Below the pieces are notes generated by a model. It worked only from the letters and a program-made list of their open reading frames with translations, had not been told where the DNA came from and made no database searches. Source: Bacillota bacterium (GTDB lineage: Bacteria; Bacillota; Clostridia; Christensenellales; Aristaeellaceae). From it: a stretch of DNA of 64,000 nucleotides. The stretch covers positions 1,814 to 65,813 of the forward strand of contig JAEYRW010000085.1 in the NCBI GenBank assembly GCA_023435435.1. The letters run 5' to 3'. Made by a program: the position numbers and the translations under genes. This document shows positions 1 to 64,000 of the stretch, piece by piece. Numbering within the stretch: the stretch's first letter is position 1; each line of letters begins with the position of its first letter.

Positions 1-60
1 GATCACGCTCTTTCCCACGGACGAGCCCGTTCCCTGGATCATGATACACTTTCCGCGCAT
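1..60 (-). CDS. cbiP: cobyric acid synthase, first 20 codons only (gene runs off the window)
   Basis: Minus-strand ATG at 58-60 preceded by GAGGAG. Translation MRGKCIMIQGTGSSVGKSVI matches the CobQ/CbiP N-terminal MxQGTxSxxGKS loop. Lies next after cbiJ in the operon. Confidence 0.6.
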   Translation of the reverse strand, partial: MRGKCIMIQGTGSSVGKSVI

Positions 61-61
61 G

Positions 62-763
62 TTACTCCTCCTTCGGCCTGCGAATGACCACGACGTGGAT
101 GTCCCGCGCCAGCGCGGGAATGATTTTATCTGTGACGCCGCCCGGCTCGCCCGAGTCCTTTGTGGCCATGACGCGGATTTTCAGCGCGTCGTACAAGGCG
201 GCGTTGAGGGCGAGGGGAAACGGTCCCTGCATGGCGACCACGTGCCCGGGCGGGAGTCCCAACGCCTCGCATAATTGAAGAACGCCCGACGTGGGCAGAA
301 CGCGCGCGAAAACCCGTTCGAGGGGGAGCGTGCGCGCATAGACGGAAAGGGTGTGGCTGCCTGTGGTGAGCAGGATGTTCCCTGCCGTGCGCGCAAGTGC
401 CGCCGCCGCTTCCGCCGGAGAGGAAACCCATTCCACGCCGTCCCTCCACGTGCTGTCCTCGCTGCCCGCGCGGGCGATTCGCCGAAGGGGAACCGCTGCG
501 CGCCGCGCCGCACGGCGGATGTTTTCACGCGCGCGCACGGCAAAAGGGTGGGTGGCGTCGACGATCTCGTCCGGCCTTTCCGCCGCGATCAATTCGCACA
601 TTTCGTCCTCGCCCATTGCCCGGACGACCACCCGCGCACCGGACGGCAAAAGCAGCCGCGCGTATTCGCTCGTTACGCACGCGACGACGCCGTCCCCCGC
701 GCGGAGGCGCTCCTCGGTGGCCGTACGGCCCTCCGTCGTGCCGCCGAAAATCATCACGTTCAT
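62..763 (-). CDS. cbiJ: cobalt-precorrin-6A reductase (CbiJ/CobK)
   Basis: 233-aa ORF with MNVMIFGGTTEGR N-terminus and LLTTGS and ATKDSGxxGG motifs typical of CbiJ/CobK. ATGA overlap with cobD. Confidence 0.85.
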   Translation of the reverse strand: MNVMIFGGTTEGRTATEERLRAGDGVVACVTSEYARLLLPSGARVVVRAMGEDEMCELIAAERPDEIVDATHPFAVRARENIRRAARRAAVPLRRIARAGSEDSTWRDGVEWVSSPAEAAAALARTAGNILLTTGSHTLSVYARTLPLERVFARVLPTSGVLQLCEALGLPPGHVVAMQGPFPLALNAALYDALKIRVMATKDSGEPGGVTDKIIPALARDIHVVVIRRPKEE

Positions 764-1728
764 GAAATTGCCTCCGAAAGTACCCTGACGAGCCGCGCGT
801 TTTCGGCCTCGGTCTTGACCGCGACGCGCAAAAAGCTGTCACCCAACCCGAAGGACGCGCAGGTTCTGACCAAAATGCCTTTGGCCTTGAGCCGTTCCGC
901 CGCCGCGTCCATGGGGCGGCGGAAGTCCGCCAGAAGGAAGTTCGTCCGGGAGGGGAAAACGTCCGCGTCCAGTCCGCGCAATGCCGCCGCCAGCGCTTCC
1001 CGCCGAAGCATGTTGGTTTTGCGATCCTCGTCCAGCTTGTCCAAATGACCGGGCAATTCCCGGGCGATGGCCGCGGCGAAGGCGTTCAGGGACCAGGGCA
1101 CGGCGCACTTTTCATATCCTTTGACCGCCTCGGGCGCGGCGATCAGATAACCCAGCCGCACCCCCGGCACGCACAGCGCCTTGGTGAGGGAACCGACCAC
1201 GACAAGCTCGCCCGCCGCTGCCCGTTCGCGCACGCTGATTTCGGGACAGAAATCCACGAACGCCTCGTCCACGCACAGTTTCGCATCCGACGTTCGTGCC
1301 ATTTCCAACACCCGTTCCCGGGAGAGCGCCGCCCCCGTGGGGTTGTTGGGATTGCACAGGAAAACCGTGTCCCCCTTCTTCGCGTCCCCGGACGCAAGCG
1401 CCCGCCCGCATGCCGCCGCCCGGCGGGCATATTCGCCGAAGGTGGGCGGATGCACGATCACGCGGCCCGTCCCCGCGCGGCACACGCAGTCGATGGCCTC
1501 GATGCCCCCCGCGGTGGGCAGCACGCACGCGGCTGGAACGCCCGCGTACGCCGCGATGCCTTCCCGCGCGGCGCCCATGGCGAGGTCGGGGTAAAACTTT
1601 ACCTCGCCCATGGCGCGCCCGAGGGCGGCCCGCACCCAACTCGGCGGCCCCTCCGGCCGAAGGTTCGCTGAAAAATCGAGCCAGGCATCGGGCGATGCGC
1701 CCTGCCAGACGTTTCCTCCGTGAATCAT
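760..1728 (-). CDS. cobD: L-threonine-O-3-phosphate decarboxylase (CobD, aminotransferase class I/II fold)
   Basis: Motifs IHGGNVW, DFSANLRP, CNPNNPTG and PLP-lysine motif GSLTKALCVPGVRLGY. Start taken at ATG 1728 (GGAGG 8 nt upstream, ATGA overlap with cbiA stop). The ORF-track start at 1821 is an upstream extension. Confidence 0.8.
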   Translation of the reverse strand: MIHGGNVWQGASPDAWLDFSANLRPEGPPSWVRAALGRAMGEVKFYPDLAMGAAREGIAAYAGVPAACVLPTAGGIEAIDCVCRAGTGRVIVHPPTFGEYARRAAACGRALASGDAKKGDTVFLCNPNNPTGAALSRERVLEMARTSDAKLCVDEAFVDFCPEISVRERAAAGELVVVGSLTKALCVPGVRLGYLIAAPEAVKGYEKCAVPWSLNAFAAAIARELPGHLDKLDEDRKTNMLRREALAAALRGLDADVFPSRTNFLLADFRRPMDAAAERLKAKGILVRTCASFGLGDSFLRVAVKTEAENARLVRVLSEAIS

Positions 1729-3029
1729 GGCCATAACCTCCCGATGAGTTCCGGATGGGATGAAAAATGCAGGTGGGGAAAGCCCGCCAGCGCGTTCTTC
1801 CGCGCGTAACCGCATGCCCACGTCTTTTCCGGCGCGCTCGCCTTGCGCACCCGGAACGCGCGGTGAACCGGCTCCGCGGGCTCCGCCACCGCGTGGTGGA
1901 ATTCGTGGGCGGGGTAGGTGAAGCCTGCCTCATCTTCGACGATTGCGTACCCGAAGTGCTGAAGCCTGTCCGTCATGCGGCATTCGATGGGGAAAAAGCC
2001 CACCATCTCCCGCCCGTCGATGGCGCGGGACAGGTACATGAGCCCGCCGCATTCCGCGTAGCAGTAGAGGCCGGATTCCAGCGCGCGGCGCACGCTTTCC
2101 CGCATGGAGCGGTTCGCCGCGAGCTGTTCCGCGAACACCTCCGGAAATCCGCCGCCAATGTACAGCCCGCTGAGATTCTCCGGCAGCGCTTGGTCGCGCA
2201 GCGGCGAAAATTCGGCAATCTCCATGCCGCTTTCCCGCAGCATCCGCAGGTTTTCTTCGTAATAAAACGAGAACGCCTCGTCCCGCGCCACGCCCAACCG
2301 ATATCCCGCGCGCCGCGGAAGGGCGGCGAGGCTTCCCTCCAGCTTCGGGGCCTCCGCGGCCAGGGCGACGAGCATGTCGAGATCCACGGTCGCCCGGGCG
2401 TTTTCCGCCGCGCGCCGAAGTTTTTCCGAGAGCGCGTCCGTCTCTCCGGCGGGCACCAGCCCCAGATGGCGGCTGGGCAGGTCGAGGGCAGCGTCCTTGC
2501 GGAGATATCCCGCGCAGGGAAGGGCGGTGTAGTAGGAAACCGCTTCGCGCACGAGTTCGTAGTGCCGCGCCGAAGAGACGCGATTGACCAGCACCGCGCG
2601 GATGCCGCTCTCAGGCACCAGCGTTTGAAAACCCCGCACCGTGGCGGCTACGCTGGCGGCGCCTCCGGACGCGTCCACCACGAGAACGGCGGACGTTCCG
2701 GTGACGCGCGCCATTTCATGTGTCGAGCATTTGAGGCGCACAGCGTCCAGCCCGTCGTAATAGCCCATCACACCCTCGATGACCGCGATGTCGCTTGCCG
2801 CCTCCGCCCGGGCGAGCACCGCGCGCACGGCGCTTTCACCCATGAGGAATGGATCGAGGTTGTGGGAAGCCCGGCCGCACGCCGCCCGGTGAAAGCTAGG
2901 ATCGATGTAGTCCGGCCCGACCTTGCAAGGCGCGACGGAAAGTCCGCGCGCTTTGAGCGCCGCCATGACGGACAGCGAAACCGTGGTCTTTCCGCAGCCG
3001 CTGGACGCCCCGCCGATGAGAAGCCTCAC
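1725..3029 (-). CDS. cbiA: cobyrinate a,c-diamide synthase
   Basis: VRLLIGGASSGCGKTTV P-loop N-terminus and glutamine amidotransferase half with YAECGGLMYL. GTG start at 3029 overlaps the cbiC stop (GTGA). The 546-aa track ORF is an N-terminal over-extension. Confidence 0.9.
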   Translation of the reverse strand: MRLLIGGASSGCGKTTVSLSVMAALKARGLSVAPCKVGPDYIDPSFHRAACGRASHNLDPFLMGESAVRAVLARAEAASDIAVIEGVMGYYDGLDAVRLKCSTHEMARVTGTSAVLVVDASGGAASVAATVRGFQTLVPESGIRAVLVNRVSSARHYELVREAVSYYTALPCAGYLRKDAALDLPSRHLGLVPAGETDALSEKLRRAAENARATVDLDMLVALAAEAPKLEGSLAALPRRAGYRLGVARDEAFSFYYEENLRMLRESGMEIAEFSPLRDQALPENLSGLYIGGGFPEVFAEQLAANRSMRESVRRALESGLYCYAECGGLMYLSRAIDGREMVGFFPIECRMTDRLQHFGYAIVEDEAGFTYPAHEFHHAVAEPAEPVHRAFRVRKASAPEKTWACGYARKNALAGFPHLHFSSHPELIGRLWP

Positions 3030-3634
3030 GCGCGCACCCCCTCGATGCCGTAGAAAAGCGCGTTCATGATCGCCGCCGCCACGCCGCTGCCCCCGCGCCG
3101 TCCCATGGCGACGATGGCGGGAATGCCGCTCTCCCACAGCCGCTGTTTCACCTCGACGACGTTGACAAAACCCACGGGCGCGCCGATGACGGCGACATCT
3201 TCCGGGAATGGACCGTCGAGCAGCGGCATGAGAAACGTGGGCGCGTTCCCGCACACGAATACCTTCGGCCCTTTTCCGGCAAGCGCGCGCTCCATGGAAA
3301 CCGTCGCCCGCGTCGCGCCCCGGGCCTTTGCCTCCGCCGCGACATCCGGTTCCGCCATGTGGCATAAAAGGCGCACACGCAGCCTTTCGGCGGCGGGCTT
3401 GCTGATCCCGGCCAGCGCCATGTTGGTGTCAGTTACCACCGTCGCGCCGCCTTTCAGCATTTCGCGGATGCGCGGAACGATCCCGTCCGTAAAGCGCAGG
3501 CTTTCCGCAAAGGAAAAATCCGCCGTCGCGTGAATCACCCGCATGACGACGGGCCTTACCTCGTCCGCGAGTGGAACCGTCAGTTCGGATGCGATGATTT
3601 CCATGCTGCGCCGCTCGATTTCGCCGGGCTTCAT
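3026..3634 (-). CDS. cbiC: cobalt-precorrin-8 methylmutase (CbiC/CobH)
   Basis: About 202 aa with the HATADFSF motif. ATG 3634 overlaps the cobO stop (ATGA). Confidence 0.9.
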   Translation of the reverse strand: MKPGEIERRSMEIIASELTVPLADEVRPVVMRVIHATADFSFAESLRFTDGIVPRIREMLKGGATVVTDTNMALAGISKPAAERLRVRLLCHMAEPDVAAEAKARGATRATVSMERALAGKGPKVFVCGNAPTFLMPLLDGPFPEDVAVIGAPVGFVNVVEVKQRLWESGIPAIVAMGRRGGSGVAAAIMNALFYGIEGVRA

Positions 3635-4155
3635 CAAAGCTCAATCCCCCTTCGCGCGCCCACGCCCCGGTCGTATGGGTGGCGGATTTTCATGATTTCA
3701 CTCACATAGTCCGCACGTTCCCGCAAGGATTCCGGCGCGTGCCGGCCCGTAACCACCACCTCGCCGGATTTGAGTCCAGCTTCGACGAGCCGCCACATGT
3801 CCGCTTCGGCGGTCAGTCCCCGGTTCACTGCCATCGCCAGCTCGTCAAACACCATCAATCCCGGTTTTTCCGTGTTCACATCTTCGATCAGCCGCTCGAG
3901 TTGAGCCGTCTGGCGGACGCGTGCCTCGGCTTTTTCTGCGTCCGTCATCCTGAAGGTAAACTTCCCGATGGGCGCGGCCTCGAACACGCGCGCCTCGGAA
4001 AAGCGCGCGAGCGCCGCGAGCTCTCCCGAACGCCCGGTTTTCAGAAACTGTGCCACCAGCACCCGCCGCCCCTGCCCGATGGCGCGCAGCGCCAGCCCCA
4101 TGGCCGCGGTGGTCTTGCCCTTGCCCTCTCCCGTGTACAAATGCAGCAGATTCAT
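3634..4155 (-). CDS. cobO: cob(I)yrinic acid a,c-diamide adenosyltransferase (CobO/BtuR/CobA family)
   Basis: LHLYTGEGKGKTTAAMGLALRA P-loop typical of CobA/CobO/BtuR. ATG 4155 overlaps the cbiD stop (ATGA). The track start at 4167 is a TTG. Confidence 0.85.
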   Translation of the reverse strand: MNLLHLYTGEGKGKTTAAMGLALRAIGQGRRVLVAQFLKTGRSGELAALARFSEARVFEAAPIGKFTFRMTDAEKAEARVRQTAQLERLIEDVNTEKPGLMVFDELAMAVNRGLTAEADMWRLVEAGLKSGEVVVTGRHAPESLRERADYVSEIMKIRHPYDRGVGARRGIEL

Positions 4156-5213
4156 GGTCTCAGCCAACGGTTTTCATCCCCCCGCATGCGCGCACTCGCG
4201 CCAATGACCACGCCCGCAAGATACGCAACGTCCACTTCCAGCGCCCCGCGCACCCGCGCCTCGCAGTACCTTTGCGCGGCGTCCGCCAGGCGCGCCCATA
4301 CGCCGGAATAGCCCGCCCCTTCGATCTCGGAAAGCGCCGCCTCGGTGGTGGCACAGCCGTACACCCGTTCGAGGAGTGCCGCGGGCGCGCGCATCAGCGC
4401 CAGGTGGGCGAGGATGGGCTCCAGCCGCGCGTCGCCGTACTTGCTGTGGGTCTGCATGACCCCGGCGGCGACCTTGGAGAGCTTTCCCGGGTGCCCGGCG
4501 ACGAGCACGCGGGAGAAGCCCTGCCGGGCGGCCTCGTCCAGCGCGAAGCCCACGAAATTGCTCATTTGAACCACCGGAACGCCGGGAAACCGCCGCGCGG
4601 CGGCCTCTTCGCCCTGATTGCCGAAGGCAAGCGCAACCGCGTCCGCGCCGCCCGCACGCCGCACGGAGAGTTCAAGGGCAATCGTCTCCGTAAGCGCATC
4701 CTCGCTCATGGGGCGGACGATCCCCGTCGTGCCCAATACGGACAGTCCGCCCCGGACGCCGAGGCGGGGGTTGAACGTCTTTTTCGCAATCTCCGCTCCG
4801 CCGGGAATGGACACCGTCACCCGTGCGGCGCGGACGGGATAGACGCTCCGGACCGCCCTTTCGATCATTTCCCGGGGCACGGGGTTGATCGCCGCCTCGC
4901 CCGCGGGCACCTTCAGCCCGGGAAGCGTCACGGTTCCCACACCTTCCCCCGCGCAAAACGACACGTTCCCGTCCGCGTTTAAAATCTCTACCCGGGCGCG
5001 TACCTCGCAGCCGTTGGTGGCATCCGGATCGTCGCCCGCGTCCTTGATGACGCCGCACGTGAAGTCGCCCCGTTCGAGGATCTCCGCGCGGAACGCGCGC
5101 CCCGCGGGAACCACGATCTCCACCCGCGCGGGACATTCGCCGTCCCGCCGCCACAGACAGCTCGCCAGCGCCGCCGCCGCGGCGCAGCTTCCTGTGGTAA
5201 AGCCCTCCCTCAT
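4152..5213 (-). CDS. cbiD: cobalt-precorrin-5B (C1)-methyltransferase
   Basis: 353 aa with N-terminal MREGFTTGSCAAAAA, characteristic of CbiD. ATGA overlap with cbiH. Confidence 0.9.
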   Translation of the reverse strand: MREGFTTGSCAAAAALASCLWRRDGECPARVEIVVPAGRAFRAEILERGDFTCGVIKDAGDDPDATNGCEVRARVEILNADGNVSFCAGEGVGTVTLPGLKVPAGEAAINPVPREMIERAVRSVYPVRAARVTVSIPGGAEIAKKTFNPRLGVRGGLSVLGTTGIVRPMSEDALTETIALELSVRRAGGADAVALAFGNQGEEAAARRFPGVPVVQMSNFVGFALDEAARQGFSRVLVAGHPGKLSKVAAGVMQTHSKYGDARLEPILAHLALMRAPAALLERVYGCATTEAALSEIEGAGYSGVWARLADAAQRYCEARVRGALEVDVAYLAGVVIGASARMRGDENRWLRP

Positions 5214-5926
5214 TTGCGGTAGCCCCGGGGCGTCACCAGCCGCCCGTTCATTTGGACGGTCATGCTGTTGCCCACGATGACGGTGGTAAACATGTCGGCA
5301 GGCACTTCCGCGAGCCGGTCGAGGGGAGTGATTCCCTTTTCCCGCCCTTCCCGGGCGATGTTTCTGACCCAGCCGCAGACGGTCGTTCCCGGCAGGCGGG
5401 CAAGAAGGGTCTCTGCCGCCCGGGCGAGGTAATCCGCGCGCTTTTTGCTGGCGGGGTTATAGATGGCGATGGGGAAGTCTCCCCACGCCGCCGCCTCCAG
5501 ACGCCGCCGGATGGTCTCCCAGGGCGTCAGAAGGTCGGAGAGGCTCACGATGGCCATATCCCCCGAAAGCGGCGCGCCGAGAATGGCCGAGGCGGCCAGC
5601 GCGGCGGTGACGCCGGGTACGATTTCCACATCGTCCTCGGGGTCCGTGAGTTCCAGAATCAGGCTCGCCATGCCGTAGACGGAGGCGTCGCCCGAGCACA
5701 CCACCGCGACGGTCTTGCCCGCGCGGGAAAATTCCACCGCCGCGCGGCATCGCTCCACCTCGCCGCGCATGCCCGTGGTGAACGTTTCCCTGTCCGGGAA
5801 TTCCCCACGGATGAGATCCACGTAGACGCCGTAGCCCACGATCACATCCGCCCGTTGGATGGCGCGCGTGGCCTCCCCCGTGCGCATGCCGGAATGCCCC
5901 GGCCCGAGTCCCACGACATAGATCAC
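5210..5926 (-). CDS. cbiH: cobalt-factor III / precorrin-3B C17-methyltransferase
   Basis: VIYVVGLGPG and VVCSGDASVYGMAS tetrapyrrole-methylase motifs. GTG start at 5926 (GGGGAGG upstream) overlaps the cbiG stop. Confidence 0.9.
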   Translation of the reverse strand: MIYVVGLGPGHSGMRTGEATRAIQRADVIVGYGVYVDLIRGEFPDRETFTTGMRGEVERCRAAVEFSRAGKTVAVVCSGDASVYGMASLILELTDPEDDVEIVPGVTAALAASAILGAPLSGDMAIVSLSDLLTPWETIRRRLEAAAWGDFPIAIYNPASKKRADYLARAAETLLARLPGTTVCGWVRNIAREGREKGITPLDRLAEVPADMFTTVIVGNSMTVQMNGRLVTPRGYRK

Positions 5927-6807
5927 GTGTTTTCCTCCCCGGCCAGCGCCAGCGTCATCCCTTTGTGTCTGGTCTTGCCCATCAAAAGCCGCCCGCCGGA
6001 CGCGCACGCCGCGCGCTCGCACACGTTGCCCACGCCCACGGTTTTTTCCACATAGTCGGAGTGGGCGAACGCGCCGGGCACGGCCCGGAGTTCCTCCGCC
6101 GAATGGGTCAGAAGCGGCAGACGGTATTTTTCACAGAAGCGCAGAAGCGCCGCCTCGCCGATCTTCCGGTCGATGGTCGCAAGCGCGCGCACGGACAAGA
6201 GCGTCACGCCGCATGTTTTCAGAAAATCCAGCGCGCATTCCTCGAAGTATCCTTCGTCGACGCCGCGCTTGCAGCCCGCGCCCAGAATGAGGGTGCGCGG
6301 CCGCAGGATCAGCGTCGCGGGAAACGGGGGCCGCAAATCGCGCTCGGTAATCATCACGCCCACCGCCCGGCCCGCGAGGGCGGCAGCGGAGACGGGGGCG
6401 ATCATGGGCGGATTTTCGATGGCGCAGTCGTTTTTTACGGCCCAGACATCCACGGCGGGCACGCCGTTCAGGTCCGTGGCGGTGGTGATGACCGGTTCCG
6501 CGCCCGTCAGTCGGGCGATCTGTTGCGCAAATTCGTTTGCGCCGCCGATGTGCCCGGAGAGGAGGGGAATGACATGCCTGCCCAGTTCGTCCATGACCAC
6601 CACCGCCGGGTCGGTGGTCTTGCTTCTGATGTGCGGCGCGACGGCGCGCACGGCGATGCCGCACGCCCCGATGAACAAAAGCGCGTCGGCCGCGGGAAAC
6701 GCCGAAGCCGCCCATTCCATGGCGCTTTTCGGCCTCTCCACAGGGAAGCCCAGCTTTTCGGCCCACGCCGCGCCCCGGTCGGTGAACGCGGCCGCACGCA
6801 CAGTCAC
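5923..6807 (-). CDS. cbiG: cobalt-precorrin-5A hydrolase
   Basis: 294 aa with LSGHIGGANEFA and a C-terminal LATIDRKxxE...LP motif typical of CbiG. GTGA overlap with cbiF. Confidence 0.85.
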   Translation of the reverse strand: MTVRAAAFTDRGAAWAEKLGFPVERPKSAMEWAASAFPAADALLFIGACGIAVRAVAPHIRSKTTDPAVVVMDELGRHVIPLLSGHIGGANEFAQQIARLTGAEPVITTATDLNGVPAVDVWAVKNDCAIENPPMIAPVSAAALAGRAVGVMITERDLRPPFPATLILRPRTLILGAGCKRGVDEGYFEECALDFLKTCGVTLLSVRALATIDRKIGEAALLRFCEKYRLPLLTHSAEELRAVPGAFAHSDYVEKTVGVGNVCERAACASGGRLLMGKTRHKGMTLALAGEENT

Positions 6808-7550
6808 GGTTTCGCCTCGCGGCAGCCGTGGGAAAACGCGGGATCATAGAGTTTCGAACGCGCGTAATCGCCGTCCAGAAAGCGACCCACCAGCACCAGC
6901 GCGGTCTTCGTGATGCCCGCGCCGAGTTCCGGGAGATTTGCCACCGTGCCGCGCGCGATTTTTTCGTCCGGCCAGCTTGCCTTGTACACGATGGCCGCAG
7001 GGGTGTCCGGAGAATATCCCCCCGCGAGCAGCTCGTCCCGCAGTTTTTCCAGCATCCCGACGCTCAGGAACAGCACCATTGTCGCGCCGTGGGCGGCGAG
7101 CGCGGGGATGTTTTCCCGTTCAGGCACGCTCGTGCGCCCCGCCATGCGCGTGACGATCACCGTCTGGGAAACGTCCGGCAGCGTGTACTCCGCCTCGAGG
7201 GCCGCGGCGGCCGCGCAGAAGGAGCTTACGCCGGGCACGACCCCGAACGGAAGGCCCCGGGCGCGCAGCGCGTCCATTTGTTCCCGGATGGCGCCGTAGA
7301 TGGAGGGATCGCCCGTGTGGAGCCGTACGACGGTTTCCGCCGGGCCGCGCGCCGCCATGGCGGAAACGACCTCCTCCAGCGTCATTTTCGCGCTGTCGAG
7401 GATTCCGCAGTTCGGCCCGCACAGGGACAGAAGCGCCGGATTGACCAGCGAGCCCGCGTACACGACGAGATCGGCGCTTTGCAGAAGCGCCTGCCCGCGC
7501 ACCGTGATGAGGTCCGTGGCTCCGGGACCGGCACCCACGAAATAGATCAT
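6804..7550 (-). CDS. cbiF: cobalt-precorrin-4 C11-methyltransferase
   Basis: MIYFVGAGPGATDLITVRG and HTGDPSIYGA motifs. ATGA overlap with cbiET. Confidence 0.9.
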   Translation of the reverse strand: MIYFVGAGPGATDLITVRGQALLQSADLVVYAGSLVNPALLSLCGPNCGILDSAKMTLEEVVSAMAARGPAETVVRLHTGDPSIYGAIREQMDALRARGLPFGVVPGVSSFCAAAAALEAEYTLPDVSQTVIVTRMAGRTSVPERENIPALAAHGATMVLFLSVGMLEKLRDELLAGGYSPDTPAAIVYKASWPDEKIARGTVANLPELGAGITKTALVLVGRFLDGDYARSKLYDPAFSHGCREAKP

Positions 7551-8755
7551 TGTTTTCCCTCCCAGTTTGCCGACAGGATGAAGACGGGATTCTGGGCGCG
7601 GAACATGCGGGATCCGCCCACGGTCTCGAGCCTTGAAACCGCAATCTGCGCCGCCTCGAAATCGCCCCAGCGGGACAGCCGCTCCGTCAGTCTGTGCGCG
7701 CTTTCGAGGGTGACCGCCGTGGCCACCAGCCGCAGATTCACGCCCAGGCCCTCGATGTGATCAAGGATGGCGTCCATCCCGCCGCCCGTGCCCCCCAGAA
7801 ACACCCGGGCCGGCGTGGGAAGGCCCGCGAATGCCTCCGGTGCGGAGCCGGGTATGACAGTCAGATTTTCCGCACAAAACAGTCGGGCGTTTGCTTCGGT
7901 GAGCGCGCGCGCGTCCGCTTCCCGCTCGACGGCGTAGACCCATCCCGCCGGGCATTGCAGCGCGCATTCCACGGACACGCTGCCCGTGCCCGCGCCCACG
8001 TCCCACACGGCGCAGTCCGGGGTCAGTTGGAGCGCGGCGATCACAAGCCGGCGGATTTCGCGCTTGGTCATGGGCACCTTGCCGCGCTGAAACGCCTCGT
8101 CCGGGATGCCGATGGGCGGAAGCCCACTGACGGGTGCGGGATTCAAGATGCGCGCCATGGAAAGAGCGTCGAATTTTTGCCCGCGCAGCTCATTTGCCGT
8201 GCCGGAGGTAATCCGCTCGTCGGGATAGCTGAGTCTTTCGCCCACCGCGACTTCAACCGCGCCGAGCCCGCAGCGCGCGAACGCCTCGCACGCCCAGCCG
8301 GGGCCGTGCTTCGCGTCGCAGAACAAAAATGTGCGTCCATGGGTTCGCACGGCGTGCAGGAGCGCCGAAACCGGTAAATCCCGTCCGTGGGCCGACAGAA
8401 TTTCCGCGCCCTGCCACGATTCCCGCAGCGCCGCGCACAGGGATTGCAGCGCGCCGACGCCGGGGATGACGTCGAGGTTTTCCGCGCCGAATCTGCGCGC
8501 GAGGGCGGGAAGCAGGCTGAACAGCGCCGCGTCTCCGGACAAAAGCACCGCGCTCTTCGCGCCCGCATGCAGACGCGCCTGTATTGCATCCAGCGCGGCC
8601 GACAGCGGTTCCAGCGGCACGCACTTGCCGCCCGCCAGATGGGCGTGCCGCGCGGCGGCAAAGACGACGTCCGCGCCTTCGACGGCCCGCGCCGCCTCGA
8701 CGGTCATTCCCGCCGCGCAGCCCGGCCCGGCGCCGATCACCGTGATTTTTTTCAT
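7547..8755 (-). CDS. cbiET: fused cobalt-precorrin-7 (C5)-methyltransferase / cobalt-precorrin-6B (C15)-methyltransferase, decarboxylating (CbiE-CbiT)
   Basis: N-terminal half starts MKKITVIGAGPG (CbiE). C-terminal half carries the SAM motif VWDVGAGTGSVSVECA (CbiT). ATG 8755 overlaps the cbiL stop. The 495-aa track ORF is over-extended. Confidence 0.85.
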   Translation of the reverse strand: MKKITVIGAGPGCAAGMTVEAARAVEGADVVFAAARHAHLAGGKCVPLEPLSAALDAIQARLHAGAKSAVLLSGDAALFSLLPALARRFGAENLDVIPGVGALQSLCAALRESWQGAEILSAHGRDLPVSALLHAVRTHGRTFLFCDAKHGPGWACEAFARCGLGAVEVAVGERLSYPDERITSGTANELRGQKFDALSMARILNPAPVSGLPPIGIPDEAFQRGKVPMTKREIRRLVIAALQLTPDCAVWDVGAGTGSVSVECALQCPAGWVYAVEREADARALTEANARLFCAENLTVIPGSAPEAFAGLPTPARVFLGGTGGGMDAILDHIEGLGVNLRLVATAVTLESAHRLTERLSRWGDFEAAQIAVSRLETVGGSRMFRAQNPVFILSANWEGKQ

Positions 8756-9396
8756 GGGCACTCCCGCTTCCTTTTGACGATCACAGTCGTAAAGTATCCC
8801 GCCTCGTCCGTCTCCGCCAGAGGCGCGCAAAATACGTCCGGCATGCCGAGGTTTTGTGCGACATGAGCCTCCCGTCCCGCGCACGCGTCGCGCAGCGCGG
8901 CCAAGGACTTTCCCGCCTTCATGACGACGACGTTTCCGTCGGGCAATTCGTCGCCTGCCCGGTAGCCGGGCAGGATGTGCAGCTTTTCGCGCCCCGCGGC
9001 GAGAGGCACGCCCAGCGCGGCGGCCGCCGCGCACATGGCGGGCACGCCGGGCACGACCTCGAACGGATGGCGCCCGGAAAAAGCATCCATGAAATAGGCG
9101 CAGGAGGCGTAGAGGGAGGGATCGCCGAGCACCAGAAAGGCCATCGTCGCGCCCCGCGCCAGATGCGCTTCGACGGTGCGGGCAGCCTCCGCCCGGGCCG
9201 CGCTGAGAACGGATGGGTCTTCCGTCATCGGAAGGCGCAGCGGCACGAGCACCTTGCCTTCGAGATGTGCCTGCGCGACGCGCGCCGCGACGCCACCGTC
9301 CGGCAAAGCGATCACGTCCGACCGTTCGATTGCGTGAATCGCCTTCAAAGTCAAAAGCTCCGGATCACCCGGCCCGACGCCAACAAAATACAGCAT
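8752..9396 (-). CDS. cbiL: cobalt-factor II / precorrin-2 C20-methyltransferase
   Basis: MLYFVGVGPGDPELLTLKA; 214 aa; AGGAGG RBS upstream. Confidence 0.9.
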   Translation of the reverse strand: MLYFVGVGPGDPELLTLKAIHAIERSDVIALPDGGVAARVAQAHLEGKVLVPLRLPMTEDPSVLSAARAEAARTVEAHLARGATMAFLVLGDPSLYASCAYFMDAFSGRHPFEVVPGVPAMCAAAAALGVPLAAGREKLHILPGYRAGDELPDGNVVVMKAGKSLAALRDACAGREAHVAQNLGMPDVFCAPLAETDEAGYFTTVIVKRKRECP

Positions 9397-9404
9397 GGGT
9401 CCTC

Positions 9405-10514
9405 CTATTTCATCCTTTCAAGCACCCCGCGCGCCGCGGCTTCCGCGACGAGCTCCCGCAGCCGGACATTCATTTCCCCCAGGGGCGCGCCTGCGTCGAT
9501 CACCCGATGACACGGGAGCATCGCCGCCTGCGCGGCGCGATAGGTTCCGTCGCGGATCGCGCAAAACGGTTTTTCGGCGATGACCCGCGCGGCCAACGCC
9601 CGGGCGAGGGGATAGTCGATGTCGTTTTCCCAAAGAATGCCCGCGCAGAACGGCGTGCCCGCGCGCTGGAGCGCGCGAAACACGGGAATGCCGCTGCCGC
9701 CGCCGGATAGGACGAACACCTCCGGCGCGCCGGGAGGTCTGGGCAGCTCGACGCTTCCGAACAGGGGGTCGTACGCGCCATCGTCCACGTCGTAGAGGGC
9801 CCGGATCACATCGCCCCGGAAGATTTCGTCCGGCGCTCCGTACCGGAAAACGGTCTCGCCCTTTACGCACAACACCCGGTCGGATATTTTCTGCGCCAGG
9901 TCAATCTCGTGCAACGACTGGAGCACGGTGATCCCCTTCTTGCGCGAAAGAGTCTGCAAAAGGCCCAGGAGTTCCAGCTTGTGGCGGATGTCGAGAAACG
10001 CGGTGGGTTCGTCCAAAATTAAAATCTCCGGCTGCTGGCACAGTGCCCGCGCAAGCAGAACGCGCTGCCTTTGGCCGTCGCTCACCGCGCCAAAATCCCA
10101 CGCGCGGAGATCCTCCACGCGCAAAAGCCGCATGGATTCAAGAATTGCTTCCTCGTCCGCCCGCGCCGGCACGCCCAGCCGTCCCGTGTACGGGTAACGG
10201 CCCGTGGCCACCACGTCATAGCAGGTCATGAGCTCCGGCTTCAGCCGTTCGGTGAGGACCACGGCGATCTTTTTCGCCATGCTCTTGAGGGGCATTCCGG
10301 AAGCGTCGCCGCCCGCGATGTACACCTTTCCCGCCACGGGGGGAAGCTGCCGGATGATGCTTTTGAGGATGGTGGATTTTCCCGCGCCGTTGGGGCCGAT
10401 GAGGGTCACGATTCCACCCTTGGGAATCGCAACGTCGATGTCCCGGATGAGCGCTTTGCCGCGGTAGCCCACCGCCAGGCCCTCGAGTCTGACCGAATAC
10501 GCGTCCATGGTCAT
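9405..10514 (-). CDS. ABC importer ATPase (FecE/BtuD type) with an extra C-terminal domain of about 110 aa
   Basis: Walker A GPNGAGKST, signature-like SDGQRQRV, Walker B ILILDEPT. The 369-aa length is about 110 aa longer than typical FecE/BtuD. Confidence 0.9.
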   Translation of the reverse strand: MTMDAYSVRLEGLAVGYRGKALIRDIDVAIPKGGIVTLIGPNGAGKSTILKSIIRQLPPVAGKVYIAGGDASGMPLKSMAKKIAVVLTERLKPELMTCYDVVATGRYPYTGRLGVPARADEEAILESMRLLRVEDLRAWDFGAVSDGQRQRVLLARALCQQPEILILDEPTAFLDIRHKLELLGLLQTLSRKKGITVLQSLHEIDLAQKISDRVLCVKGETVFRYGAPDEIFRGDVIRALYDVDDGAYDPLFGSVELPRPPGAPEVFVLSGGGSGIPVFRALQRAGTPFCAGILWENDIDYPLARALAARVIAEKPFCAIRDGTYRAAQAAMLPCHRVIDAGAPLGEMNVRLRELVAEAAARGVLERMK

Positions 10515-11533
10515 GGCCTATCCCCCCGCCGGAGCATCATGAGGAGCACCACCGGCGCGCCCAGCGCCGCCGTCACCGTCGAAACGCTCAGCTCCGTGGG
10601 CGCAAACGCCGTCCGGGCGATGAGATCGGCCAGCATGCAAAAGTCCGCGCCCATGAGAAACAGCGCCGGAAGCGCGACGAGGGGCCTGGCCGTCCCAAGA
10701 CTCCGCTTGGTCAGGTACGGAACGGCAATCCCGACAAAGGAGATGGGTCCGGCGAACGCCGTGACGCACGCGGCCAAAAGACAGGCGAGCAAAATGATCG
10801 CCCCGCGTATTTTTCGGACGTCGACACCCACGCTGCGCGCATAGTTTTCGCCCATCTGGAACGCCTCGATGGGCTTGGACAGGAAAAATACAAGAAGGAA
10901 CGCGGCGAAAACCACGCCCGACGCAATCTTCACACCGTCCCAGCTCGCACCGGAAAAGCTTCCCAGCGCCCAGGTGTGAAGGCTCGCGATCTGAGAATCG
11001 CTGGCGAAGGCAACGACGAAGTCGGCGACCGCCGAGCAGATGTAGCCGATCATGATCCCCGCCACCAGGAGCACCGACATCCGCCCCACCCGGACGGACA
11101 CCAGCAGCACAAAGCCGGTGGCGAAAAGCGCGCCCGCAAACGCCGCGCCGATCAGAGCGAAGGCCGAAAGCCGTCCGAACACCGCGCCCAGAAACACCAT
11201 CGCCACCGCCACGGTCATCTTCGCTCCGGACGCGATGCCCAGAACGAACGGCCCGGCGATGGGATTTCGGAAAAAAGTCTGAAGCAAAAAGCCCGAAAGC
11301 GCCAGCGCGCCGCCCAGAACCGCCGAGAGCAAAATGCGCGGCAGCCGGATCTTCCATACGATGCTTAAGTGCGTCTCGCTCCCGACGCCCAGAAACAGCG
11401 CGCGTCCAATCTGCCCCAATGAAATGCGCACACTGCCGGAATTGATGCCCGCGATCAGAAGCGCGCAGAGGGCGAATGTCATCAGGAAAAACGCGAGCAC
11501 ATAACGCGAACGCCTTTGCGCCATGCCAATCAT
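10511..11533 (-). CDS. FecCD/BtuC-family ABC importer permease
   Basis: Start MIGMAQRRS at 11533 (ATGA overlap with the upstream gene). Multi-TM protein with the RNPIAGPFVLGIASGA motif. The 530-aa track ORF is over-extended. Confidence 0.9.
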   Translation of the reverse strand: MIGMAQRRSRYVLAFFLMTFALCALLIAGINSGSVRISLGQIGRALFLGVGSETHLSIVWKIRLPRILLSAVLGGALALSGFLLQTFFRNPIAGPFVLGIASGAKMTVAVAMVFLGAVFGRLSAFALIGAAFAGALFATGFVLLVSVRVGRMSVLLVAGIMIGYICSAVADFVVAFASDSQIASLHTWALGSFSGASWDGVKIASGVVFAAFLLVFFLSKPIEAFQMGENYARSVGVDVRKIRGAIILLACLLAACVTAFAGPISFVGIAVPYLTKRSLGTARPLVALPALFLMGADFCMLADLIARTAFAPTELSVSTVTAALGAPVVLLMMLRRGDRP

Positions 11534-13986
11534 TCCAAATGACGGAGGAAATCGACGCCATCCGTGTTCCCCGTCAGGATCGCGTTGAGGTCCGAGACGA
11601 TGAGCCCGATCTTGTCGGACGATTGGTAGAGGGATTTCTCCGTGCACCAGACGTTGCCTTCCCGCACGGCCTTGAAGTCCGCGAACATGGCGTTGGCGGC
11701 CGCGAGATCGGAGACGGACCCGGGGGCCTGGTCGATGGCGGCGTTGTAGATGAGGAAATCCGCATCCTTGGTGGCCGCGTAAAAGCTCTCCGCGTCCATG
11801 GTGACGGAGGAATCGCCATCCGCGCCTTCGAGGCCCGCGGGCACGTAATTGCCCCCGGCCAGCCCGATCATCCGGGCGAAGGAATCGGTGGCGGGCTTTG
11901 TGACGATGAGCCCGCTGGCGTTTATGTAAAAGTACGCGACGGAAAGTCCGGTGTTTTCGATGCCGGACAGCGCGTCCACATACGCCTTCTGGGCGTCGAA
12001 CACCGCCTCCGCCGCGTCCGTGCGCCCGAGAAGCACCCCGTACGCCTTGATCCACTCGGTGCGGCCCAAGGGTTCCGGCTCGTAGCTGGACAGGTCGATC
12101 CACACGGGAACGCCGAGTTCCTCGAGCTTTTCCATGGCCTCCGGGGCGTAGGTAATCATGGTGGATTCGATGGCCAGATCGCAGCCGCCGGAGAGCAGCA
12201 GCTCGTAGTCCGGCGCGCTGTATTTGCCGGCATACAGGATGTCGCCCGCGTCCATGGCCGCCGCAGCGTTTTCCACATACCAGTTTTCCGCCCGGGTACC
12301 GGAAAAGCGGATGACCGGGAGCCCGTCCATGGCATCAAACAGGCACATGGCCGAAGTCGCCGCGAGGTACGCGCGGTCGATGGGCTGTTTAAGAATCACA
12401 AAATCCGCGTCCGCCCCTTCCGGCGCGGTCTTTCCCTCCGGGACGACCAGATAGTTCCGCCCGTCGGACACCGAGACGACACAATAGCCGTCCTCGTAAA
12501 AGTAGACCGCGAAGCATTGGGCGCAAGCGAGGGGGAGCGTGGAAACGTAAGCGAGGCCGGAAACGACGGGCGCTTCGCCCGCGCGCGCGCCCTCGGTCGG
12601 CGCGGGCGCGGTGGTTGCCTCCGGCGTACCCGCCATTGCCGCCGCGTCCGTGCCGTCCGTGTAGACATAGATAACGTATTCGACCACGTGAGAATCTCCC
12701 ATGGCGGTGGTTTCGGCTTCAATGGTGGTCGCGCCGTTTACCGTCACCGGAATCAGGAACGTGGAATTTCCGCCGACGTTCTGATTGTAATATTTCACGC
12801 CGCCGGTTTGCGCGTATGTGTAATTGGTGCTGGAAAAGACGATGGTGGCGATGGCCTCGTTCCCCACGGCCGAAAGCGTCGGGCAGGTGATGGTCACGCG
12901 GCCCGTGCCGCCTGTGAAGGCGAATGAAAGGGCGCTTTCAACGGAAAGCGGCGCGAGGGAGGCCGCGTCAAAGGTCAGCGTCCGGTCATACCACTTGGAT
13001 TTCTTCTCCGACCATGTGGATACCGGAACCGCGCCGTCCAGAGAGGTCAGCGGGAGCGCATAAGTATAACTTCCGTCCATGCCCACGACGGCGGGAATGA
13101 TCGCCTCCGCATCCGCCTGACGCGCGTCCTTGGCGGAGCCAGCGTAAACAGAGTCGTATTTCCCGTTTTCGACGGTGACATAGGCGGTCATTTTGCCGTC
13201 TGTGACGGACAGCGTGCAGCCCGAAACCGGAAAGAGGTTGGAATCCGACTGAACGGAAATGGAGTAGGTTCCGTCGTCCGGCACCAGCGCGAGGCTTTTC
13301 AGCGACTGGGAGAGAAGCCGGAGGCTGTGGGCGGTCCAGGAACCGTCCGCGCCGCGCGTCTCGACGGCCAGATTCTTGTCGAGGGAAGAAACGGGGAAGG
13401 AGACCGTCCCGTCCGCGGCTTCGTGGTCAGTCCCGTCCGCGCGCAGCGCATCATCGCCTGACAATGCCAGGCTGGCGGTCATCGCGCCGTCCTTCACGGA
13501 AAGGGAGCAGGGGAGCGTGGCGCCGTCAAGGGACGCGTCCACGGCATAGCTGCCGTCCGCGGGGACCATATCGTAGTCCCGCAGACTGCCGGACAGGAAG
13601 TTGAGGGTGCGGTCGTACCATTTGGAATACCGGATGGAATAGGCCGCAACGGAAAGATCCTCGTCCAGCGCGGGGATCTCAATGGCATACGTGTACGCGC
13701 CCGTCTGATCCTCCACAAAGGGCGCCCAGTCGCTTTGGGGCGCCTGGTCCGCTTCCGCGCCGGTTCCCACGTACAGATAGCCGTACCCGTGCCCGCTGAG
13801 GGTGAGGACGGCGGTGATTTTACCGCCCTCCACGCGGAGCACGCACTGGGTGACGCGGAACATGTCCGAGGAGGAGGTCACGCCCACGGTATACAGGCCG
13901 TCTGCCGGAACGGCCGCACCCTCCGCGCAGGCCGCGCAGCAAAGGAGCAGAAGGGCAATCCCCAAAACAGTGAGCCGTTTCAGCAT
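11530..13986 (-). CDS. 818-aa lipoprotein: three tandem repeats of about 100 aa plus a beta-rich domain, fused to a BtuF/FhuD-type (Peripla_BP_2) substrate-binding domain
   Basis: ATG 13986 with GGAAGGAAAG RBS. Signal peptide MLKRLTVLGIALLLLCCAAC. Repeats begin PADGLYTV, PADGSYAV and PDDGTYSI. A Pro/Thr/Ala linker precedes a C-terminal periplasmic-binding-protein-like domain. Sits in the transporter operon. Confidence 0.8.
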   Translation of the reverse strand: MLKRLTVLGIALLLLCCAACAEGAAVPADGLYTVGVTSSSDMFRVTQCVLRVEGGKITAVLTLSGHGYGYLYVGTGAEADQAPQSDWAPFVEDQTGAYTYAIEIPALDEDLSVAAYSIRYSKWYDRTLNFLSGSLRDYDMVPADGSYAVDASLDGATLPCSLSVKDGAMTASLALSGDDALRADGTDHEAADGTVSFPVSSLDKNLAVETRGADGSWTAHSLRLLSQSLKSLALVPDDGTYSISVQSDSNLFPVSGCTLSVTDGKMTAYVTVENGKYDSVYAGSAKDARQADAEAIIPAVVGMDGSYTYALPLTSLDGAVPVSTWSEKKSKWYDRTLTFDAASLAPLSVESALSFAFTGGTGRVTITCPTLSAVGNEAIATIVFSSTNYTYAQTGGVKYYNQNVGGNSTFLIPVTVNGATTIEAETTAMGDSHVVEYVIYVYTDGTDAAAMAGTPEATTAPAPTEGARAGEAPVVSGLAYVSTLPLACAQCFAVYFYEDGYCVVSVSDGRNYLVVPEGKTAPEGADADFVILKQPIDRAYLAATSAMCLFDAMDGLPVIRFSGTRAENWYVENAAAAMDAGDILYAGKYSAPDYELLLSGGCDLAIESTMITYAPEAMEKLEELGVPVWIDLSSYEPEPLGRTEWIKAYGVLLGRTDAAEAVFDAQKAYVDALSGIENTGLSVAYFYINASGLIVTKPATDSFARMIGLAGGNYVPAGLEGADGDSSVTMDAESFYAATKDADFLIYNAAIDQAPGSVSDLAAANAMFADFKAVREGNVWCTEKSLYQSSDKIGLIVSDLNAILTGNTDGVDFLRHLE

Positions 13987-14060
13987 TTGTACACTTTCCT
14001 TCCTGAATTGGGTCACGCGGCCGCGCGGATCGGGCGCGGCCGCGGAGGGGTTTCCCGGCG

Positions 14061-14930
14061 TTACAGGCCTGCCTCGGCCATGGTTGCCGCCAGGTGATCC
14101 AGATAGATGGCGCGGATGTCGGCGTTCTGACCAAGGCCCTGGATGCGGCACTCCACCTCGAAGCCCGCCTGCGTGAACAGCGTCTTCCAAGAGTCTTCCT
14201 CGTCGCCCGCCATGTCATTGTTGGCGTGGTCGCCCGCGACGACCATCAGGGGATAGAGAACCACCTTGGCCGCGCCGAACGCGGTCACCGCGGAGATCGC
14301 CTCGTCCACGCCCGGAAACCCTTCCACCGTGCCGACGAAGAGGTTCTCGTAGCCTTCCGCGTGCATCATGTACTCGAGCTCGCTGTACGTGGCGTTGGCG
14401 TAGTGCTCGGTGCCGTGGCCCATGAACACCACCGCCGTGTCATCCGAGCCCACCTCGGGAATTTCCTTGGTCAGGGCGGCGATCACGGCCTCGTAGTCCT
14501 CCTCGGTGTAAATGAGGGGCTTTCCGATGGCGAGGGTGTCAAACTGGTCCGCGTACGCGCGCACCGCATTGACCACGTCGGTGTACTCGTATCCGGGCAT
14601 GACGTGGGTGGGCTGCACGACGACCTCCCTCACGCCGTCTGTGATGAGGCGCTGCATGGCTTCATCCACGCCGTCGATCTGGGTGCCGTCGCGGGAAGCG
14701 AGCTTGTCGATGATGGTCTGGGCGGTGAACGCCTGTCGCACGTCCCAATCGGGATACGCGGCCGCGATGTCCGAAACGATGGCGTCGATGGTGAGGGCGC
14801 GGCTGTCGTTGTAGCTGGTTCCGAAGCTGACCACCAGGATGGCGCGCGCGGGCGCTTCCTCGGCGGCTGCAAAGGATGCGGAGGAGAAGACGAGGATGGC
14901 CGAGAGGAGCAAAATCAGGGACTTTTTCAT
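14061..14930 (-). CDS. cbiK: sirohydrochlorin cobaltochelatase homologue (CbiK family) with an N-terminal signal peptide
   Basis: MKKSLILLLSAILVFSSASFAAAEEA signal-like N-terminus, then ILVVSFGTSY, VVQPTHVMPGYEY and VFMGHGTEH (CbiK His motifs). First gene downstream of the B12 riboswitch. Confidence 0.8.
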   Translation of the reverse strand: MKKSLILLLSAILVFSSASFAAAEEAPARAILVVSFGTSYNDSRALTIDAIVSDIAAAYPDWDVRQAFTAQTIIDKLASRDGTQIDGVDEAMQRLITDGVREVVVQPTHVMPGYEYTDVVNAVRAYADQFDTLAIGKPLIYTEEDYEAVIAALTKEIPEVGSDDTAVVFMGHGTEHYANATYSELEYMMHAEGYENLFVGTVEGFPGVDEAISAVTAFGAAKVVLYPLMVVAGDHANNDMAGDEEDSWKTLFTQAGFEVECRIQGLGQNADIRAIYLDHLAATMAEAGL

Positions 14931-15030
14931 GGGGTTACCTGCCTTTCTGCGGGGTCTGTTTCTCACAACGCGGTCATCTGTCCGCGTCTGCGGCGGTGTC
15001 TGGACAGAGAGACCCCCGGAAATTGCGCAC

Positions 15031-15072
15031 ACAAAGAAAAAGGACGTGCCGGAACCGGGTTCCGACACATCC
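15031..15072 (-). terminator. intrinsic terminator in the riboswitch leader (probable expression platform)
   Basis: Minus strand reads GGATGTGTCGGAACC-C-GGTTCCGGCACGTCC followed by TTTTTCTTTGTGTG. Lies between the B12 box and the cbiK start. Confidence 0.6.
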
Positions 15073-15209
15073 TTGTCGCTTTTCGCGTACGCAAACAAAC
15101 GCCGCCGCGCGATGGCGCGAATCGACTTTTTTGCGCATCCTTCCCAAGCCCGCAGGGATGGGGAGGACCTTGGGGACATATCCTTCTCTCGTCCGAAGAA
15201 AGAAATACG

Positions 15210-15392
15210 CTCATTTCAGGCAGGTCTTCTGACTGAGCCTCATCGCTGTTTTTCGCCTTCCCGGCTATCGCCAGTGGCCGGGCGACCGATCGCCCGTGAA
15301 AAACAGCTCGGCAACACAGCAGCGGTCCTGTGGAGGATTCGCACCTCGTTCCCTTTTCACCCGGGGCCGCAGCCCCGGACACCTGAAACTTC
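15210..15392 (-). promoter_or_regulatory. cobalamin (AdoCbl) riboswitch
   Basis: Minus strand contains GGTGAAAAGGGAACGAGGTGCGAATCCTC, GCCACTG and the B12 box AGTCAGAAGACCTGCC (15219-15234). All are hallmarks of the cobalamin riboswitch. Confidence 0.9.
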
Positions 15393-15440
15393 CCGTCTAT
15401 TCAATTGGCAATGTTCTCAAGGAAAGTAAAATCCAAACAG

Positions 15441-15469
15441 ATTATACCGCGATTCCGGCCGGAACGCAA
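15441..15469 (-). promoter_or_regulatory. sigma-70-type promoter for the riboswitch/cbi operon
   Basis: Minus strand TTGCGT, 17 nt spacer, TATAAT, about 40 nt upstream of the riboswitch. Confidence 0.55.
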
Positions 15470-15528
15470 CAAGATAGAACAAATAATTAAGAATAATAAT
15501 GCGAATTCACGAAGCGCCGGTCTTCGTG

Positions 15529-15557
15529 TTGACGTGTGGCGGGATTTGCCCTATAAT
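15529..15557 (+). promoter_or_regulatory. sigma-70-type promoter for the AraC/ABC operon
   Basis: TTGACG, 17 nt spacer, TATAAT. Confidence 0.6.
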
Positions 15558-15627
15558 CAACGGGGATGCGGCGAAGGTTCCTGCCGCCCGGCGTACGCGG
15601 TTTGGAACCCTTCATTTTGCCATGATA

Positions 15628-15641
15628 TTAGGAATGCCTAA
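15628..15641. promoter_or_regulatory. TTAG-N6-CTAA palindromic operator, copy 1
   Basis: TTAGGAATGCCTAA, a perfect TTAGG/CCTAA inverted repeat in the 5' leader of the AraC gene. Confidence 0.55.
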
Positions 15642-15686
15642 TGACATGCGGCATTCGACGCACGATGGGAAGGGAGGTGGAACGGC

Positions 15687-16694
15687 ATGATGACACGGCT
15701 TAAGGGCACCGCTTTTGAGGGCATGTGCGTCGACGCCCTTTCTGAGCGGCCGCCTTTTCTCGTTTTGACTGTTCGGGATGCGGTTGGCGAGGGGGAGATG
15801 ATTGTACGGGATGTGCTCGATGGCATTCAGCTGGTTTACAGCAGGCTGAAAATGCGTTCCTGCTATCAGCGCGTGGATGACGAGGCGCTTCGCTTTGCGG
15901 CCATCAACTATTGTGTGGAGGGAAGCTATGCGTGGGAATTGGAAAACGGGCGCCGCGGGCATCTTCGCAAGGGGGAGATGTGCGTTGGATGGCAATGCGA
16001 GCAGGCCATTGTGAATTCCATGCTTCCGTTGGAATTTTATGAAGGAATCACAATACTGATTGATCCGGAGCGCGCCCAGCGCGCACTTGACAAAGCCTTT
16101 CCGGCCGTGCGCATTCCCCTCGAGCGCACGCTCCGGCAATTGTGCGCGGGGCGGGATCTGTTTGTCGCGCGGCCGGGCCTGGCTGCGGAACGGGTCTTCG
16201 CGTCGTTGGCCGACGCGAAAGCGGACGCGTGCAGAGAGCTTTCTCTCCTTAGAGTGATCGAGCTGATGCTGCTTTTGCCGCAATCAGACGCCGAGGTGCG
16301 CTTGTCCGCAATCAAATATCCGCCCATGACGGTGGAAGCCGTCCGATGCCTTTACCATGGTATTTTGCGCGATCCGCTTCAGAAAACGACGATTCCCCGA
16401 CTGTCCCAAAGGTACGGCGTTTGCCAAACGACGCTCAAGGGCTGCTTTAAGGCGGTGTATGGCGTGCCGTTGGGTGAATTTATGCGCCAAAGCAGATTGG
16501 GGGCTGCCGCACGCCTCCTCCACGAGCGGGCCGACCTGAGCGTTTCGGATGTCGCGGCCCTTGCGGGATACGAAAACCCCGGCAAATTCTCCGCGGCTTT
16601 CAAGGCTTTTTCTGGACTTGCGCCCAAGTGTTATCGTTGCGCGATCAAGTGCGGGCGCGACGGTTTGGAGCAAAGCTGCGACTGCGCGGAGTAG
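15687..16694 (+). CDS. AraC-family transcriptional regulator
   Basis: GGGAGG RBS. C-terminal double HTH (LSQRYGVCQTTLKGCFKAVYG ... VSDVAALAGYENPGKFSAAFKAFSGLAPKCYR). Confidence 0.85.
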   Translation: MMTRLKGTAFEGMCVDALSERPPFLVLTVRDAVGEGEMIVRDVLDGIQLVYSRLKMRSCYQRVDDEALRFAAINYCVEGSYAWELENGRRGHLRKGEMCVGWQCEQAIVNSMLPLEFYEGITILIDPERAQRALDKAFPAVRIPLERTLRQLCAGRDLFVARPGLAAERVFASLADAKADACRELSLLRVIELMLLLPQSDAEVRLSAIKYPPMTVEAVRCLYHGILRDPLQKTTIPRLSQRYGVCQTTLKGCFKAVYGVPLGEFMRQSRLGAAARLLHERADLSVSDVAALAGYENPGKFSAAFKAFSGLAPKCYRCAIKCGRDGLEQSCDCAE

Positions 16695-16755
16695 ATGGAA
16701 CCGGCAAACTGTGCTATACTCACACGGGCGGAGAGCTTTTCTTTTTCCCATTAAG

Positions 16756-16769
16756 TTAGGATGTACTAA
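16756..16769. promoter_or_regulatory. TTAG-N6-CTAA operator, copy 2
   Basis: TTAGGATGTACTAA immediately upstream of the RBS of the first ABC gene. Flank CCATTAAGTTAG resembles copies 6 and 7. Confidence 0.5.
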
Positions 16770-16787
16770 TATAAAGGAGGGATTCTC

Positions 16788-18605
16788 ATGACTAAGAAGG
16801 GCGGGCCGAAAAAGGGCTTCGCACGGCTGCTCGAGCTTGCCGGAATGAAGAAGCGTTTCATCATTCCGGCAGTGATCCTCTCATCGCTTGCATCCGTCGC
16901 ATCGTTTATTCCGTACATATGCATCTACCGGATCGTGCGGGAGGTGATTCCGTACTACCCGGATTTCTCCGGGATGGATTCCGGCGCGGTGGCCATGTGG
17001 GGGTGGATCGCCTTTGCGGGCATCACGGCCAATGTGCTTCTTTATTTCGCGGCCCTGATGCTTTCCCACCTCGCGGCCTTCGGGACGCTGTATGATTTGA
17101 AGGTGAACTTCGCTTCCTACCTCGCACGGCTGCCGCTGGGCTTACATCTGAACTTCGGAAGCGGCAAGCTGCGCAAAATTATGGACGAGAACATCGAAAA
17201 AATCGAGGGCTTTATCGCCCATCAGATGCCGGACCTCGTCGCGGCGCTCACGGCGCCGGTGGTGATGATCGCCATCCTCATGAGCGTGGACTGGCGGTTC
17301 GGACTGGCGGCGCTTTTCGCCATCGTTATCGCCTTCGTGGTTCAGATGAGCGGGTACATGGGCGTTGGCGCGGTGAAGATGATGAACCAGTATCAGGCGG
17401 CGCTCGAGGACATGAACAACGCATCCGTCGAGTACGTGCGCGGGATCAGCGTCGTGAAGGCCTTCCGCCAGACGGTGTATTCATTCAACCGGCTCCACGA
17501 CTCCATTCAGCGATACACGAGCTTCGTCATCCCTTACACCCTCGAATGGGAAAACACGATGTCGCTTTTCACCACCATCGTCAACAATGTCTACCTCTTC
17601 ATCGTGCCCGTGGGTATCCTCGTGGGCATGGGTCTGTCGGGCGAAAGCCTGAGCGGTTTTGTCGCGACGTTTATCTTTTATCTGATCTTCGTTCCGGCGG
17701 TTTCATCGGTGATGATGAAGGTGATGTACTCGGCCACCAACTGCCGTCAGATCGGTTCCTTTGTGGAGCGGATGGATGATGTTCTGGCCCGCAAACCGCT
17801 CCCGGAGCCCGTTTCTCCCAAAGCGGGGAAGGCGGGGGATGTGGTGTTTGAAAGCGTAAGTTTCTCCTACGACGGAAAGGAGGAAGTGCGGGCGCTTCAG
17901 GACGTCTCCTTCGTTGCGCGGCAAGGGAAGGTGACGGCGGTGGTCGGGCCTTCCGGCGGCGGCAAGTCTACCATCGCTCATCTCATTCCCAGATTTTATG
18001 ACGTGACCGGGGGCAGAATCAGGATCGGCGGGGTGGATATACGCGATATGAGGATTGCCGACCTCATGAATATGGTGAGCTTTGTGTTTCAGGACGTATT
18101 CCTGTTCAAACAGAGTCTGATGGACAACATCCGCATCGGGAATCCCGCCGCGACGGACGAACAGGTGTACGCGGCCGCGCGGGCGGCGCGGTGCGACGAG
18201 TTCATACGCCGTCTGCCGCAGGGTTACGAGACCATCTATGGACGCGAAGGGGTTTACCTTTCCGGCGGCGAACAGCAGCGCGTGGCCATTGCCCGGGCGA
18301 TCGTCAAAGAAGCACCGGTGCTGGTGCTGGACGAGGCGACCGCCTTCGCCGATCCGGAAAACGAGCACCTCATTCAGGCGGCGCTGAGCGAACTGATGAA
18401 GGGGAAAACCGTCATCATGATTGCCCACCGGCTTTCCACCATTCGGGGCGCGAACCACATCATTGTGATGGACGGGGGCAGGCGCGCGGAGCAGGGCACG
18501 CACGACGAACTGATTCAAAAAAACGGGCGTTATCGCGCCATGTGGGACAGCTATACACAGGCGCTCAATTGGAGAATGGGAAAGGAGGCGCGCGCGGATG
18601 CTTAA
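16788..18605 (+). CDS. ABC transporter, fused permease-ATPase (exporter fold), subunit 1
   Basis: 605 aa. N-terminal 6-TM domain; Walker A GPSGGGKST, signature LSGGEQQRVAIARA, Walker B VLVLDEATA. Confidence 0.9.
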   Translation: MTKKGGPKKGFARLLELAGMKKRFIIPAVILSSLASVASFIPYICIYRIVREVIPYYPDFSGMDSGAVAMWGWIAFAGITANVLLYFAALMLSHLAAFGTLYDLKVNFASYLARLPLGLHLNFGSGKLRKIMDENIEKIEGFIAHQMPDLVAALTAPVVMIAILMSVDWRFGLAALFAIVIAFVVQMSGYMGVGAVKMMNQYQAALEDMNNASVEYVRGISVVKAFRQTVYSFNRLHDSIQRYTSFVIPYTLEWENTMSLFTTIVNNVYLFIVPVGILVGMGLSGESLSGFVATFIFYLIFVPAVSSVMMKVMYSATNCRQIGSFVERMDDVLARKPLPEPVSPKAGKAGDVVFESVSFSYDGKEEVRALQDVSFVARQGKVTAVVGPSGGGKSTIAHLIPRFYDVTGGRIRIGGVDIRDMRIADLMNMVSFVFQDVFLFKQSLMDNIRIGNPAATDEQVYAAARAARCDEFIRRLPQGYETIYGREGVYLSGGEQQRVAIARAIVKEAPVLVLDEATAFADPENEHLIQAALSELMKGKTVIMIAHRLSTIRGANHIIVMDGGRRAEQGTHDELIQKNGRYRAMWDSYTQALNWRMGKEARADA

Positions 18606-20334
18606 CTTCAAGCGAATGCTGGGGCTTTCGGACAAGGGCTATGCGGATCTGAAAAAGGCGGTCTTTGCCTGCACGCTGACAAATCTGTCGCTGATGTTCC
18701 CTTTCGGCATCACAATCGGAATCTTTCGGGAGCTTCTCGCGCCCATGCTGGGGGGCACGATCTCCTGGGGACGGCTCTGGGGGCTTCTTGCCGCGGGGGG
18801 CGCGGGCGCCGCGTTGGTGTTTCTGGCCAACAAAAACGACTATAAGAAGACCTATGTGACCTCCTATATCGAGGCGGAAAACACGCGCGTAGGCGTCGCG
18901 GAGCGCATCCGCCGGCTGCCCATGAACTTTTTCAACTCCAAGGATTTGACGGAGCTGACGACGAACCTCATCGGCGACTGCGCGACGCTGGAACACATTC
19001 TGAGCCACGTCGTTCCGCAGCTGGCTGCCAACGGGATTTCCATCACAATTATCTGCGCGATGCTGGCGTTCTTCGATTGGCGGCTTGCGCTGACGACGTT
19101 CGCAACCGTTCCCATTTCGTTTTTCATCATATTCTTCACCCGCCGGATTCAGGACAGGACGAACCATAAGTTCATCGATGTGAAGCTCAAGGCGTCCGAA
19201 CAGGTGCAGGAGTACATCGAGGGCATCAAGGTGATCAAGTCCCTGAACATGGACGGCGAAAAGGCGAAGGAGATGAACCGCGCCCTGAACGCCATGATGC
19301 GGCTCGCCATCCGCATGGAGTTGGGAACCGGCGTCATCGTGGTGGGCGCGCAGCTTCTTTTGCAGGTGGGCACAGGCCTTACCGTGTTTGTGGGGGCGAA
19401 CCTGCTGACCGGCGGAAAAATCGGGCTCATTCCGCTTCTGATGTTTTTCCTGATCGTGGTGCGCATCTACGGCCCGATCCTCACGGAGCTGACGCTTTTG
19501 CCAGAGCTGTTCCACATGCTCGTTGCCACCAGCCGCATGCGCAGGCTCGATCAGGTCAAGCTCATGACGGGCGCGGACGGCGCGAGGATTCCCAACACCA
19601 CCATCCGCTTTGAGAACGCCTCCTTCGGTTACGGCAAGGAGCGGGTGCTCGAGGGCGTGACGGCGGAGATCCCGGCAAACGGAATTACCGCGCTGGTAGG
19701 CCCGTCCGGCAGCGGAAAGAGCACCATGGCCAAGCTCGCCGCGCGCTTCTGGGACGTCGACAAAGGCAAGGTGACCCTCGGCGGCGTGGACCTTGCGACC
19801 CTCGACCCGGAGTATGTCATGGATCACATCTCCTTCGTGTTTCAGGATGTGATTCTTTTCAACGATACGGTTTTCAATAACATCAGGATCGGCAACATGA
19901 ACGCCTCCGACGAGGAGGTCATCAAGGCCGCCGAAGCCGCCTGCTGCGATGGGTTTATCGGGAGGATGCCCATGGGGTACCGGACGATGCTGGGGGAGAA
20001 TGGCTCCACGATCTCGGGAGGCGAGCGGCAGCGCATCTCCATCGCCCGCGCGCTTCTCAAAGATGCGCCGGTGATTCTGCTCGACGAGGCGACGGCTTCC
20101 CTCGATCCTGAAAACGAAGTGCTCATTCAGACGGCGATTTCCAGACTCATCGAGGGGAAGACGGTGCTTGTCATCGCGCATCGGCTGCGCACCGTGGCGG
20201 GCGCGGACAAAATTATCGTATTGGATGCGGGAAAGGTGCGGGAACAGGGAACCCATGACGCGCTGATGAAGAAAAACGGCCTCTACCGCAAGCTTTACGA
20301 CCTGCAGCGGGAAAGCCTGGCCTGGGGCGTGTAG
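18598..20334 (+). CDS. ABC transporter, fused permease-ATPase (exporter fold), subunit 2
   Basis: 578 aa with GPSGSGKST, ISGGERQRISIARA and VILLDEATA. 8-nt overlap with subunit 1 implies a heterodimer. Confidence 0.9.
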   Translation: MLNFKRMLGLSDKGYADLKKAVFACTLTNLSLMFPFGITIGIFRELLAPMLGGTISWGRLWGLLAAGGAGAALVFLANKNDYKKTYVTSYIEAENTRVGVAERIRRLPMNFFNSKDLTELTTNLIGDCATLEHILSHVVPQLAANGISITIICAMLAFFDWRLALTTFATVPISFFIIFFTRRIQDRTNHKFIDVKLKASEQVQEYIEGIKVIKSLNMDGEKAKEMNRALNAMMRLAIRMELGTGVIVVGAQLLLQVGTGLTVFVGANLLTGGKIGLIPLLMFFLIVVRIYGPILTELTLLPELFHMLVATSRMRRLDQVKLMTGADGARIPNTTIRFENASFGYGKERVLEGVTAEIPANGITALVGPSGSGKSTMAKLAARFWDVDKGKVTLGGVDLATLDPEYVMDHISFVFQDVILFNDTVFNNIRIGNMNASDEEVIKAAEAACCDGFIGRMPMGYRTMLGENGSTISGGERQRISIARALLKDAPVILLDEATASLDPENEVLIQTAISRLIEGKTVLVIAHRLRTVAGADKIIVLDAGKVREQGTHDALMKKNGLYRKLYDLQRESLAWGV

Positions 20335-20361
20335 GCGCCGTTCTGTCGTCTGCGGACAGCG

Positions 20362-20396
20362 CCCGGCCAAATCCGCGCGAAGCGGATTTGGCCGGG
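20362..20396. terminator. perfect 15-bp stem hairpin between convergent genes (no U-tract)
   Basis: CCCGGCCAAATCCGC-gcgaa-GCGGATTTGGCCGGG. Lies between the ABC subunit 2 stop (20334) and the DtxR-like stop (20421). Confidence 0.45.
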
Positions 20397-20420
20397 CCGA
20401 TGGCGGTGCGGACGGTCAAC

Positions 20421-20750
20421 CTATGGCACGGACATTTCGCACAGAACGGCGACGGCGCAGCGCTCGGCAAGCCGCGGATTCAGCGCGACCGTGCCGGCCA
20501 GCGCCGCTTCGATGGCGCGCCTTTTTTCAAACAACGCCTCCGCGACGCCCATCCCGGCCTCGGTAAAGCTGAAGCGCTTCTTTGCGTCGCGCCAAACGAC
20601 GCCCTTTTCCTCGAGCTGGGTAAGCATTCTGTGCGCGCTGGGCTTTGAGACGCCCATATGCTTCGCAAGCCCCGCCATACTGGGAGAAGATTCCTGACCG
20701 AGCGCATAAACGCCCAACACATATTTGATTTGGGCCTTCGTCAGATCCAT
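20421..20750 (-). CDS. short DtxR/MntR-family metal-dependent regulator homologue (109 aa)
   Basis: Winged-helix region AGLAKHMGVSKPSAHRMLTQLEEKGVV resembles the DtxR/MntR HTH (xSxPSVxxMLxxLxxxGLV). The protein stops early in the metal-binding/dimerisation domain. Confidence 0.7.
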   Translation of the reverse strand: MDLTKAQIKYVLGVYALGQESSPSMAGLAKHMGVSKPSAHRMLTQLEEKGVVWRDAKKRFSFTEAGMGVAEALFEKRRAIEAALAGTVALNPRLAERCAVAVLCEMSVP

Positions 20751-20790
20751 ACGCGTTCCCCATCTCCATACGTTTTTCCATTATACAATG

Positions 20791-20819
20791 ATATTAGCAT
20801 CTCCTAACGAATTTGTCAA
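20791..20819 (-). promoter_or_regulatory. promoter of the DtxR-like gene, overlapped by operator copy 3
   Basis: Minus strand TTGACA, 17 nt spacer, TAATAT. An alternative extended -10 TGTATAAT lies just downstream. Confidence 0.6.
20794..20807. promoter_or_regulatory. TTAG-N6-CTAA operator, copy 3
   Basis: TTAGCATCTCCTAA inside the spacer/-10 of the DtxR-like gene promoter, which suggests autoregulation. Confidence 0.55.
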
Positions 20820-20891
20820 CAGGACGAGCCAGATGCGCTTTTTTTATATTTGGAGGGCCGCACCACTCTCCGCGCATCCCCAAAAATTAAC

Positions 20892-20921
20892 TTGACGGGG
20901 CAAAATACAATGCCCTATACT
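20892..20921 (+). promoter_or_regulatory. promoter for the DUF3793-flavodoxin operon
   Basis: TTGACG, 18 nt spacer, TATACT. Confidence 0.5.
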
Positions 20922-20970
20922 GATGGTGCGCGGATTTGCAAATTTCTCCGCGCAAAAAAACCACCAGGTG

Positions 20971-20984
20971 TTAGGGTGTACTAA
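20971..20984. promoter_or_regulatory. TTAG-N6-CTAA operator, copy 4
   Basis: TTAGGGTGTACTAA in the leader of the DUF3793-flavodoxin operon. Confidence 0.5.
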
Positions 20985-21065
20985 TATTCGTTGACAAAAG
21001 GGAACGCATGAAACAAGGACCTTCCCATGATAGCAAGTGCATCCTGACACCATAAGGGAGGAACC

Positions 21066-21614
21066 ATGCTGGAAGCGGCAATCATTGAACACGCGTCTCC
21101 GACATTGGCGGGACTCAAGGCCGGTTGTCTTTTTAATTTGTCCATGGAGAGCGCGTTTTTGGAGGCCGAAATCGCGCGCGTGAACGCGCTCATCGCGGAA
21201 AAGGGCTGCGGGCTTCTGCGGATGCGCTGTCAAATGGGCCGTTCGCTCATCTTCCTGTACCGGACCCGCGACATTGCCGCGATGCTCTCCGATCGCGAGA
21301 CGGCCCGGTTTCTCGGCGCATGGGGATACCGGGATCTTTCGGTGGAGAGCGCCATCGCGACATTGCGGGAACGCCTCGGGCGCGCGGATTGCTTCCCGCA
21401 CGAGATCGGATTGTTTTTAGGCTACCCGCTGGCGGATGTCATGGGATTTATCGAAAACAAGGGCGCGGGATGCCGGATGTGCGGATGCTGGAAGGTGTAC
21501 TCCAACGAGATGGAGGCACGCAGACGCTTTCGCTCATTCAAAAAATGCAAGGAAATCTATTCATGGATGTACCGGACGGGCATGAGCATCGAAAAGCTCA
21601 CCGTCTCAGCGTGA
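21066..21614 (+). CDS. DUF3793-like protein
   Basis: 182 aa with PHEIGLFLGYPLADVMGFI ... CGCWKVY, recalled as the DUF3793 signature. GGAGG RBS. Confidence 0.7.
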   Translation: MLEAAIIEHASPTLAGLKAGCLFNLSMESAFLEAEIARVNALIAEKGCGLLRMRCQMGRSLIFLYRTRDIAAMLSDRETARFLGAWGYRDLSVESAIATLRERLGRADCFPHEIGLFLGYPLADVMGFIENKGAGCRMCGCWKVYSNEMEARRRFRSFKKCKEIYSWMYRTGMSIEKLTVSA

Positions 21615-21627
21615 AAGGAGAAACAAC

Positions 21628-22035
21628 ATGGCAAAGGTTGCGGTCGTTTACTGGAGCGGAACGGGACATACACAGGCGATGGCGGAGGCGATTGCCAATG
21701 CGGCGGACGCGGCGCTTTTTACGGCGTCCGAATTTTCGGCGGGCAAGATGGATGAATTTGACGCGGTGGCGTTCGGCTGCCCGTCCATGGGCGCGGAGGA
21801 ATTGGAGGACGGCGAATTTCTCCCCATGTTCGAGGACGTGAAGGCGAAACTCGGCGGCAAGAAGATCGCTCTGTTCGGCTCCTACGGCTGGGGCGACGGC
21901 GAATGGATGCGCACCTGGGAGGCGGATTGCGCGGCGCGGGGCGCGGACATGGCGGCTGAACCCGTCATCTGCTGCGAAGAGCCGGACGCGGACGCCATCG
22001 CGCAATGCGAGGCGTTGGGGAAGGCGCTTACATAA
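21628..22035 (+). CDS. short-chain flavodoxin
   Basis: 135 aa with VAVVYWSGTGHTQAMA (FMN phosphate loop) and LFGSYGWGDGEWM. Confidence 0.9.
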   Translation: MAKVAVVYWSGTGHTQAMAEAIANAADAALFTASEFSAGKMDEFDAVAFGCPSMGAEELEDGEFLPMFEDVKAKLGGKKIALFGSYGWGDGEWMRTWEADCAARGADMAAEPVICCEEPDADAIAQCEALGKALT

Positions 22036-22059
22036 CGCAGGAGGCGCCGTGCCGCACGC

Positions 22060-22101
22060 AGAAGATCGCCGCGCTTGACAGTCGGCGATCTTCTTTTGTT
22101 T
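22060..22101 (+). terminator. intrinsic terminator after flavodoxin
   Basis: AGAAGATCGCCG-loop-CGGCGATCTTCT followed by TTTGTTT. Confidence 0.75.
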
Positions 22102-22125
22102 ACCCATCCCGTCCGAATGGCGCTT

Positions 22126-24165
22126 TCACGGAATGCGGGCGTTCCCATCCTCCGCCGAAAGGCCGATTGACCCCACCGCTTGGGCGACCGCCTTTGTCCC
22201 CAAATCCACCATAAAACCCTTGGCGGCGGCTTCATGCCGGTCCAGCCTGCCGGAGACGGTGATTTCCCCCCTGGCGCCGCGTTTGGCCGCTTCCGCGCGG
22301 GCGGCGGCTTCCGCTTCCGCCATGGCGTACGCCTCCGCGCCTTCGAGCACAGGGAACACGCGCGGCCCCGTTTTCCCGAATACCGTGTATCCGCTCACCC
22401 CGTCCGCGCTGGAATTTGGCCTGATCTCCACCGCGCACGTCGCGCACACATCGCCCACCACTGCCCCCAGCGCGTTTGCGACCTCATAGTGCGCGGGCAG
22501 GATGGCCTTTGTGCCGAGCATTTTCGCCACATCGTTCAGGAACAGGTGGATGGGCGCGCCGACGCCCGTCAGTACGAATTCCGTCTCGAATCGCATGGAA
22601 ACCAGCGGCTGCCGGGCGCCGGTTTTTGCGGCCTCATAGCTTTCGTTGATGAAGGGCTCGACGTCCCCGCGCACGCCGCCGTGCAGGCCGCGCCCGTCCC
22701 CGTTCTCCAACAGGGCCTCGACGATGTTCACATAGAGCTTTCTCTTGATTTCGTCATAGACGCCATCGCACAGTTCGTCCACCGAAAGCCCCAGGTTTGC
22801 GGCGACGTACCGCGCGCCCAGGAGGGATGCCTCGGCGGGGAATCGGCTGAAATCCTTCCTGATGTGCATGATGTCCGTGGGCGTAAGCCCGCACACCTGT
22901 ATGGCGCCCTCCGCGACGAGCCGGGAGACGTCCAGACTGTAAAGATCCCTGCCCGGCACGCTGTCCGCCGCTTCGGCCAACGAAAGGGCGCCGCCCTTCA
23001 AAGCGGCGCAGAGCGCTTGCTCCTCCCGGGTGTACCGCGCGCTGCCCGCGATATCCCTGACGAGTATGTAATGCTCGTGAAGATAGCGCGTGTGCTTTTT
23101 CCCGCTTTCCACAAGACTTTTCAGGTTGTCTGTGATCCGCGGGTCTTTTTCGGCGGCGACGCAAAGGGGTATGATTCTGTCGTTTTCCAGAAACAGCTTC
23201 TGCCCGTTGTAGTGGATGGCGCTGTCGCCGCCCAGACCGAAGGTCTTGATGTAAAGGCCGTCCGCGAAGGTTTTCCACCTGCCGATGCGCAGACCGCCCG
23301 ACGCCCTGCGGGGGACGCCGCCGCGGATCAGCGCGATGTCTGTGGTCGTCCCGCCCATATCCACGACGACGCTGTTTTTCTCGTGAGCGAGGTGCGCGCA
23401 ACCCATCACGCTGGCGGCGGGGCCGCAGAGCAGCGTGTCGATTGGGCGCGTCCGCGCAAAGGAATCGGACATGAGACTGCCGTCGCTGCGTACGATCACC
23501 ACCGCCGCGCGGATGCCCCGCTTCTCCATGGACGCCTTGATGGCGCCGATGAATTCCCGAATGATGGGGAAGAGCCGGGCATTCAAAAGGGCGCTCGCCC
23601 CGCGCTGGAGACAGTTCAGTTCGTTGCACAGTTCGTGCGCGCAGACGACGGGGATCCGGTGCCTTTGCGCAAACAGCTCCTTTGCCTTTTTTTCGACGTA
23701 CGCGCCGTTTCGCAGGGCGTTGGCTTCAACGATCCCGACGCCCTCCAGCCCTTCAAACCCATCCTCGAGGTTCGCGCAGAACAGATTCCAATCCGGTTCC
23801 CGCTCCATCGCGCCGGAGAATCTGGTATGGCTCTCCTGGATGTACATTTCGCTTGCCGGCGGAAGTCCGTATGCCCCGCCGTACCGGTCGATGGTTTCCC
23901 TGTCGCCGCCGAAAAAAATCAGCTTCGCGCGCCCGCCCTTGTCCTCGACGCAGGCGTTCGTGGCGAGGGTCGTCGAAAGGGCGACCACTTCCGCCGCCCC
24001 AACCGCCTCCGCCGGGAGCGCGTCAAGCGCCTCCAAAATGCCCGCGGATAAATCGTGCCTGGTGGTGAGCGCCTTTGCCGTTCCCAGGATCCGCCCGCCT
24101 TCAAAGTCGTAAACCACCGCGTCGGTATATGTGCCGCCCGTATCGATTCCAATTCCGATTTTCAT
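22126..24165 (-). CDS. hydantoinase/oxoprolinase-family protein
   Basis: Start MKIGIGIDTGGTYTDAV at 24165; a second sugar-kinase-like motif MGGTTTDIALI. The 798-aa track ORF is over-extended. Confidence 0.8.
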   Translation of the reverse strand: MKIGIGIDTGGTYTDAVVYDFEGGRILGTAKALTTRHDLSAGILEALDALPAEAVGAAEVVALSTTLATNACVEDKGGRAKLIFFGGDRETIDRYGGAYGLPPASEMYIQESHTRFSGAMEREPDWNLFCANLEDGFEGLEGVGIVEANALRNGAYVEKKAKELFAQRHRIPVVCAHELCNELNCLQRGASALLNARLFPIIREFIGAIKASMEKRGIRAAVVIVRSDGSLMSDSFARTRPIDTLLCGPAASVMGCAHLAHEKNSVVVDMGGTTTDIALIRGGVPRRASGGLRIGRWKTFADGLYIKTFGLGGDSAIHYNGQKLFLENDRIIPLCVAAEKDPRITDNLKSLVESGKKHTRYLHEHYILVRDIAGSARYTREEQALCAALKGGALSLAEAADSVPGRDLYSLDVSRLVAEGAIQVCGLTPTDIMHIRKDFSRFPAEASLLGARYVAANLGLSVDELCDGVYDEIKRKLYVNIVEALLENGDGRGLHGGVRGDVEPFINESYEAAKTGARQPLVSMRFETEFVLTGVGAPIHLFLNDVAKMLGTKAILPAHYEVANALGAVVGDVCATCAVEIRPNSSADGVSGYTVFGKTGPRVFPVLEGAEAYAMAEAEAAARAEAAKRGARGEITVSGRLDRHEAAAKGFMVDLGTKAVAQAVGSIGLSAEDGNARIP

Positions 24166-24210
24166 GTACCCGCACCGCCCGTCTTGCGTCCGTTCCCGGA
24201 GCCGATCTTT

Positions 24211-24239
24211 ATTATAATCGAGCTCTTTTTTGAAATCAA
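24211..24239 (-). promoter_or_regulatory. promoter for the hydantoinase-family gene
   Basis: Minus strand TTGATT, 17 nt spacer, TATAAT. Confidence 0.55.
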
Positions 24240-24270
24240 GCGGCCGGTGCGCCGTCGAAGCAAGTTTCTC

Positions 24271-24299
24271 TTGACAAACTGGGAGGATTCGGTTATAGT
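24271..24299 (+). promoter_or_regulatory. promoter for chelate importer 2
   Basis: TTGACA, 17 nt spacer, TATAGT. Confidence 0.65.
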
Positions 24300-24306
24300 T
24301 CTTGTG

Positions 24307-24320
24307 TTTGGCAAACCTAA
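24307..24320. promoter_or_regulatory. degenerate TTAG-N6-CTAA operator, copy 5
   Basis: TTTGGCAAACCTAA (one arm mismatch) at the predicted transcription start. This is the same position relative to the -10 as copy 6. Confidence 0.4.
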
Positions 24321-24337
24321 CAAAAAGGAGAATAACG

Positions 24338-25348
24338 ATGACATTATCCAGATTCAAACGGATTCTGACCCTGCTCACGGCGCTTGCTCTGGTGATCGGC
24401 GTACCCGCGGCCTTTGCGGAGAGCGCCTCCGCGGTGCAGTACCCCCTTACAATTGCCCACGCGTATGGAGAGACGGTTCTTGAGAAAAAGCCCGAACGCG
24501 TCGTGGCCATTTCCTGGGGCAATTTGGATGTGCCGCTGGCGTTGGGCGTGGTGCCCGTCGGCGTTTCGAAGGCGAACTACGGCGTAGGCGAAAACGAGGA
24601 TCTTCTCCCCTGGACCGTGGAAGGCTTCGCGGCGCTGGGTGTTTCGGAACCCGCCGTGTTCGACGATACGGACGGACTGGACTACGAGGCGATCAACGAC
24701 GCGCAGCCCGACGTCATCCTGGCTGCCTATTCTGGCATTACCCGGGAAGAGTACGACATGCTCAGCCAGATCGCGCCCGTGATCGCGTATCCCACCGAGG
24801 CGTGGCAGACGACTTGGCGCGAGATGATCGTCACGGACGCTGCGGGCATGGGCATGGAGGCGGAGGGGGAGGCGCTTGTCGCTTCGCTCGACGCGCTCAT
24901 TGCGGGCAAGGTGAGCGCATATCCGGCTCTGGAGGGCAAGACGGCGGCGTTCTTCTACATCGCACCCACCGATTTCGGCAGCGTTTACATTTACACACTT
25001 GCCGATCCGCGCGCGGCGTATCTTACCGATTTGGGCCTCGGCTTTCCGCAGAGCGTCACCGATCTGATCGCGGATGAGAACAGCTTCGCGGTTCAGGTGA
25101 GCGCGGAAAATCTTGACGGACTCACGGACCTGGATATCATCATCACCTATGGCGACGACGGCCTGCTCGCGGCCATGCAGGCGGATCCGCTTCTTGGCAG
25201 CGTTCCCGCGGTTCAGAACGGGGCGGTGGTCGTGATCGAAAACGGTTCCTATCTCTCCGCCTCCTGCACGCCCAGTGCGCTTTCCATTCCCGCGACGATC
25301 GACGAGTATCTCGCGATGATCGCCTCCGCCGCGGAAAAAGTGAAATGA
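24338..25348 (+). CDS. iron-chelate/B12-type ABC substrate-binding protein (Peripla_BP_2)
   Basis: AAGGAG RBS. Signal peptide MTLSRFKRILTLLTALALVIGVPAAFA, then KPERVVAISWGNLDVPLALGVVPVG typical of FhuD/FepB/BtuF-like proteins. Confidence 0.85.
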   Translation: MTLSRFKRILTLLTALALVIGVPAAFAESASAVQYPLTIAHAYGETVLEKKPERVVAISWGNLDVPLALGVVPVGVSKANYGVGENEDLLPWTVEGFAALGVSEPAVFDDTDGLDYEAINDAQPDVILAAYSGITREEYDMLSQIAPVIAYPTEAWQTTWREMIVTDAAGMGMEAEGEALVASLDALIAGKVSAYPALEGKTAAFFYIAPTDFGSVYIYTLADPRAAYLTDLGLGFPQSVTDLIADENSFAVQVSAENLDGLTDLDIIITYGDDGLLAAMQADPLLGSVPAVQNGAVVVIENGSYLSASCTPSALSIPATIDEYLAMIASAAEKVK

Positions 25349-26343
25349 ACCGGTCGAAAAAGCCCCTGTTGATTCTCGCAAGCCTCGGCGTTCTCGCCGT
25401 CTGCGTGCTCCTGTCCCTGGCGCTGGGCTCGCGGCCCGTCGGGATTGCGGACGTCCTGGGCGCGCTCCGGGACGGGGCGCGCGCGGATTTTACCGCGCTG
25501 GTCGTTCGGGAACGGATTCCCAGAACCATATTCAGCCTGATCGCCGGGGCCTCTCTTGGAGTCTCCGGCCTTCTGATGCAGGCGATTACGCGCAACCCCA
25601 TCGCCGACCCGAGCATCCTGGGCGTAAACATGGGGGCGTCGCTGTTCGTGGTGGCGGGCATCGCGTTTTGGGGCATCGGTGCGATGGGCGAATACATTCT
25701 GCTCGCCCTCCTCGGCGCGGCGCTCACGGCCGCCTTCGTATACGCCATCGCGTCCATGGGCGCGGGCGGCGCGACACCGATCAAGCTGGCACTGGCCGGT
25801 TCCGCCACCAGCGCGGCCCTTTCCTCCCTGGTCAGCGCGCTGGTTCTTCCCCGCACCAGCGTCATGAACACGTTTCGATTCTGGCAGATCGGCAGCGTCA
25901 GCGGCGCCACATGGGAGGCAATCGCGGCCACGCTGCCATTCCTCGCAATCGGCGTCGTTTTTGGATTCCTGCTGGCGCCCGCGCTGAACGCCATGGCCCT
26001 TGGCGACGACGTGGCCGTGGGATTGGGCGTGCGAACGGGACTCGTGCGCACCCTCGGCGCCCTGACCGGCGTCGTTCTGTGCGGCGCGATTACCGCGCTG
26101 GCGGGGCCCATCGGCTTTATCGGGCTGATGGTTCCCCATGCGGCGCGGCTGATTCTGGGCCAGGACATGCGCCTGACCTTGCCCGTGTCCGCCATTGCGG
26201 GCGCGGCACTTCTGACGCTGGCGGACGTGGCCGGGCGGCTGCTCGGGCGGCCCGGCGAATTGGAGGTCGGCATTGTCACCGCGTTTCTGGGCGGGCCGAT
26301 TCTGATCTATATCGCGAAGAAAGCGAGGATGCGCGCGCTATGA
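25345..26343 (+). CDS. FecCD-family permease 1
   Basis: 332 aa, multi-TM, with RNPIADPSILGVNMGAS. ATGA overlaps on both sides. Confidence 0.9.
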   Translation: MNRSKKPLLILASLGVLAVCVLLSLALGSRPVGIADVLGALRDGARADFTALVVRERIPRTIFSLIAGASLGVSGLLMQAITRNPIADPSILGVNMGASLFVVAGIAFWGIGAMGEYILLALLGAALTAAFVYAIASMGAGGATPIKLALAGSATSAALSSLVSALVLPRTSVMNTFRFWQIGSVSGATWEAIAATLPFLAIGVVFGFLLAPALNAMALGDDVAVGLGVRTGLVRTLGALTGVVLCGAITALAGPIGFIGLMVPHAARLILGQDMRLTLPVSAIAGAALLTLADVAGRLLGRPGELEVGIVTAFLGGPILIYIAKKARMRAL

Positions 26344-27371
26344 CGGGAGAGAAAAGCGCCGTTCAGGCGGGCTACGGAAGGCGCAGGCGTCGGCTTAACA
26401 TGACGCTCATTCTGCTTGCCCTGCTCATTTTGTGCCTTTGCTGCGCGATGCTGGTCATGGGAAATACAGTCTACTCCCTGGAAACGGTATACCGTGTTCT
26501 GCGCGGCGAAGCGATCAAGGGCGCGACATACGCGGTCGCGACGCTGCGCCTGCCGCGCATGCTCGCGGGCCTTTTCGCGGGCATGGCGTTTGGCATCGGC
26601 GGCAACACGTTTCAGACCATGCTCCGAAATCCCCTGGCGAGCCCGGACATCATCGGCATCACCACCGGCTCCAGCGCGGCCGCGGTGTTCTGCATCCTCG
26701 TTCTCGGGCTTGGCGGCACGGTGGTCTCGGCCGCTGCCCTTGCGGCGGGCCTTTTCGTCGCCGTGCTCATCTATGCCCTCTCGCGCGGCGGGCGCTTTTC
26801 CGGCGGCAGGCTCATCCTGATCGGCATCGGCGCGCAGGCCATGCTCGGCGCGCTCGTCTCCTACATGCTGCTCAAGGCCTCGGAATATGACGTTGCGAGC
26901 GCGCTGCGCTGGATGCGCGGAAGTCTCAACGGCATGCAAATGAGCGATGTCCGGGCCTTGTCGCTGGCGGTCATCGCATGCGGCACGTGCATCGTCCTTT
27001 TTTCCCGGAAACTGCAAATCCTGGAATTGGGGGAGGAGACGGCAACCACATTGGGTGTCAGGACCGACCGGACGCGCGTGGTTCTCATCGCGAATTCGGT
27101 GTTGCTCATCTCGTTTGCGACCGCGGTGACGGGCCCGGTGGCGTTCGTCTCCTTTCTCGCGGGACCAATCGCCATCTAGCTCGTCGGCGCGGGCATGCCC
27201 TCCACGCTTCCGGCGGCCCTGGTCGGCGCGGCGTTGGTGTTGGCAGCGGATCTGGCCGGACAGTTCGCCCTTCCCTCCCGGTATCCGGTGGGCGTGATTA
27301 CGGGGATTCTCGGGGCGCCGTATCTCGTCTTTTTGCTCATCAAAATCAACCGAAAAGGGGGTGCGGCGTAA
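26340..27371 (+). pseudogene. FecCD-family permease 2, interrupted by an in-frame TAG at 27177-27179
   Basis: RNPLASPDIIGITTGSS motif. Reading continues in the same frame after the TAG (LVGAGMPSTLPAALVGAALVLAADL...ITGILGAPYLVFLLIK), ending at TAA 27369-27371, which overlaps the ATPase ATG. Confidence 0.65.
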
Positions 27372-28186
27372 TGGGCGGATCATTGGCGGCGCGAAACATC
27401 ATCTCTGGCTATGAAAAGAAGGTCGTTGTCAGCGGCGTGAGCATCGCGATCCCCGACGGGAAAATCAGCGTCATCGTCGGCGCGAACGCCTGCGGAAAAT
27501 CGACGCTTCTCAAGACATTTGCGCGGCTCTTGAAACCCATGGCGGGCAGCGTCGTTCTGGACGGGCGGGATATCCATTCCATGCCGACGAAAAAGCTCGC
27601 GCAAAAGCTCGGATTGCTTCCGCAGTCGCCCATCGTCCCGGAAGGAATCGCGGTTTCCGACCTCGTCGCGCGGGGGCGGTTTCCCCATCAAACGTTTCTG
27701 CGCGGCATGGGGAAGGGCGATTACGCGGCGGTGGAGGACGCGCTTAATACCATGGGCATCGCGGAACTCGCGAACCGCAGCGTGGACGAGCTTTCGGGCG
27801 GCCAGCGGCAGCGCGTGTGGATCGCCATGGCGCTTGCGCAGGAGACGGATATCCTTCTCCTGGACGAGCCGACCACATATCTTGACATCACCTATCAGAT
27901 CGAAATTCTGGATTTGCTTGCCGATCTCAACCGCAAACGCGGCGTAACCATCGTGATGGTTCTTCACGACATCAACCTTTCCGCGCGCTACGCCGACCAG
28001 ATCTTCGCGCTTCGCGCGGGGAAACTGCTCGCGCAAGGGATTCCGTCGGAGATCATCACCCCGGAACTCATCCGCGACGTGTTCGGCCTCGAATGCATCG
28101 TCATCAAAGACCCGCTGTCCCATTCTCCGATCATCGTTCCCAAAGCGCGCGGCGCCAAGCATCCAAGGGCCGACGCGATATCTTAG
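27371..28186 (+). CDS. FecE-type ABC ATPase
   Basis: GANACGKSTLLK, LSGGQRQRVWIAMALA, ILLLDEPTT. Confidence 0.9.
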   Translation: MGGSLAARNIISGYEKKVVVSGVSIAIPDGKISVIVGANACGKSTLLKTFARLLKPMAGSVVLDGRDIHSMPTKKLAQKLGLLPQSPIVPEGIAVSDLVARGRFPHQTFLRGMGKGDYAAVEDALNTMGIAELANRSVDELSGGQRQRVWIAMALAQETDILLLDEPTTYLDITYQIEILDLLADLNRKRGVTIVMVLHDINLSARYADQIFALRAGKLLAQGIPSEIITPELIRDVFGLECIVIKDPLSHSPIIVPKARGAKHPRADAIS

Positions 28187-28353
28187 AAATCGTGTGAAAA
28201 CGCCAACGGCGGCCTTCGCGGTGCTGCCCTTCCCGCAATGGAATCACGGGTCGTTCCTGTGCCCGCCAGAGCAGCAAAGCAAACCGGCAGAGAAGGCCCG
28301 GGCAAGCGCAATCAGCCGCAAATTGTTTGAACGCAGCGACGCGGCGTCGGGGT

Positions 28354-28382
28354 AGGGGCCGGGGGCGAAGGCCCCTCCTTTT
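28354..28382 (+). terminator. possible terminator hairpin
   Basis: AGGGGCC-loop-GGCCCCT followed by CCTTTTC. The T-tract is weak. Confidence 0.35.
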
Positions 28383-29399
28383 CTATGCGCCGGTCAGCTT
28401 ATCCCAGGTTTCGAACACCTTCCTGACGTTTTCGGGCCGTCCGCCGGGGCCGAATTCGCACTGGGCGATGCAGCCGCCGTTTTCCCAAAGGGTTTCCTTG
28501 ACGTGCGTCACCGCCGCCTCGACCTCCGCTTCCGTCCCGGTCGACAAAAGGTGCTGCCGGTCAACTTCGCCCCAGAATGTGATCTTCCCCTTGAAGGGCG
28601 CAAGCTTGTCCACGCCCATGCAGAAGATCTGCGAATTGAACGCGTCGAGCCCCAGCTCGATGAGATCGGGATAGATTGCCAGCGTATGCCCGTCGGAGTG
28701 CATGAACATCTTCTTGCCCGCGCGATGGGCGATGTCGATGTAATCCTTGTACATGGGCCTGAAGACGGACCGCCAGACGCGCGGGGGAATCAGAAGCCCC
28801 GTCTGCGAGCCCCAGTCGTCCATCATGTTGAGCGCGTCCACCTCGGTTCCGGCCCACACCTCCAGAAGCTCGCAGTAGAAGGCGTGCATCTTCGCGATGA
28901 ACTTCAGCATCTCCGCCGGGGGATCCATGAGGTCCATGTACAGATTGGCCGTGCCGCGCAAAAACTGAAGCTGTTCAAACGGGCGCGGACAGCAGCCGCC
29001 GCAGCGGAACTTGTCCGCGTTGGCGCGGCAATACTCGTTTGCCTTTTCGACATCCACGGAAAGCTGCTCCCGCGGGACATGCACCAGCGCCGCGTCCGAC
29101 CAGTCGTCCTCTTTGATCTGCGGATTTTTCACCTCGCCGATGACGCCATCCTGAATGTTGACAAATTCGCAGCCCCAGTCGTCGGTGTGGATGCCCGGCG
29201 CATAGGCGTCTCCCCTGCCGACGGTTTTTTCGCGCAGGCAGCCCGGAACGCCGATCATGTCCGGCGGAAATGACCGGGTGATTTCGGCGAGCGCGTCCGG
29301 GTACCGCTTTCCCGCCCAGGGGAGCAGCCAGAGCTCCCGCGGCGCGCGGCCGTGATTGACCATCCCCAGTGTGTCGAGCATGAGCCTTCGCGAATTCAT
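28383..29399 (-). CDS. uroporphyrinogen decarboxylase (URO-D) family protein
   Basis: 338 aa. Overall pattern (…MMDDWGSQTGLLIPP…FMHSDGH…) resembles URO-D/MtaA-like family members. Assignment is by recollection only. Confidence 0.6.
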   Translation of the reverse strand: MNSRRLMLDTLGMVNHGRAPRELWLLPWAGKRYPDALAEITRSFPPDMIGVPGCLREKTVGRGDAYAPGIHTDDWGCEFVNIQDGVIGEVKNPQIKEDDWSDAALVHVPREQLSVDVEKANEYCRANADKFRCGGCCPRPFEQLQFLRGTANLYMDLMDPPAEMLKFIAKMHAFYCELLEVWAGTEVDALNMMDDWGSQTGLLIPPRVWRSVFRPMYKDYIDIAHRAGKKMFMHSDGHTLAIYPDLIELGLDAFNSQIFCMGVDKLAPFKGKITFWGEVDRQHLLSTGTEAEVEAAVTHVKETLWENGGCIAQCEFGPGGRPENVRKVFETWDKLTGA

Positions 29400-29419
29400 G
29401 TGTATTCCTCCTGCCGTTG

Positions 29420-29647
29420 CTATATAAGGACTGCCGGATCGCCCTGAAAATACCGCTGCCGGTCGCGAAACCGGTATTCCTTCGGCGATTGGCCAAGGGT
29501 ATTTTTGAATGTGTTTGAAAAAAGAACTGAGGCTGGACTATCCGATGCCTGCGCAATCTCGTTGACGCGCATGTCCGTCGCCATCAGAAGGTGCGACGCC
29601 CGGTCGATCTTGACGCGCGCGGTATGGGGATTGACGGGAGATTTCAC
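29420..29647 (-). pseudogene. AraC-family regulator remnant (C-terminal HTH only)
   Basis: 75 aa: IDRASHLLMATDMRVNEIAQASD...FSNTFKNTLGQSPKEYR is only the last HTH of an AraC domain. No sensor domain is present. Confidence 0.5.
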
Positions 29648-29717
29648 GCATCAATCGGCGGGAACGACGGCGTGTGAAAACACCATAAACGATGGGAACC
29701 CGCTTCATCGCAGATTT

Positions 29718-32384
29718 TTACGCGCGCTTGCGTGAACGCCGTTTGAGCCATATCGCAAGACTGATCCATGTCAGAACCCCCGCGCCGGTGAAAATCAATC
29801 CTTGCGAAAGAAAGGGCGTTTGATAGGTGAATACGACCGTGTGGTTGCCGAGGTTGAGGCGCACGCCCGTGTACATGCCGCCGGAGCGGAAAACGTCCGC
29901 GCCCTCTCCATCGACGGTTGCCGACCATCCATCGCCGTACTGTACGCTGATTTGGAGGATGGCCGGTTCGTTCAAGGCAATATCACCCGAGATGCGATTG
30001 CTCGACGTCTCGATGTTCGTGAGTTGATGAGTCGCGAGCGCCTCAAGGGGATCTATCACATTCTCGATGGGCACGGCGTACACGTGAATGGAGTCATAGC
30101 TGATCTTGGCGGCCTTCCAGAACAGGAGGTCCGCGCCGTCGCGCGCTTTATCCGTACATCCCAGATCCAGAAGCACGCCCGTCTGCCCATAGCAAACGGT
30201 GCTGGCCGCAGTGGTGAGAAAGCCGTAGCCGGTCGTTTCCCCCGAAGCATATTCAAGCACCGTGGGCTTCGCGGAGTTTTTTCGATCCGTGACAACGCCG
30301 TCGATCAGTAAAAAGATATCATAACCTGCGGGCGCTTCAAAATTCATGCGCATTCTGCCATTTTCTTTGGTGACGATCCTATTTTCTTCCAGCGTGAGAT
30401 TGCGCACCGGTTCAAGCGTCCATTTGAGTTCTTCGAGAGCGCTCTCGTATGTTCCCTCCGGGACGCCGCTTGCCGACGCATTCTCCAAAACGGCATACCT
30501 TGCGTAGGCAAGCTCCCGGTCGACGGGCGTCAGATTTTTGAGCGCTTCCTCCGAAATCGAACGCGTGAATGCGTAGCCGAATGGCAGCGCGTGGGGATTC
30601 CGGTAAACCACAGCCGCATCTGTCTCGGCGACAGGATAACTGCCGTAAGGAAGCAGCGAATAATCGCCCTTCGGGCGAACAATATACTTGAGCCCTGCCA
30701 GCGAACTCAATGTCGTCCGTCCGTCCAATCCACGCACGTTGTGAAAAGCGGAACGCGAACTAAGCATGACGTTGCGCTGATATTCCGCGGTCCACGCGGG
30801 CACGATGCTCCAATAGTACGACACGGGCATGTAGCCCACCAGATCCGAAAGCGGATCGTTGATATGTACTTCCGTCGAACGGTAGACGCCGTCATCGTCA
30901 ACCAGTTTGAGCGCGGCCAGATTGTCGTTCATGATTCGCGCATAGACGCCCCTGTCGTTAAACTGCATCGCATAGTTGCGCAGACCGGGTGAGTAGACGA
31001 AGAACGCGTAGGCAAATGCGATCAGCGCGATCAGTGCCTGAAACATGAATTTGCTCGTCACCTTCATGACGCGCACGAGAAGAAGCGCCGAAAAGCACAC
31101 AATCATAGCGGCATAACCCGTCGCGAAGTGTCTCATCGTTTTTGTGATAAACGCCAGCACAATGGCCACAGTGAGATACGCGCCCCAGAACACGCCGAGC
31201 GCCGCAAGCTGTTTTTTGCCGATTGTCGCAAGCGCGGGAAGCATGACGGCACATGCAACACAAATGGGGAGGGAAAGCGCATAGCTCCAGCGGTTCGTCA
31301 CATAACCAAATCCGTTAAACATCTTCCCGAAAAATGGAACCATAAGGAAAAACAGGAGCGCGCTGATCCCGATGAGAATCTGCGCGTCGGTTCGGCTTTT
31401 CCCGCGCTTCAGCAGCAATAACGCCGCGCAGAACAGGGAGATCGGCGTATACCCGATCACCGCCCAGGTTCCCGCGGTACCGCCCGGCTGCACAATGCTT
31501 CCAAAGAGCGAAATGTAATGGCCCATCGGATAAAAAAGGAGCGAGTCGGTGTACCCCGTTTGGATCAGGGCCCGGCCGTTTTGCAGATACTGATAGGTAA
31601 TCGGAATAAATACGGCCGCCGAAACCGCCATACCCAAGATGTACGAGCCCAAAAGGGCAAAGCCGTCCGCCGCGCTGCCGCGCAGGCGACGCGCACGGTA
31701 TCGGAACGCGATTCGCATGATGATGTAAAAAACAGCGATTACCGTATTGATATAGGCAAAAAAGAAATTGGTGACCAGCATGAGCGCCGAGAACCCGACG
31801 AATGCGTGGGGCTTGCGGTCGCGCAGGAGCTTTTCCACGCCATAAAGAATCAGCGGCAGGTAGAGGGCGCCGTTGACGAAATGCGGATGCCGAACCGCCG
31901 CGTAGATCAGGTACCCGGAGACGGCGTACAGAACCGCGGCAGATGAAGTTGCCCATCCCTCGGTTCTGAACGTATAACGCAAGTACAGTCCAAGGGCCGC
32001 GCCCGCGAGGTATACCCGCACGCCGATCAGAATCGCGTACATTGTCTCCATGCTGTCGCCGGTGGCCAGCGCCGAAAGAAGGTTGACGGGATCCGTTAAC
32101 CCGTAAAAGCACATGCACGCAAGTGTATCCATGCCCTGTCCGAGCTGAAAGTCCATCATGTCAAACGTAAAATGTCCGGTGGCAAAGAATGAACGCACAT
32201 GTGCGGATATGTAAGAAATCGTATTGTAGACCTGCCGGAGGCCATCATTGGCCCAAATGAGCGTCTTCCCATCCAGCGTGAACACAATGTAAACACCAAT
32301 CGCAATCAGAAGATACCAAAAAGTGTAAGAAATCAGCCACCCGGAATTCCATCGATTGACATGGGGTCTTTTTTTCTTATCCAT
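29718..32384 (-). CDS. YfhO-family polytopic membrane protein (putative glycosyltransferase)
   Basis: About 888 aa with many TM segments. N-terminal region (...LIWANDGLRQVYNTISY...) and overall architecture resemble YfhO. GC is lower than in the neighbours, by eye. Confidence 0.7.
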   Translation of the reverse strand: MDKKKRPHVNRWNSGWLISYTFWYLLIAIGVYIVFTLDGKTLIWANDGLRQVYNTISYISAHVRSFFATGHFTFDMMDFQLGQGMDTLACMCFYGLTDPVNLLSALATGDSMETMYAILIGVRVYLAGAALGLYLRYTFRTEGWATSSAAVLYAVSGYLIYAAVRHPHFVNGALYLPLILYGVEKLLRDRKPHAFVGFSALMLVTNFFFAYINTVIAVFYIIMRIAFRYRARRLRGSAADGFALLGSYILGMAVSAAVFIPITYQYLQNGRALIQTGYTDSLLFYPMGHYISLFGSIVQPGGTAGTWAVIGYTPISLFCAALLLLKRGKSRTDAQILIGISALLFFLMVPFFGKMFNGFGYVTNRWSYALSLPICVACAVMLPALATIGKKQLAALGVFWGAYLTVAIVLAFITKTMRHFATGYAAMIVCFSALLLVRVMKVTSKFMFQALIALIAFAYAFFVYSPGLRNYAMQFNDRGVYARIMNDNLAALKLVDDDGVYRSTEVHINDPLSDLVGYMPVSYYWSIVPAWTAEYQRNVMLSSRSAFHNVRGLDGRTTLSSLAGLKYIVRPKGDYSLLPYGSYPVAETDAAVVYRNPHALPFGYAFTRSISEEALKNLTPVDRELAYARYAVLENASASGVPEGTYESALEELKWTLEPVRNLTLEENRIVTKENGRMRMNFEAPAGYDIFLLIDGVVTDRKNSAKPTVLEYASGETTGYGFLTTAASTVCYGQTGVLLDLGCTDKARDGADLLFWKAAKISYDSIHVYAVPIENVIDPLEALATHQLTNIETSSNRISGDIALNEPAILQISVQYGDGWSATVDGEGADVFRSGGMYTGVRLNLGNHTVVFTYQTPFLSQGLIFTGAGVLTWISLAIWLKRRSRKRA

Positions 32385-32708
32385 AAAAATGCCTTTCGGG
32401 ACGGCGCGTTGAATCAATAAGTAGATGATAGCACAAAAGTTATTTTAATTAAAGTATTCCACGCATTTTTCACGATAATTTGCATTTTGCGACTCTTCCG
32501 GTTGCCGGGGTGCGGTCGCAGCGGCCGAAATGTGAGCGGCATTGTGCCCGCCACACGCCGGCGGCATGCCGCATTCGGCACAATAATGAGTTTTACTCAA
32601 TTTTGATAAGCACAATATTGAATATTTCTAAGCTTGCATTATACTGATGGTCGGTGAGAAGCAGGACACATCCGCTTTTCCACGCCCAAAAAGGAGAGGA
32701 GCATCACT

Positions 32709-34613
32709 ATGAAGCAGGCATTATGGAAAATACCGGTTACTCTATGCCTCGCGGCGGCCATTCTGTTCAGCGGCATTGCGCCTTGGTGGAACGGTATGGC
32801 GCTGGCGGAGTCGGGCGAGATTCAGAAGGAATCGCCCATGCTGGCAGAGCGCGTGGCGGCGGGCAGCCTGCCCGCCCTGGAGGACCGGCTTCCCGAAACC
32901 CCGAAACTTCTCAACGAACTTGCCCCGGAGCACCTGGCCCTCACCGAGGGCAACTTCGGCGGCACGATCCGCTGCGCCACAGGCGCACTCAACGACGTCG
33001 GCGTCTTTCTGGTGGGCATGTTCGAGCCTCTGGTCAACAGCCCCAGCTTTACCGGCGAAGAGTTTGTGGCAAACGTTGCCGAAAGCTACGAGGTTAACGA
33101 GGACGGCTCCGTCTACACCTTCACGCTGCGCAAGGGCATGAAGTGGTCGGACGGCGAACCGGTGACCATGGAAGACGTGCGCTTCGCCATTGAGGACGTT
33201 CTCATGAACGAAACGCTCACACCCGCCCTTCCCAACATGTTCCGCACCGGCGGCAAGGCGGACGGCACGCCCATGACCCTGGAAATCGTGGACGATTATA
33301 CGTTCCGGCTCGCCTTTGACGGACCCTACCCGGGCTTCCTTCTGAAAATTTCGGTGCAGAGCTGGCCCAGCTATTACTACTTCCTCAAGCCCTACCACTA
33401 TCTGTCCCAGTATCACGAGGCATATGCCGACCCCGACGCCCTTGCCCAGTTGGTGGCGGACGGAAAGTATGACAGCTGGGCCGACCTGTTCAACGATTAC
33501 GACATCACCAGTTGGGAGATGGGCAGCGAAAAGGCAATCGGCTTCCCGTCCCTGAGTCCCTGGGTTCCCATCAGCAACCTGAATGGAAAGATCACGCTGG
33601 AGCGCAATGCCTACTATTGGAAGGTGGACGCCTCGGGCCGTCAGATGCCGTACGTGGACTACGGCGAGGTCTACTACGTCGGCGACAGCGAGACGGGCGC
33701 CAACATGATCATCTCCGGCCAGGTGGACTACGCGAGCAACGCCGAGATGAGCAAGATGCAGCTTTTCAAGGCCAACGAGGAGACCGGCAATTATGTGACC
33801 CGCGTCGCCAATTACCATGGCCGCCTGGGCAACATTTACCTCAACCTCAATTATGACGACGCGGATTGGCAGAGCGTCGTCGGCGACGTGCGTTTCCGCA
33901 AGGCCATCAGCCTCTCGGTGGACCGTGCGGACATCGTGGACACGGTGTTCTTCGGGCTGGGCGTCCTGGCCGGCGAGATCGGCTACGGCGATTACGATCC
34001 GGACGAGGCGAACCGTCTTCTGGACGAGCTGGGTCTCGACCAGAAAAACGCCGACGGCATCCGGCTCTATCCGGACGGAAACACCGTGGATCTCCTCTTT
34101 GAGGCGTCCAGCCGCGTGCCCGAGAACCTGCCCATCTCCGAAATGCTGGTGACCCAGCTCAAGGCGGTCGGCATCAACGCCCAGGTGAAGACCATCGATT
34201 ACTCCCTCTGGGCGGAGCGCAGGCCCGCCAACCAGATCCAGGCGTTCGTGGAACGCATGGAGACCTACTGGTGGATGGCGGACGCCAAGTTCAGCTACTG
34301 GGCGCCTCTGTGGGACGCGTGGTACCAGTCCAACGGCGAGACGGGCATCGAGCCGCCGGAGGAAGTCAAGACTCTCATGGATTACGCCCGGGACACCACT
34401 GCGGTTGACCTCGCGGAAGGCCCGGCGATTTATCAGAAGCTCGTGGACGGCATCCGCGAGGGTTACTGGTACATCCCCATCATGGACGATTCCCAGATGG
34501 CCGTCATCTTCAATAAGGACCTGAGAAACACCGAATTTACCGGAGACCTGACCACAATCATCCTGAGCTTCTCCATCGAGGAAATGTACTACGAGAATCC
34601 GGAAAACCACTGA
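32709..34613 (+). CDS. ABC substrate-binding protein, family 5 (Opp/Dpp/Nik type)
   Basis: 634 aa with a signal peptide and YTFTLRKGMKWSDGEPVTMEDV, typical of SBP_bac_5. Confidence 0.85.
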   Translation: MKQALWKIPVTLCLAAAILFSGIAPWWNGMALAESGEIQKESPMLAERVAAGSLPALEDRLPETPKLLNELAPEHLALTEGNFGGTIRCATGALNDVGVFLVGMFEPLVNSPSFTGEEFVANVAESYEVNEDGSVYTFTLRKGMKWSDGEPVTMEDVRFAIEDVLMNETLTPALPNMFRTGGKADGTPMTLEIVDDYTFRLAFDGPYPGFLLKISVQSWPSYYYFLKPYHYLSQYHEAYADPDALAQLVADGKYDSWADLFNDYDITSWEMGSEKAIGFPSLSPWVPISNLNGKITLERNAYYWKVDASGRQMPYVDYGEVYYVGDSETGANMIISGQVDYASNAEMSKMQLFKANEETGNYVTRVANYHGRLGNIYLNLNYDDADWQSVVGDVRFRKAISLSVDRADIVDTVFFGLGVLAGEIGYGDYDPDEANRLLDELGLDQKNADGIRLYPDGNTVDLLFEASSRVPENLPISEMLVTQLKAVGINAQVKTIDYSLWAERRPANQIQAFVERMETYWWMADAKFSYWAPLWDAWYQSNGETGIEPPEEVKTLMDYARDTTAVDLAEGPAIYQKLVDGIREGYWYIPIMDDSQMAVIFNKDLRNTEFTGDLTTIILSFSIEEMYYENPENH

Positions 34614-34681
34614 ACGCAAAGGCGCGGCCCGCGGGCATGTTGCAGCGGGCCGCGCCCGCGGCAAGCAAAGGAGATGGGACG

Positions 34682-35680
34682 TTGGGAAGATATGTCGTCA
34701 AGCGTATTTTGGGGGCGGCTGTTTTACTGGTAGCGATCTCGATCATCGTGTTCGCCCTGATCCAGCTCCCGCCGGGAGATTTTTTGTCCACGCACATCGA
34801 GCAGATGAAGATGGAGGGCACGCCCCTTCAGGAGGCAGAGATTCAGAATCTCACGCGGGAGTATCATCTGGATGAACCCGTTCCCGTGCAGTACCTCATG
34901 TGGGTAAAAAACATCGTGACGAAGGGAAGCCTCGGAAGGTCGTTCACGTACGGCGAACAGGTGACGGAGGTATTGGCGGACCGGATCGCCATGACGGTCT
35001 TCCTGTCCCTGCTCACCATTTTCTTCACGTGGCTCATCGCCTTTCCCACGGGTGTCATCGCGGCGCTGAGGCAGTATTCCTGGTTTGATTATCTGTTTTC
35101 CCTGATTGGCTTCATCGGCGTTTCCATTCCGGGGTTCATGCTGGCGCTGGTGGGTGTGTATGTGATCTTTAAAACCACCGGTTTCGCCATAAACGGTCTG
35201 TTTTCCACACGGTTTCTGGATCAGCCCATGAGCCTCGCCAAATTCGGCGACCTTCTGGGGCACATCTGGTTTCCGGTCATCGTCATCGGACTGCACGGCA
35301 CGGCAAGCCTCGTGCGGGCGGTGCGCGGCCAGGTGCTCGATGAATTGGGCAAGCAGTACATCGTTGCCGCGAAGGCGCGGGGCGTTTCGGGTGCGCGGCT
35401 GCTGTTCGCCTATCCCATCCGCGTGGCGGTCAATCCGCTTATCAGCACCATCGGGTGGATGCTCCCGGCCATTATTTCCGGCGAATCCATCGTGGCGGTG
35501 GTTTTGAATCTCCAGACCGTGGGACCGGTGCTTCTCAAAAGCCTCCAGACGCAGGACATGTATCTTGCGGGCAGCATTCTTTTGATCACGGGTTCCCTGA
35601 CGCTCGTGGGCACGCTGATTTCGGACATTCTGCTCGCCCTGCTCGACCCGCGCATCCGCATAGGAGGGAACCATCGATGA
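34682..35680 (+). CDS. Opp/Dpp/Nik-type ABC permease (B subunit)
   Basis: TTG start 8 nt after AAAGGAG. LGRYVVKRILGAAVLL N-terminus typical of DppB/OppB. Confidence 0.8.
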   Translation: MGRYVVKRILGAAVLLVAISIIVFALIQLPPGDFLSTHIEQMKMEGTPLQEAEIQNLTREYHLDEPVPVQYLMWVKNIVTKGSLGRSFTYGEQVTEVLADRIAMTVFLSLLTIFFTWLIAFPTGVIAALRQYSWFDYLFSLIGFIGVSIPGFMLALVGVYVIFKTTGFAINGLFSTRFLDQPMSLAKFGDLLGHIWFPVIVIGLHGTASLVRAVRGQVLDELGKQYIVAAKARGVSGARLLFAYPIRVAVNPLISTIGWMLPAIISGESIVAVVLNLQTVGPVLLKSLQTQDMYLAGSILLITGSLTLVGTLISDILLALLDPRIRIGGNHR

Positions 35681-36789
35681 AAAATACATCGACCGACGCC
35701 CGCGAAAATGCCATGTTCTATGCATCCCAGCGAAAGCTGGTGTGGTATAAATTCCGGCGGCACAGACTGGCCGCCGTCTCGCTGGTTCTCCTCGCGCTTC
35801 TCTATTTCGGCGCGGCGTTTTGCGAGATTTTGAGTCCATACGCGGCGAACGCCATGCATTCCGACTACAAGTCCCTCGAACCCCAGCGCATTCACTTTTT
35901 CGATGAAAACGGCCTGACCGCGCCCTTCGTTTACGGCCTCAAGCGCGAGCTGAACATGGAAACCTTCGAGCGCGTCTCGGTGGTTGATACCTCCGTTAAA
36001 TACCCGGTGCGGCTGTTTGGGCGTGGTGAGGAATACGCGTTCTGGGGCCTTTTCAAGACGGATGTTCACCTTCTTGCCTGCGACGGGCCGATGTTCCTTC
36101 TGGGCACCGACATTCACGGCCGGGACATGCTCTCGCGTATTTTGTACGGTTCGCGCATCTCGCTGTCTGTGGGCATCGCGGGCATCGCCGTGACGTTTCT
36201 GCTGGGGCTGTCCATCGGCAGCGTGTCCGGCTATTTCGGCGGCGCGGTGGATGAATTTGTGCAGAGGCTCATCGACCTTGTGATCTGCATTCCCGGAATC
36301 CCGCTGTGGATGGTGCTGGCGGCGGCGCTCCCGACGAACTGGCCGCCGGTCAAGACGTATCTGTGCATCGTACTCATCACCTCCGCCATCGGCTGGACGG
36401 GGCTTGCCCGCGTCGTGCGCGGAAAGATGCTCGCCGTGCGGGAGGAAAGCTTTGTGATGGCGGCCCGGCTGGCCGGGGCGTCGAGCGGCTATATCATGCG
36501 CGTTCACATGCTGCCCACTTTCGCCAGCTACATCATTGTCTCGCTGACCATGTCCATCCCCGGTACGATTCTTGGCGAAACCTCGCTGAGCTTTCTGGGG
36601 CTGGGGCTTCAACCGCCGGCGGTGAGCTGGGGTGTGCTTTTGCAGGGCGCTCAAAATTTGCAGAGCATTGCGGGCATGCCGTGGCTCTTATTGCCCGCGC
36701 TGTGGGTGGTTTTGGCGGTGATTCTGTTTAACTTCGTAGGCGACGGCCTGCGCGATGCGGTGAATCCCTACGGAATGGAGGGCGCGTAG
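35677..36789 (+). CDS. Opp/Dpp/Nik-type ABC permease (C subunit)
   Basis: ATGA overlap with the previous gene. 370 aa, multi-TM. Confidence 0.85.
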   Translation: MKNTSTDARENAMFYASQRKLVWYKFRRHRLAAVSLVLLALLYFGAAFCEILSPYAANAMHSDYKSLEPQRIHFFDENGLTAPFVYGLKRELNMETFERVSVVDTSVKYPVRLFGRGEEYAFWGLFKTDVHLLACDGPMFLLGTDIHGRDMLSRILYGSRISLSVGIAGIAVTFLLGLSIGSVSGYFGGAVDEFVQRLIDLVICIPGIPLWMVLAAALPTNWPPVKTYLCIVLITSAIGWTGLARVVRGKMLAVREESFVMAARLAGASSGYIMRVHMLPTFASYIIVSLTMSIPGTILGETSLSFLGLGLQPPAVSWGVLLQGAQNLQSIAGMPWLLLPALWVVLAVILFNFVGDGLRDAVNPYGMEGA

Positions 36790-36790
36790 T

Positions 36791-37798
36791 ATGGACGAAA
36801 ATGTCCTTCTCGTTGAAAACGTCACCGTACGCTTTCCCGTGTACGGTGGGCTCGTTCACGCTGTGGAACGCGTGAGCCTCGAGATTCCCCGGGGAAAGAC
36901 CGTCGGCATCGTGGGTGAGTCCGGCTGTGGCAAGAGCGTGCTCGCCCTGTCCCTCCTGCGGCTTTTGCCCAAGTCCGCGCTCGTGGATGGCGCGGTGCGG
37001 CTTGCGGGCACAGAGGCACAATCGAACGTGCTCGCCCTTCCCGAAAATTCCCGTTCGCTCAAAAAAATCCGGGGCGGGGAGCTTTCCATGATCTTTCAGG
37101 AGCCCATGCGCGCGCTCTTTCCGCTCAAGACAATCGGGAGTCAGCTCGGCGAGGCCATCCGGCTTCACGTGACCCGCGACCCGGCGGAAATCCGCCAACG
37201 GTCCGTGGCGCTTTTGCGCACGGTGGGCATCCGCGAAGCGGAAAAGCGGCTGAGCGACTATCCCCACCAGTTTTCGGGCGGCATGGCCCAGCGCGTAATG
37301 ATTGCCATCGCCCTGGCGGCGTCGCCCAAGCTTCTCATCGCCGACGAGCCCACAACGGCCCTTGACGTCACCATTCAGGCGCAGGTGCTCAGGCTCATCC
37401 GCCGTATGCAGCGCGAACTGGGCATGTCTGTTCTGTTCATTACACACGACATGGCGGTGATGATGGAGATGGCGGACGAGGTGGCGGTGATGTATCTGGG
37501 ACGCATCGTCGAGCGGGCGGATGCCGAGGTGGTCTTTACGCGCCCGCTCCATCCCTACACCAGGAGGCTCATCGAGGCGATCCCCACCATTGACGGCGCG
37601 CGCAGACGGCTCGCCTCCATCGAAGGCAGTGTGCCGATTCCGCTGAACCTCAAGCCCTGCTGCGGGTTTCACGATCGCTGCCAGAACGCAATTGCGGGGC
37701 TGTGCGACCGGAAATCTCCGGAATTGAGGGAGGCGGAACCCGGGCACTTTGTTTCCTGCTTTCTGTTTCAATTGGAAGGAGGGCGCGCCGATGACTGA
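36791..37798 (+). CDS. Opp/Dpp/Nik-type ABC ATPase (D subunit)
   Basis: [37 protein letters not shown]. Confidence 0.9.
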
Positions 37799-38819
37799 TG
37801 TGATCCTGGAGGCAATGGCCTTGCGGAAGGAATACACGGCCTCGTCCGGGCTGCTCGGGCGATCGCGGGAATCGAAAATCGCCGTGGACGGCGTCGACCT
37901 TGTCTTGCGCCGGGGCGAGACGACGGGACTGGTGGGTGAGTCCGGCTGCGGCAAGAGCACGCTGGGCAAATGCCTTTTGCAGGCGGTGCGGCCGACGTCT
38001 GGCTCCGTCGTTCTCCACGGCGCAAATGGGGTGTCGGAGCTCACACGGCTCAGCGACCGGGCGCTCAAGCCGCTGCGTCCCCGGATGCAAATGATCTTTC
38101 AGGACCCGTTCAATTCCCTGAATCCCAATATGACCGTGCGGGACTTGATCGGAGAGCCGCTTCTGCTCATGACGAACCAGTCCGCCGCCCAGCGGGAGGA
38201 GGCGGTCAAGGAGCTCATGGACGCGGTGGGCCTGAACCGCATGTACATGGGCCGCTACGCCCATGCCTTCAGCGGCGGACAGCGCCAGCGCATCTGCATC
38301 GCGCGCGCCATCGCCACGAAGCCCGACTTCGTGGTGTGCGACGAGGCGGTCTCCGCGTTGGACGTCTCCGTGCGCGCGCAGATCATCAACCTTCTGATTG
38401 ACCTGCAAAAGAGTCTGAACATGGCGTATCTGTTCATCTCCCACGACCTGAGCGTTGTCCGGCACGTAAGCGCACGGATCGCGGTGATGTACATGGGCCG
38501 CATCGTGGAAATGGGCGCGACGGACGAGGTCTACGACTTCCCCGCGCATCCCTACACCAGGCTGCTCCTCGATTCCGTGCCGACCTTCGATCTGGCGCGG
38601 AGAAGGCGGATTCGCATGGAGGAGAAAAACAGCGCGGCCGAAGCCGCGGACGAGCCAAAGGCCGCCGCCGCGGGCTGCACATTTCATCCGCGCTGCAAGC
38701 GGCGGGGAAACGATCCGCGCTGCCAAAAGGAAGCCCCGCCCCTCGCGGACTTGGGAAACGGACACAAAAGCGCCTGCTGGCTGAACGGCAAGGAGGATGA
38801 ATATGAACCGGTCGTTTGA
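37791..38819 (+). CDS. Opp/Dpp/Nik-type ABC ATPase (F subunit)
   Basis: GGAAGGAGG RBS before [49 protein letters not shown]. Confidence 0.9.
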   Translation: MTDVILEAMALRKEYTASSGLLGRSRESKIAVDGVDLVLRRGETTGLVGESGCGKSTLGKCLLQAVRPTSGSVVLHGANGVSELTRLSDRALKPLRPRMQMIFQDPFNSLNPNMTVRDLIGEPLLLMTNQSAAQREEAVKELMDAVGLNRMYMGRYAHAFSGGQRQRICIARAIATKPDFVVCDEAVSALDVSVRAQIINLLIDLQKSLNMAYLFISHDLSVVRHVSARIAVMYMGRIVEMGATDEVYDFPAHPYTRLLLDSVPTFDLARRRRIRMEEKNSAAEAADEPKAAAAGCTFHPRCKRRGNDPRCQKEAPPLADLGNGHKSACWLNGKEDEYEPVV

Positions 38820-39681
38820 GGGCCTCAAAATCGCGGAGACGCGAATCGAAATCCCGGGCCTCGCCGCGCCGACGCGGCTGATGCATATTACGGACATGCA
38901 CCTGACGCATACGGACGAGCGGGACGCGCCCCGCACCCACGAGATCGCCCGGGAGCGCACGCGGCTGTTTCAGAGATACGCCGATTGCCCCATCCGCGCG
39001 CTGTTCGAGCGGATTTTAGCGCAAGCCGGGGCGGCCGGCGCGGATGCGGTCGTCCTGACCGGCGACATCGTAGACTTCCCGTCGCGCGCCAATCTGGAGG
39101 CGCTGGACCTGCTGCTCAACAAGTCCGGTCTCAACTATGCCTTTGTGACCGGCAATCACGACTGGTGGCCGGAATATCTGGACGGCCGGACAGGCAGGCA
39201 TGCGGAATACATGGAAAGACTCGCGCCATTCATGGACGTTGTCCACGGTTGCGGCGTCAAGGTCGTAAACGGCGTGCGCATTCTTACCCTGGACGACAGC
39301 GAATACCAGATTTCGCCGGAACAGCTCGGTTTCGTGGAGGAACAGCTCTCCGGCGGCGCGCCCTGTCTTCTGTTTCTGCACATCCCCCTTTATGCGCCTT
39401 CCCTCGTGCCGGACGTCCTCAATGTATGGAAATCGCCCATACTCGCGGGCGTGCCCGCGGACTTGCCGCGCGGTCCCAAGGGGACCATCGACGCGCCGCT
39501 CCCGCTTCCGTCGACCCAGGCGTTCCTGCGGCTGCTTGCACGGCGGGAGTTTAGCAATCTGTACGGCGTCTTCGCGGGGCACGTCCACTTTGCCCATGAG
39601 GACGCGCTGTGCGGCGACGTGATCCAGTCCGTCACCGCGCCGGGATATAGCGGCGTCTGCCGCCTGATCACACTGGGCTGA
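38803..39681 (+). CDS. metallophosphoesterase (calcineurin-like)
   Basis: HITDMHL, LTGDIVD, GNHDWW, LHIPL and GHVHF motifs. Start at ATG 38803 (6 nt after AGGAGG) or at 38797. Confidence 0.8.
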   Translation: MNRSFEGLKIAETRIEIPGLAAPTRLMHITDMHLTHTDERDAPRTHEIARERTRLFQRYADCPIRALFERILAQAGAAGADAVVLTGDIVDFPSRANLEALDLLLNKSGLNYAFVTGNHDWWPEYLDGRTGRHAEYMERLAPFMDVVHGCGVKVVNGVRILTLDDSEYQISPEQLGFVEEQLSGGAPCLLFLHIPLYAPSLVPDVLNVWKSPILAGVPADLPRGPKGTIDAPLPLPSTQAFLRLLARREFSNLYGVFAGHVHFAHEDALCGDVIQSVTAPGYSGVCRLITLG

Positions 39682-39691
39682 GCACGCAAAG

Positions 39692-39723
39692 GCCCTGCGG
39701 CGACTTCGCGCGCAGGGCTTTTT
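39692..39723 (+). terminator. intrinsic terminator
   Basis: GCCCTGCG-loop-CGCAGGGC followed by TTTTT. Confidence 0.75.
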
Positions 39724-39881
39724 GGCATTCCTGGACCCTGTTCCGGTACGCCATCCACGACAGAAAATGTGGAATGCGACGAGAGCCTTTTGCGCCCGGC
39801 GCGAAGCCGGCGCGCAGGCGCCGCCGAAAAAGATCTCAGTGCGCACGGTGCGCGGCCTGCTCTGATTCATGCTTCTTTAAC

Positions 39882-39910
39882 TTGACCGCACCGCCGGGAT
39901 TTGATATAAT
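39882..39910 (+). promoter_or_regulatory. strong promoter of nitrogenase-like/importer locus A
   Basis: TTGACC, 17 nt spacer, TATAAT with an extended TG (TGATATAAT). Confidence 0.7.
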
Positions 39911-39920
39911 CCCATTGGAG

Positions 39921-39934
39921 TTAGTATTTCCTAA
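39921..39934. promoter_or_regulatory. TTAG-N6-CTAA operator, copy 6
   Basis: TTAGTATTTCCTAA about 10 nt downstream of the -10. Flank CCATTGGAGTTAG. Confidence 0.55.
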
Positions 39935-39995
39935 CGATTGAATTGGATGGAAAGGCTTGACCTGCACGGCTCGGCTCTTTTTTAATGCCATTGAG

Positions 39996-40009
39996 TTAGC
40001 TCTTACTAA
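39996..40009. promoter_or_regulatory. TTAG-N6-CTAA operator, copy 7
   Basis: TTAGCTCTTACTAA directly before the RBS of the NifH-like gene. Flank CCATTGAGTTAG. Preceded by a second TTGACC (39957-39962). Confidence 0.55.
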
Positions 40010-40024
40010 CATATGGAGGGAAGA

Positions 40025-40801
40025 ATGCGCAAGATTGCGATTTACGGAAAGGGTGGCATCGGGAAGTCCACCACGGCCTCGAATCTTTCCGCGGCGCTGG
40101 CCCGGCGGGGGAAGCGGGTCATGCAGGTAGGCTGTGACCCAAAGGCGGATTCTACAAAGACCCTCATGGGCGGACGCCGGATTCCCACCGTACTCGAGCA
40201 AATGCGCAAAAAGGGCGAGGCGCTCGCGCTTCCCGACATCGTGTTCGAGGGCTTCGGCGGTGTTTTGTGCGTCGAATCCGGCGGGCCGACGCCGGGGGTG
40301 GGCTGCGCGGGGCGCGGCATCATTTCGGCGTTTGAAAAGCTCGAAGAGCTGCGCGCGTTTCAGGTTCACAGGCCGGACATCGTGATCTACGATGTTCTGG
40401 GGGACGTCGTGTGCGGGGGCTTCGCGATGCCCATCCGGGAGGGATATGCCCGCGAGGTATTCATCGTGTCATCGGGTGAGATGATGTCTCTCTACGCGGC
40501 GGACAACATCGCCCAAGCGATCCGAAACTTTGGGAAGCGCGGCTACGCCCGGCTCAGCGGCCTCATTTTGAATGCCAAGAACATCGAAAACGAGACGGAG
40601 ATCGTAAAAAAGGCTGCGGAAGAGATCGGCACCGAAATCATCGCCCGCATTCCGCGCTCGGGAGACATCCAGATTGCCGAGGCTGGAGGAGGAACAGTCT
40701 TCGAGCGCGCCAAGGATTCTCCCATGTGCGCCGTCTATGACGCCCTCGCGGGCAGCGTGCTCGCGCGCACCCAGGCGGACGACACTTCATTTACCGCATA
40801 G
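40025..40801 (+). CDS. NifH/BchL-family ATPase with [4Fe-4S] ligands (nitrogenase-like reductase component), copy A
   Basis: [18 protein letters not shown]-loop, CDPKADST switch [10 protein letters not shown] and [15 protein letters not shown] with both cluster cysteines. GGAGGG RBS. Confidence 0.9.
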
Positions 40802-40855
40802 AAGTTTGGCGCGCCACAGGCCGCCAATCCACATAAATGGAAGGAGTTGACCCCC

Positions 40856-41824
40856 ATGCACCACAAATTCACGAGCCTTCTCTCGCTGCTTGCCGCCTTC
40901 TGCTTCCTGACCCTCGGACTGCCCGCCTTCGCGGAATCCGGGACGGTCACCGTCGCTTATCCCGCCAATATGCAGGAGAAGGGCTATACCGAGTCGGTGG
41001 TACTCGACAAGATGCCCGAACGCGTGGTTTCCATCGCCACGACCCCCGTCCTTGCCCTATACAGGCTCGGCGTTTCCATGGTCGGGATTCCCGCCAGCAG
41101 CGTCGTCACATGGCCAGAAGACCTGACCGCAGCGGCAGAGCAGCTCGTGGTGGGCCACGGCTCGAATTTTGACATCGAGACCGTCGTCGCCATGGAGCCG
41201 GATCTGGTGATCATGGGCTACACGAGCCAGGAGACCTACGGCGCCGTGTGCGAGGGCGCGGGCATCCCCGTCTACTACGTGGACGCGGGGCACACCGTCT
41301 CCTACGAGTCCATTAAGCAGCAGACAGAGGCGCTCATCGAAGCCTTCGGCCCGGAAAGCACGGCGGGCGCGGAGGTCATGGCATCCTTCTCCGACCTCGA
41401 AGCGCGCCTTGAGAGCGTGAAGACAGAGTTCACGGGCAAAACCGTCATGGTGCTCCAGTCCAGCCCCCCCGACCATTACATTCAGACCGCAGGCGGCACC
41501 CTCGGCTCCATGGCCGAGATGCTCGGTTTTACAAACGTCTACGAAAACGCCGAGACCTCGATGGTGCTCGTGGATTACGAGCAAGCCATCGGCTACGATC
41601 CCGATCTCGTGCTGGCCGTTGGCGCAAGCGCCACCGGCGAGGAGCATCGTACGCTTATGGAGACGGATTTCAAAAACAATCCCGACTACTGGAACAGCAT
41701 TCCCGCCATCGCGCGCGGCGACATCATTTACCTGCCCGTTTCCTATGTTGCCAGTGCGGGCATCAACGTCATCGACAACATCAACGCCCTCATCGACACG
41801 ATTGGGGCGCATTACGCCAAATAA
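40856..41824 (+). CDS. iron-chelate/B12-type ABC substrate-binding protein (Peripla_BP_2), locus A
   Basis: GGAAGGAG RBS. Signal peptide ...LLSLLAAFCFLTLGLPAFA, then PERVVSIATTPVLALYRLGV. Confidence 0.85.
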   Translation: MHHKFTSLLSLLAAFCFLTLGLPAFAESGTVTVAYPANMQEKGYTESVVLDKMPERVVSIATTPVLALYRLGVSMVGIPASSVVTWPEDLTAAAEQLVVGHGSNFDIETVVAMEPDLVIMGYTSQETYGAVCEGAGIPVYYVDAGHTVSYESIKQQTEALIEAFGPESTAGAEVMASFSDLEARLESVKTEFTGKTVMVLQSSPPDHYIQTAGGTLGSMAEMLGFTNVYENAETSMVLVDYEQAIGYDPDLVLAVGASATGEEHRTLMETDFKNNPDYWNSIPAIARGDIIYLPVSYVASAGINVIDNINALIDTIGAHYAK

Positions 41825-41825
41825 T

Positions 41826-42845
41826 ATGGCAAAGGCGCAAAAACGCGGCGGCGCCCTGCGGGTGGGCGGCGTATGGCTGATCCTGATCGCACTGCTGGCT
41901 GTCGCCGCGTGCGTCGCGCTCTCCGTGGGCAGCGCGGGGTACTCCGTTCCGGAGATCCTGCGCGCCCTGTTCGGCGGGGAAAAAAGCACGGTCCGGGTGG
42001 TCGTCCTGAATCTCCGCCTTCCTCGGCTGATCCTTTCGGTTCTCATCGGCGCGTCGCTCTCGGCGGCGGGAGCGCTTCTCCAGTCCGTCATGCGCAATCC
42101 CCTTGCCGATCCGGGGATCATCGGCGTCTCGGCGGGGGCGGGCACGGCGGCGACGACCGTGCTTCTCCTCTTTCCGGAGATGACCGGCGCGCTGCCCCTG
42201 TTCGCGTTCGGCGGCGCGGCGCTTGCGTGCGTGCTCATCTACGCCCTCGCGTGGAAGGGCGGCGTGGATCCCGTGCGGATCATACTGTCGGGCGTGGCCA
42301 TCAATTCGGTGCTCGGCGCGTATAATTCACTTTTGCAGCTTCTCAATTCCGACAGTCTCGAGGGTGTGCTGGCGTTCATGAGCGGTTCCCTTTCCGGGCG
42401 GTCCTGGCAGCAGGTGCGCGTGCTGGCGGTGTACGCGGGCATCGGCATCGCCCTGGCCTTTGTGTGTGTCAGGAGCGCGAATACCCTGCAACTGGGGGAT
42501 GAGATGGCCAAGAGCCTGGGCGTAAACGTGAATCTGAGCCGGATTCTGCTCTCCGCCGTGTCGGCGTTTCTCGCGGCGGCGACGGTCTCCGTGGCGGGCA
42601 TGATCGGCTTTGTGGGGCTGGTGGTTCCCCATATCGCGCGCATGCTCGTGGGGTCCGATTACAAGGTAATGCTTCCCACCAGCGTGCTTTTGGGCGCGCT
42701 GGTGCTCATGATCGCGGACACGGCGGGCCGCACCCTCATTCCGGGAATGGAGATCCCCGTCGGCATCGTGATGGCGGCGGCGGGCGGGCCGTTCTTCCTG
42801 TATATGCTCAGAAGGAGTGGTAAAGTCGGTGGAAATCCGGGCTGA
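41826..42845 (+). CDS. FecCD-family permease, locus A
   Basis: MAKAQKRGG... start 1 nt after the binding-protein stop. [17 protein letters not shown] motif; multi-TM. Confidence 0.9.
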   Translation: MAKAQKRGGALRVGGVWLILIALLAVAACVALSVGSAGYSVPEILRALFGGEKSTVRVVVLNLRLPRLILSVLIGASLSAAGALLQSVMRNPLADPGIIGVSAGAGTAATTVLLLFPEMTGALPLFAFGGAALACVLIYALAWKGGVDPVRIILSGVAINSVLGAYNSLLQLLNSDSLEGVLAFMSGSLSGRSWQQVRVLAVYAGIGIALAFVCVRSANTLQLGDEMAKSLGVNVNLSRILLSAVSAFLAAATVSVAGMIGFVGLVVPHIARMLVGSDYKVMLPTSVLLGALVLMIADTAGRTLIPGMEIPVGIVMAAAGGPFFLYMLRRSGKVGGNPG

Positions 42846-43611
42846 AAATCTGGAAATGGCCTACGGCGAATTTGTCGCGGTGGCGCAGATGGACATCAGG
42901 ATTCAAAAGGGGAAGATCACAACGATCATCGGACCCAACGGCTCCGGGAAATCGACGGTCCTAAAGGGCCTCTCGCGCCTTCTTTCGTATCGCGGCGGCG
43001 CGGTGTATCTGGGTGAAAAGGACATGAAGAATTTCGGCGCCAAGGAACTGGCGCGCAGGGTGGCGGTGCTTCCGCAGATTCACGCCGCGCCGCCGGATTT
43101 TCGGGTCAAGGAACTCGTGGGGTACGGGCGCATGCCGCATCAGAGGTGGTATCAGAAAAAGTGCCGCGCCGAGGACGAGGCGGTCATCGACTGGGCCATG
43201 CGCGCGACCGGCGTGTGGCCGCTTCGTGAAAAGTCCATTCGGGAATGCTCCGGCGGCGAATGTCAGCGGGTCTGGATCGCCACGGTTCTCACCCAGCAGC
43301 CGGAATTCCTGTTTCTGGACGAGCCCACGACGTATCTGGACATCGCGCACCAGATGGAGACCATGCGGCTCATCAAAAAGCTCAACCGCGAGGCGGGAAT
43401 GGGTGTGGTGATGGTGCTGCACGATTTGAGCCACGCCCTGGAAGTAAGCGACTGGATTGTGGTCATCAAGGACGGAAAAAAGGCGGGGGAGGGCGTGCCC
43501 GGGGACGTCATCACGCCGGAGATGATGCGCGCGGTCTACGACGTGGACTGCGACATCATTGCCGTGCCCGGTCGGGAAAAGCCCCTCATCGCCTACCGCG
43601 AAATATCATAA
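42829..43611 (+). CDS. FecE-type ABC ATPase, locus A
   Basis: GPNGSGKSTVLK, CSGGECQRVWIATVL, FLFLDEPTT. Start GTG 42829 is preferred (GAAGGAG 11 nt upstream); the track start at 42817 abuts the RBS. Confidence 0.85.
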   Translation: MEIRAENLEMAYGEFVAVAQMDIRIQKGKITTIIGPNGSGKSTVLKGLSRLLSYRGGAVYLGEKDMKNFGAKELARRVAVLPQIHAAPPDFRVKELVGYGRMPHQRWYQKKCRAEDEAVIDWAMRATGVWPLREKSIRECSGGECQRVWIATVLTQQPEFLFLDEPTTYLDIAHQMETMRLIKKLNREAGMGVVMVLHDLSHALEVSDWIVVIKDGKKAGEGVPGDVITPEMMRAVYDVDCDIIAVPGREKPLIAYREIS

Positions 43612-43623
43612 AAGGAGCAAGCC

Positions 43624-44922
43624 ATGGACGGAAAGACGATCGTCGCGCGCCTGAAAAAGCTGCGCGATGTGGAAACCATCCGGGAGGTCAAGACGCTCAC
43701 CGCAGCCATGTTCCCCGGCCCGCACTGTCCCCTCATGGGCGCTGCGATGGCCGTGCGCGGCATACGGGACGGTGTGATTCTGGTCCTGGGGACGGAGGAA
43801 TGTGCGTACTACACCAAGGACATGACGATCCACTCCGGCGAATTCGGCGGACTGGCCGGACGCTGCGTCTCCGTGGTGCTGGACAAAGGGGACGTCACCT
43901 TTGGCTTCCGGGAAAAAGCGGAGGCGGCATTCGGGGAGCTCATGGCCGAGTACGGCCCCAGGGCCGTGTTTCTGACCACCACATGCGTGGTGGAGATCAT
44001 CGGCGAGGACGTGGATGCCCTCGCGGCGCGCATGACCGAAAAGTGGGGGATTCCTGTCATGGCGGTGCATACCGAACACTTCAAGTGCGAAAACCACATT
44101 CCGGGTCTCGCGCGCACAATCTCCGCGTGCTTTGACATAATGGAGTCCCGTCCCCCGGACGGAAGCGTCAATGTGCTCGGGCAGCGCATGGGCGATTTTT
44201 CAAAAACGGAGCTCAGCCGGGTGCTGGGAGAGGCGGGGGCTCGGGTGGGACTGCGGCTCCCCTCCGGCTGTTCCGTGGAGGAAATCAAGGGTGCGGCGGC
44301 CGCCAAAGTCAACGTGGTCGTAAACGAGATCGCCCTGCCCCTCGCGCGGCGGATGGAAGCCGAATTCGGCATCCCGTGGGTGTTCTTCGACCGGTTTGTT
44401 TCGCCGGAGAACATCATGGCCGCATATGAAAGGCTGTTCGCCGCGCTTGCGCTTCCGCTGCCCGACCAATTGAGAGGTCTTTACGCCGCAGCCCGAAAAG
44501 CCCGGGACGGGGCCGCGCGGGCGCTTTCGGGGGTCAAATACATCTACGGCAACACGCCGCTGCGCACCTTTGAATTCAACCGGCTTCTGGTCGAGCTGGG
44601 CATGATTCCCGCGCTCATCCAGACATCCTCCCTCGAGCCGGAGGACAGGGCGGACATTGCCGCGATCCTCGAAAAGAGCGATCCCTACGTCACGAAAACC
44701 GCCAACATCGCGCCTCTCCAGTTTGTTTACGACGAGTTGCAGCCCGACGTCTATTTGGGGCACGAGTTCGCCGCGCGGCTGCGCAAGAAGGGCATCGCCA
44801 TTGCCCATACCGACCGGGCAAGCGGGATGCTTGGCTTTGAGGTTACGGGCTTTGTGCTCGGCGCTCTCGCGGCCGCCGCGCGGGAGGCAAAGGAGTACCG
44901 GAAGGAGGTTTTCGCTTCATGA
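43624..44922 (+). CDS. nitrogenase component-1-type oxidoreductase, NifD/BchN-like subunit, copy A
   Basis: 432 aa, AAGGAG RBS. Three cysteines sit in the canonical cluster-ligand contexts: GPHCPLMGA, LGTEECAYY and TTTCVVEIIGEDVD. Confidence 0.8.
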   Translation: MDGKTIVARLKKLRDVETIREVKTLTAAMFPGPHCPLMGAAMAVRGIRDGVILVLGTEECAYYTKDMTIHSGEFGGLAGRCVSVVLDKGDVTFGFREKAEAAFGELMAEYGPRAVFLTTTCVVEIIGEDVDALAARMTEKWGIPVMAVHTEHFKCENHIPGLARTISACFDIMESRPPDGSVNVLGQRMGDFSKTELSRVLGEAGARVGLRLPSGCSVEEIKGAAAAKVNVVVNEIALPLARRMEAEFGIPWVFFDRFVSPENIMAAYERLFAALALPLPDQLRGLYAAARKARDGAARALSGVKYIYGNTPLRTFEFNRLLVELGMIPALIQTSSLEPEDRADIAAILEKSDPYVTKTANIAPLQFVYDELQPDVYLGHEFAARLRKKGIAIAHTDRASGMLGFEVTGFVLGALAAAAREAKEYRKEVFAS

Positions 44923-46151
44923 GTCTCGTCCGCTATCTGCCCACCCCTTCCGACCGGATGGGTGTCATCTGGAGCCTCCTTTGCGTCGGGGGCGCGGTGG
45001 TCCTGGAATACGGGCCCGCCGGAACCACCCACTACAGCGCGGGCCTGTTCGGCGCCTTGGGCGCGGAGGTGGGCGACAGGCTGTTCACCACGCACATGAC
45101 CGAGGACGACGTTGTGATGGGCGACGTGTCAAAGCTCGAGGCCGCCCTTGTGGAAATCGACCGGGAATACGCGCCAGAGGTGATTTTCGTGGTCGCGTCC
45201 AGCATCTCGGCGGTCATCGGAACCGACCTCAGGGGCGTGTGCGCCTATATGCGGGAAAAGCTCCGCGCCCGGCTGATTCCCATGGATCAGGGCGGCTTCC
45301 GGGGCAACTTCACGCTGGGCCTGCGGGAGAGCTACCGCACGCTGGCCCGGGAACTGGCAAAGCCGGACGCGCCGAAGCTGCCGGGCAGATACAACCTCCT
45401 GGGCGCGTCGGTGGGATCGTATCGCGCGCGGTCGGATGTCTGGGAAATCGAGGATCTGATGCGCCGGGCGTTCGGCATGGAGGCCCATGCGAAACTCTGC
45501 CTGGATACAGATGTAAATGCCATTGAAACCATGGCCGGGGCCGAGGTCAATCTTGCCCTGCGCGCGGAGGCGCTTCCCTGCGCGGAGGAAATGCAAAAAA
45601 GCGGCGGGACGCCTTTCGTGACGGGCGCGCCCTACGGCTATCGCGGCACGCTCGACTGGCTGAACCGGGTTGGCGCGGCCATGGGCAGGGCGGCCGATCC
45701 AGCCCTTGTCCGGGGGATGGAAGCGCAGGCGGCCGAGGCGGCCCGGTACCGGATGTATGGCATGACGCGCCGCGCACACATGCCCGCGGCGGCGATTCTG
45801 GGCGAATACGACCTGGTGGCGGGCCTGTCCACCTTTTTGGATGAGTTGGGCCTGTCAGTGGGGCACAAGATATGTACCCATTCCCTGCGGGATTGGCCGG
45901 AGGCCGGTCCGGAGATCGTCTCCGTAACCGAGGAAAGGGACAGAATCGCCCTTCTGAAGAGGCTGCACCATTTCCTTGTGCTGGCCGACGACGTTTCCGC
46001 GCGCCTTCTTGCCCCGGACAACACATATCTTCGCGTTTCAAACCCGCTGGTGAACGGCGCGCAGATCGCGAACCATATGCCGATCATGGGCCCGCGCGGC
46101 GCGGATTTTATGTTGGAGACCATTGAGACATATTTTCAGTCGCTCTCCTGA
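44919..46151 (+). CDS. nitrogenase component-1-type oxidoreductase, NifK/BchB-like subunit, copy A
   Basis: 410 aa, ATGA overlap with the D-like gene. Alignable by eye to the D-like paralogue (…VVLEYGPAG…, …VVASSISAVIGTDL…), but the ligand cysteines are replaced. Confidence 0.75.
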   Translation: MSLVRYLPTPSDRMGVIWSLLCVGGAVVLEYGPAGTTHYSAGLFGALGAEVGDRLFTTHMTEDDVVMGDVSKLEAALVEIDREYAPEVIFVVASSISAVIGTDLRGVCAYMREKLRARLIPMDQGGFRGNFTLGLRESYRTLARELAKPDAPKLPGRYNLLGASVGSYRARSDVWEIEDLMRRAFGMEAHAKLCLDTDVNAIETMAGAEVNLALRAEALPCAEEMQKSGGTPFVTGAPYGYRGTLDWLNRVGAAMGRAADPALVRGMEAQAAEAARYRMYGMTRRAHMPAAAILGEYDLVAGLSTFLDELGLSVGHKICTHSLRDWPEAGPEIVSVTEERDRIALLKRLHHFLVLADDVSARLLAPDNTYLRVSNPLVNGAQIANHMPIMGPRGADFMLETIETYFQSLS

Positions 46152-46208
46152 ACGGAGCTGCCTTCGCTTTCTGTGCTTTATGGAGAGGGCGGGTTCAAAC
46201 CGGTGGAA

Positions 46209-46990
46209 TCAGAACTCATTCAGGCGTCCTTCCCGGGACAAAGACCACAAAATCATTCCGGCGCTGAGCAGTTGGGCGACCGCGGTGGCCGCCGCCGCGC
46301 CGGGCACGCCCCACCCGAGCGCGAGGTCGAGCGCGATGTTCGCGGCGCCGGAAATGAGGAGCACATAGAAAGCGTCTTGGTGTTTCCCGGCGCGCGCAGG
46401 ATGCCCGCCCCGATGTTGTAGGTCATTAGGGCAACACCGCCCAAATCCTACGCGGGCGGGCGGCTGCATTTCCGCCATCTCGCGCCCGCAGAATTCTTGA
46501 CGTAGCGTTGCTACGCCTTCGCCTCGGCTCCTTGCCTTGGGCGAAAATCCATCGCGGGGCTTTCTCCCGTCATTTCTGCGCCTTGCTCTGAGACCGACAG
46601 CGCGCCGAAGGTAATGCGCACGTAGGCGGGCGTCATGGGCGCGATGTCGTCCGGGACGTTCAGCATGCCTGCGAGGGCGGGCGAGAGCAAAATGCCCAGG
46701 ACGGAAAACAGGAGCCCCGCCGCGAGGGCAAACGTGATCGCCGTGTGCGCCGCCCGCGAAAGCATTTCCCGTTTCTTTGCGCCGTAATGCCGGGCAATCA
46801 AAACACCCGCACCCGCCGAAAAACCCACCCCAAAATTGACCGGCAGCTTTACCGCGACCGCGAAAAACGCATCGTCGCTCCGTCCACCGCCTCCAAGCGC
46901 GTCCGGGAATTGGAAGGGGAGGTGGGCCGGGAACTGGTGACGCGAAAGCACGCCGGTGTCGCCCTTACGCGCCGGCAGAACCATGCTGGA
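46209..46990 (-). pseudogene. decayed MATE-family efflux transporter
   Basis: MATE-like peptide pieces occur in three different minus-strand frames: GVGFSAGAGVLIARHYGAKK...PAYVRITFGAL; ALMTYNIGAGILRAPGNTKT; FYVLLISGAANIALDLALGWGVPGAAAATAVAQ. They are interrupted by unrelated sequence at about 46445-46590, and the C-terminal half is absent. Confidence 0.6.
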
Positions 46991-47320
46991 ATACGAGGAG
47001 CGCATCTCGTCAACTTTCTCTACGAGGCGACGCATGGCTGACTGTTTCCCAAAGGCCAGCAATTTCAGCTGGAATTGGACGTTGCGGCGGACGCGCTTTC
47101 CTATCGCAAAACCGGAAGGTGATACGCGCTTGTGGCTCGGGGCCTCGTCCCGGACGATTTGCAAAAGGGGCTTTTGCGGGAGGTACCAGTGTTGAAGGGG
47201 ACGATCCCACCCGTCGGGTACTTTCGATTGTATCGAAAAAATGGCGCGCGGGAAGGCGCGATACGGGAGTGGCTGTTGCCCGGGGACGAAGCGGAAGGGG
47301 CGACCCCATGAAAATTTAAA

Positions 47321-47334
47321 TTAGGATACCCTAA
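47321..47334. promoter_or_regulatory. TTAG-N6-CTAA operator, copy 8
   Basis: TTAGGATACCCTAA in the -35 region of an extended -10 promoter (TGTATAAT, 47352-47359) upstream of the locus B AraC gene. Confidence 0.55.
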
Positions 47335-47418
47335 TAAGTTAACCGCCCTCGTGTATAATGGATGCGGCGCAAAACCCGGAAGGCCGTTCCAATAGACATG
47401 CACAGGAGGATCGTGTCC

Positions 47419-48261
47419 ATGATCGCAGATATTGATCGCGTCGCGGATTATTTTGCTCAAAACAATATGACCTTTCTGGATGCCCATGTCATCAGCGTCG
47501 CGCCTGGAAGCGCGCGCCGGAATACGGCGACCGCGCCGGCGGGGCAGGGAATCGTCATTCCTCTTTCCGGCAGCGCCGTATTCACCATGGACGGAACGCC
47601 CTATTTTCTGTCCCCCGGGATGGTCCTGCACGCCCGGCCCGGCGTGTGCCTGAACAAGGAGGTCGTCGGGAAAGAGGCGTGGCGCTATGCGCTGGTGCAC
47701 TATCGCGCCGCCGGTGAGGCGGATGTGCCGGACCTCGCCCATTTCGGCATGCCCGTGGAAGACTCGCCGCGCATTGCCGCGCTTTCCGGCAAACTCAGTG
47801 CGGCGGCGGACGCCGCGGACAGCATGGCGGCGCTGCGGGCAAAATCCCTTTTTCACAACCTGATTGAGGAGCTTCTCCTCTCCGCGATCAGGCGGCGGGA
47901 CGGCGGCGGCGTCATCGGCGAGGCGCTTTCCTACCTTCATGAGAATTACGCGGGTCAGTTTACCGCCGCCGAACTGGCGGCGCGGTTCGGATTGAGCGCC
48001 AAGCGCTTTGCGGCGGTCTTCCAACGGCATACGGGCATGACCCCCGCCTGCTATCTCACCGGACTGCGCATCCGGCAATCAAAGGAACTGCTCAGAACCA
48101 GCGACTGTCCCGTATCCCGCGTGGCGGAGTACGTGGGTTACCAGGATCCCTATTATTACAGCAGACTGTTCAAAAAGATAAGCGGCGTGTCTCCCACGGA
48201 ATTTCGGGCGGCGTCCGCCGAAAATGTCCGCGCAAAATCAGAAATCAACGCACGGGATTAA
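47419..48261 (+). CDS. AraC-family regulator (cupin-like N-domain plus HTH), locus B
   Basis: AGGAGG 8 nt before ATG 47419. C-terminus YLTGLRIRQSKELLRTSDCPVSRVAEYVGYQDPYYYSRLFKKISGVSPTEFR. Confidence 0.85.
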   Translation: MIADIDRVADYFAQNNMTFLDAHVISVAPGSARRNTATAPAGQGIVIPLSGSAVFTMDGTPYFLSPGMVLHARPGVCLNKEVVGKEAWRYALVHYRAAGEADVPDLAHFGMPVEDSPRIAALSGKLSAAADAADSMAALRAKSLFHNLIEELLLSAIRRRDGGGVIGEALSYLHENYAGQFTAAELAARFGLSAKRFAAVFQRHTGMTPACYLTGLRIRQSKELLRTSDCPVSRVAEYVGYQDPYYYSRLFKKISGVSPTEFRAASAENVRAKSEINARD

Positions 48262-48274
48262 AAGGGAGGAGAAA

Positions 48275-49066
48275 ATGGCCATGCACAGCATCGCCACCGC
48301 GAACCTTGCCATCGCCTACGAGGATCACCTCGTGGTAAACGGCCTCGATATGCAAATTCCGCGGGGGGAAATCACCTCGATCATCGGGCCCAACGGCTGC
48401 GGGAAATCCACGGTCCTCAAGGCGGTGGGGCGCATCCTCAAGCCCAGGGGCGGCAGCGTATCCCTCAACGGCAACGACATCCGGACGCTTTCCACCGGCG
48501 AAATCGCCCGCAAAATGGCGATTCTGCCCCAATCCCCGCTGGCGCCCGCGGGACTCACGGTGGGCGAGCTTGTGGGGTACGGCCGCTTCCCGCATCAGAA
48601 GGGGTTTGGAAAACTGAAGCCGGAGGACAGGGAAATCGTCCGCTGGGCATTGGAGGTGACGCGGCTTTCGGAACTGGAGACCTCGTTGGTGGACGCCCTC
48701 TCCGGCGGCCAGCGGCAGCGCGTGTGGATCGCCATGGCGCTGGCGCAGCAGACCGACCTGATTCTGCTGGACGAACCCACGACGTACCTCGACCTCTCTT
48801 ATCAGCTGGAGGTGCTCGAACTGCTCTACCGCCTCAACCGGGAGCAAAATTGCTCCATCGTCATGGTGCTCCACGATCTCAACCTGGCGGCGCGCTTTTC
48901 CGATTACATGATCGCCATCCGGGACGGGGAAATCGTCGGCTGCGGCGCGCCCTCCGAGATCATGACGCCCCGGGTGCTCGAAAAGGTCTTTCAAATCGAC
49001 GCGACCATCGCCACGGAGCCCCGCACGGGCCGCCCCGTCTGCCTGACCTACAACCTTCTGCGCTGA
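48275..49066 (+). CDS. FecE-type ABC ATPase, locus B
   Basis: GGGAGGAG RBS. GPNGCGKSTVLK, LSGGQRQRVWIAMALA, LILLDEPTT. Confidence 0.9.
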   Translation: MAMHSIATANLAIAYEDHLVVNGLDMQIPRGEITSIIGPNGCGKSTVLKAVGRILKPRGGSVSLNGNDIRTLSTGEIARKMAILPQSPLAPAGLTVGELVGYGRFPHQKGFGKLKPEDREIVRWALEVTRLSELETSLVDALSGGQRQRVWIAMALAQQTDLILLDEPTTYLDLSYQLEVLELLYRLNREQNCSIVMVLHDLNLAARFSDYMIAIRDGEIVGCGAPSEIMTPRVLEKVFQIDATIATEPRTGRPVCLTYNLLR

Positions 49067-49142
49067 CGGGAGGGGAAGTCCATCTCCACGCGGAAAAAAA
49101 TCCATTCCATTCCGCCGGGCGATGTGGTACCATGTCCTTGTG

Positions 49143-49156
49143 TTAGGAATGCCTAT
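49143..49156. promoter_or_regulatory. degenerate TTAG-N6-CTAA operator, copy 9
   Basis: TTAGGAATGCCTAT has the same left arm and core as copy 1, with one mismatch in the right arm. Lies just upstream of the RBS of the locus B binding protein. Confidence 0.4.
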
Positions 49157-49175
49157 CAATTTAGGAGGAAAGCAA

Positions 49176-50150
49176 ATGAAAAGAGTCCTTATTTTTGTGC
49201 TGACGCTTTTGACGGCGGCGATGGGAAGCGTCGGCTTTGCCGAGGAGACGCCCAAGACGACCGGCGACATCGACGACAAGACGGTGAGCGTCAACTACAT
49301 AAGCGAGGTGGAATACCCGTACACCTATACGGACGCGGCGGGCAGGGAAATTACCATCGAGCATCAGATCACCGCCATCGCGGTGGACTATCTCCCCCTG
49401 TGGGAGAGCATGACGCTTCTGGGCGTCAAGCCCGTGGCGGCCTCCGGAAGCGAGAACTACATCGCCACCTGGGACGCCTTTGACGGATACGACTTCAGCA
49501 CCGTAACGGACATCGGGTCGAGCGAAATCAACCTCGAGCTTCTGGCGGCGCTGGAGCCCGATCTCATTCTCGCCCAGGTGTGGGACGTAAACGACATGGA
49601 CATCGCCAATTACGAAAAGATCGCCACCGTCGCAGTCTTCAGCATGGATACCAAGATGGACTGGCGGCTGAGTCTGCGGGAGGTGGGCAAGCTCCTCGGG
49701 CTCTCCCAGCGCGCGGAGGAGGTCATCGCCCAGGTTGAGGAACGGCTCGCGGCGTCGAGGGAACTCATAAAGGAAGAATATCAGGATCAGACGGTGATGC
49801 AGATTTCCATCATGGGCGAGGACAAGTATTACTGCGCGTGGCGCGAGGATCTCTACGGCGAAACCGGCCTGGGCCTGAAAACGCCGGAGGGATACACCAC
49901 CTCCACCAACTACGAGCAGATTTCCATGGAAGCCATCGCCCAGATGAATCCGGACGTGATTTTCATCAACCTCTTCGATGGCGACGAGGCCATCTACGAG
50001 GCCATGACCGCAAACAGCGTCTGGCAGTCGCTGACCGCCGTGAAGAACGGGCGCGTGTATCTGCTGGACGGCACCGGTCACGCCAACAGCGCCCTGTCCA
50101 CGCTCCATACGGTGGACTTCATCGTCGAAAGCCTGACGCAGGCCGAGTAA
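49176..50150 (+). CDS. iron-chelate/B12-type ABC substrate-binding protein, locus B
   Basis: AGGAGG RBS. Signal peptide MKRVLIFVLTLLTAAMGSVGFA, then a Peripla_BP_2-like body (ITAIAVDYLPLWESMTLLGVKPV). Confidence 0.85.
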   Translation: MKRVLIFVLTLLTAAMGSVGFAEETPKTTGDIDDKTVSVNYISEVEYPYTYTDAAGREITIEHQITAIAVDYLPLWESMTLLGVKPVAASGSENYIATWDAFDGYDFSTVTDIGSSEINLELLAALEPDLILAQVWDVNDMDIANYEKIATVAVFSMDTKMDWRLSLREVGKLLGLSQRAEEVIAQVEERLAASRELIKEEYQDQTVMQISIMGEDKYYCAWREDLYGETGLGLKTPEGYTTSTNYEQISMEAIAQMNPDVIFINLFDGDEAIYEAMTANSVWQSLTAVKNGRVYLLDGTGHANSALSTLHTVDFIVESLTQAE

Positions 50151-50220
50151 TCAGGGATGGAAACGGGCGGTGGGCCTGCAAATAGGCCTGTCGCCCCTTT
50201 TCCTTGCCGGGGAGTTGGAA

Positions 50221-51216
50221 ATGTCAAAATCACGAAAAACGGCCGCCTTCGGATTGGCGGCGGCGGCGCTGCTCGTCATATTCCTCTTTGCGTCGATCAA
50301 TACCGGGGCCGCCCAAATCGGCCTTCGCGGGGTCTGGGACGCGCTTTTCGCCTTCGACCCCGAAAACACCATGCACCTGCTCGTGCGGGATATGCGGCTC
50401 GTCCGGGCGCTTTCGGGGGCGGCGGTGGGCGCTTCCCTGGCGGTGGCGGGCGCCATGATGCAGGGTATGACCCGCAACCCCATGGCGGATTCCGGCCTCA
50501 TGGGGCTGAGCGCGGGGGCGGGCTTCGCCATTTCCCTGTGCGTTTCGGTGCTCGGGTTCACGCGCTACAATCTGGTCCTCCTGTCCAGCTTCGCGGGCGC
50601 GCTTCTGGGCGCGGCAGGGGTTTACGCGATCAGCGCCCTCGTCCCCGGCAGCGAAACGCGCGTGAAGCTGGTGCTGTCCGGCGCCATGCTGTCCACGTTT
50701 TTGTCCGCTCTTTCCCAGGCCATCGCCATTCAAAGCGGCAAATCCCAGTCGCTGATGTTCTGGACGCTGGGGAATCTGTCCGGGATCAGCTGGGGTCAGT
50801 TTTTGGCCGCTTTGCCCTTTCTGGCGGCGGGCGTTCTCCTTTCGCTGCTTTTGTCCCCGCGGGTGACGATTCTGAGCCTGACGGACGAGGTCGCGGCCGG
50901 GCTCGGGGTGCGCGTGGGCGCGGTCAAGGCCCTGGGGACGCTGGCGGTGGTGCTCATGGCGGGCACATCGTTCGTGCTGGCGGGAAACATCACGTTCGTG
51001 GGGCTCCTGACCGCGCACTTCTGCCGCTTTCTCGCGGGCCCGGACTACCGGCGCGTGATTCCCCTGAGCGCACTGTTCGGCGGCGTACTGGTCGTTCTGG
51101 CGGATACGCTCGCCAAGGGAATCGCGCCGCCGGTGGAATACCCGGTGGGGGCGCTCATCTCGCTGATCGGCGTGCCCGTGTTCCTCTATTACGCGCGAAG
51201 GAAGGCGGGAAAATGA
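50221..51216 (+). CDS. FecCD-family permease 1, locus B
   Basis: MSKSRKTAAFG start; RNPMADSGLMGLSAGAG motif; multi-TM. Confidence 0.85.
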   Translation: MSKSRKTAAFGLAAAALLVIFLFASINTGAAQIGLRGVWDALFAFDPENTMHLLVRDMRLVRALSGAAVGASLAVAGAMMQGMTRNPMADSGLMGLSAGAGFAISLCVSVLGFTRYNLVLLSSFAGALLGAAGVYAISALVPGSETRVKLVLSGAMLSTFLSALSQAIAIQSGKSQSLMFWTLGNLSGISWGQFLAALPFLAAGVLLSLLLSPRVTILSLTDEVAAGLGVRVGAVKALGTLAVVLMAGTSFVLAGNITFVGLLTAHFCRFLAGPDYRRVIPLSALFGGVLVVLADTLAKGIAPPVEYPVGALISLIGVPVFLYYARRKAGK

Positions 51217-52217
51217 AAAAGACGCGGATTGCCCTGCCGCTGCTGCTCCTCGTTTTGCTTCTCCTGCTGATCCTTTCCGTCCGGACGGGGTATACGTCCC
51301 TTTCGTTTCGGGACATCCTGCGGATTCTCCTGGGCGGCGGGACAGACGGCGAAAATCTGGTGGTCTTTTCCTTCCGCATGCCGCGGATTTTCCTCGGAAT
51401 GCTCAGCGGCATGGGCTTCGCCCTGTCGGGCTGCGTGCTGCAGGGATTGACGCGCAACCCGCTGGCCGATCCCGGTCTTCTGGGCATCAACGCGGGGGCC
51501 GGGCTCGTGGTGGTGACGTTCCTCTCGCTGGCGGGGACGCTCTCCCTGGGGAGCGTGCTCTCCCTGCCCCTCTTCTCGCTGCTGGGCGCGGCGCTCTCCG
51601 GACTGCTGATTTACGCGCTCTCGGTTCGGAAAAATGGGGGACTTGATTCCATGAAGATGATCTTAAACGGCATCGCGATCCAGCTGGGCATGACCGCCGC
51701 CATGACGCTTCTGGCGCTGGGCCTGGATTCCGATCAGTACGAATTCGTCGCGCGGTTTCAGGCGGGGAGCTTCTGGAACGCCGACTGGCCCATGGTTCTG
51801 AGCCTTCTTCCGTGGATCGCCGCCGGATTTTTGCTGCTCATGACCAAGACGCGGGTTCTCAATCTCCTCGAAGCCGGGGACGAGATTGCGGTAGGCCTGG
51901 GCGTCCGGGTGCGCGGAGAAAAGAGGACGCTCATGATCGCGGCGCTGGCGCTGGCGGCGGCTTGCGTGTCCTCCAGCGGAAGCATGAGCTTTGTCGGGCT
52001 CGTCGCGCCCCACCTGGCGCGCAGGCTCGTCGGTTCGCGCCATCAATACCTGGTTCCGGCGAGCCTTTTGACGGGCGGGATCGTCGTGGTCGCGGCGGAC
52101 GCCGTTGCCCGCACGGTCGTCCAGCCGGAGACGCTGCCCACGGGGCTCGTCACGTCGCTCATCGGCGCGCCCTACTTTCTGACGATGCTCGTTGCCCGGC
52201 GCAAAGGCGTGCGGTGA
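51213..52217 (+). CDS. FecCD-family permease 2, locus B
   Basis: ATGA overlap with permease 1. [18 protein letters not shown] start; [17 protein letters not shown] motif. Confidence 0.85.
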
Positions 52218-52252
52218 CGCGCGCGACATCAAACACGACGGAGGGATACGCC

Positions 52253-52996
52253 ATGCAGAAAATCGCGATTTATGGGAAGGGTGGCATCGGGAAATCCACC
52301 ACCGTCTCCAATTTGTCCGTCACCTTTTCCCGCATGGGATACAGGGTCATGCAGATCGGCTGCGACCCCAAGGCGGACTCCACAAGAAACCTGACCGGCG
52401 GCACGCGGATTCAAACGGTGCTGGATGCCCTGCGCCGGGGGGACGACGTGTCCCTTGACGAAATCGTCGTCCGGGGTGACCGGGGCGTCCTGTGCGTCGA
52501 ATCCGGCGGCCCCAAGCCGGGCATCGGCTGCGCGGGGCGGGGCATCATCACGGCCTTCGAGAAGCTCGACGAGCTCGACGCCTATCGCGTCTTCCGCCCC
52601 GATATCGTGCTGGGCGACGTGGTGTGCGGCGGTTTTTCCATGCCCATCCGAAACGGATACGCGGACAAGGTCTTCATCGTAACCTCGGGGGAAATGATGT
52701 CTCTGTACGCCGCGACCAACATCGCCCACGCGGTGGGAAACCTGAGCGGAAGCCGTGCGGCCGCGCTGGGCGGACTGATCTTCAACGCGAAAAACATCGA
52801 GGACGAGGACCGATTGGTGGAAACGGCCGCCGGGGAGATGGGAACGGCCGTGATCCACAAAATCCCCCGGGACGGCGCGACCCAGCGCGCGGAAGCGCAT
52901 GGGAAGACCGTCGCCGAGGCTTTTCCCGAAAGCGCCATGGCGGGGGAATACCGGGTGCTGGCGGAGAAACTGACGGAGGGCTGGGATGGGATATAA
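52253..52996 (+). CDS. NifH/BchL-family ATPase, copy B (in-frame 4-codon deletion in the Walker B/switch II region)
   Basis: [34 protein letters not shown] and VVCGGFSMP are all present. However, [10 protein letters not shown] lacks the IYDV residues of copy A ([14 protein letters not shown]). Confidence 0.8.
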
Positions 52997-54142
52997 GAGG
53001 CTGTCCGATATCGCGGGAAACGCGGGCGTGCGGTTATCGGAAACGCCCGTCGCATGCGGCGTACATTGCCCGATGCACACGCTATTGTCGGTGGTCCGGC
53101 GACTGAAGGGCGTCTCGACCTTGGTCGTCGGCATGCCCGAGTGCTGCCGGTACAGCCGCTTCGTCATCGACAATCTGCATTTTCCGGATCTTCATTACGT
53201 CTATATGCTGGACGGAAACGAAGTCGTGTTGGCTGCGGGGACGGGGTTGCGCGTGCGCTTTCGGAAATGGCCGGGGCGGGGGCCGCGCACATCCTGGTGG
53301 TCAAGACCTGCGTTCCCGCGCTCATTGGCGAGGAACTCGAGGGCGGCTCGGACGCGGTGGGCCGGGAAACGGGCGCCGCGATCCGCGTCATCGACGCGGC
53401 GCACTTCAAGCGCAACGGGTATCTTTCCGGGTACGCGCTGGCCTACGAGGCGCTGGCCTTTTTCCTGCCCAAGTTGGCGGCGGAAAATCAGGTCAATCTG
53501 CTGGGCGGCGCGGACGGCGCGGAATTTGCACGACTGAAGGATTTGATCGGCGCGCGCTTCCGGCGCGCGGCCTTTCCCGCGCAGGAGCCGGACGATTGGC
53601 CCGCGCTGGCGCGGGGGCGGTTGAATCTTGTGTTTTCCGCGCTGTTTTTGAAGATGGCGCGGGCGATGGAGGAACGGCTGGGAATCGCCTACATCGATCT
53701 TACCCGGGGAACGACGCCCGCCCGGGTCGCGGCGCTTTACCGCGCGATTTCCGGGGCGCTGGAGATGCCCGTCGAGCTCGATCCGGGAGCCGCTCCCGCG
53801 CGGTGTGCACGGGAGCCTTTGCGGTACACAAGTAGCATCTCCCATCCGGATATTTTGACGATGGTCGCCATCCTCGACGCGTGCGGCGCGGCGGCGGACG
53901 CGATTCATCTGGAGGAAGCGGACGACGTTTCCGGGCGCGAAGGACTGTCGTGCGATCCGCAGGTTTTCTATGAGGCGAAATCGGCGAACCGCGGCGCGAC
54001 GTCGCTCATCTTTGAAAACGGGGCCAGTATCCCCGGCGGGGCAATCGAGGCGGCGATGAAAAAAATCGGCTATGAGCGGATTGAGGCGCTTTGCGCGCTC
54101 GTCCGTTCAGCGACGGAAGGAGGCGCGGCATGCCGCTTATAA
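52986..54142 (+). pseudogene. NifD/BchN-like subunit, copy B, disrupted by a 1-nt frameshift near 53229-53230
   Basis: Frame 1 gives ...VHCPMHTLL...GMPECCRYS...YMLDGNEVV. The homologous continuation (GCGDGVARALSEMAGAGAAHILVVKTCVPALIGEELEG...) is in the -1 frame and runs to 54142. Confidence 0.7.
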
Positions 54143-55314
54143 AAAATGTTCCGGAGATGTCCGGCAGGATGGGCAGACTCATGGCCCTCGCGACCGTCGA
54201 AGGCGCGGTGCTGCTGGAATACGGCTCCATGGGCCACATGGTTTACGCGGAAAAATGGAAGGGGCAGCTGGGCGCCGCGCCCACGGCGGAGCTGTATACC
54301 ACCCACATCGGGGAAAAGGAGATCGTGCTGGGGCTGACGGATCGGCTGGAAGAGGCCGTCGGGAATCTGATCCGCACGAAAAAGCCTCCCGCCATATTCG
54401 TCATCCCCTCCTCGATTCTTGAGATGATCGGCACGGATCTTGGCCCGGTCTGCGACGAGCTCTCCGAAAAGTCTGCGACGAAAGTCCTTTTCAGCCGAAA
54501 GGGCGGATTCCGGGCGCGCGGGGGCGACGGGATCGAGGAGGCGCTTTTCCAACTTGCCCGGGAAATCGCCGATGCGCCGGACGGAACGGAGGAATCGTTC
54601 AATCTTCTGGGCTGCTGTGCGGATCACACGGGCTTCCGAAACGACGCGCGGGAGATCGCCCGCATCATGAAGGGCGCGTTTTCCCTGGACATGCACTGCG
54701 CCCTCACGGGCATTTCCTCCATGGAACGCATCCGGACGATGAACCGCGCCCGGCTGAACGTCGTTCATCGGTGGGAGGCGCTGAAGGCGGCCCAATATCT
54801 CGAGGGGGAATACGGGATTCCCTATGTATACGTGCCGGCCTACGGCCTTGCGGGCACGCTCGCGTTCTTAGAGGAGGCGGGGCGCGCGCTGGGCAGGGAG
54901 GCAAAGTCCGATTTTGTGGAAACCGAAAAGGCCGAGGTTCTGCGCCAGATTGAGCTGTGCAGGGCGCGCTTTTCGCACGATGAAAACAAACCCACCGTTA
55001 ACATCGGCGGCCCGAGCGACCGCGTGCGCGGCATCGCGTCCTTTTTGGTTGAGGAGCTCGGCTTTGCGCGCGGCCTTGTCTGGGCCAGCGACCGAAGGGA
55101 GGCAGGGCTTGCGTGGATGACCGACGACGAGGCCTTCGATCTGATTCGGCCGGGATTCACCCTCGCCGCGCCGGAAATCACCGAACGGGCGGGAATGGGC
55201 CGAATGCATGCATTGACCTGGAGCGCCGCGACGCAGGATATTGATCCGGATGTCCCGACGTTTGCTGGATTTGGGGGAACGGTTGGGCTGTGTTTTCTTG
55301 TCTCCGGGCAATAG
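54130..55314 (+). CDS. NifK/BchB-like subunit, copy B
   Basis: GGAAGGAGG RBS. MPLIKNVPEMSGRMGRLMALATVEGAVLLEYGSMG... aligns with copy A (MGVIWSLLCVGGAVVLEYGPAG...). IPSSILEMIGTDL matches VASSISAVIGTDL. Confidence 0.75.
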   Translation: MPLIKNVPEMSGRMGRLMALATVEGAVLLEYGSMGHMVYAEKWKGQLGAAPTAELYTTHIGEKEIVLGLTDRLEEAVGNLIRTKKPPAIFVIPSSILEMIGTDLGPVCDELSEKSATKVLFSRKGGFRARGGDGIEEALFQLAREIADAPDGTEESFNLLGCCADHTGFRNDAREIARIMKGAFSLDMHCALTGISSMERIRTMNRARLNVVHRWEALKAAQYLEGEYGIPYVYVPAYGLAGTLAFLEEAGRALGREAKSDFVETEKAEVLRQIELCRARFSHDENKPTVNIGGPSDRVRGIASFLVEELGFARGLVWASDRREAGLAWMTDDEAFDLIRPGFTLAAPEITERAGMGRMHALTWSAATQDIDPDVPTFAGFGGTVGLCFLVSGQ

Positions 55315-55356
55315 ACCGATTGCCATAGTGCCGCTGCCTGGAAGGTGCGAAAAAGA

Positions 55357-55393
55357 GGCGAGGCGCCGCAAACGCAGACCTCGCCGTTTTTTT
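55357..55393 (+). terminator. intrinsic terminator after locus B
   Basis: GGCGAGG-loop-CCTCGCC followed by GTTTTTTTAT. Confidence 0.75.
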
Positions 55394-56043
55394 ATGGGAT
55401 AAATTCCGCAACGGTTTGCCGCACCGAAACGATGGGGCGACGAATCTCAGAATCAAAGACATACCTCGCCATCACGGCACGGGGAAACAGATGCACGCGC
55501 CAAGCGGCGCCGCGTGGCGGAATTCCCTTTGGGAAAAAACCATTCCCGAACAGCGCTTTGCCAATGGCATCACCACAAACAGGGTTTGTCCCTAACTGGT
55601 TATCACGCGGTTGACCCGGACCGGAAGACCGAGGGCGAGGACACCGACGCTGGCACGATCTCGACGGGGTGACCGGCGCATGGGCGCCTCTTTGCCAGGA
55701 TTGGTTCGGCGCGGGCGGACTGTCCGGCGAACTGGAAGGCTCCACCGATTACCTCGAGCGTCTCAGGACCTGAAGGATTTCGACCTGGCATTCAGTCCAT
55801 GATGACCGTCTCCCCGGAGGACGCCGTGAACAACATGCTGCCCCAGCTCGCGCGGTTCAGGGCCGACAAGCTCTATCTCATTATCCCGCTGACCGATGTC
55901 AAGCAGTGCGTCACCATCAACGCGGATATCGGGAATGTACCCACCGGCGGCATCGGGATTGCCTGGATCTTCGCGCTGGAGCAGATGTTCTTCCGGAGCT
56001 TCGAATATTAAGCAGAACCGGTCCCGTCATCTGACGCAAATTC

Positions 56044-56080
56044 CAATGAAAAGAAGCCTTCGCTGCAAAACGAGGGCTTC
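56044..56080 (-). terminator. intrinsic terminator after the SulP gene
   Basis: Minus strand GAAGCCCTCG-loop-CGAAGGCTTC followed by TTTTCATT. Confidence 0.6.
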
Positions 56081-56123
56081 TTATGCGCTACGGCACGAAT
56101 GAGTCGGCGCGCGGTGAGCCAGA

Positions 56124-57650
56124 TTATTTTGCCATACCGACGCGACCCATCTCACGATTAAGATCCGGCTTTGCGCCGATCAGAGAGACCTCGGCGCCGT
56201 GCGCCGTCAGGTGTGCGCACAGTTCGGCCAACGCATTGAGCGCGCTCAGATCGGCAGAATAAGCGCTTGAAAGGTCGATCGTAATCCGGCTTGCGTCCTT
56301 TGCCAGATCTTCGATCTCATGAATGCAGCCCTGCGTGCCAAAGAACAGCGCGCCGTGCAGGGAAATCAAGAGCTGTCCGTCGGGCGAGACATCCGTGGCG
56401 ATATGCAGCTGCGCGCTTTTGATCACGAAAGAGATCGCCGCGACCAAAATCCCCATCGCGATTGCAATGGTCAGGTCGAAAAGCACCGTGCAAATGAGGG
56501 TTACCAGATACATGAATATGGCATGTTTCATTCTGGATGCGAAGATTTGGCGAATGACCAATCTTTCGTTCATGCGCCAGGCGGTCACGATCAATACGCC
56601 GGACAACGCCGCAAGCGGAATTCGGGACATCAGCTTATTGAGCAGGAACATGGATGCAATCAGGGCGAGCGAATGAACCACACTCGTCAGTCGTGTTTGC
56701 TGCCCCGCTTTGATCGCCACCGACGTGCGGGCAATCGCGGCGGTTGCCGGAACGCCGCCGATCAACGGCATCAGAAGGTTGCCAATCCCCTGGGCCATAA
56801 GTTCTCTGCGTACGTCCAATTTCTCGTCCTTCATGCGCCCCGCACTCAATCCGCACAGAAGGCTTTCAATCATGCCCAGGGCCGCGATTGATACGGCTGG
56901 ACCTGCGGCATTGATCAGGTCCTGCAGCGATACATCGGAGAAGGTCAACCGATTGTCCGCGACCAGTGAGCGCGGTATGTCTCCCACCTCATGGACCGCT
57001 GCGACGGAGGGGTTGATCGCCACATTGAGCGCAAGCGCGGCAAGAATGGCAACCAACGATCCCGGGATCGGCCATTTTTTGGGCCATACCAGTGTAATCA
57101 GCACCGCGGCGCCGCCGATCATGACGGCCTGCAGATTTGGCGAGAAGCCGAGCGTTCGGTAAGAAAGCAATTTTTCCACAAGGTCCGTTCCGCTGGAAGA
57201 CACGCCGAAAAAATTGTCCGCTTGTCCCAGCGCGATGACGAGCGCGATCCCGGAGGTGAACCCGGCGATGACCGGCGAAGGGATGAACTGCACCAACTTG
57301 CCTACATGGAGGAGGGACATCAGGATAAGGAGTGCGCCTGAAATCAGCCCTGACAGAAGCACGCCATTGATGCCGTAACGCGCGCTGACGCCGATCAGAA
57401 TCGCCGACATCGCGCCGGTTGGGCCAGATATTTGAAAGGAAGCGCCAGACATCATTCCGATCACAAGACCCGCCGCGATGGCAGTTACCATACCCGCCCC
57501 CGCGTCGGCGCCAGAACTCACGCCAAAGGCAAGCGCAAGTGGTAGCGCTACCGATGCTACGGTGAGTCCCGCCATTAAGTCCCGCATCAACTTACTTGCA
57601 TTGTAGCCACTGAACTCTCTGCACAGGTCGCGGACGTATTTGGCGATCAT
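56124..57650 (-). CDS. SulP-family anion transporter with a C-terminal STAS domain
   Basis: MIAKYVRDL... start (GGAG RBS). LMAGLTVASVALPLALAFGVSSGA and FQISGPTGAMS motifs typical of SulP. Soluble C-terminal domain. Confidence 0.85.
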   Translation of the reverse strand: MIAKYVRDLCREFSGYNASKLMRDLMAGLTVASVALPLALAFGVSSGADAGAGMVTAIAAGLVIGMMSGASFQISGPTGAMSAILIGVSARYGINGVLLSGLISGALLILMSLLHVGKLVQFIPSPVIAGFTSGIALVIALGQADNFFGVSSSGTDLVEKLLSYRTLGFSPNLQAVMIGGAAVLITLVWPKKWPIPGSLVAILAALALNVAINPSVAAVHEVGDIPRSLVADNRLTFSDVSLQDLINAAGPAVSIAALGMIESLLCGLSAGRMKDEKLDVRRELMAQGIGNLLMPLIGGVPATAAIARTSVAIKAGQQTRLTSVVHSLALIASMFLLNKLMSRIPLAALSGVLIVTAWRMNERLVIRQIFASRMKHAIFMYLVTLICTVLFDLTIAIAMGILVAAISFVIKSAQLHIATDVSPDGQLLISLHGALFFGTQGCIHEIEDLAKDASRITIDLSSAYSADLSALNALAELCAHLTAHGAEVSLIGAKPDLNREMGRVGMAK

Positions 57651-57690
57651 TTGTATCTCCTTATTGGAAAAAAGCGAGAATATACCGGGT

Positions 57691-57720
57691 ATCATACGAC
57701 TGATTTGAGTGCGCGGTCAA
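57691..57720 (-). promoter_or_regulatory. promoter for the SulP gene
   Basis: Minus strand TTGACC, 18 nt spacer, TATGAT. Confidence 0.5.
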
Positions 57721-58042
57721 CGGAGAAAATGAAAAATCCCCACTGAGATTAGGCTCCATTTGCACGGAGTTTTTACGACGAGCACACAGTGGGATCGGCT
57801 CATCAAAAATGGCAGTTCCGCGGAAATCCCATCGGCATGAGCGGTAGAAGGAGCCAAGCAACGATCTCCCTGATTCATACGCCAGAGACGGTGCAACACT
57901 CTGATTTCCCACGCCGATTATCCTGACATTTCGCTTAAAGGGACTTTGTAAAAACGCCATAAATTATGTTAAAACGCTATTTCAATGTCAAAACATCCTC
58001 CATCGTGTTTGTGACGAAACACACAACAGGAGGATTGCTTTT

Positions 58043-58408
58043 ATGCTCGTCAATTACAAGCACATCGGTCGGAGAGTTAAGGAAATCCGCAACGCGAAAA
58101 GGTTGACTCAGGCCGAGCTTGCCGAGCAGATCGACATGTCCGCGCCGTACATAAGCCTGATCGAAACCGCCGCGAAAAAGGCAAGCCTTTCCAGCTTGAT
58201 CCTGATCGCCAGCGCGCTCGACGTTACGGTGGATGCATTGCTCAGAGGGACGCAAACCAACGACGCGGCGGAATACTGCCGCGATTTCGTTTCCCTGATC
58301 AATGACTGTGATCGCTACGAAAGACGCATCATTTTCGAAGTGGCCTTCGCCACCAAGAAAAGTTTACGCGATAGCAGGTGTCTTTCCGCCTTTTCCGAAG
58401 AAATGTAA
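58043..58408 (+). CDS. XRE-family HTH regulator
   Basis: IGRRVKEIRNAKRLTQAELAEQIDMSAPYISLIE, a classic Cro/C1 HTH. AGGAGG RBS. Confidence 0.85.
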   Translation: MLVNYKHIGRRVKEIRNAKRLTQAELAEQIDMSAPYISLIETAAKKASLSSLILIASALDVTVDALLRGTQTNDAAEYCRDFVSLINDCDRYERRIIFEVAFATKKSLRDSRCLSAFSEEM

Positions 58409-58521
58409 ACGGCATTGTCCGGATTATTCACCGGAGGTAAAGTTGTTTTCCTCCGGTGAATAGACTTTGTATGAAATCCACATATAATAGCATTATTCGA
58501 CCTTGTTCGGGGGGATTTGTG

Positions 58522-60399
58522 ATGCAGGAGACCAAAGCGGTGAAAAGAGACACCGAAAACCGCAAGGAAAAAATACGCGCAAAATATCAAAGTGCGATTC
58601 CGGATGACATTGATATCATTCCGGCTGCACCGCAGGAAAACTTTTTTGAGGATGAGAAGGAGAAGCGCGTCGCCTTTTATGTCCGCGTGTCCACCGACGA
58701 CCCACGGCAAACGTCATCGTTTGAACTGCAAAAAGGTCATTATACGGAAATGCTGAACCGGCACAAAAACTGGAAGCTGGTTCATATTTTCGCCGACGAG
58801 GGTATATCGGGAACTTCATTGAAGCACCGCGACGCCTTTATAAGAATGATTTCCGACTGCAAAGCCGGTCAGATCGACCTGATTGTTACAAAGAGTGTTT
58901 CCCGATTTGCCCGCAACGTCGTTGACTGTATCGGATATGTGCGGCAACTGGCGGCCATGCAGCCGCCCGTAGGTATTTTCTTTGAGATGGAAAGTATCTA
59001 TACATTGAATGACAGCAGCGAGATGAGCCTTTCATTTATGTCCACATTGGCACAGGAAGAATCGCATATCAAAAGCAGAGTCGCGAATGATTCGATTGAA
59101 AAAAGGTTCCGTCGCGGCATCTTCCTCACCCCGCCGCTGCTCGGTTACGACCAGGACGAGGACGGCAACCTTGTCATGAACCCGGAGGAAGCGAAAACCG
59201 TGCGGCTGATTTTCTTTCTATATTTGTACGGCTGCACCTGCCGGCAAATAGCGGAAATGCTTACGTCCTTAAAGAGGATGACGAAAAGAGGGAACACTGC
59301 GTGGGCGCCCGGTTCAATCCTGCAGATTCTGCAAAACGAACGGCATTGCGGGGACATACTCGCCCGCAAGACATGGACACCGAGTTACCTTGACCACCTG
59401 TCGCGTAAAAACCGGAATAACCACAACCAATATACAAGAAAAGACAACCACGAAGCCATCGTTTCGCGGGATGATTTCATTGCTGTTCAGCGGCTGATCA
59501 GCAATGCCAAATATGGAAACAAAGGCATATTGCCAGAGCTGAAGGTGATCGCGGACGGCGCGCTGAAAGGTTTTGTTTCCATCAATCCGCGCTGGGCGGC
59601 TTTCAGCGCCGACGATTACCGCGCAGCCTCCGAAAGCGTATATGGCGGGGCAGATAAGCCGGAGTCAAAGCCTTTGGAGGTCAAGGCGCAGTCCGGCGAT
59701 TTTGATTTACGCGGGTTTGAGGTCACCCGCTCTCAATTTTTTGATACCGCCCGTAAATTGTGCGTCACGCTGTCAACCGAGAACATCTGGTTCAGCAAGG
59801 AATGCATCCGCAAATTTGCAAAGGAACTTTATGTGGAAATGTTGGTTCATCCCCATGAACACCTTCTTGCCGTACGGCCCTGCGCCAAGGAATGCAGAAA
59901 CGCCGTCAGGTGGGCAATGATCAACGAAGCAAATTACAATCCGCGTGACATCAGCGGCGCGGCATATTTGAATACCTTATTTGGAATGTTTGGTTGGGAC
60001 ACCGAATTGAGGTATCGTGTCCGGGGTGTGCGCAGGCAAAAAGACAATGAGTCCGTTGTCATTTTCGATATGAGGGATACCGAAATTCTGATTTCCAACA
60101 TGGCGGCTGACGGCTGCTTTCGTGAAAATACCAGTCCCGTGAGCGCGAACCCCCAAAATACCGTCGTCGCTTTCCCTCCGTCCTGGGTGGGCAACTTTGG
60201 CAGCAATTATTACCGCCACGCACAGGCGCGGGAATTGGCGGCAATCGACAAGGATGGTATGTGGAAAGTTGCGGTGGAGGGGCAGCCCTACAGGGATGCG
60301 CTGAGCATCCATGTAACCGATCAGGAAACCATTTCCAACGACATAAAGCAAATGATTTCCGATATGGAAAGGAAAGGTGCGGACAATGGAAACGGATGA
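58522..60399 (+). CDS. large serine recombinase
   Basis: RVAFYVRVSTDDP (catalytic Ser), ADEGISGTS and LIVTKSVSRFARN resolvase motifs, a recombinase domain, and a long C-terminal extension. Confidence 0.9.
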   Translation: MQETKAVKRDTENRKEKIRAKYQSAIPDDIDIIPAAPQENFFEDEKEKRVAFYVRVSTDDPRQTSSFELQKGHYTEMLNRHKNWKLVHIFADEGISGTSLKHRDAFIRMISDCKAGQIDLIVTKSVSRFARNVVDCIGYVRQLAAMQPPVGIFFEMESIYTLNDSSEMSLSFMSTLAQEESHIKSRVANDSIEKRFRRGIFLTPPLLGYDQDEDGNLVMNPEEAKTVRLIFFLYLYGCTCRQIAEMLTSLKRMTKRGNTAWAPGSILQILQNERHCGDILARKTWTPSYLDHLSRKNRNNHNQYTRKDNHEAIVSRDDFIAVQRLISNAKYGNKGILPELKVIADGALKGFVSINPRWAAFSADDYRAASESVYGGADKPESKPLEVKAQSGDFDLRGFEVTRSQFFDTARKLCVTLSTENIWFSKECIRKFAKELYVEMLVHPHEHLLAVRPCAKECRNAVRWAMINEANYNPRDISGAAYLNTLFGMFGWDTELRYRVRGVRRQKDNESVVIFDMRDTEILISNMAADGCFRENTSPVSANPQNTVVAFPPSWVGNFGSNYYRHAQARELAAIDKDGMWKVAVEGQPYRDALSIHVTDQETISNDIKQMISDMERKGADNGNG

Positions 60400-61096
60400 T
60401 AAGATGCCTGATTCCAATGAGCTTGCCCGTATCAAACCGGCGGCGGTACCGCTTTCTGAAGAAATATTGCAGGATGATTCTTTTAGCTATCAGGGGTACC
60501 AGGTGGTCCGGGGAGAGTTCTTTGCCCATCTTCGCGAGCCTGCGATCATGTTCAACAACCACAAGGTTTCGCTGAATACCGCCTGCTTAAAGCGCCTGCC
60601 TGATGTGGAGTATGTGCAAATCCTTGTGAATCAGAGCGAACATAAGCTTGTCGTCCGCCCCAGCGGCGAGGATGAAAAGGACGCGTTCGTCTGGTGTACA
60701 ATGGGCGGCAAAAGGAAACCCAAACAGATAACCTGCCGGGTTTTCTTTGCCATGATCATCGATTTAATGGGCTGGAATCCTGATTACCGGTACAAACTGC
60801 TTGGCAAGCTGATCCGCAGCGGCGATGAGTATCTTTTCGCTTTTGACTTAAGCTCGACGGAAATTTTCCAGCGCTTTGTTGTCGAAGGCGGAAAACCAAA
60901 GGCTTCCCGTACCCCTGTATTCCCTATGGAATGGAAGAATCAGTTCGGATTGTCCGTAGAGGAACACCGAAAACGGCTGCAGGTAAATGTCTTTAAGGGT
61001 TACGCCGTTTTTAGCGTGAATCGTGAACTGACGGCAGAAACATCGGAGAATCCCGTACCGCTGCGGAAGGAGGAGGTAAATCCACATGAGTCATGA
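60377..61096 (+). CDS. hypothetical protein, paralogous to the C-terminus of the recombinase
   Basis: 239 aa; overlaps the recombinase stop. YQVVRGEFF...YVQILVNQSEHKLVVRP...GWNPDYRYKLLG aligns with FEVTRSQFF...YVEMLVHPHEHLLAVRP...GWDTELRYRVRG. Confidence 0.7.
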   Translation: MRTMETDDKMPDSNELARIKPAAVPLSEEILQDDSFSYQGYQVVRGEFFAHLREPAIMFNNHKVSLNTACLKRLPDVEYVQILVNQSEHKLVVRPSGEDEKDAFVWCTMGGKRKPKQITCRVFFAMIIDLMGWNPDYRYKLLGKLIRSGDEYLFAFDLSSTEIFQRFVVEGGKPKASRTPVFPMEWKNQFGLSVEEHRKRLQVNVFKGYAVFSVNRELTAETSENPVPLRKEEVNPHES

Positions 61097-61460
61097 TTCC
61101 GGCCGCCCGGCGATCTTGATCGACCTGAAAAAAGGTAGGATACGGGTATCCAAAAGGACAATTCACGCCATTGGCGACCCGAAGTACATACTGCTGCTTG
61201 TCAACCCGGAAGACCGCACAATCGTGATCCTTCGCAGCGATCGGGATGATCAGAGGGCATTTCGTCTGCCGCAGGCGCGGTTTGACGACAGGCAACGCTT
61301 CGAACTCCACAGCAGAGCGTTGGTGCGGAACCTACGCGGTATGTGCGATGATTGGGTTGACGGGTATTCGTACCGAATCTATGGTGAGGTCGTGAAAAAC
61401 GAAGGGATTGCGCAGTTTTGCATCGCGAAGGGGATTCCCAGCTGCGGAATGAAGGAGTAA
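61086..61460 (+). CDS. hypothetical protein; third, more diverged copy of the same domain
   Basis: 124 aa: PKYILLLVNPEDRTIVILRS ... YSYRIYGEV follows the same pattern. Confidence 0.6.
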   Translation: MSHDSGRPAILIDLKKGRIRVSKRTIHAIGDPKYILLLVNPEDRTIVILRSDRDDQRAFRLPQARFDDRQRFELHSRALVRNLRGMCDDWVDGYSYRIYGEVVKNEGIAQFCIAKGIPSCGMKE

Positions 61461-61462
61461 AA

Positions 61463-62413
61463 ATGGCCGAATGTGATATCTATGCATTGAAAATCGACGA
61501 GGAATTCAAGAACCTCATCGCGCCTCTTTCACAGGATGAGCGGAAACAGCTTGAAGAAAACCTTCTCCAAAACGGGTGCCGTGAGCCCTTATGCGTATGG
61601 AACAGAACCATCCTTGACGGCCACAACCGGTATGAGATTTGCACCCGCCATCAGATCCCTTACAAAATTGCGCATATCTTCCTGCGGAACCGGGAGGAAG
61701 CAATTGCGTGGATATGCGCAAACCAGCTTGGCCGCCGGAATTTAACCGAGGGATTGCGCCGATACTTAATCGGGAAACGATATAAAATGGAGCAAATCAT
61801 CGGCGCCCATAATGCAGCCAGAGTAAACCAATCTACAAGGAAAGCGGTTAGGTCCAAAATGTTGACCGAACCACTTTTTGAAGATACAGACTGCCGCACA
61901 CGCGAGCGCTTTGCCAAGGAGTACCGTATTTCCCTCGCCACCGTTCATAAATACGGGACATTCGCAAATGCCATTGACTCGCTTTCAAGGGTAGAACCGG
62001 CGCTGGCGCCTAAGATTTTGTCCGGACAAATCAAAATTTCACAGGAAAATATCCTTGCGCTTGCCCGACTCTCGCCGTCGGATATCCGGCGCGTAAGTAC
62101 GGAATTAGCGCAAGGCGATGCCGGTTATTCGGACACACGGGATATTGTCCCCAACAAGAAGAAGGCGAAAAAGCAAGATTACCTGCCATTGCCAGAGATT
62201 TCAGTCAAGAATATGCCCGCCTATGACCCGGATGCGGGAATACTCAGCCTTGCGTTCACGATCCCGTCATGGATCAGCTCCATCGAGCAAACGCATACTT
62301 CGGCTGATTTTACAGGGGGTTCCCCAAATGCGCGCCGCAGGCTTGAAAATGAGCTGAATTGCTTGCAGTCTGCCGTTGATTCGTTGCTTTCGACGGTCAA
62401 GGAGGAGAAGTGA
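61463..62413 (+). CDS. ParB-like N-terminal domain protein
   Basis: GAAGGAG RBS. ...LCVWNRTILDGHNRYEIC..., a ParB/Srx-like DGHxR motif. Confidence 0.75.
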   Translation: MAECDIYALKIDEEFKNLIAPLSQDERKQLEENLLQNGCREPLCVWNRTILDGHNRYEICTRHQIPYKIAHIFLRNREEAIAWICANQLGRRNLTEGLRRYLIGKRYKMEQIIGAHNAARVNQSTRKAVRSKMLTEPLFEDTDCRTRERFAKEYRISLATVHKYGTFANAIDSLSRVEPALAPKILSGQIKISQENILALARLSPSDIRRVSTELAQGDAGYSDTRDIVPNKKKAKKQDYLPLPEISVKNMPAYDPDAGILSLAFTIPSWISSIEQTHTSADFTGGSPNARRRLENELNCLQSAVDSLLSTVKEEK

Positions 62414-63279
62414 TGGAAGACCTGAGTCTGTTTGTGCCAAAGGTTCATTTTGAGCAGATACCCATAAAAAATCTGGTATCCAATCAGGAGTACCAGCGTG
62501 ATCTATCGGCATCCCATATCCGTAAGACAGCGGAGAACTTCGACCTTTACCAAATCAACCCCGTGAAGGTCAGCCGCCGCAGCGGAGTCAATTACGTTTT
62601 TAATGGTCAGCATACAATTGAGATTGTCGCAACGGTGTCCGGCTCCCGTGAAACCCCCGTCTGGTGCATGATTTACGATGAACTGGACTATGTCCAGGAA
62701 GCGGATATTTTCGCCAATCAGCAAAAATACATCAGGCCCTTGCTTCCGTATGAAATCTTCATGGCAAATGTGGAAGCGGGCAATGATGACCAGCTTATGA
62801 TTAAGTGTTTGGTTGAATCGTACGGCCTTTCGATTACATCGGATAAAGTCCCGGGTGGTATATGCGCCGTCGCGACACTTGTCTATATTTATCAAAAATA
62901 TGGTTTCCACGTTTTAGACCGAACCCTGCGCTTATGCATTGGCACTTGGGAGGGCGATGCAAATTCCTTGTCTGCAAATATGTTAAGAGGGATCGCCCAC
63001 TTGATTGTCGCCTTTGGCGAGAATTTGAAAGACGACTTATTCAAGGCGAAAGTCGGCATTTTCTCTGCAAGGGAAATCGGGCGCACCGCGAAAGAGAGGA
63101 AAGCGGGGTCTCTTGGGTATGCGGAAGCCATGCTAATTGCTTACAACAAACGAATGAAAGCGGCATTAAAGTGGTCAAAGCTATATACAAACAAATTCAG
63201 CGTGTCGAATGAAAACGAATATCCGGATGCCAATGAAGATGATGTGGATCTCATTGATGAAGATGATGAGAATGCGTGA
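62410..63279 (+). CDS. ParB/DGQHR-like domain protein with an acidic tail
   Basis: ATGA overlap. IKNLVSNQEYQRDL...YVFNGQHTIE. C-terminal DANEDDVDLIDEDDENA. Confidence 0.65.
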   Translation: MMEDLSLFVPKVHFEQIPIKNLVSNQEYQRDLSASHIRKTAENFDLYQINPVKVSRRSGVNYVFNGQHTIEIVATVSGSRETPVWCMIYDELDYVQEADIFANQQKYIRPLLPYEIFMANVEAGNDDQLMIKCLVESYGLSITSDKVPGGICAVATLVYIYQKYGFHVLDRTLRLCIGTWEGDANSLSANMLRGIAHLIVAFGENLKDDLFKAKVGIFSAREIGRTAKERKAGSLGYAEAMLIAYNKRMKAALKWSKLYTNKFSVSNENEYPDANEDDVDLIDEDDENA

Positions 63280-63673
63280 ACCTTTCAAGGAAGATGACCA
63301 GCCCCGCAGTGATCAAGGCCACTGACGTCGGGCATCTCTCGGTGATAAAATATATTTGTGTTAAGCCCGTTTCGGGAAAGGTTCATTGAAATGGAAAAAA
63401 TGATTTGCTCCGTCGATGTGGCAATCGGCGAGACGTTTGGCGGAGCATAATCCGGAAGGCTTTCCTTTCGAGGATCGGCGGAAATAGGGGAGCTTAGGCG
63501 CGCGTGAGACGTGCCTGATAAGGTTTACCCTATTCCGGCGGCAAGAAGGAATATGGTTGGCCGGGGGCGGATCGCCCGCGGCCTTTTTGGTTGACAGGGG
63601 CAATGCGAAATGCAATGCGGCCATCAGACGGAAGGCAGAATTGTCTTCCGCATTTTATTTTTAGGGGAAAAGT

Positions 63674-64000
63674 ATGAATCACAATTCGCCGGGGTGTGCC
63701 GGAAATCGTAAGTTTAAACTGATACTGTGGCCCGACGCAAACAGACCCATGAAACGGGTCGCGTTCTGGAATGTGCTGATCGGCGTCGAGTCAGTTCCGG
63801 TCGGCATTATGATTGCCGAATCGCTGGCGCAGGCAGTTTCTTCCGTGGCGGGCACCGGAAATGATTCGCTTGCGCGGTTCGGGCTTTCTGAAGACCATTT
63901 CACGGGCGCCGTCGACGCGTCCAGGGACTGGATGAGCCGGCTGGTCGCGACGTGGACGGACGGAAAGGGCGAGACGAACGCCATTGTCAAGGGTTATCCA
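63674..64000 (+). CDS. hypothetical protein, 5' partial (open to the window end)
   Basis: ATG 63674 after AGGGGAAAAGT. The frame stays open for 109 codons to the edge. It is absent from the ORF track, probably because it has no stop. The listed minus-strand ORF 63679-63990 is its antisense shadow. Confidence 0.45.
   Translation, partial: MNHNSPGCAGNRKFKLILWPDANRPMKRVAFWNVLIGVESVPVGIMIAESLAQAVSSVAGTGNDSLARFGLSEDHFTGAVDASRDWMSRLVATWTDGKGETNAIVKGYP

Follow-up and report, generated by a model that had tools for sequence, protein, structure and literature searches.

The palindrome TTAG-N6-CTAA, present nine times in the analysed stretch of 64,000 nucleotides from a Clostridia contig (hereafter the window), is supported by sequence comparison as a genuine element of operator type, its arms resembling those of DtxR/IdeR sites. 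Comparative evidence also gives strong support to the view that the nine boxes mark one regulon joining nitrogenase-like operons, importers, a flavodoxin and regulators, with iron as its most likely signal. The explanation as a whole, i.e. a one-dimer operator of small, SH3-less DtxR-family regulators that governs an iron-starvation regulon and in which the locally encoded 109-aa DtxR-like protein is not the sensor, is assigned a probability of roughly 0.7.

All nine promoter- or RBS-proximal copies reported in a first-pass annotation were recovered at their positions (Table 1), seven of them exact and two with one mismatch. Only 0.08 exact copies were expected from 100 dinucleotide shuffles of the window, none of which reached seven. 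At the one-mismatch level taken alone, the count is chance-like (nine in total against 4.7 expected), and the copies at 24307 and 49143 are the sole one-mismatch matches in the window; both gain support because an independent weight matrix, trained only on 36 sites from unrelated genomes, ranks them within its top nine. These top nine (scores from 22.0 down to 7.9) are exactly the annotated sites, the next-best score being 6.8 at 63709. The nine copies span 15.6 to 49.2 kb and each belongs to a promoter or a 5' leader, no exact box occurs in the approximately 59 kb of coding DNA of the window, and approximately 18 kb of contig flanks (about 10 kb on the left, locus L022; window position 51086 to about 71460 on the right, locus L105) contain no box even with one mismatch allowed. 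The copies could be put down to chance in intergenic DNA rich in A+T, or to relics of a repetitive mobile sequence, as intergenic DNA is indeed richer in A+T than coding DNA in the window and the two one-mismatch copies lack significance by themselves. However, all seven exact copies fall into about 5.0 kb of non-coding DNA for which a shuffle of intergenic DNA alone predicts 0.047, the N6 bases are different in each copy, and the arms are found again at orthologous promoters of genomes whose GC contents range from 0.34 to 0.62. Moreover, box enrichment is specific to the N6 spacer: counts in the window, in loci fetched via the regulator and in nitrogenase-like loci are 7/36/106 for N6, in contrast to 0/0/2 for N4, 0/3/11 for N5 and 0/0/1 for N7. 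With intergenic shuffle, cross-genome recurrence and N6 specificity combined, such an origin is ruled out, its probability being practically nil.

Table 1 Boxes and genes of the putative regulon in the window (nt, nucleotides; matrix, weight-matrix score)
Feature	Position	Strand	Sequence	Match	Matrix	Context or evidence
Box 1	15628..15641		TTAGGAATGCCTAA	exact	11.9	46 nt 5' of AraC-family gene 1
Box 2	16756..16769		TTAGGATGTACTAA	exact	20.4	19 nt 5' of ABC pair, just ahead of RBS
Box 3	20794..20807		TTAGCATCTCCTAA	exact		within promoter of 109-aa gene
Box 4	20971..20984		TTAGGGTGTACTAA	exact		DUF3793-flavodoxin leader
Box 5	24307..24320		TTTGGCAAACCTAA	one mismatch	9.3	about +1 of promoter 24271..24299
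Box 6	39921..39934		TTAGTATTTCCTAA	exact	18.7	11 nt past -10 of TTGACC-17-TATAAT (39882..39910)
Box 7	39996..40009		TTAGCTCTTACTAA	exact	22.0 (highest in window)	3 nt ahead of nifH-like ORF start
Box 8	47321..47334		TTAGGATACCCTAA	exact	15.9	over -35 position, ahead of AraC-family gene 2
Box 9	49143..49156		TTAGGAATGCCTAT	one mismatch	7.9	17 nt 5' of binding-protein gene
AraC-family regulator 1	15687..16694	+				335 aa; Pfam HTH_18 E 1.5e-17
ABC pair (two half-transporters, exporter fold)	16788..20334	+				605 and 578 aa; Pfam ABC_membrane, ABC_tran
109-aa DtxR-fold winged-helix protein (P0001)	20421..20750	-				ligand-less paralogue family; Pfam and fold model
DUF3793 gene	21066-21614	+				Pfam DUF3793 E 3.7e-52
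Short-chain flavodoxin	21628-22035	+				Pfam Flavodoxin_1; NCBIfam TIGR01753 124.5 (cut-off 123)
Chelate-type ABC importer (binding protein, two FecCD permeases, ATPase)	24338..28186	+				Pfam Peripla_BP_2, FecCD, ABC_tran; gene calls from locus L001
Nitrogenase-like operon 1	40013..46151	+				Pfam Fer4_NifH E 7.6e-100; Oxidored_nitro x2
nifH-like	40013-40801	+				operon 1
Binding protein	40847-41824	+				operon 1
FecCD	41826-42845	+				operon 1
ATPase	42817-43611	+				operon 1
nifD-like	43624-44922	+				operon 1
nifK-like	44919-46151	+				operon 1
AraC-family regulator 2	ORF from 47362, likely start 47419, end 48261	+				Pfam HTH_18, HTH_AraC, AraC_binding
ABC ATPase	48224-49066	+				Pfam ABC_tran
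Nitrogenase-like operon 2	49173..55314	+				Box 9 upstream; Pfam profile and gene calls
Binding protein	49173-50150	+				operon 2
FecCD	50170-51216	+				operon 2
FecCD	51216-52217	+				operon 2
nifH-like	52253-52996	+				operon 2
nifD-like	ORF 53054-54142 (called 53267-54142)	+				operon 2
nifK-like	ORF 54091-55314 (called 54130-55314)	+				operon 2

The promoter geometry described in the first-pass annotation also holds. A promoter scan places TTGACA-17-TAATAT at 20819..20791 on the minus strand, spanning Box 3; Boxes 5 and 6 lie shortly after a -10 element, Box 5 starting 8 nt past TTGACA-17-TATAGT; and Box 8 ends 19 nt 5' of TGtTATAAT (47354-47359), an extended -10 which was read by eye from the sequence, the promoter scanner making no call, and covers the -35 region. 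Box 4 lies 50 nt past TTGACG-18-TATACT (20892..20921), while Box 7 is followed by a GGAGG ribosome site, with reading of the nifH-like gene beginning at an ATG a few codons inside the ORF. The extended left flank described as common to copies 2, 6 and 7 is present. In its extended form the box reads rTTAG-N6-CTAAy, in the window mostly TTAGG-N4-CCTAA.

The boxed set comprises both nitrogenase-like operons, the flavodoxin, three chelate-type ABC importers, the ABC pair (each half-transporter with one transmembrane and one nucleotide-binding domain), two AraC regulators and the 109-aa gene. In NCBIfam, AraC-family regulator 1 weakly resembles Btr and further activators of the AraC type. In nitrogenase-like operon 1, all NCBIfam matches are far under their cut-offs; the nifH-like protein scores best against the CfbC and NifH models, again under their cut-offs, and the nifH-like proteins of the two operons are 64% identical.

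Two sets of loci from other genomes were searched for the same box. In 19 Clostridia loci, which were fetched via the 109-aa protein family and hence are biased towards containing a homologue, 36 boxes were found against 2.6 expected, at N6 spacing only. These boxes cluster in the promoters of feoA-feoA-feoB, in many cases straight after TTGACA and in tandem, 25-33 bp apart, with no other conserved palindrome visible in the feo promoters of these loci. The second set, 80 metagenome loci fetched via the nifD-like protein and not via the regulator, holds 106 boxes against 23.6 expected. Among 15 lineages, only one lacks a box at most 400 nt 5' of the nifH-like gene; the other 14 carry an exact copy (10 lineages) or a copy with a single mismatch (4 lineages), 35 of the 56 informative nitrogenase-like loci being near-duplicates from one gut lineage. 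Across these lineages, whose loci vary in GC content from 0.34 to 0.61, the arms are fixed and the N6 bases variable. Boxed ABC pairs in loci L004 and L026 are 58-67% identical to that of the window, and a boxed flavodoxin in locus L009 is 56% identical. Further boxed genes elsewhere encode a ChaN haem-binding protein with a TonB-dependent receptor, and exbB-exbD-tonB.

The resemblance of the arms TTAGG/CCTAA to the DtxR/IdeR iron box, pointed out in the first-pass annotation, can be specified: the box corresponds to a one-dimer "half" iron box. Each IdeR dimer reads two of four CCTAA repeats, a half site can be bound by one dimer, and Ser37 and Pro39 contact the T of CCTAA (PMC8464063). By our reading of the consensus, the 19-bp iron box of Actinobacteria, TTAGGTTAGCCTAACCTAA, consists of two overlapping TTAG-N6-CTAA units with a 5 bp offset. 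Placement over promoters, a repression geometry, is shared; however, the host here is a Firmicute, only the one-dimer unit occurs, sometimes in tandem 25-75 bp apart and not overlapping, and the local regulator has two domains, without SH3 domain and canonical ligands. An experimental precedent is EqbA from the equibactin locus of Streptococcus equi ICESe2, a small SH3-less DtxR/IdeR-like repressor of approximately 125 aa (Heather et al. 2008, PMC3672683). The target of EqbA is an operon for iron acquisition, which it represses; its binding to the eqbB promoter in EMSA is raised by Fe2+, Zn2+ and Mn2+, and it requires a palindrome with the centre GTTAGATGTATCTAAC (PMC3672683), whose GTTAG-N6-CTAAC has the same form as the window boxes. 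The operator of EqbA consists of one extended palindrome of 36 bp at a siderophore-synthesis operon, whereas in the window nine boxes of 14-16 bp front importers, flavodoxin, regulators and nitrogenase-like operons.

Iron is most likely the signal because the same box fronts feoAB, an orthologous flavodoxin, the ABC pair and the nitrogenase-like operon in other Firmicutes, which also strongly supports the earlier proposal of one regulon linking nitrogenase-like loci, flavodoxin, chelate importers and the DtxR-like gene. Flavodoxin serves as a ferredoxin substitute. Control by manganese, cobalt or nickel, haem, or a chelate instead is given only a slim chance. DtxR-family members do include Mn sensors, and the EqbA precedent speaks less specifically for iron, since in vitro that protein was responsive to Zn2+ and Mn2+ too; likewise, a cobalamin biosynthesis operon adjoins and the importers are of haem/B12/siderophore type. 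Against this, feoAB, the ferrous iron transporter, and flavodoxin form the recurrent boxed core across genomes, and the cbi operon lacks the box and is under its own cobalamin riboswitch (15202-15401, minus strand); as noted before, the box was also not found in the promoters of the Opp-like operon, the hydantoinase gene and the SulP gene. Furthermore, in Faecalibacterium duncaniae, a member of the same order, repression of the feoAABC operon by ferrous iron and co-induction of a flavodoxin gene have been measured (PMC10781979). Fur regulons of Clostridia (C. difficile, C. acetobutylicum) have comparable gene content, with feo, siderophore-type importers and flavodoxin induced at low iron (PMC6311696), but belong to a different regulator family with an unrelated, A/T-rich 7-1-7 Fur box, and 'nitrogenase' and 'nifH' give no match in the main text of that paper.

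The first-pass annotation further regarded the adjacent 109-aa protein as the metal-sensing repressor of all nine boxes, its own promoter included. This assignment finds partial support: a DtxR fold and a conserved reading helix speak for it, whereas the metal-sensing role is doubtful. The protein matches PF01325 (DtxR N-domain) with 26.0 bits, exactly the cut-off; its AlphaFold2 model (pLDDT 94.7) includes the dimerisation helices in a DtxR-like fold, and the top 48 Foldseek matches are all of the DtxR/IdeR/MntR family (TM 0.62-0.86; 0.79-0.86 for the best 20). With a box in the promoter of its solitary gene, it is a DtxR-fold paralogue and itself a regulon member. It probably binds the same boxes because the DNA-reading helix is the most conserved segment of its family, S-x-P in 'VSKPS' preserving the Ser/Pro of DtxR and IdeR. 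A role of the protein as iron sensor is improbable because it is devoid of the canonical ligands for metal and of the metal-binding domain defined in Pfam: in our own alignment M10 is replaced by K, H79 by R, C102 by V, E105 by L and H106 by C, leaving at least four of seven DtxR ligand positions unusable, no conserved ligand column and no His, Cys, Asp or Glu set is found among 37 family members, and PF02742 (metal-binding/dimerisation domain) gives no match, unlike for EqbA and the regulators of L092 and L003. Sensing by the 109-aa protein is nevertheless suggested by its being the only DtxR-family gene in the approximately 82 kb of contig examined, amid the boxes, by the lack of a second palindrome in boxed feo promoters, and by the box-controlled feo operons, which encode a family member in 12 of the 13 loci with enough upstream DNA; 8 of 12 box-bearing feo loci with only the ligand-less paralogue within 10 kb fit this simpler view equally well. 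It is considered rather unlikely, however, as a constitutive autoregulated binder alone would provide no signal input, and the only experimentally shown binder of the box, EqbA, belongs to the ligand-bearing subfamily, with H79/C102/E105/H106-type ligands, and matches the 109-aa protein over the 45-aa helix-turn-helix region only.

Distinctly improbable is that the family represents a FeoC-like Feo accessory which is merely a target of the regulon and does not bind the box. Homologues, one of them 77% identical, do sit directly after feoB or after a FeoB-associated small protein, and Pfam FeoC gives faint scores under the cut-off (P0007, 18.6 bits; P0002, 17.1 bits). The FeoC-labelled gene of F. 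duncaniae may belong to the same family; it is the last of the feoAABC operon (PMC10781979). Yet a DtxR-like fold with dimerisation helices and a strongly conserved reading helix argue against an accessory, and the window gene is solitary with its own promoter, no feoB being found within the approximately 82 kb. A role of the 109-aa protein as iron-independent co-regulator or feedback brake is more likely than one as sensor because its canonical metal site is lost. A serious candidate for the sensor is a ligand-bearing EqbA-type regulator encoded elsewhere, in line with the ligand-bearing regulators of a different subfamily that adjoin boxes in L092, L003, L004, L010 and L016; in this organism it is hypothetical because no ligand-bearing DtxR-family gene is present in the approximately 82 kb.

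The boxes with their placement and cross-genome conservation are observed, as are the fold and the missing ligands of the 109-aa protein; that the boxes mediate repression, that iron is what this organism responds to, and which protein binds are inferred. The proposed mechanism would be as follows. Nine transcription units have a box over their -35/-10 region, start site or leader, and occupancy should therefore block transcription. With plentiful iron, a metal-loaded DtxR-family dimer would occupy the boxes, the sensor probably being an EqbA-type, ligand-bearing protein encoded outside the contig portion examined; upon iron scarcity it would leave, and chelate-type importers, ABC pair, flavodoxin, two AraC/Btr-like proteins, putatively substrate-specific activators, and two nitrogenase-like enzymes would be expressed. 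A comparable hierarchy is known from bacillibactin uptake in Bacillus subtilis, where the global iron repressor Fur stands above Btr, an AraC-family, substrate-responsive activator beside chelate ABC importers. The AraC genes of the window are likewise found beside such importers, and regulator 2 is Btr-like (NCBIfam E 6.9e-21, under the cut-off), but both proteins lack a fused binding-protein domain and the global regulator would be of DtxR type, not Fur.

Nitrogenase-like (NFL) enzymes acting on tetrapyrroles, DPOR, COR and CfbCD, share the three-component NifH/NifD/NifK-like architecture, but are biosynthetic and not known to have importer linkage or iron control, whereas each nitrogenase-like operon of the window embeds a chelate ABC importer under an iron-type operator. 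Many NFL groups are without assigned function (PMC13474568). What is new here is that an uncharacterised nitrogenase-like enzyme, with chelate importers coupled to it, is a conserved member of what is most likely an iron regulon. The box would thereby place two nitrogenase-like systems of unknown function in an iron-starvation programme together with importers and flavodoxin.

In the window, seven exact copies of TTAG-N6-CTAA are found where dinucleotide shuffles predict 0.08, and no shuffle reached seven. Allowing one mismatch adds only boxes 5 and 9, by which the nine copies described in the first-pass annotation are recovered as seven exact and two imperfect ones. Taken as a whole, matches with one mismatch stay within chance, at nine in total where 4.7 are expected. 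The two imperfect copies are nevertheless independently supported, because a weight matrix built from 36 foreign sites of feo-type loci, with no window site in the training set, ranks exactly the nine boxes on top. According to a crude gene map, which agrees with the called genes of the source contig, all nine are non-coding, with the start of a listed ORF 3 to ~95 nt downstream. The coding DNA of the window (~59 kb) holds no copy at all, whereas for the intergenic sequence (~5 kb), shuffled on its own, 0.047 copies are expected and seven observed. The similar frequency in coding DNA that had been named as an argument against an operator is therefore not seen in the window, and chance as the source of the boxes is rejected. 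Spacers of four, five or seven bases are likewise absent from the window, making the six-base spacer specific. The window is a portion of a 113-kb metagenome scaffold, of which a further ~18 kb contain no copy, one mismatch included, and no regulator either.

The placement of the boxes relative to promoters largely follows the earlier description. The gene for the 109-aa winged-helix protein has box 3 within its TTGACA-17-TAATAT promoter, and boxes 5 and 6 start 8 and 11 nt, respectively, past a near-consensus -10, all three as called by a promoter scanner. The position of box 8 over the -35 of an extended -10 promoter can be read in the sequence but does not appear among the scanner's calls. 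Overall, the window boxes fit rTTAG-N6-CTAAy with TTAGG-N4-CCTAA as preferred form. Five of the nine additionally carry a one-sided left flank, CCAT(T/G)(G/A)(A/T)(G/A) (CAAT in one copy), not found at the boxes of other lineages, which show gGTTAG...CTAAcc instead; it could be the half site of a second protein or start-site context.

The boxed units comprise an AraC-family gene, a pair of exporter-fold ABC half-transporters, the 109-aa winged-helix gene, a DUF3793 gene with a short-chain flavodoxin, a chelate-type ABC importer, nitrogenase-like operon 1 (in the order nifH-like, binding protein, permease, ATPase, nifD-like, nifK-like), a second AraC-family gene with an ABC ATPase, and the remainder of a second importer followed by nitrogenase-like operon 2. 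The adjoining cobalamin-biosynthesis operon, encoding the CbiK chelatase, an 886-aa protein, a permease, an ATPase and cbi genes, has no box and stands outside the box regulon; as had been noted, the motif is missing there, and a cobalamin riboswitch precedes the operon instead. The hydantoinase gene is equally without the motif, in line with the earlier description, and so is a URO-D-like gene of the uroporphyrinogen decarboxylase/methyltransferase family. Between the two nitrogenase-like operons lies a truncated MatE gene. In L026, the most closely related locus, the corresponding position, adjoining the AraC gene and before nifH-like, is taken by a MatE fragment, so this remnant has been kept across species. 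Towards the end of the window, GC content falls from ~0.62 to ~0.50 in a region with an HTH_3 gene and a large serine recombinase, followed by genes without family matches. This region looks like an integrated mobile element and is also present on a separate 10-kb contig (L106) from the same sample.

Coordinates of boxes, neighbouring features and features of related loci
Feature	Sequence	Position	Strand	Remark
Box 1	window	15628		exact
Box 2	window	16756		exact
Box 3	window	20794		exact
Box 4	window	20971		exact
Box 5	window	24307		one mismatch
Box 6	window	39921		exact
Box 7	window	39996		exact
Box 8	window	47321		exact
Box 9	window	49143		one mismatch
Left flank, five copies	window	15618-15627, 16746-16755, 20784-20793, 39911-39920, 39986-39995		
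886-aa protein	window	11530-14190	-	C-terminus is a chelate binding-protein domain
CbiK chelatase	window	14061-15179	-	~110-aa N-terminal extension
Cobalamin riboswitch	window	15202-15401	-	104 bits; heads minus-strand cbi operon
109-aa protein gene	window	20421-20750	-	
Hydantoinase/oxoprolinase-like gene	window	22126-24165	-	divergent from boxed importer
URO-D-like gene	window	28383-29399	-	convergent with boxed importer
Nitrogenase-like operon 1	window	40013-46151	+	
Truncated MatE gene	window	46511-47164	-	
Nitrogenase-like operon 2	window	49173-55314	+	
Region of lower GC content	window	58000-64000		
Large serine recombinase	window	58456-60399		
MatE fragment	L026	4564-5271	-	
First DtxR-like gene of feo locus	L003	6098-6472	-	
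Second DtxR-like gene of feo locus	L003	10001-10414	+	P0006, ligand-less
Boxes before ChaN and TonB-dependent receptor, or exbB-exbD-tonB	L041	12592-15534		adjoining nitrogenase-like operon
Boxes before ChaN and TonB-dependent receptor, or exbB-exbD-tonB	L097	510-4120		adjoining nitrogenase-like operon
Boxes before ChaN and TonB-dependent receptor, or exbB-exbD-tonB	L051	4535-6443, 12603-14642		adjoining nitrogenase-like operon
183-aa gene	L092	10830-11381		directly after nifK-like
183-aa gene	L028	12541-13092		directly after nifK-like

Outside the window, the box was found by two routes, one of them through relatives of the 109-aa protein. A word-index search returned a single close homologue (77% identity), encoded downstream of feoB and a FeoB-associated small protein, and an exhaustive search added 141 distant relatives of at most 43% identity, mostly 110-135 aa long. 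Scanning genomes with an alignment of these relatives, one genome per species, yielded 19 loci, all from Clostridia (Oscillospiraceae, Christensenellales and relatives), in which the homologue directly follows feoA-feoA-feoB. TTAG-N6-CTAA occurs 36 times in these loci against 2.6 expected, with copies clustering in the feo promoter, often right behind TTGACA and tandemly arranged at distances of 25-33 bp, as well as before feoB. Twelve of the 13 feo loci with sufficient upstream sequence carry the box. Boxed in these loci, too, are a flavodoxin and an ABC pair that are 56% and 65-67% identical, respectively, to their counterparts in the window.

The other route was a metagenome scan via the nifD-like protein, of which hundreds of homologues with 56-67% identity exist, giving 80 loci selected blind to any regulator. 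Here, 106 boxes were counted where 23.6 are expected. Clustering the nifD-like proteins at 85% identity grouped the 56 loci with a nifH-like gene and at least ~100 nt of upstream sequence into 15 lineages whose GC contents span 0.34 to 0.61. In the 400 nt preceding nifH-like, an exact box is present in 10 of these lineages, a one-mismatch copy in four and none in one; the latter has two boxes 1.9 kb upstream, ahead of the exbB-exbD-tonB genes that precede its operon. Among lineages, the six central bases vary and the arms stay constant. Gut lineages that are apparently diderm, since they encode TonB-dependent receptors, have a second box after nifK-like, before a ChaN-type haem-binding protein and a TonB-dependent receptor. 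In L026, the orthologous ABC pair and nifH-like each have a box in front. The nitrogenase-like operon, the flavodoxin and the ABC pair are thus conserved members of the regulon across genomes rather than a peculiarity of the window, and the box originally proposed to join nitrogenase-like genes and flavodoxin recurs at orthologues of both, for nifH-like in 14 of the 15 lineages. In some lineages, nifK-like is directly followed by a 183-aa gene whose product begins with MKVQ[IV]IYSSLSGCT... and appears flavodoxin-like by eye; BLASTP gave no match between it and the window flavodoxin.

Operators of SlyA/MarR type, TTAGCAAGCTAA, also consist of TTAG and CTAA arms, set four bases apart and served by a MarR-fold regulator. 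This explanation was rejected on spacing, as TTAG-N4-CTAA occurs 0, 0 and 2 times in the window, the regulator loci and the nitrogenase-like loci, compared to 7, 36 and 106 times for N6, the only spacing enriched. A spike of TTAG-N3-CTAA in the nitrogenase-like loci traces to three coding positions repeated over near-identical gut contigs and is no operator. A Fur box was considered for the palindrome and rejected as well. The closest counterpart is the operator of EqbA from Streptococcus equi, a small IdeR/DtxR-like repressor lacking the SH3-like domain. Deletion of eqbA derepresses the equibactin operon, the gel shift of EqbA on the eqbB promoter is increased by Fe2+, Zn2+ and Mn2+, and binding requires a 36-bp palindrome, AACTATTATTGTTAGATGTATCTAACAATAATAGTT, which was described as unlike other iron boxes (PMC3672683). 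Its core, GTTAGATGTATCTAAC, has the centre GTTAG-N6-CTAAC and hence the same form as the window box, including the GTTAG/CTAAC arms, the six-base gap and the overlap with promoters. A literature search found no follow-up work on EqbA-type regulons. The 19-bp iron box of IdeR, in turn, is built of four CCTAA repeats and occupied by two dimers with two repeats each; a single dimer suffices to bind a designed half site, and the thymine of CCTAA is touched by Ser37 and Pro39 (PMC8464063). In our reading of the consensus, the iron box TTAGGTTAGCCTAACCTAA comprises two TTAG-N6-CTAA units offset by five bases. Since the iron box holds two such units, one per dimer, TTAGG-N4-CCTAA corresponds to a one-dimer DtxR/IdeR site.

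The 109-aa protein itself reaches the DtxR N-domain model PF01325 with 26.0 bits at a cut-off of 26, and winged-helix models of MarR and IclR score similarly; its relatives P0003, P0006 and P0007 obtain 36-39 bits. Its AlphaFold2 model (pLDDT 94.7) predicts helices at residues 5-20, 25-32, 36-48, 64-87 and 92-107, which is the DtxR arrangement, where a winged helix-turn-helix leads into two helices of the dimerisation domain, the long one first. Foldseek ranks 1-48 in the PDB are all DtxR, IdeR, MntR, SloR or DR2539 (TM 0.62-0.86; rmsd 1.4-3.5 A for the best 20), and a MarR fold was rejected with the first MarR-family structure appearing only at rank 49. The metal-binding and dimerisation model PF02742 has no match up to E = 1 in the 109-aa protein, P0002, P0006 or P0007, and P0003 gives 16.7 bits (cut-off 27). 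By our own alignment reading, the DtxR ligands M10, H79, C102, E105 and H106 are replaced by K9, R77, V100, L103 and C104, with E83 and H98 corresponding to E81 and E96. Among 37 family members, only Y10, S38, L46, T63 and G66 are invariant or nearly so and no ligand column is conserved. Conservation in the family peaks in the reading helix, VSKPSxHRML, where the Ser and Pro corresponding to the thymine contacts of IdeR are retained. Of the first-pass view of this protein as a DtxR-like regulator of the box, the fold is borne out, and the canonical ligands and the PF02742 domain are missing. P0006 has a cysteine-rich stretch, YHCCFCCIC, in its long helix, and several family members share a semi-conserved Cys-Glu near the C-terminus (LCEM in the window protein); judged from these residues, a non-canonical cofactor site might conceivably exist in the family.

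Other DtxR-like genes adjoining the box, namely those of L092 (after feoB) and of L003, L004, L010 and L016 (divergent from feo), match both Pfam models, as does EqbA. PF02742 scores of EqbA, the L092 regulator and the upstream regulator of L003 amount to 42-55 bits, and EqbA is 35-37% identical to this ligand-bearing group but matches the 109-aa protein only over 45 helix-turn-helix residues. Two subfamilies are therefore tied to the same box. Only the ligand-bearing one is experimentally supported, and the window holds only a ligand-less member; no ligand-bearing small DtxR-family regulator occurs in the window or the flanks read. A small ORF of L026 with SGEDYLETI diverges immediately and was not counted as a DtxR remnant. 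In some Oscillospiraceae and Christensenellales feo loci (L003, L004, L010, L016) both types are found together, the ligand-bearing gene divergent from feoA and the ligand-less one after feoB, with boxes between them, which suggests that the two proteins act at one promoter.

Taken together, we regard the box, with a probability of about 0.7, as the one-dimer operator of small DtxR-family regulators repressing an iron-starvation regulon that includes the 109-aa protein as a ligand-less paralogue under box control. Binding of this protein to the same sites is predicted and slightly favoured by us. The simpler model of the first-pass annotation, in which the 109-aa protein is the metal-sensing repressor itself, draws on the same fold but faces a PF01325 score just at the cut-off, no PF02742 match and replaced ligands; a role as iron sensor is accordingly improbable. 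For a gene whose homologues directly follow feoB, a FeoC-like accessory role is a further alternative; it was rejected, the FeoC model PF09012 giving 12.9 bits (E 0.12) for the 109-aa protein at a cut-off of 21. It is also conceivable, though unlikely, that the regulon answers a signal other than iron. In Faecalibacterium duncaniae, a relative of the feo-locus organisms, ferrous iron represses a feoAABC operon, together with which a flavodoxin gene is induced (PMC10781979).

None of the nitrogenase-like subunits exceeds the curated cut-off of a named family (Nif/Vnf/Anf, DPOR, COR or CfbCD): in NCBIfam, nifH-like reaches 348 with the CfbC model, whose cut-off is 402, and 334 with that of NifH, whose cut-off is 394, and nifD-like and nifK-like obtain at most 111 bits with cut-offs above 260. 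According to a 2026 review, most nitrogenase-like groups lack an assigned function, and genomic context has been of little help (PMC13474568). Group VI paralogues of Elusimicrobia have a different, radical-SAM context. Our literature search found nothing linking nitrogenase-like enzymes to iron control, haem, siderophores or chelate import. Tentatively, the enzymes of the window, like those of many gut and environmental Firmicutes, may form part of an iron-starvation-induced anaerobic iron-acquisition pathway of chelate import, reduction and iron release, with ligand-less DtxR paralogues acting on the same operator without metal sensing, a combined proposal that we hold to be possible rather than probable. 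Each operon would import an iron chelate via its own ABC importer, and reduction of the ligand by an ATP-driven NifH/NifDK-like reductase, with flavodoxin as its electron source, would set the iron free. Haem or another metallotetrapyrrole is a candidate chelate, in view of the weakly IsdE-like binding protein of the operon and the boxed ChaN and TonB-dependent receptor of diderm relatives; a haem-like or other chelate is likewise suggested by the importer type, these neighbours and the flavodoxin. Helping to obtain iron is the role that would best explain why an iron-sulfur-rich, ATP-consuming enzyme is induced under iron scarcity.

Operator and regulator are a variation on the known EqbA type, equivalent to half an iron box. 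New are the breadth of the box in Firmicutes, the ligand-less paralogue family inside the regulon and, above all, a conserved iron-starvation operator on a nitrogenase-like enzyme that is uncharacterised and comes with a chelate importer of its own. The only experimentally tested example of the box is a single one on a streptococcal mobile element. A one-dimer DtxR-type box appears to provide iron control in a wide range of Firmicutes, instead of or besides Fur, in Oscillospiraceae, Christensenellales and human-gut lineages, some of them apparently diderm, and it is short and specific enough for direct regulon prediction from metagenomes. For the fields of nitrogenase-like enzymes and of iron acquisition in gut anaerobes, a regulon conserved in 14 of 15 lineages points these enzymes to iron starvation and chelate import. 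If the enzyme indeed takes iron from haem-like compounds without oxygen, the nitrogenase superfamily would gain a new chemistry, and gut anaerobes a new way of acquiring iron.

Follow-up and report, generated by a model that had tools for sequence, protein, structure and literature searches.

Organization of locus A

The 64 000 nt stretch of DNA analysed here (the window) includes a promoter, two operator copies and six tightly packed genes on the forward strand at 39882–46151 (locus A; Table 1), as had been proposed in a first-pass annotation. The genes encode, in order, a NifH-like ATPase (H), a Peripla_BP_2 binding protein, a FecCD permease, a FecE-like ATPase and two nitrogenase component-1 proteins (D and K). 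Pfam and NCBIfam profile searches upheld the family assigned earlier to each of the six, H matching PF00142 and both the D-like and the K-like protein matching PF00148. All six gene calls stand, but two of the starts had to be corrected. The likeliest start of H is an ATG five bases past the sequence GGAGG (40015–40019), giving a protein of 258 aa rather than the 262 aa reported initially, and for the permease a start at 41826 or 41862 replaces the overlapping TTG at 41619.

The 5′ boundary of locus A is marked by a terminator-like hairpin at the end of an upstream operon of Opp/Nik-type ABC and Metallophos genes. Promoter P1 scored 11/12 and was the top site within 39600–46600 in the promoter scan. 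Operator O1 begins 9 nt past the −10 box and is thus located at the predicted transcription start, while O2 is immediately 5′ of the GGAGG ribosome-binding site. O2 is preceded by a degenerate second copy of the promoter, omitted by the scan because it has a T at position 2 of the −10 hexamer, so that promoter and operator are duplicated in tandem in the leader. Seven operator copies with no more than one mismatch were found in the window where 0.34 were expected, a number reached in 0 of 100 shuffles. The gene junctions, at +54, +1 (or +37), −17, +12 and −4 nt, are compatible with a single operon, and terminator-like sites were not commoner than in shuffled sequence.

Table 1. Positions of the features of locus A, and of the paralogous and co-regulated genes, in the window
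Feature	Position	Strand	Basis
Terminator-like hairpin GCCCTGCG...CGCAGGGC then TTTTT	39692..39723	+	Read directly in sequence
Promoter P1, TTGACC-N17-TATAAT, extended −10 TG upstream	39882..39910	+	Promoter scan and sequence
Operator O1 GTTAGTATTTCCTAAC, GTTAG-N6-CTAAC	39920..39935	+	Motif search
Degenerate second promoter copy, TTGACC-N18-TTTAAT	39957..39986	+	Read directly in sequence
Operator O2 GTTAGCTCTTACTAAC, GTTAG-N6-CTAAC	39995..40010	+	Motif search
NifH-like [4Fe-4S] ATPase (H), 258 aa	40025..40801	+	PF00142, E 8e-100
Secreted Peripla_BP_2 substrate-binding protein	40856..41824	+	Pfam, E 5e-20
Single FecCD-family permease (alternative start 41862)	41826..42845	+	PF01032, E 1e-95
ABC ATPase, FecE/haem-importer type	42829..43611	+	PF00005
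D-like nitrogenase component-1 protein, 432 aa	43624..44922	+	PF00148, E 5e-60
K-like nitrogenase component-1 protein, 410 aa	44919..46151	+	PF00148, E 5e-64
Locus B, paralogous nitrogenase-like and FecCD system	47362..55314	+	Gene calls, profiles
Unlinked operon with same operator: GTTAGGGTGTACTAAT (20970–20985), DUF3793 (21066–21614), short-chain flavodoxin (21628–22035)	20970..22035	+	Motif search and profiles

The nitrogenase-like proteins

H contains the motif DVVCGGF, and its Cys37, Cys82, Cys94 and Cys130 are invariant in 66 orthologues, Cys94 and Cys130 corresponding to Cys97 and Cys132 of Azotobacter vinelandii NifH. The best-scoring NCBIfam models were CfbC (348 bits, under the cutoff of 402) and NifH (334 bits, also under its cutoff).

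The D and K genes overlap by ATGA (44919–44922). Cys35, Cys60 and Cys121 of D align with the [4Fe-4S]/P-cluster cysteines Cys62, Cys88 and Cys154 of NifD and are invariant among 80 D orthologues, 79 of which also have Cys81, whereas the position of the FeMo-co ligand Cys275 of NifD (Cys250 of NifE) is occupied by Asn. The motif VHTEHFK-x3-H is also conserved in the orthologues. When D and K were aligned, Ser11, Thr36 and Ser95 of K were found at the positions of the three D cysteines; Cys22 of K is not conserved and Cys108 is invariant (75 sequences). The AF2 model of D (pLDDT 87.5) gave TM-scores of 0.65–0.76 to NifK, NifN, NifE and MarD.

The pair falls inside no characterised clade, and every NCBIfam equivalog score was far under its cutoff. 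For D and K alike the closest match in sequence is NifE (PDB 9i0g and 3pdi, 58–97 bits), and the two scored 91–111 bits against the NifE model TIGR01283 (cutoff 505). The NifD and NifK models gave 36–63 bits (cutoffs 427–654), and PDB matches to MAR, NifDK and DPOR lay at 24–63 bits. In agreement with the initial annotation, nifB, nifE and nifN were not found among the window ORFs scanned.

The importer

The presence of one FecCD permease gene, which is typical of haem and B12 importers, implies a homodimeric type II importer. The permease scored about 251 bits against each of the BtuC and FhuB models, and the best NCBIfam match of the ATPase was FecE (257 bits), with the haem ABC ATPase at 225 bits. 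Profile scores place the two proteins no nearer to one than to another of the B12, hydroxamate, citrate and haem systems. The closest kin of the binding protein are probably the IsdE-type haem binders, though its score of 81 bits is far under the IsdE cutoff of 299. IsdE was the best model for both classes of binding protein (81–95 bits, against the same cutoff), BtuF giving only 28–33 bits, while the top PDB match was Lmo2184 and the PDB neighbours include binders of catecholate and other siderophores. The position of the IsdE Met78 loop is Met or His in 66 of 76 family members, a column that rests on a loop alignment shifting by 1–2 residues, and the position of IsdE His229 is not conserved. 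Neither in the window nor in the 7 related loci tested was a cobalamin riboswitch detected 5′ of H.

Conservation in relatives and a second locus

The genome scan yielded 171 relatives, and the best 80 loci were carried into the analysis. The co-occurrence with transporter genes is conserved: 53 of the 66 loci with enough upstream sequence have importer genes embedded among H, D and K, 48 of them in the order H-BP(-BP)-P-A-D-K (BP, binding protein; P, permease; A, ATPase) and five more with P and A adjacent, and 12 of the 66 have H-D-K without embedded transporter genes. Carriers of the embedded operon belong to the Clostridia, Negativicutes and Spirochaetes, and also include Epulopiscium; the hosts are gut fermenters. 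Identity in D correlates with identity in the permease (r=0.78) and the ATPase (0.81) as closely as with that in K (0.82). In diderm hosts the operon is flanked by TonB, receptors and a ChaN-like gene, and immediately 5′ of it in Phascolarctobacterium faecium is an operon under a cobalamin riboswitch, which includes genes for a TonB-dependent receptor and a binding protein.

In 37 of 68 loci the K gene is followed, at less than 700 nt and in the same orientation, by the start of a flavodoxin gene, and in 44 of 68 such a gene is within 2.5 kb of K. Pairs of DUF3793 and flavodoxin genes follow K in Phascolarctobacterium-type loci, and in the window such a pair forms the unlinked operon with the same operator, its flavodoxin being the candidate electron donor. 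A flavodoxin gene completing the operon in most relatives fits a low-potential reduction.

The link to an importer is kept in more distant paralogues, namely locus B and a second BP-D-K set (D identity 41 %) in one of the related loci, L061. Locus B was not part of the earlier finding on locus A. It encodes an AraC regulator, an ABC ATPase, a FhuD/FecB-like binding protein, two FecCD permeases, and NifH-like (52253–52996), D-like and K-like (54130–55314) proteins, with a 1 nt frameshift near 53247 in the D-like gene and an operator-like site at 49142 at the binding-protein gene. The FhuD/FecB-like binding protein and two permeases look siderophore-type, and hence this class of enzyme may not be specific for haem. 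At about 25 kb from locus A, the window also encodes a cbi pathway and has a cobalamin riboswitch.

The operator regulon

The palindrome (no more than one mismatch) is present within 300 nt 5′ of H in 45 of 68 loci and, in related loci, lies 8–12 nt past the −10 box, the same position as O1. Exact copies number 78 in 1.24 Mb, against an estimated chance expectation of about 1–3. The 36 copies found elsewhere than 5′ of H precede ExbB-ExbD-TonB, TonB-dependent receptors (ambiguous among B12, haemin and siderophore types), ChaN-like PF04187 proteins, flavodoxins, DUF3793 and AraC regulators, and of the 150 upstream ORFs surveyed, 29 are divergent AraC regulator genes. The importers under this operator include a third, whose binding protein is FepB-like. 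The palindrome marks a conserved regulon of iron/haem-uptake type, the content of which fits metal-responsive control. Fur boxes were looked for and none were found, and it is the regulon content that suggests a response to iron.

Proposed function and alternatives

The reading we prefer, and to which we give about an even chance of being correct, is that locus A forms a single transcription unit within an iron/haem acquisition regulon, that it couples a type II chelate importer to a nitrogenase-like two-component reductase, and that it serves the anaerobic release of iron from the imported chelate, which we infer to be the substrate of D and K. When iron is scarce, a putative dimeric regulator bound to GTTAG-N6-CTAAC at the transcription start would free the promoter, and the binding protein, permease dimer and ATPase would bring in the chelate, most likely haem or a close iron tetrapyrrole. 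The flavodoxin under the same operator would reduce the [4Fe-4S] cluster of the NifH-like dimer, from which, on ATP hydrolysis, electrons of low potential would pass to a cluster of [4Fe-4S] type with the three D cysteines as its main ligands. D and K would then reduce the bound macrocycle (or the ferric centre), as DPOR, COR and CfbCD do tetrapyrroles, and the iron could be freed without O2. To our knowledge, the characterised members of the superfamily that reduce with simple [4Fe-4S] clusters only (DPOR, COR and CfbCD) all act on tetrapyrrole rings.

It is considerably less probable that the cargo is a ferric siderophore, ATP-coupled electrons reducing the Fe(III) of low-potential chelates (e.g. 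tris-catecholates) that are beyond ordinary flavin reductases, so that Fe(II) comes out and the ligand stays intact. The type of operon, the AraC regulator and the TonB/receptor context are just as characteristic of siderophore systems, the locus B binding protein (FhuD/FecB/FepB-like) with its two-gene permease and the FepB-like protein of the third importer point the same way, and siderophore binders are among the PDB neighbours noted above. However, the best model for the binding proteins of the main clade is consistently IsdE, with the Met/His column at the haem-ligand loop, the operon shares its regulation with a ChaN-like haem-binding family, and we know of no superfamily member that does simple one-electron metal reduction, those with simple clusters reducing tetrapyrrole rings as already stated. 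Salvage or remodelling of a corrinoid or other non-haem tetrapyrrole, for cofactor rather than iron supply, is a quite improbable reading. The matches include BtuF, BtuC and corrinoid-ATPase models, the cobalamin-riboswitch-controlled receptor and binding-protein genes of P. faecium are directly 5′ of the operon, and the window has its own cbi pathway and riboswitch some 25 kb off, but no such riboswitch precedes H in the window or the 7 loci, the BtuF scores are well under those of IsdE, and the shared operator joins the operon to TonB/ExbBD, ChaN-like proteins and flavodoxins, an iron/haem uptake set and not a B12 set.

The affinity of D and K to NifE raises the question of whether they form a NifEN-like scaffold that assembles or stores an iron-sulfur or other metal cofactor from imported iron, with the NifH-like protein as maturase. 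A suggestion of this kind has been made (PMC3464626), and the region of the cofactor pocket has the conserved His/Cys-rich motif VHTEHFK(C)ENH. We nevertheless regard a scaffold as improbable: the NifE scores are a fraction of the cutoff, the cluster ligand equivalent to NifE Cys250 is Asn, and no recipient enzyme is encoded nearby. The window ORFs scanned and the top-25 lists from the neighbour surveys contained neither a NifB nor a radical-SAM partner, and a dedicated flavodoxin and chelate-specific binding protein suit catalysis on a cargo better than cluster assembly. That locus A is a cryptic or alternative nitrogenase is hardly credible, as only family membership (PF00142, PF00148) speaks for it, whereas K is without all three P-cluster cysteines, Asn replaces the FeMo-co Cys in D, the NifD and NifK scores are low, and nifB, nifE and nifN are missing from the ORFs scanned.

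Relationship to known systems

DPOR (BchLNB/ChlLNB) and COR (BchXYZ) share with locus A an H plus D/K-like architecture with two different component-1 subunits, and their inter-subunit [4Fe-4S] cluster, to which the N/D-like subunit contributes three Cys and its partner a non-Cys ligand, resembles that predicted here; their substrate is a tetrapyrrole ring. However, the BchN, BchB, BchY and BchZ models gave only 19–72 bits (cutoffs 420–529), the gut fermenters that host locus A have no photosynthesis context, and K has Thr36, the position of the second cluster Cys of D, where we take BchB to have Asp36. NifEN with NifH (the FeMo-co maturase) is similar in subunit sizes and in having one bridging [4Fe-4S] site in place of a P-cluster, but, though NifE is the closest relative of D and K, its Cys250 is replaced in D, the position of K Thr36 is presumably a cluster Cys in NifN, and locus A is without nifB, nifDK and nifX neighbours.

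Release of haem iron independent of O2 is the role of the radical-SAM proteins ChuW/HutW/HmuW and of the Bacteroidota dechelatase HmuS, encoded beside haem import genes. The role predicted for locus A is the same; the protein families and chemistry are unrelated, and the neighbour surveys had none of these genes in their top-25 lists.

CfbCD, the Ni-sirohydrochlorin a,c-diamide reductive cyclase of F430 synthesis (NFL group IV-B), likewise combines a NifH-like ATP-dependent reductase with a component-1 protein, and it uses a [4Fe-4S] cluster alone, does not need NifB and targets a metallated tetrapyrrole, as proposed for locus A. CfbD is, however, a single homomeric subunit whereas locus A has two distinct ones, and the CfbD model gave 22–37 bits (cutoff 268). 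CfbCD is biosynthetic and appears constitutive (2026 review), in contrast to locus A, which is in an importer operon under an uptake-type operator.

The methylthio-alkane and isethionate reductases MarBHDK and IsrBHDK (NFL groups IV-C and IV-F) are, like the enzyme proposed here, nutrient-scavenging nitrogenase-like reductases; they are regulated together with ABC importers, and starvation for sulfur, the element that they liberate, induces them (2026 review). They carry P-like and L-like complex clusters and need a NifB homologue, neither of which was seen for locus A; their transporters are of sulfonate/methionine types located elsewhere in the regulon, while the FecCD genes of locus A lie between H and D, and the D-like protein matched MarD (PDB 9fmg_A) with 55 bits. 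By analogy, iron would apparently be the element liberated by locus A, the counterpart of sulfur in those systems.

Though the first-pass annotation held that no superfamily member is known in a chelate-uptake operon, this was too strong. Dos Santos et al. (2012, PMC3464626) described NifH, ABC ATPase and NifEN-like genes in Clostridium botulinum (CLM_0808/0809) and Alkaliphilus oremlandii (Clos_0313/0314), the products including an ABC-family ATPase, an E-like protein in which three P-cluster Cys are conserved and an N-like protein that has no conserved Cys, noted nitrogenase-like genes beside ABC transporters in other genomes, and suggested a coupling of metal transport to cofactor assembly. 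Matched by description, these loci very probably belong to the same clade as locus A. That account (PMC3464626) offered neither a function nor a regulon, and neither a link to flavodoxin nor an analysis of the binding protein.

Organisation of locus A

Locus A (39882–46151) is as the first-pass annotation described it: a promoter and two operators are followed by six same-strand genes, an arrangement far beyond chance. The genes encode a NifH-like ATPase (H), a binding protein (BP), a permease (P), an ABC ATPase (A) and two proteins resembling nitrogenase component 1 (D and K), and all coordinates are collected in the table. The gene junctions from H to K measure +54, +1, −17, +12 and −4 nt, and terminator-like sites within the locus show no excess over shuffled sequence. 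This structure is consistent with co-transcription of the six genes. As the leader repeats both promoter and operator, it is a tandem promoter-operator duplication.

In agreement with the first-pass annotation, the nifB that accompanies nitrogenase proper, and the nifE and nifN that usually do, were not found among the window ORFs scanned. Rearrangement or a mobile element may be reflected in a truncated MatE fragment of 217 aa right behind locus A and in a large serine recombinase gene near the window's right end.

Features of locus A and of other loci in the window
Feature	Position	Strand	Remarks
cbi region	62–15179	-	left end of window
Cobalamin riboswitch	15202–15401	-	left end of window
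AraC regulator	15687–16694		adjoins ABC exporter-fold pair
Operator site	16755		ABC exporter-fold pair
ABC exporter-fold heterodimer	16788–20334	+	MsbA/CydDC-like
109-aa winged-helix protein	20421–20750	-	weak DtxR/MntR-like HTH
Operator-like site	20793		belongs to 109-aa winged-helix gene
Operator-like site	20970		belongs to DUF3793-flavodoxin operon
DUF3793 protein	21066–21614	+	predicted to be co-transcribed with flavodoxin, same operator
Hydantoinase/oxoprolinase-family protein	22126–24522	-	798 aa
Operator-like site	24306		belongs to third FecCD importer
Third FecCD importer	24338 to ~28186		FepB-like binding protein
URO-D-like protein	28383–29399	-	
Terminator-like hairpin	39692–39723		read from sequence; closes upstream Opp/Nik-type ABC and Metallophos operon
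Promoter TTGACC-N17-TATAAT	39882–39910		extended −10 TG; 11/12; top promoter-like site within 39600–46600
Operator copy GTTAGTATTTCCTAAC	39920–39935		
Second promoter copy TTGACC-N18-TTTAAT	39957–39986		degenerate
Operator copy GTTAGCTCTTACTAAC	39995–40010		
GGAGG	40015–40019		ATG of H at 40025
H	40025–40801	+	NifH-like ATPase; PF00142, E 8e-100
BP	40856–41824	+	Peripla_BP_2 binding protein
P	41826–42845	+	FecCD permease
A	42829–43611	+	ABC ATPase; best model FecE, 257 bits
D	43624–44922	+	PF00148, 432 aa
K	44919–46151	+	PF00148, 410 aa
MatE fragment	46511–47164	-	truncated, 217 aa
Locus B	47362–55314	+	AraC regulator, ABC ATPase, FhuD/FecB-like binding protein, two FecCD permeases, NifH-like protein, two PF00148 proteins
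Operator-like site	49142		belongs to binding-protein gene of locus B
D-like gene of locus B	52986–54142	+	split over two reading frames
Large serine recombinase	58456–60399	+	toward right end of window

Relationship of H, D and K to characterised families

Profile searches with PF00142 and PF00148 confirmed the assignment of all three proteins. H is an Fe-protein family member in which every hallmark (P-loop, switch I and switch II) is present. Four Cys are invariant in 66 orthologues, among them Cys94 and Cys130, the pair that in this family bridges a [4Fe-4S] cluster between the two subunits of the dimer. The CfbC model (NF033200; cutoff 402) gives H 348 bits and the NifH model 334 bits, in both cases under the cutoff. 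D and K score 203.9 and 217.1 bits on PF00148, for which the gathering score is 28.6. The AF2 model of D (pLDDT 87.5) has the generic component-1 fold, three-domain and Rossmann-like, with TM-scores of 0.65–0.76 to NifK, NifN, NifE, VnfK and MarD and, as nitrogenase-family chains all match the predicted structure about equally, the fold search cannot separate subfamilies. When the full library was searched, a broad family of proteins of ~420–440 aa was recovered, with 107 representative clusters at E <= 1e-30 and 411 down to ~95 bits.

Both D and K are nearest to NifE, yet at just 77–111 bits, the TIGR01283 nifE model giving 90.8 for D and 110.7 for K against a cutoff of 505. The nifN model (TIGR01285) gave 24–25 bits against a cutoff of 327, and Asn replaces the Cys by which NifE holds the L-cluster or its precursor; the pair does not qualify as NifEN. 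On the models for NifD/K, BchN/B/Y/Z and CfbD they score 19–72 bits, and DPOR and COR are set aside by the BchN, BchB, BchY and BchZ cutoffs of 420–529. CfbCD is likewise set aside by the CfbD model (TIGR03282; 21.7 bits for D and 37.3 for K against 268); moreover, CfbD is homomeric, whereas the component-1 subunits of locus A are encoded by two distinct genes.

D Cys35, Cys60 and Cys121 align with NifD Cys62, Cys88 and Cys154, and when the D and K families are aligned profile to profile, the three cysteines lie opposite K Ser11, Thr36 and Ser95. A P-cluster needs three Cys per subunit and K has none at the aligned positions, so the pair is not a nitrogenase proper. K Cys22 could be mistaken for a cluster ligand, but the residue varies between orthologues. 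Cys108 of K is invariant, and Cys81 of D is kept in 79/80 orthologues. Of the two FeMo-co ligands (Cys275 and His442 in A. vinelandii numbering, the Cys275 region being the one aligned), D lacks Cys275, with Asn at the NifD Cys275/NifE Cys250 position in alignments to C. pasteurianum NifD and NifE. The stretch holding NifD Gln191 and His195 beside the cofactor is covered in D by a family-conserved motif, V148-HTEHFK-(C)-E-N-H158. The D/K system is thus predicted to have a simple [4Fe-4S]-type electron-transfer site, with neither a P-cluster nor an M/L-cluster site.

The methylthio-alkane reductase structure (MarD, PDB 9fmg_A) was matched at 55 bits. Membership of the MAR/ISR groups (IV-C and IV-F) is contradicted by the absence of P-like/L-like cluster ligands, and no NifB-like (MarB/IsrB) neighbour was found in the neighbour surveys. 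Group VI Nfl genes of the Elusimicrobia type lie in neighbourhoods rich in radical-SAM genes (Meheust et al. 2020). These neighbours define the group, whereas radical-SAM families are absent from the top-25 lists of our neighbour surveys (299 flanking ORFs, 80 related loci), a comparison of neighbourhood only. As judged from HMM scores, PDB scores and ligand patterns, D and K lie outside the characterised clades and the H/D/K system belongs to no characterised family.

Conservation of the importer linkage

One genome per species was scanned for relatives, and the best 80 of the 171 loci found were analysed. Importer genes accompany H, D and K in 53 of the 66 loci with enough upstream sequence: the order H-BP-P-A-D-K is found in 30, H-BP-BP-P-A-D-K in 17, and transporter genes are adjacent in other orders in 6 more. 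Another 12 of the 66 have H-D-K, several of them with a FecCD/ATPase pair ~6 kb upstream. Carriers include Oscillospiraceae, Lachnospiraceae, Christensenellales, Phascolarctobacterium faecium DSM 14760, Catenibacillus scindens and Neobittarella massiliensis, as well as Epulopiscium, Spirochaetes and one Fusobacterium MAG. Identity to the window proteins tracks that of D for P (r = 0.78), A (r = 0.81) and K (r = 0.82), indicating that the genes evolve as one module. The first-pass interpretation is strengthened on three of the criteria it had set for itself: on scores and ligand patterns D and K do not nest in a characterised clade, the importer linkage is conserved, and the operon structure fits co-transcription.

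The neighbourhood is also recurrent. A same-strand flavodoxin gene starts <700 nt after K in 37/68 loci and within 2.5 kb in 44/68, and divergent AraC-family regulators account for 29 of the 150 upstream ORFs surveyed. In diderm hosts, genes for ExbB-ExbD-TonB, TonB-dependent receptors and a ChaN-like PF04187 protein adjoin the operon. In loci of the Phascolarctobacterium type, DUF3793-flavodoxin pairs come after K, matching the separate DUF3793-flavodoxin operon that stands under the same operator in the window.

In P. faecium DSM 14760 (locus L035, 1924–6228), a cobalamin riboswitch drives genes for a TonB-dependent receptor, a 320-aa protein without family match and a Peripla_BP_2 protein. 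The unit lies directly upstream of the NifH-like operon and, lacking both permease and ATPase genes, may share those of the operon.

A conserved operator

The palindrome GTTAG-N6-CTAAC occurs, with one mismatch allowed, in 7 copies in the window (0.34 expected) and lies <300 nt upstream of H in 45/68 loci, usually 8–12 nt past a TATAAT or TATACT box, i.e. at the predicted transcription start. The other operator-like sites of the window are directly before start codons or just past −10 boxes. Exact copies number 78 in the 1.24 Mb of loci, against a chance expectation that we estimate at ~1–3, and the 36 located elsewhere than before H precede genes for ExbB, TonB-dependent receptors, ChaN-like proteins, flavodoxins, DUF3793 and AraC proteins. 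By its distribution, the palindrome marks a conserved predicted regulon in Clostridia and Negativicutes that includes FecCD importers. The regulon content (a TonB system, receptors, a haem-binding-family protein, flavodoxin and chelate importers) is of the iron or haem acquisition type, and a response to iron or haem is predicted.

Such a palindrome could also be read as an RNA hairpin. Most one-mismatch variants, however, disrupt the pairing instead of introducing G-U wobbles, the spacer shows no conservation, complementarity of the flanks ends after one base across all 78 sites, and the leader (39900–40025) has no Rfam match at the gathering threshold. Broken pairing, non-complementary flanks and the lack of an Rfam match together argue for a DNA element, and the palindrome is read as the operator of a dimeric DNA-binding protein. 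Unlike the 78-site set, four Phascolarctobacterium loci (L020, L035, L039 and L042) show local covariation: their operators lie within perfect palindromes of ~26–34 bp, ~112–116 nt upstream of the NifH-like gene, and the flanks carry paired changes between species (aataga/tctatt versus aatgga/tccatt).

As to the regulator, control by Fur was rejected, there being no Fur-box enrichment upstream of H (6 weak matches in 68 loci). The 109-aa winged-helix protein of the window has an operator site on either side of its gene. A search of 5.8 billion proteins gave just two relatives, and the 80 loci encode none, so that the protein is too rare to be the general regulator; it may belong to the regulon in its own lineage only. 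The operator half-site resembles the inner half-site of DtxR/IdeR boxes, with a different spacing, and this is a lead only.

Importer type and candidate cargo

PF01497, PF01032 and PF00005 proteins are encoded together in locus A, as in type II importers (BtuCD/HmuUV/FecBCDE-type), and the best NCBIfam models are BtuC/FhuB for the permease and FecE for the ATPase. Locus A has one permease gene, and a single permease gene is usual in haem and B12 importers. Attempts to type the ligand from TonB-dependent receptors, permease and ATPase were ambiguous among B12, haem and siderophore types.

The staphylococcal haem-binding protein IsdE is the top model for both binding-protein classes of the family, at 81–95 bits (81 for the window protein) versus a TIGR03659 cutoff of 298.65. 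With scores under the cutoff and no conservation at the position of His229, which together with Met78 is an axial haem ligand of IsdE, these proteins do not qualify as IsdE-type. At the position of the IsdE Met78 loop, where the alignment shifts by one or two residues, 66/76 family members have Met or His (His101 in the window protein). The best PDB match of the binding proteins is Lmo2184, which is part of the Isd-like locus of Listeria. The resemblance to IsdE is hence a lead and not membership. Like the IsdE scores, the Met/His loop and the single permease gene, the absence of a cobalamin riboswitch ahead of H, both in the window and in seven loci tested, points towards haem. The case for haem is weakened by P. 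faecium, in which genes for a receptor and a binding protein under riboswitch control immediately precede the operon, and by the siderophore-like appearance of locus B, the paralogous system of the window. On the features of its importer, haem appears the leading candidate for the cargo of locus A.

Other loci of the window

K of locus B is ~37 % identical to the locus A family and D ~24 %, and the His-rich motif seen in D of locus A is not retained in D of locus B. The D-like gene of locus B changes frame near 53247, by a 1-nt frameshift at a G run, such that the N-terminal part, which carries CxxHC and ECC motifs, is read in a different frame from the remainder. Loss of 1 nt (GG in place of a GGG) could account for the split, and the gene is either a real pseudogene or the product of a metagenome assembly error.

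The DUF3793 protein has an invariant motif, FPHEIG...C136...C141-W-K...C161. It has no sequence match in the PDB, and its AF2 model (pLDDT 89) has no structural match (best Foldseek E-value 0.13). The third FecCD importer is flanked by genes for the hydantoinase/oxoprolinase-family protein and the URO-D-like protein. The ABC exporter-fold pair could import chelates despite its fold, or else export siderophores or haem; similar pairs lie beside the operon in a few related loci, e.g. L010. At the left end, the cobalamin riboswitch precedes a gene for a CbiK-like chelatase with an N-terminal extension of ~110 aa, and behind it are an 886-aa protein with a Peripla_BP_2 domain at its C-terminus, an ABC ATPase and then a cbi biosynthesis cluster (CbiJ, CbiC, CobA, CbiD, CbiG and methylases).

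Precedents

The first-pass annotation knew of no member of the superfamily in a chelate-uptake operon, and this was overstated. Dos Santos et al. (2012; PMC3464626) had described, for Clostridium botulinum and Alkaliphilus oremlandii, genes for NifH, an ABC ATPase and NifEN-like proteins, the E-like protein having three Cys and the N-like protein none, together with co-location with ABC transporters in other genomes, and suggested a coupling of metal transport and cofactor assembly. A 2026 Chemical Reviews survey covers Nfa, CfbCD, MAR, ISR, DPOR/COR and the uncharacterised group VI, and names no transporter-embedded, iron-linked nitrogenase-like system; it regards the functions of uncharacterised clades as a main open problem, towards which gene context has so far contributed little. 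Mise et al. (2021; PMC8597730) found that 'pseudo-nifH' genes of Clostridia and Negativicutes, which have no known role, are abundant in gut metagenomes. Our targeted literature search returned no functional study of the present system, no characterised nitrogenase-like enzyme in haem or iron uptake and no mention of the operator sequence.

Proposed mechanism and significance

From the anatomy and context of the locus we infer a mechanism in which iron limitation would cause the operator to be vacated and the importer would carry the chelate into the cell. Flavodoxin would reduce the H dimer, and ATP hydrolysis would drive electrons to the D/K [4Fe-4S] site and then to the bound substrate, freeing iron without O2. 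Reduction of the imported chelate by D/K, as the first-pass annotation had it, is thus a proposal. To our knowledge, all characterised reducing members with simple clusters only (DPOR, COR and CfbCD) reduce tetrapyrrole rings and, hence, the most specific proposal is a reductive destabilisation of the haem macrocycle. Tentatively, and with some doubt, we suggest that D/K might carry out an ATP-driven multi-electron reduction of this macrocycle, to which the six-electron step of CfbCD would be analogous, such that the ring loosens the iron, yielding Fe(II) and a reduced porphyrinogen-like product. If true, iron would be obtainable from haem without O2 in a third way, hitherto unknown, beside radical-SAM ring opening and dechelatases, and this way would be widespread among the Clostridia and Negativicutes of the gut. 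Many 'pseudo-nifH' genes, whose presence inflates the counts of diazotrophs in gut metagenomes, would thereby gain a first assigned function.

Locus A is classed as representing a nitrogenase-like clade that is uncharacterised and for which a specific role, the acquisition of iron or haem under anaerobic conditions, is predicted. The gene context of this clade is unusually informative, with a dedicated importer between the reductase genes, a terminal flavodoxin and an operator tied to TonB, ChaN-like and flavodoxin genes, and leads to a concrete hypothesis that is testable in cultured gut species. The GTTAG-N6-CTAAC operator with its regulator is a second, independent lead, pointing to a regulon of the iron type in Firmicutes that does not rely on Fur boxes. 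If the predicted role is confirmed, it would provide a function for part of the abundant 'pseudo-nifH' signal of gut Clostridia and Negativicutes (PMC8597730) and would explain how strictly anaerobic gut Firmicutes extract iron from haem or other tight chelates, and iron would join sulfur, nitrogen and carbon among the elements for which nitrogenase-like enzymes scavenge.

Follow-up and report, generated by a model that had tools for sequence, protein, structure and literature searches.

Organization of locus B

Locus B spans positions 47321-55392 of the window, the 64,000-nucleotide stretch of DNA that was analysed, and all of its genes lie on the + strand. Pfam searches and gene calls on the identical public scaffold confirmed the gene content and order given by an earlier sequence-only reading: operator, TATAAT box, AraC gene, ABC ATPase gene, operator-like site, binding-protein gene, two FecCD permease genes, the H, D and K genes, and a terminator. 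The palindromic operator ATTAGGATACCCTAAT (core TTAG-N6-CTAA, 47320..47335) takes up the -35 position of the AraC promoter and is followed by a -10 box, TATAAT, with GTG directly before it (47354..47359, + strand). This promoter had been described as an extended -10, which is not accurate as the TG abuts the perfect TATAAT (GTG-TATAAT) and does not form the canonical TGnTATAAT. The regulator gene (47419..48261, +) encodes a 280 aa AraC-family protein with a cupin-like AraC_binding domain and an HTH_18 domain that resembles Btr. Its true start is at 47419, 3' of AGGAGG, and the start of the longer open reading frame at 47362 falls within the promoter.

The intact ABC ATPase gene (48275..49066, +) is of the FecE/FhuC type, retains the Walker A, signature and Walker B motifs and encodes a protein 70-77% identical to the ATPases of Clostridium/Tissierella-type loci; its position is shifted relative to the usual order of the family. 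A second operator-like site, GTTAGGAATGCCTATC, with one mismatch (49142..49157) lies just 5' of the Shine-Dalgarno sequence of the binding-protein gene (49176..50150, +). The binding protein is a secreted, FhuD/FeuA-like Peripla_BP_2 protein whose signal peptide has no lipobox Cys, and among proteins of known structure it is closest in sequence to FhuD, FeuA, YfiY, FepB and SirA. The genes for permease 1 (50170..51216, +, with ATG 50221 as an alternative start) and permease 2 (51213..52217, +) share the ATGA overlap noted earlier, at 51213-51216. The transporter open reading frames are full length, in agreement with the earlier claim that these genes are intact, and the combination of Peripla_BP_2, FecCD permeases and an ABC_tran ATPase is that of a type II FecCD/BtuCD-like iron-chelate importer, here of the kind with a heterodimeric permease.

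Downstream are the NifH-like H gene (52253..52996, +, 247 aa) with a 12-nt in-frame deletion at 52605/52606, a NifD/E-like D pseudogene (52986..54142, +) that is read in two frames with a switch at 53230/53231, and the NifK/N-like K gene (54130..55314, +), an uninterrupted open reading frame of 394 aa. An intrinsic terminator with the stem GGCGAGG...CCTCGCC followed by seven T residues (55353..55392, +) closes the locus. The flanks hold a truncated MatE gene directly upstream, a SulP transporter gene and a second nitrogenase-like/importer operon, locus A, which is separated from locus B by about 1.2 kb and lies on the same strand.

Relationship of locus B to locus A

In GTDB genomes we found 56 loci with a D homologue, nearly all ordered AraC-BP-P1-P2-ATPase-H-D-K (BP, binding protein; P, permease). 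This B-type operon occurs in more than 50 genomes from Bacillota and other groups, with orthologous AraC genes at the head of nearly all loci, and at E<=1e-30 the family of B-type D proteins comprises 145 representatives of 50%-identity clusters. The loci of C. botulinum, C. sporogenes and C. tetanomorphum were recovered as orthologues with this same order. Locus B has all eight B-type gene families on one strand, and the sole change in order is the ATPase gene located between the AraC and binding-protein genes. By its gene families, locus B is an instance of a conserved and apparently horizontally mobile operon family. The A-type operon is ordered H-BP-P-ATPase-D-K, an order conserved in hundreds of other contigs; on these comparisons it is the more conserved of the two types and has one permease and a different binding protein. 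The contrast drawn in the sequence-only reading therefore held, with H first and one permease in A, and contiguous H, D and K genes, two permeases and a regulator in B. Its description of locus B as a rearranged copy of locus A did not hold, as the order of B matches an operon found in more than 50 genomes and the order of A is also widely conserved.

Protein identity between the two loci was 62-64% for H, 42-44% for the ATPase, 33-41% for the permeases, 30-37% for K and 22-26% for D, and BLAST between the two binding proteins gave no match. The paralogues had been called alignable but heavily substituted; they are indeed diverged, but to a far greater extent than this suggests, and the binding proteins could not be aligned by BLAST. 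Locus B D scored a median of 162 bits against the B-type family and 93 bits against the A-type, whereas locus A D scored 559 bits against the A-type family and 111 bits against the B-type. Locus B K had a median identity of 36% to B-type orthologues as compared to 30% to locus A K. The binding protein of B is FhuD/FeuA-like and that of A is IsdE/BtuF-like, a difference that fits two substrate specificities. Two chelate specificities had been proposed earlier, and the lack of detectable similarity between the binding proteins supports this.

An origin of locus B as a copy of locus A made in this lineage, later rearranged and degraded, would account for two adjacent loci (about 1.2 kb) on one strand with the same protein families, the same operator motif and H genes that are 71-78% identical at the DNA level. 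We consider this origin extremely improbable. The H proteins are 62-68% identical to every homologue, so the similarity between the A and B H genes is uninformative on ancestry, and against a duplication stand the D and K identities, the dissimilar binding proteins, the clean separation of A from B by D-family scores and the fit of each locus to its own operon type conserved in other phyla. Together the separate operon types, the conservation of their gene orders and the split in D scores point to two anciently diverged systems that are neighbours by chance.

A shared operator motif

The operator claimed earlier at 47321 was borne out by the motif counts, as the window contains seven exact TTAGN6CTAA sites against 0.08 expected. 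Among orthologous loci, 29 of 50 carry the exact motif upstream of the AraC or binding-protein gene, and 33 of 52 motifs fall within 250 nt (<=250 nt) upstream of one of these genes as compared to 1.5 expected (P ~5e-38). Locus B itself follows this arrangement, with the exact site at 47321 and the one-mismatch site at 49143. The motif also occurs where the closest relatives of the B-type D are encoded and in a Bacteroidota-like A-type locus; one motif-bearing locus has no AraC gene within 8 kb. Judged by this recurrence in several phyla, (G)TTAG-N6-CTAA(C) is a genuine element.

Within the window the element is carried by loci A and B, two AraC genes, an ABC-exporter pair and a DUF3793-flavodoxin operon that has two operators, and these genes probably form one regulon. 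One orthologous locus (L010) has DUF3793 and flavodoxin genes immediately upstream of its B-type AraC gene on the same strand, with an operator about 230 nt upstream of DUF3793.

Relationship to other nitrogenase-like enzymes

D and K both match PF00148 (Oxidored_nitro) and form the tandem pair of a nitrogenase-like catalytic component. The B-type family conserves three Cys residues in D but none in K. A structural model of the closest intact D homologue adopted the component-1 fold (pLDDT 87.6), and its Foldseek matches were NifD/K, NifE/N, MarD and BchN/B.

Scores against NCBIfam models were inconsistent with the characterized families. For a true nitrogenase or NifEN, nifH scored 305 against a cut-off of 394 and nifE 30-84 against 505; Pfam and gene calls also gave no NifB-like gene in locus B. 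For CfbCD of F430 biosynthesis, CfbC scored 307 against 402, D had no TIGR03282 match and a K subunit is present. DPOR and COR were rejected with BchL at 179 against 345, BchX at 166 against 331, BchB at 66 against 490 and BchZ at 44 against 529. Group VI nitrogenase-like (NFL) neighbourhoods of the Elusimicrobia type are rich in radical SAM genes (10.1101/765248). Judged by neighbourhood, this group was also rejected, as no gene adjoining locus B matched a radical SAM family.

Lesions in the H and D genes

Locus B H matches Fer4_NifH (E=1e-84) and retains the P-loop GKGGIGKS, the switch I sequence DPKADS and both [4Fe-4S] Cys residues (CAGRG, VVCGGF). It was correctly described earlier as four codons short: compared to 47 orthologues and locus A it has lost 12 nt in frame between two CGTG repeats, visible as a clean 12-nt gap in the DNA alignment. 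From these repeats, the deletion is classed as microhomology-mediated. It takes out xYDV, including the Walker B/switch II Asp, a stretch kept in 47/47 orthologous H proteins and in locus A H, which read PD[IV][IV][ILM]..., making the loss unique among the 48 homologues. We take the deleted Asp to correspond to Asp125 of Azotobacter NifH; in NifH/MinD-type ATPases this residue lies in switch II, and nucleotide-dependent signalling requires it. Locus B H is a nitrogenase-like reductase component by descent but is probably inactive now.

The frameshift in D proposed earlier was also confirmed. D is one nucleotide short in an invariant Phe codon (Phe82, 53230/53231), so that frame 0 encodes ...LDGNEVV up to 53230 and frame 2 encodes GCGDGVARAL... 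from 53231 to the stop at 54142; uncorrected, frame 0 runs to a stop at 53537. Adding one base after 53230 restores NEVVFGC, in which V80, F82 and G83 are invariant among homologues. The restored protein is 385 aa, aligns over 99% of its length with a 380-aa homologue (P0002) and keeps Cys28, Cys53 and Cys109, the break falling between the second and third cluster cysteines. Apart from the missing base D has no stop or other frame break, its conserved motifs are still encoded and the translational-coupling overlaps H/D and D/K are retained, suggesting that the lesion is recent. No close relative was found: identity to the nearest D is 42%, and to the nearest CbiD 76%.

Over 9.2 kb the ENA scaffold matches an independent Logan assembly at every base, both deriving from one sample (SRR13358444). 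The agreement of two assemblers, the microhomology at the H deletion and the intact downstream frame of D make it most likely that the two lesions are genuine and of recent origin. The other reading of such lesions is that one or both are sequencing or assembly errors, in which case locus B would be a second, fully working system. The sequence is known from this sample only, the H, D and K clusters are singletons, and the missing D base falls within a short run of T (TT for the expected TTY) where an indel could arise. Such an artefact is nevertheless improbable, given that the assemblies agree base for base, that an in-frame 12-nt loss between CGTG repeats is a signature of replication slippage and atypical for read or assembly error, that the other open reading frames surveyed in the window match their domains over the full length and are free of frame breaks, and that two independent artefacts would be unlikely to fall 625 nt apart within one functional module.

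A real lesion could still be tolerated if programmed ribosomal frameshifting bridged the split in D, or if its halves worked as two polypeptides, and if the short H were functional; the open, conserved downstream frame and the retained overlaps with H and K would suit an active system. We give this very little credence: the junction GUC GUG UUG GCU has no slippery heptamer and frame restoration needs a -1 re-read, no split or shortening occurs at either site in about 60 homologues, and the H deletion removes the Asp125 equivalent.

We also asked how far decay extends beyond the reductase genes. Locus B exceeded most orthologues in substitutions at family-conserved positions for H, K and permease 2. 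The changed fraction was the highest among the loci for K (15.4%, 10 of 65 positions, including the C-terminal fRGA motif) and permease 2 (12.8%), and was also high for the binding protein and AraC (17%). These values and the truncated MatE gene directly upstream would fit decay of the whole locus, with transporter genes that are merely uninterrupted so far. This is unlikely, as the ATPase is well conserved (1.1% changed), transporter-gene GC3 is host-like (0.83-0.85) and the isolated lineages Coriobacteriales, Treponema and Deferribacterales show similar values that lineage distance can explain. Given comparable values in other phylogenetic outliers, these counts do not demonstrate relaxed selection, nor do they restrict it to the reductase. 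Overall we judge it likely that locus B is a B-type operon whose reductase was disabled by two independent recent lesions and that it was not derived from locus A. The two lesions beside intact regulator and transporter open reading frames fit the earlier proposal that the B reductase module is being lost.

Discussion

Dos Santos et al. (2012, PMC3464626) noted clusters of NifH and NifEN-like genes with ABC transporter genes in Alkaliphilus oremlandii and Clostridium botulinum, so that a linkage of HDK enzymes to siderophore-type importers has been on record since 2012. These clusters have the same gene families and Cys pattern as locus B, with the C. botulinum cluster having three Cys at P-cluster positions in the E/D-like subunit and none in the N/K-like subunit. 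A term search of this text returned no AraC regulator, and the part covered here likewise mentions neither the operator nor the flavodoxin link. Locus B differs from these clusters in the ATPase gene between the AraC and binding-protein genes, a binding protein of Lachnospiraceae type and the mutated H and D genes. Our literature search found no paper characterizing the B-type cluster.

Locus B resembles several known systems in part. The best NCBIfam match of its H is CfbC (307 bits), an ATP-dependent reductase that acts with a [4Fe-4S] electron acceptor on a metal tetrapyrrole. Unlike locus B, CfbD is a homodimer without a K partner in a different biosynthetic context and CfbCD has no linked importer; locus B D has no CfbD match. 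Cys residues on one catalytic subunit only resemble the asymmetric NB-cluster ligation of DPOR/COR (BchLNB, BchXYZ; Group V), and the DPOR/COR fold is related to the B-type D homologue model (TM ~0.5). However, the BchL/X/N/B/Z scores fall far below the cut-offs, NifE and NifD outscore BchN and there are no photosynthesis genes. Methylthio-alkane reductase MarBHDK (Group IV-C) and isethionate reductase IsrBHDK (Group IV-F) are likewise nitrogenase-like HDK systems beside ABC transporters and process an imported or salvaged small molecule for a nutrient (PMC13474568, PMC11423573). These differ in their NifB-like radical SAM partner, sulfur-metabolism context and sulfonate-/taurine-type transporters; locus B has no NifB homologue and an iron-chelate-type importer.

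The Btr-like AraC protein, FhuD/FeuA-like binding protein, FecCD pair and FecE-type ATPase of locus B resemble siderophore uptake operons under AraC control, such as Btr-FeuABC of Bacillus. The role that we infer for its reductase, metal release after import, is that of FhuF and ViuB/YqjH. The known siderophore reductases (FhuF, ViuB/YqjH) are small flavin or [2Fe-2S] proteins, and we know of no ATP-dependent nitrogenase-like reductase described as a siderophore reductase, nor did the literature search return one.

Our best guess is that the B-type enzyme uses ATP to process an imported metal chelate reductively; the chelate substrate and the reaction are wholly inferred. In an intact system the binding protein and permeases would import the chelate, which may be siderophore-like for B and heme- or corrinoid-like for A. 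A-type loci adjoin TonB receptors and a ChaN-like heme-binding protein, and the closest B-type D-K pairs adjoin FeoB-associated and ZIP genes. H, reduced by flavodoxin, would spend ATP to pass low-potential electrons to D/K, where the acceptor would be a [4Fe-4S] cluster at the interface held by the three Cys of D. The D/K pair could then reduce the chelate, at the metal or the ligand ring, to give a metal or modified cofactor that the cell can use in the absence of oxygen. The B reductase step would have been lost in this organism, with the B importer and regulator persisting alone or at an earlier stage of decay.

A decaying second copy as such is ordinary genome turnover and its value is as a pointer. 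We tentatively raise the possibility that the A and B operons, flavodoxin operon, exporter pair and AraC genes that share the operator belong to an unrecognised metal-acquisition pathway in which an ATP-driven, flavodoxin-fed reductase of the nitrogenase-like kind acts on an imported ferric siderophore or metalloporphyrin. If so, the pathway would be widespread in anaerobes from Bacillota to Bacteroidota, its reductase would work at a potential beyond ordinary reductases and locus B would represent a naturally occurring knockout of its reductase half. The A-type D has hundreds of metagenome homologues, some clusters with thousands of member sequences, and at least one cluster is present in human-gut samples. 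The occurrence of both operon types and the flavodoxin operon under one operator provides a testable regulon and electron-donor hypothesis. That in locus B only the reductase genes have been lost, by natural mutation, suggests that the importer can be kept without its reductase, which, if correct, would limit models that require transport to be coupled to reduction.

Layout and gene content of locus B

No difference separated the window from either the ENA metagenome scaffold LEMO22-1_SAMN17215445_METAG-scaffold_157 or a Logan contig assembled independently from run SRR13358444. Domain matches and gene calls across 47320-55392 confirmed the gene list and gene order that the sequence-only reading had given for locus B, with every feature on the plus strand. 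The locus opens at 47320 with the 16-nt palindrome ATTAGGATACCCTAAT, followed by a TATAAT box at 47354-47359. This promoter had been described as an extended -10; the TATAAT is perfect, but with the TG directly against the box it does not qualify as a canonical extended -10. The start of the AraC-family gene (47419-48261) was amended to 47419, where it is preceded by AGGAGG. The ABC ATPase gene (48275-49066) follows and is separated by a 110 nt spacer, holding a second palindrome-like site GTTAGGAATGCCTATC, from the gene for a secreted Peripla_BP_2 binding protein (49176-50150). Two FecCD permease genes (50170-51216 and 51213-52217) are joined by an ATGA overlap. The NifH-like gene H (52253-52996), the NifD/E-like gene D (52986-54142) and the NifK/N-like gene K (54130-55314) overlap by 11 nt at the H/D junction and 13 nt at the D/K junction, and a hairpin with a T-run lies at 55353-55392.

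Rfam returned no RNA family within locus B, the sole match in the window being a cobalamin riboswitch. GC3 was ruled out as a mark of foreign origin or decay, as all locus B genes were host-like (0.72-0.85) with D and K just slightly lower. No flanking repeats or IS elements were seen around the locus; only the A/B paralogue blocks turned up. A minus strand fragment of a MATE efflux gene (46511-47164; 217 aa, half of one MatE domain) lies in the gap that separates the end of locus A from the locus B promoter. This is probably a truncated pseudogene at a rearrangement or insertion junction, and its position directly upstream of locus B suggests local gene turnover.

Comparison of locus A and locus B

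Locus A (40013-46151), the neighbouring nitrogenase-like/importer operon, has the order H, binding protein, one permease, ATPase, D and K. Locus B had been taken for a rearranged copy of it, and pairwise comparison contradicted this. Identity between the two loci was 42-44% for the ATPases, 33-41% for the permeases, 30-37% for K and 22-26% for D, and the two binding proteins gave no BLAST match to each other. H was 62-64% identical between the loci, but H is 62-68% identical to every homologue and is therefore uninformative on A/B ancestry. D-family scores cleanly split the operon family matching locus A (A-type) from the family matching locus B (B-type): the D of locus B had a median of 162 bits against the B-type family vs 93 against the A-type family, and the D of locus A had 111 vs 559. 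The D of locus A had more than 500 homologues (best 57-67% identity), with thousands of member sequences in some clusters, and the locus A gene order recurs on other contigs. One A-type relative, a Bacteroidota-like locus from the human gut, has genes for TonB-dependent receptors and for a ChaN-type heme-binding protein on its flanks, and another has 62% GC and a divergent AraC gene. The low identities together with the clean split in D scores argue that locus B is not a rearranged copy of locus A, and these comparisons indicate that the loci are two old, separately conserved operon types lying side by side.

The B-type operon family

A D-family profile scan of one genome per GTDB species recovered 56 loci, mainly from Lachnospiraceae, Clostridium (botulinum, sporogenes, tetanomorphum), Tissierellia and Paenibacillus and also including Treponema, Deferribacterales, Seleniivibrio and Coriobacteriales. 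Mapping the window proteins onto these loci revealed a recurring operon of AraC, binding protein, permease 1, permease 2, ATPase, H, D and K. The genes of locus B are exactly these and in this order, with the single exception of the ATPase gene, which lies between AraC and the binding protein. Clostridium sporogenes, Lacrimispora xylanisolvens and Mobilisporobacter senegalensis are among the culturable species whose B-type operon is intact. An exhaustive profile search at E<=1e-30 placed 145 representatives (50%-identity clusters) in the B-type D family. No closer relatives of locus B were found in these searches, the nearest D being 42% identical.

Compared with the orthologous loci, the region 48275-50150 looks mosaic. 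The ATPase was 70-77% identical to Clostridium/Tissierella/Treponema-type loci vs 57-60% to the rest, and AraC was likewise closest to the former. The binding protein was 53-66% identical to Lachnospiraceae-type loci vs 24-32% to the Clostridium/Tissierella-type subset. These identities suggest exchange of the binding-protein cassette, consistent with the displaced ATPase gene.

Some family members carry D-K without an adjacent H, namely five loci from Paenibacillus and relatives (L034, L038, L040, L044 and L046) and two further related loci (L059 and L060). The Paenibacillus loci have the order AraC-BP-P1-P2-D-K followed by a second importer, and the D-K pair of L059 and L060 adjoins FeoB-associated, ZIP and methyltransferase genes. 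These loci may obtain H in trans, or they may be degenerate too.

Two lesions in the reductase genes of locus B

D is read in frame 0 to ...LDGNEVV and then in frame 2 as GCGDGVARAL.... One base inserted after 53230 recreates NEVVFGC, and V80, F82 and G83 were invariant in an alignment with nine homologues. The repaired D is 385 aa, and 99% of its length could be aligned with P0002, the nearest homologue (380 aa, 41% identity). Uncorrected, frame 0 reaches a stop at 53537, and gene callers annotate just a 291-aa C-terminal ORF without two of the three cluster cysteines. A programmed frameshift was ruled out as there was no slippery site and no homologue is split. Apart from the missing base, neither a stop codon nor another frame break interrupts the D coding sequence, so inactivation of the locus B reductase was most likely recent.

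H is shortened in a stretch starting PD[IV][IV][ILM] that is kept in 47/47 orthologous H proteins and in the H of locus A. At the DNA level this lesion is a clean 12-nt gap with ends sharing CGTG (GATAT[CGTGATCTACGA]CGTGCTG in relatives), which by its sequence is a slippage signature. Among the residues lost is the counterpart of Asp125 in Azotobacter NifH, an aspartate that belongs to the Walker B/switch II strand in ATPases of the NifH class. H retains its P-loop, its switch I and both of its [4Fe-4S] cysteines.

An artefact, at least for the D frameshift, would fit with the whole data coming from one sample, with the singleton state of the locus B protein clusters and with the position of the missing base in a short T run. 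However, two assemblers produced identical sequence, one of the lesions is a 12-nt deletion at a microhomology, no frame break was seen in the other ORFs surveyed in the window, and the two lesions lie in a single functional module, 625 nt from each other. We consider an artefact improbable. The D frameshift and the 12-nt H deletion support the proposal of the sequence-only reading that the reductase module is decaying.

The extent of decay was assessed against the family. Family-wide median identity between orthologues was 33-39% for D and 38-48% for K, indicating by sequence that both are fast-evolving throughout the B-type family, and locus B was slightly below this norm (D 31%, K 36%). Among positions at least 90% conserved among orthologues, those changed in locus B amounted to 8.5% in H, 9% in D, 15.4% in K (the highest of 55), 12.8% in permease 2 (also the highest) and 1.1% in the ATPase. 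Three conserved Trp and three conserved Pro are missing from K, as is the Arg of the C-terminal fRGA motif, an Arg that the K of locus A still has. By median identity per family and conserved positions, locus B was somewhat more diverged in every protein but the ATPase; other phylogenetically isolated loci gave similar figures, so relaxed selection is not separable from lineage distance in locus B.

A shared operator

The exact motif TTAGN6CTAA occurred 7 times in the window vs 0.08 expected. The (G)TTAG-N6-CTAA(C) palindrome often lies inside a longer CCATnnAGTTAG...CTAAC palindrome. Exact sites were located upstream of a second AraC gene (15628), upstream of an ABC exporter-type gene pair (16756), between a small wHTH gene and a DUF3793-flavodoxin operon (20794 and 20971), upstream of the locus A H (39921 and 39996) and upstream of the locus B AraC (47321). 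A site with one mismatch lies ahead of the gene for the locus B binding protein (49143), and another, shortly after a TATAGT box, lies ahead of a third Fec-type importer (24307). From these placements the genes sharing the palindrome look like one regulon.

In the 56 orthologous loci 33/52 exact motifs were within 250 nt upstream of an AraC or binding-protein gene vs 1.5 expected (P about 5e-38), usually 10-15 nt downstream of a TATAAT-like box. The motif was present in the contigs of the closest B-type relatives of D and, with one mismatch, in the closest A-type relative. In the Bacteroidota-like human-gut A-type locus (L062) it forms a 34-nt perfect palindrome upstream of H (4321-4354) with another copy at 10593, and this locus has no AraC within 8 kb. 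Further copies were found in the related loci L059 (1333) and L065 (about 6287). The palindrome is conserved across phyla beside nitrogenase-like importer operons. The cluster AraC is the most economical candidate for its binder. A DtxR-like regulator would be an alternative because the half-sites resemble TTAGG/CCTAA. The small wHTH protein (20421-20750) was rejected as it has no homologue in any related locus.

Host and genomic surroundings

The nearest CbiD homologue was just 76% identical, suggesting an unsampled lineage, and the proteins of the locus fell into singleton clusters. The signal peptides of the two binding proteins (49176-49260 and 40856-40940) are of the signal-peptidase-I type (...AFA|E) and lack a lipobox cysteine. 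They suggest that the host has a periplasm and so is diderm, though most homologues are from Bacillota.

A minus strand anaerobic cobalamin biosynthesis operon (62-15401; CbiJ, CbiA, CobO, CbiD, methylases, CbiG and others) lies behind the riboswitch (15202-15401, 104 bits). Further genes of this operon encode a FecCD/ATPase importer, an 886-aa protein with a Peripla_BP_2 domain at its end and a CbiK that is extended by about 110 aa at its N-terminus. The third iron-chelate-type ABC importer (binding protein, FecCD, ATPase) occupies 24302-29399 and is followed by a URO-D-family gene on the opposite strand. From about 57700 to 64000 GC falls from about 62% to about 50%, and this stretch holds genes for an XRE-type HTH protein, a large serine recombinase (Resolvase and Recombinase domains) and DUF6551, together with several ORFs without a family. 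A mobile element or prophage has probably integrated here.

Relation to known families and proposed function

None of H, D and K reached any NCBIfam cut-off (nifH, CfbC, BchL/X, nifD/E/K/N, BchN/B/Y/Z, CfbD). Against solved structures the D-family profile matched NifE and NifD best (E about 1e-25 to 1e-22), and the high-confidence AlphaFold model of the closest intact D homologue (pLDDT 87.6) was about equally similar to NifD/K, NifE/N, MarD and BchN/B (TM 0.45-0.57). Assignment of the D family to one solved type was rejected as these types are about equally distant by sequence and fold. According to a 2026 review of NFL systems, the function of Groups IV-D and IV-E is unknown and Group VI is associated with radical SAM genes; the radical SAM context of Group VI of Elusimicrobia differs from that of locus B.

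The nearest solved relatives of the locus B binding protein were the ferric-siderophore binders FhuD, FeuA, YfiY, FepB and SirA, and the locus A binding protein was nearer to IsdE/BtuF-type proteins. The locus B AraC resembles Btr, and related loci adjoin TonB receptors and ChaN, or FeoB-associated and ZIP genes. In the window, the shared operator is also carried by the DUF3793 and flavodoxin genes (21066-22035). In the B-type locus L010 this pair (2833-3903) directly precedes AraC in the same orientation, and the operator is found about 230 nt ahead of DUF3793. The NifH-like protein may receive its electrons from the flavodoxin. Three cluster cysteines come from D and none from K, a pattern that Dos Santos et al. 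2012 (PMC3464626) already noted for the Clostridium botulinum cluster; the same paper suggests that nitrogenase-like genes beside ABC transporters might couple metal transport to cofactor assembly.

Within the library searched, no paper was found that characterises this cluster type or tests an import-reduction model. The most economical model, which we offer tentatively, is chelate import followed by nitrogenase-like reduction. A metal chelate would be imported, and H with D/K would then reduce the metal or its ligand in an ATP-dependent, flavodoxin-fed, low-potential reaction. Locus B is a new, damaged instance of a system type that is already known but uncharacterised.
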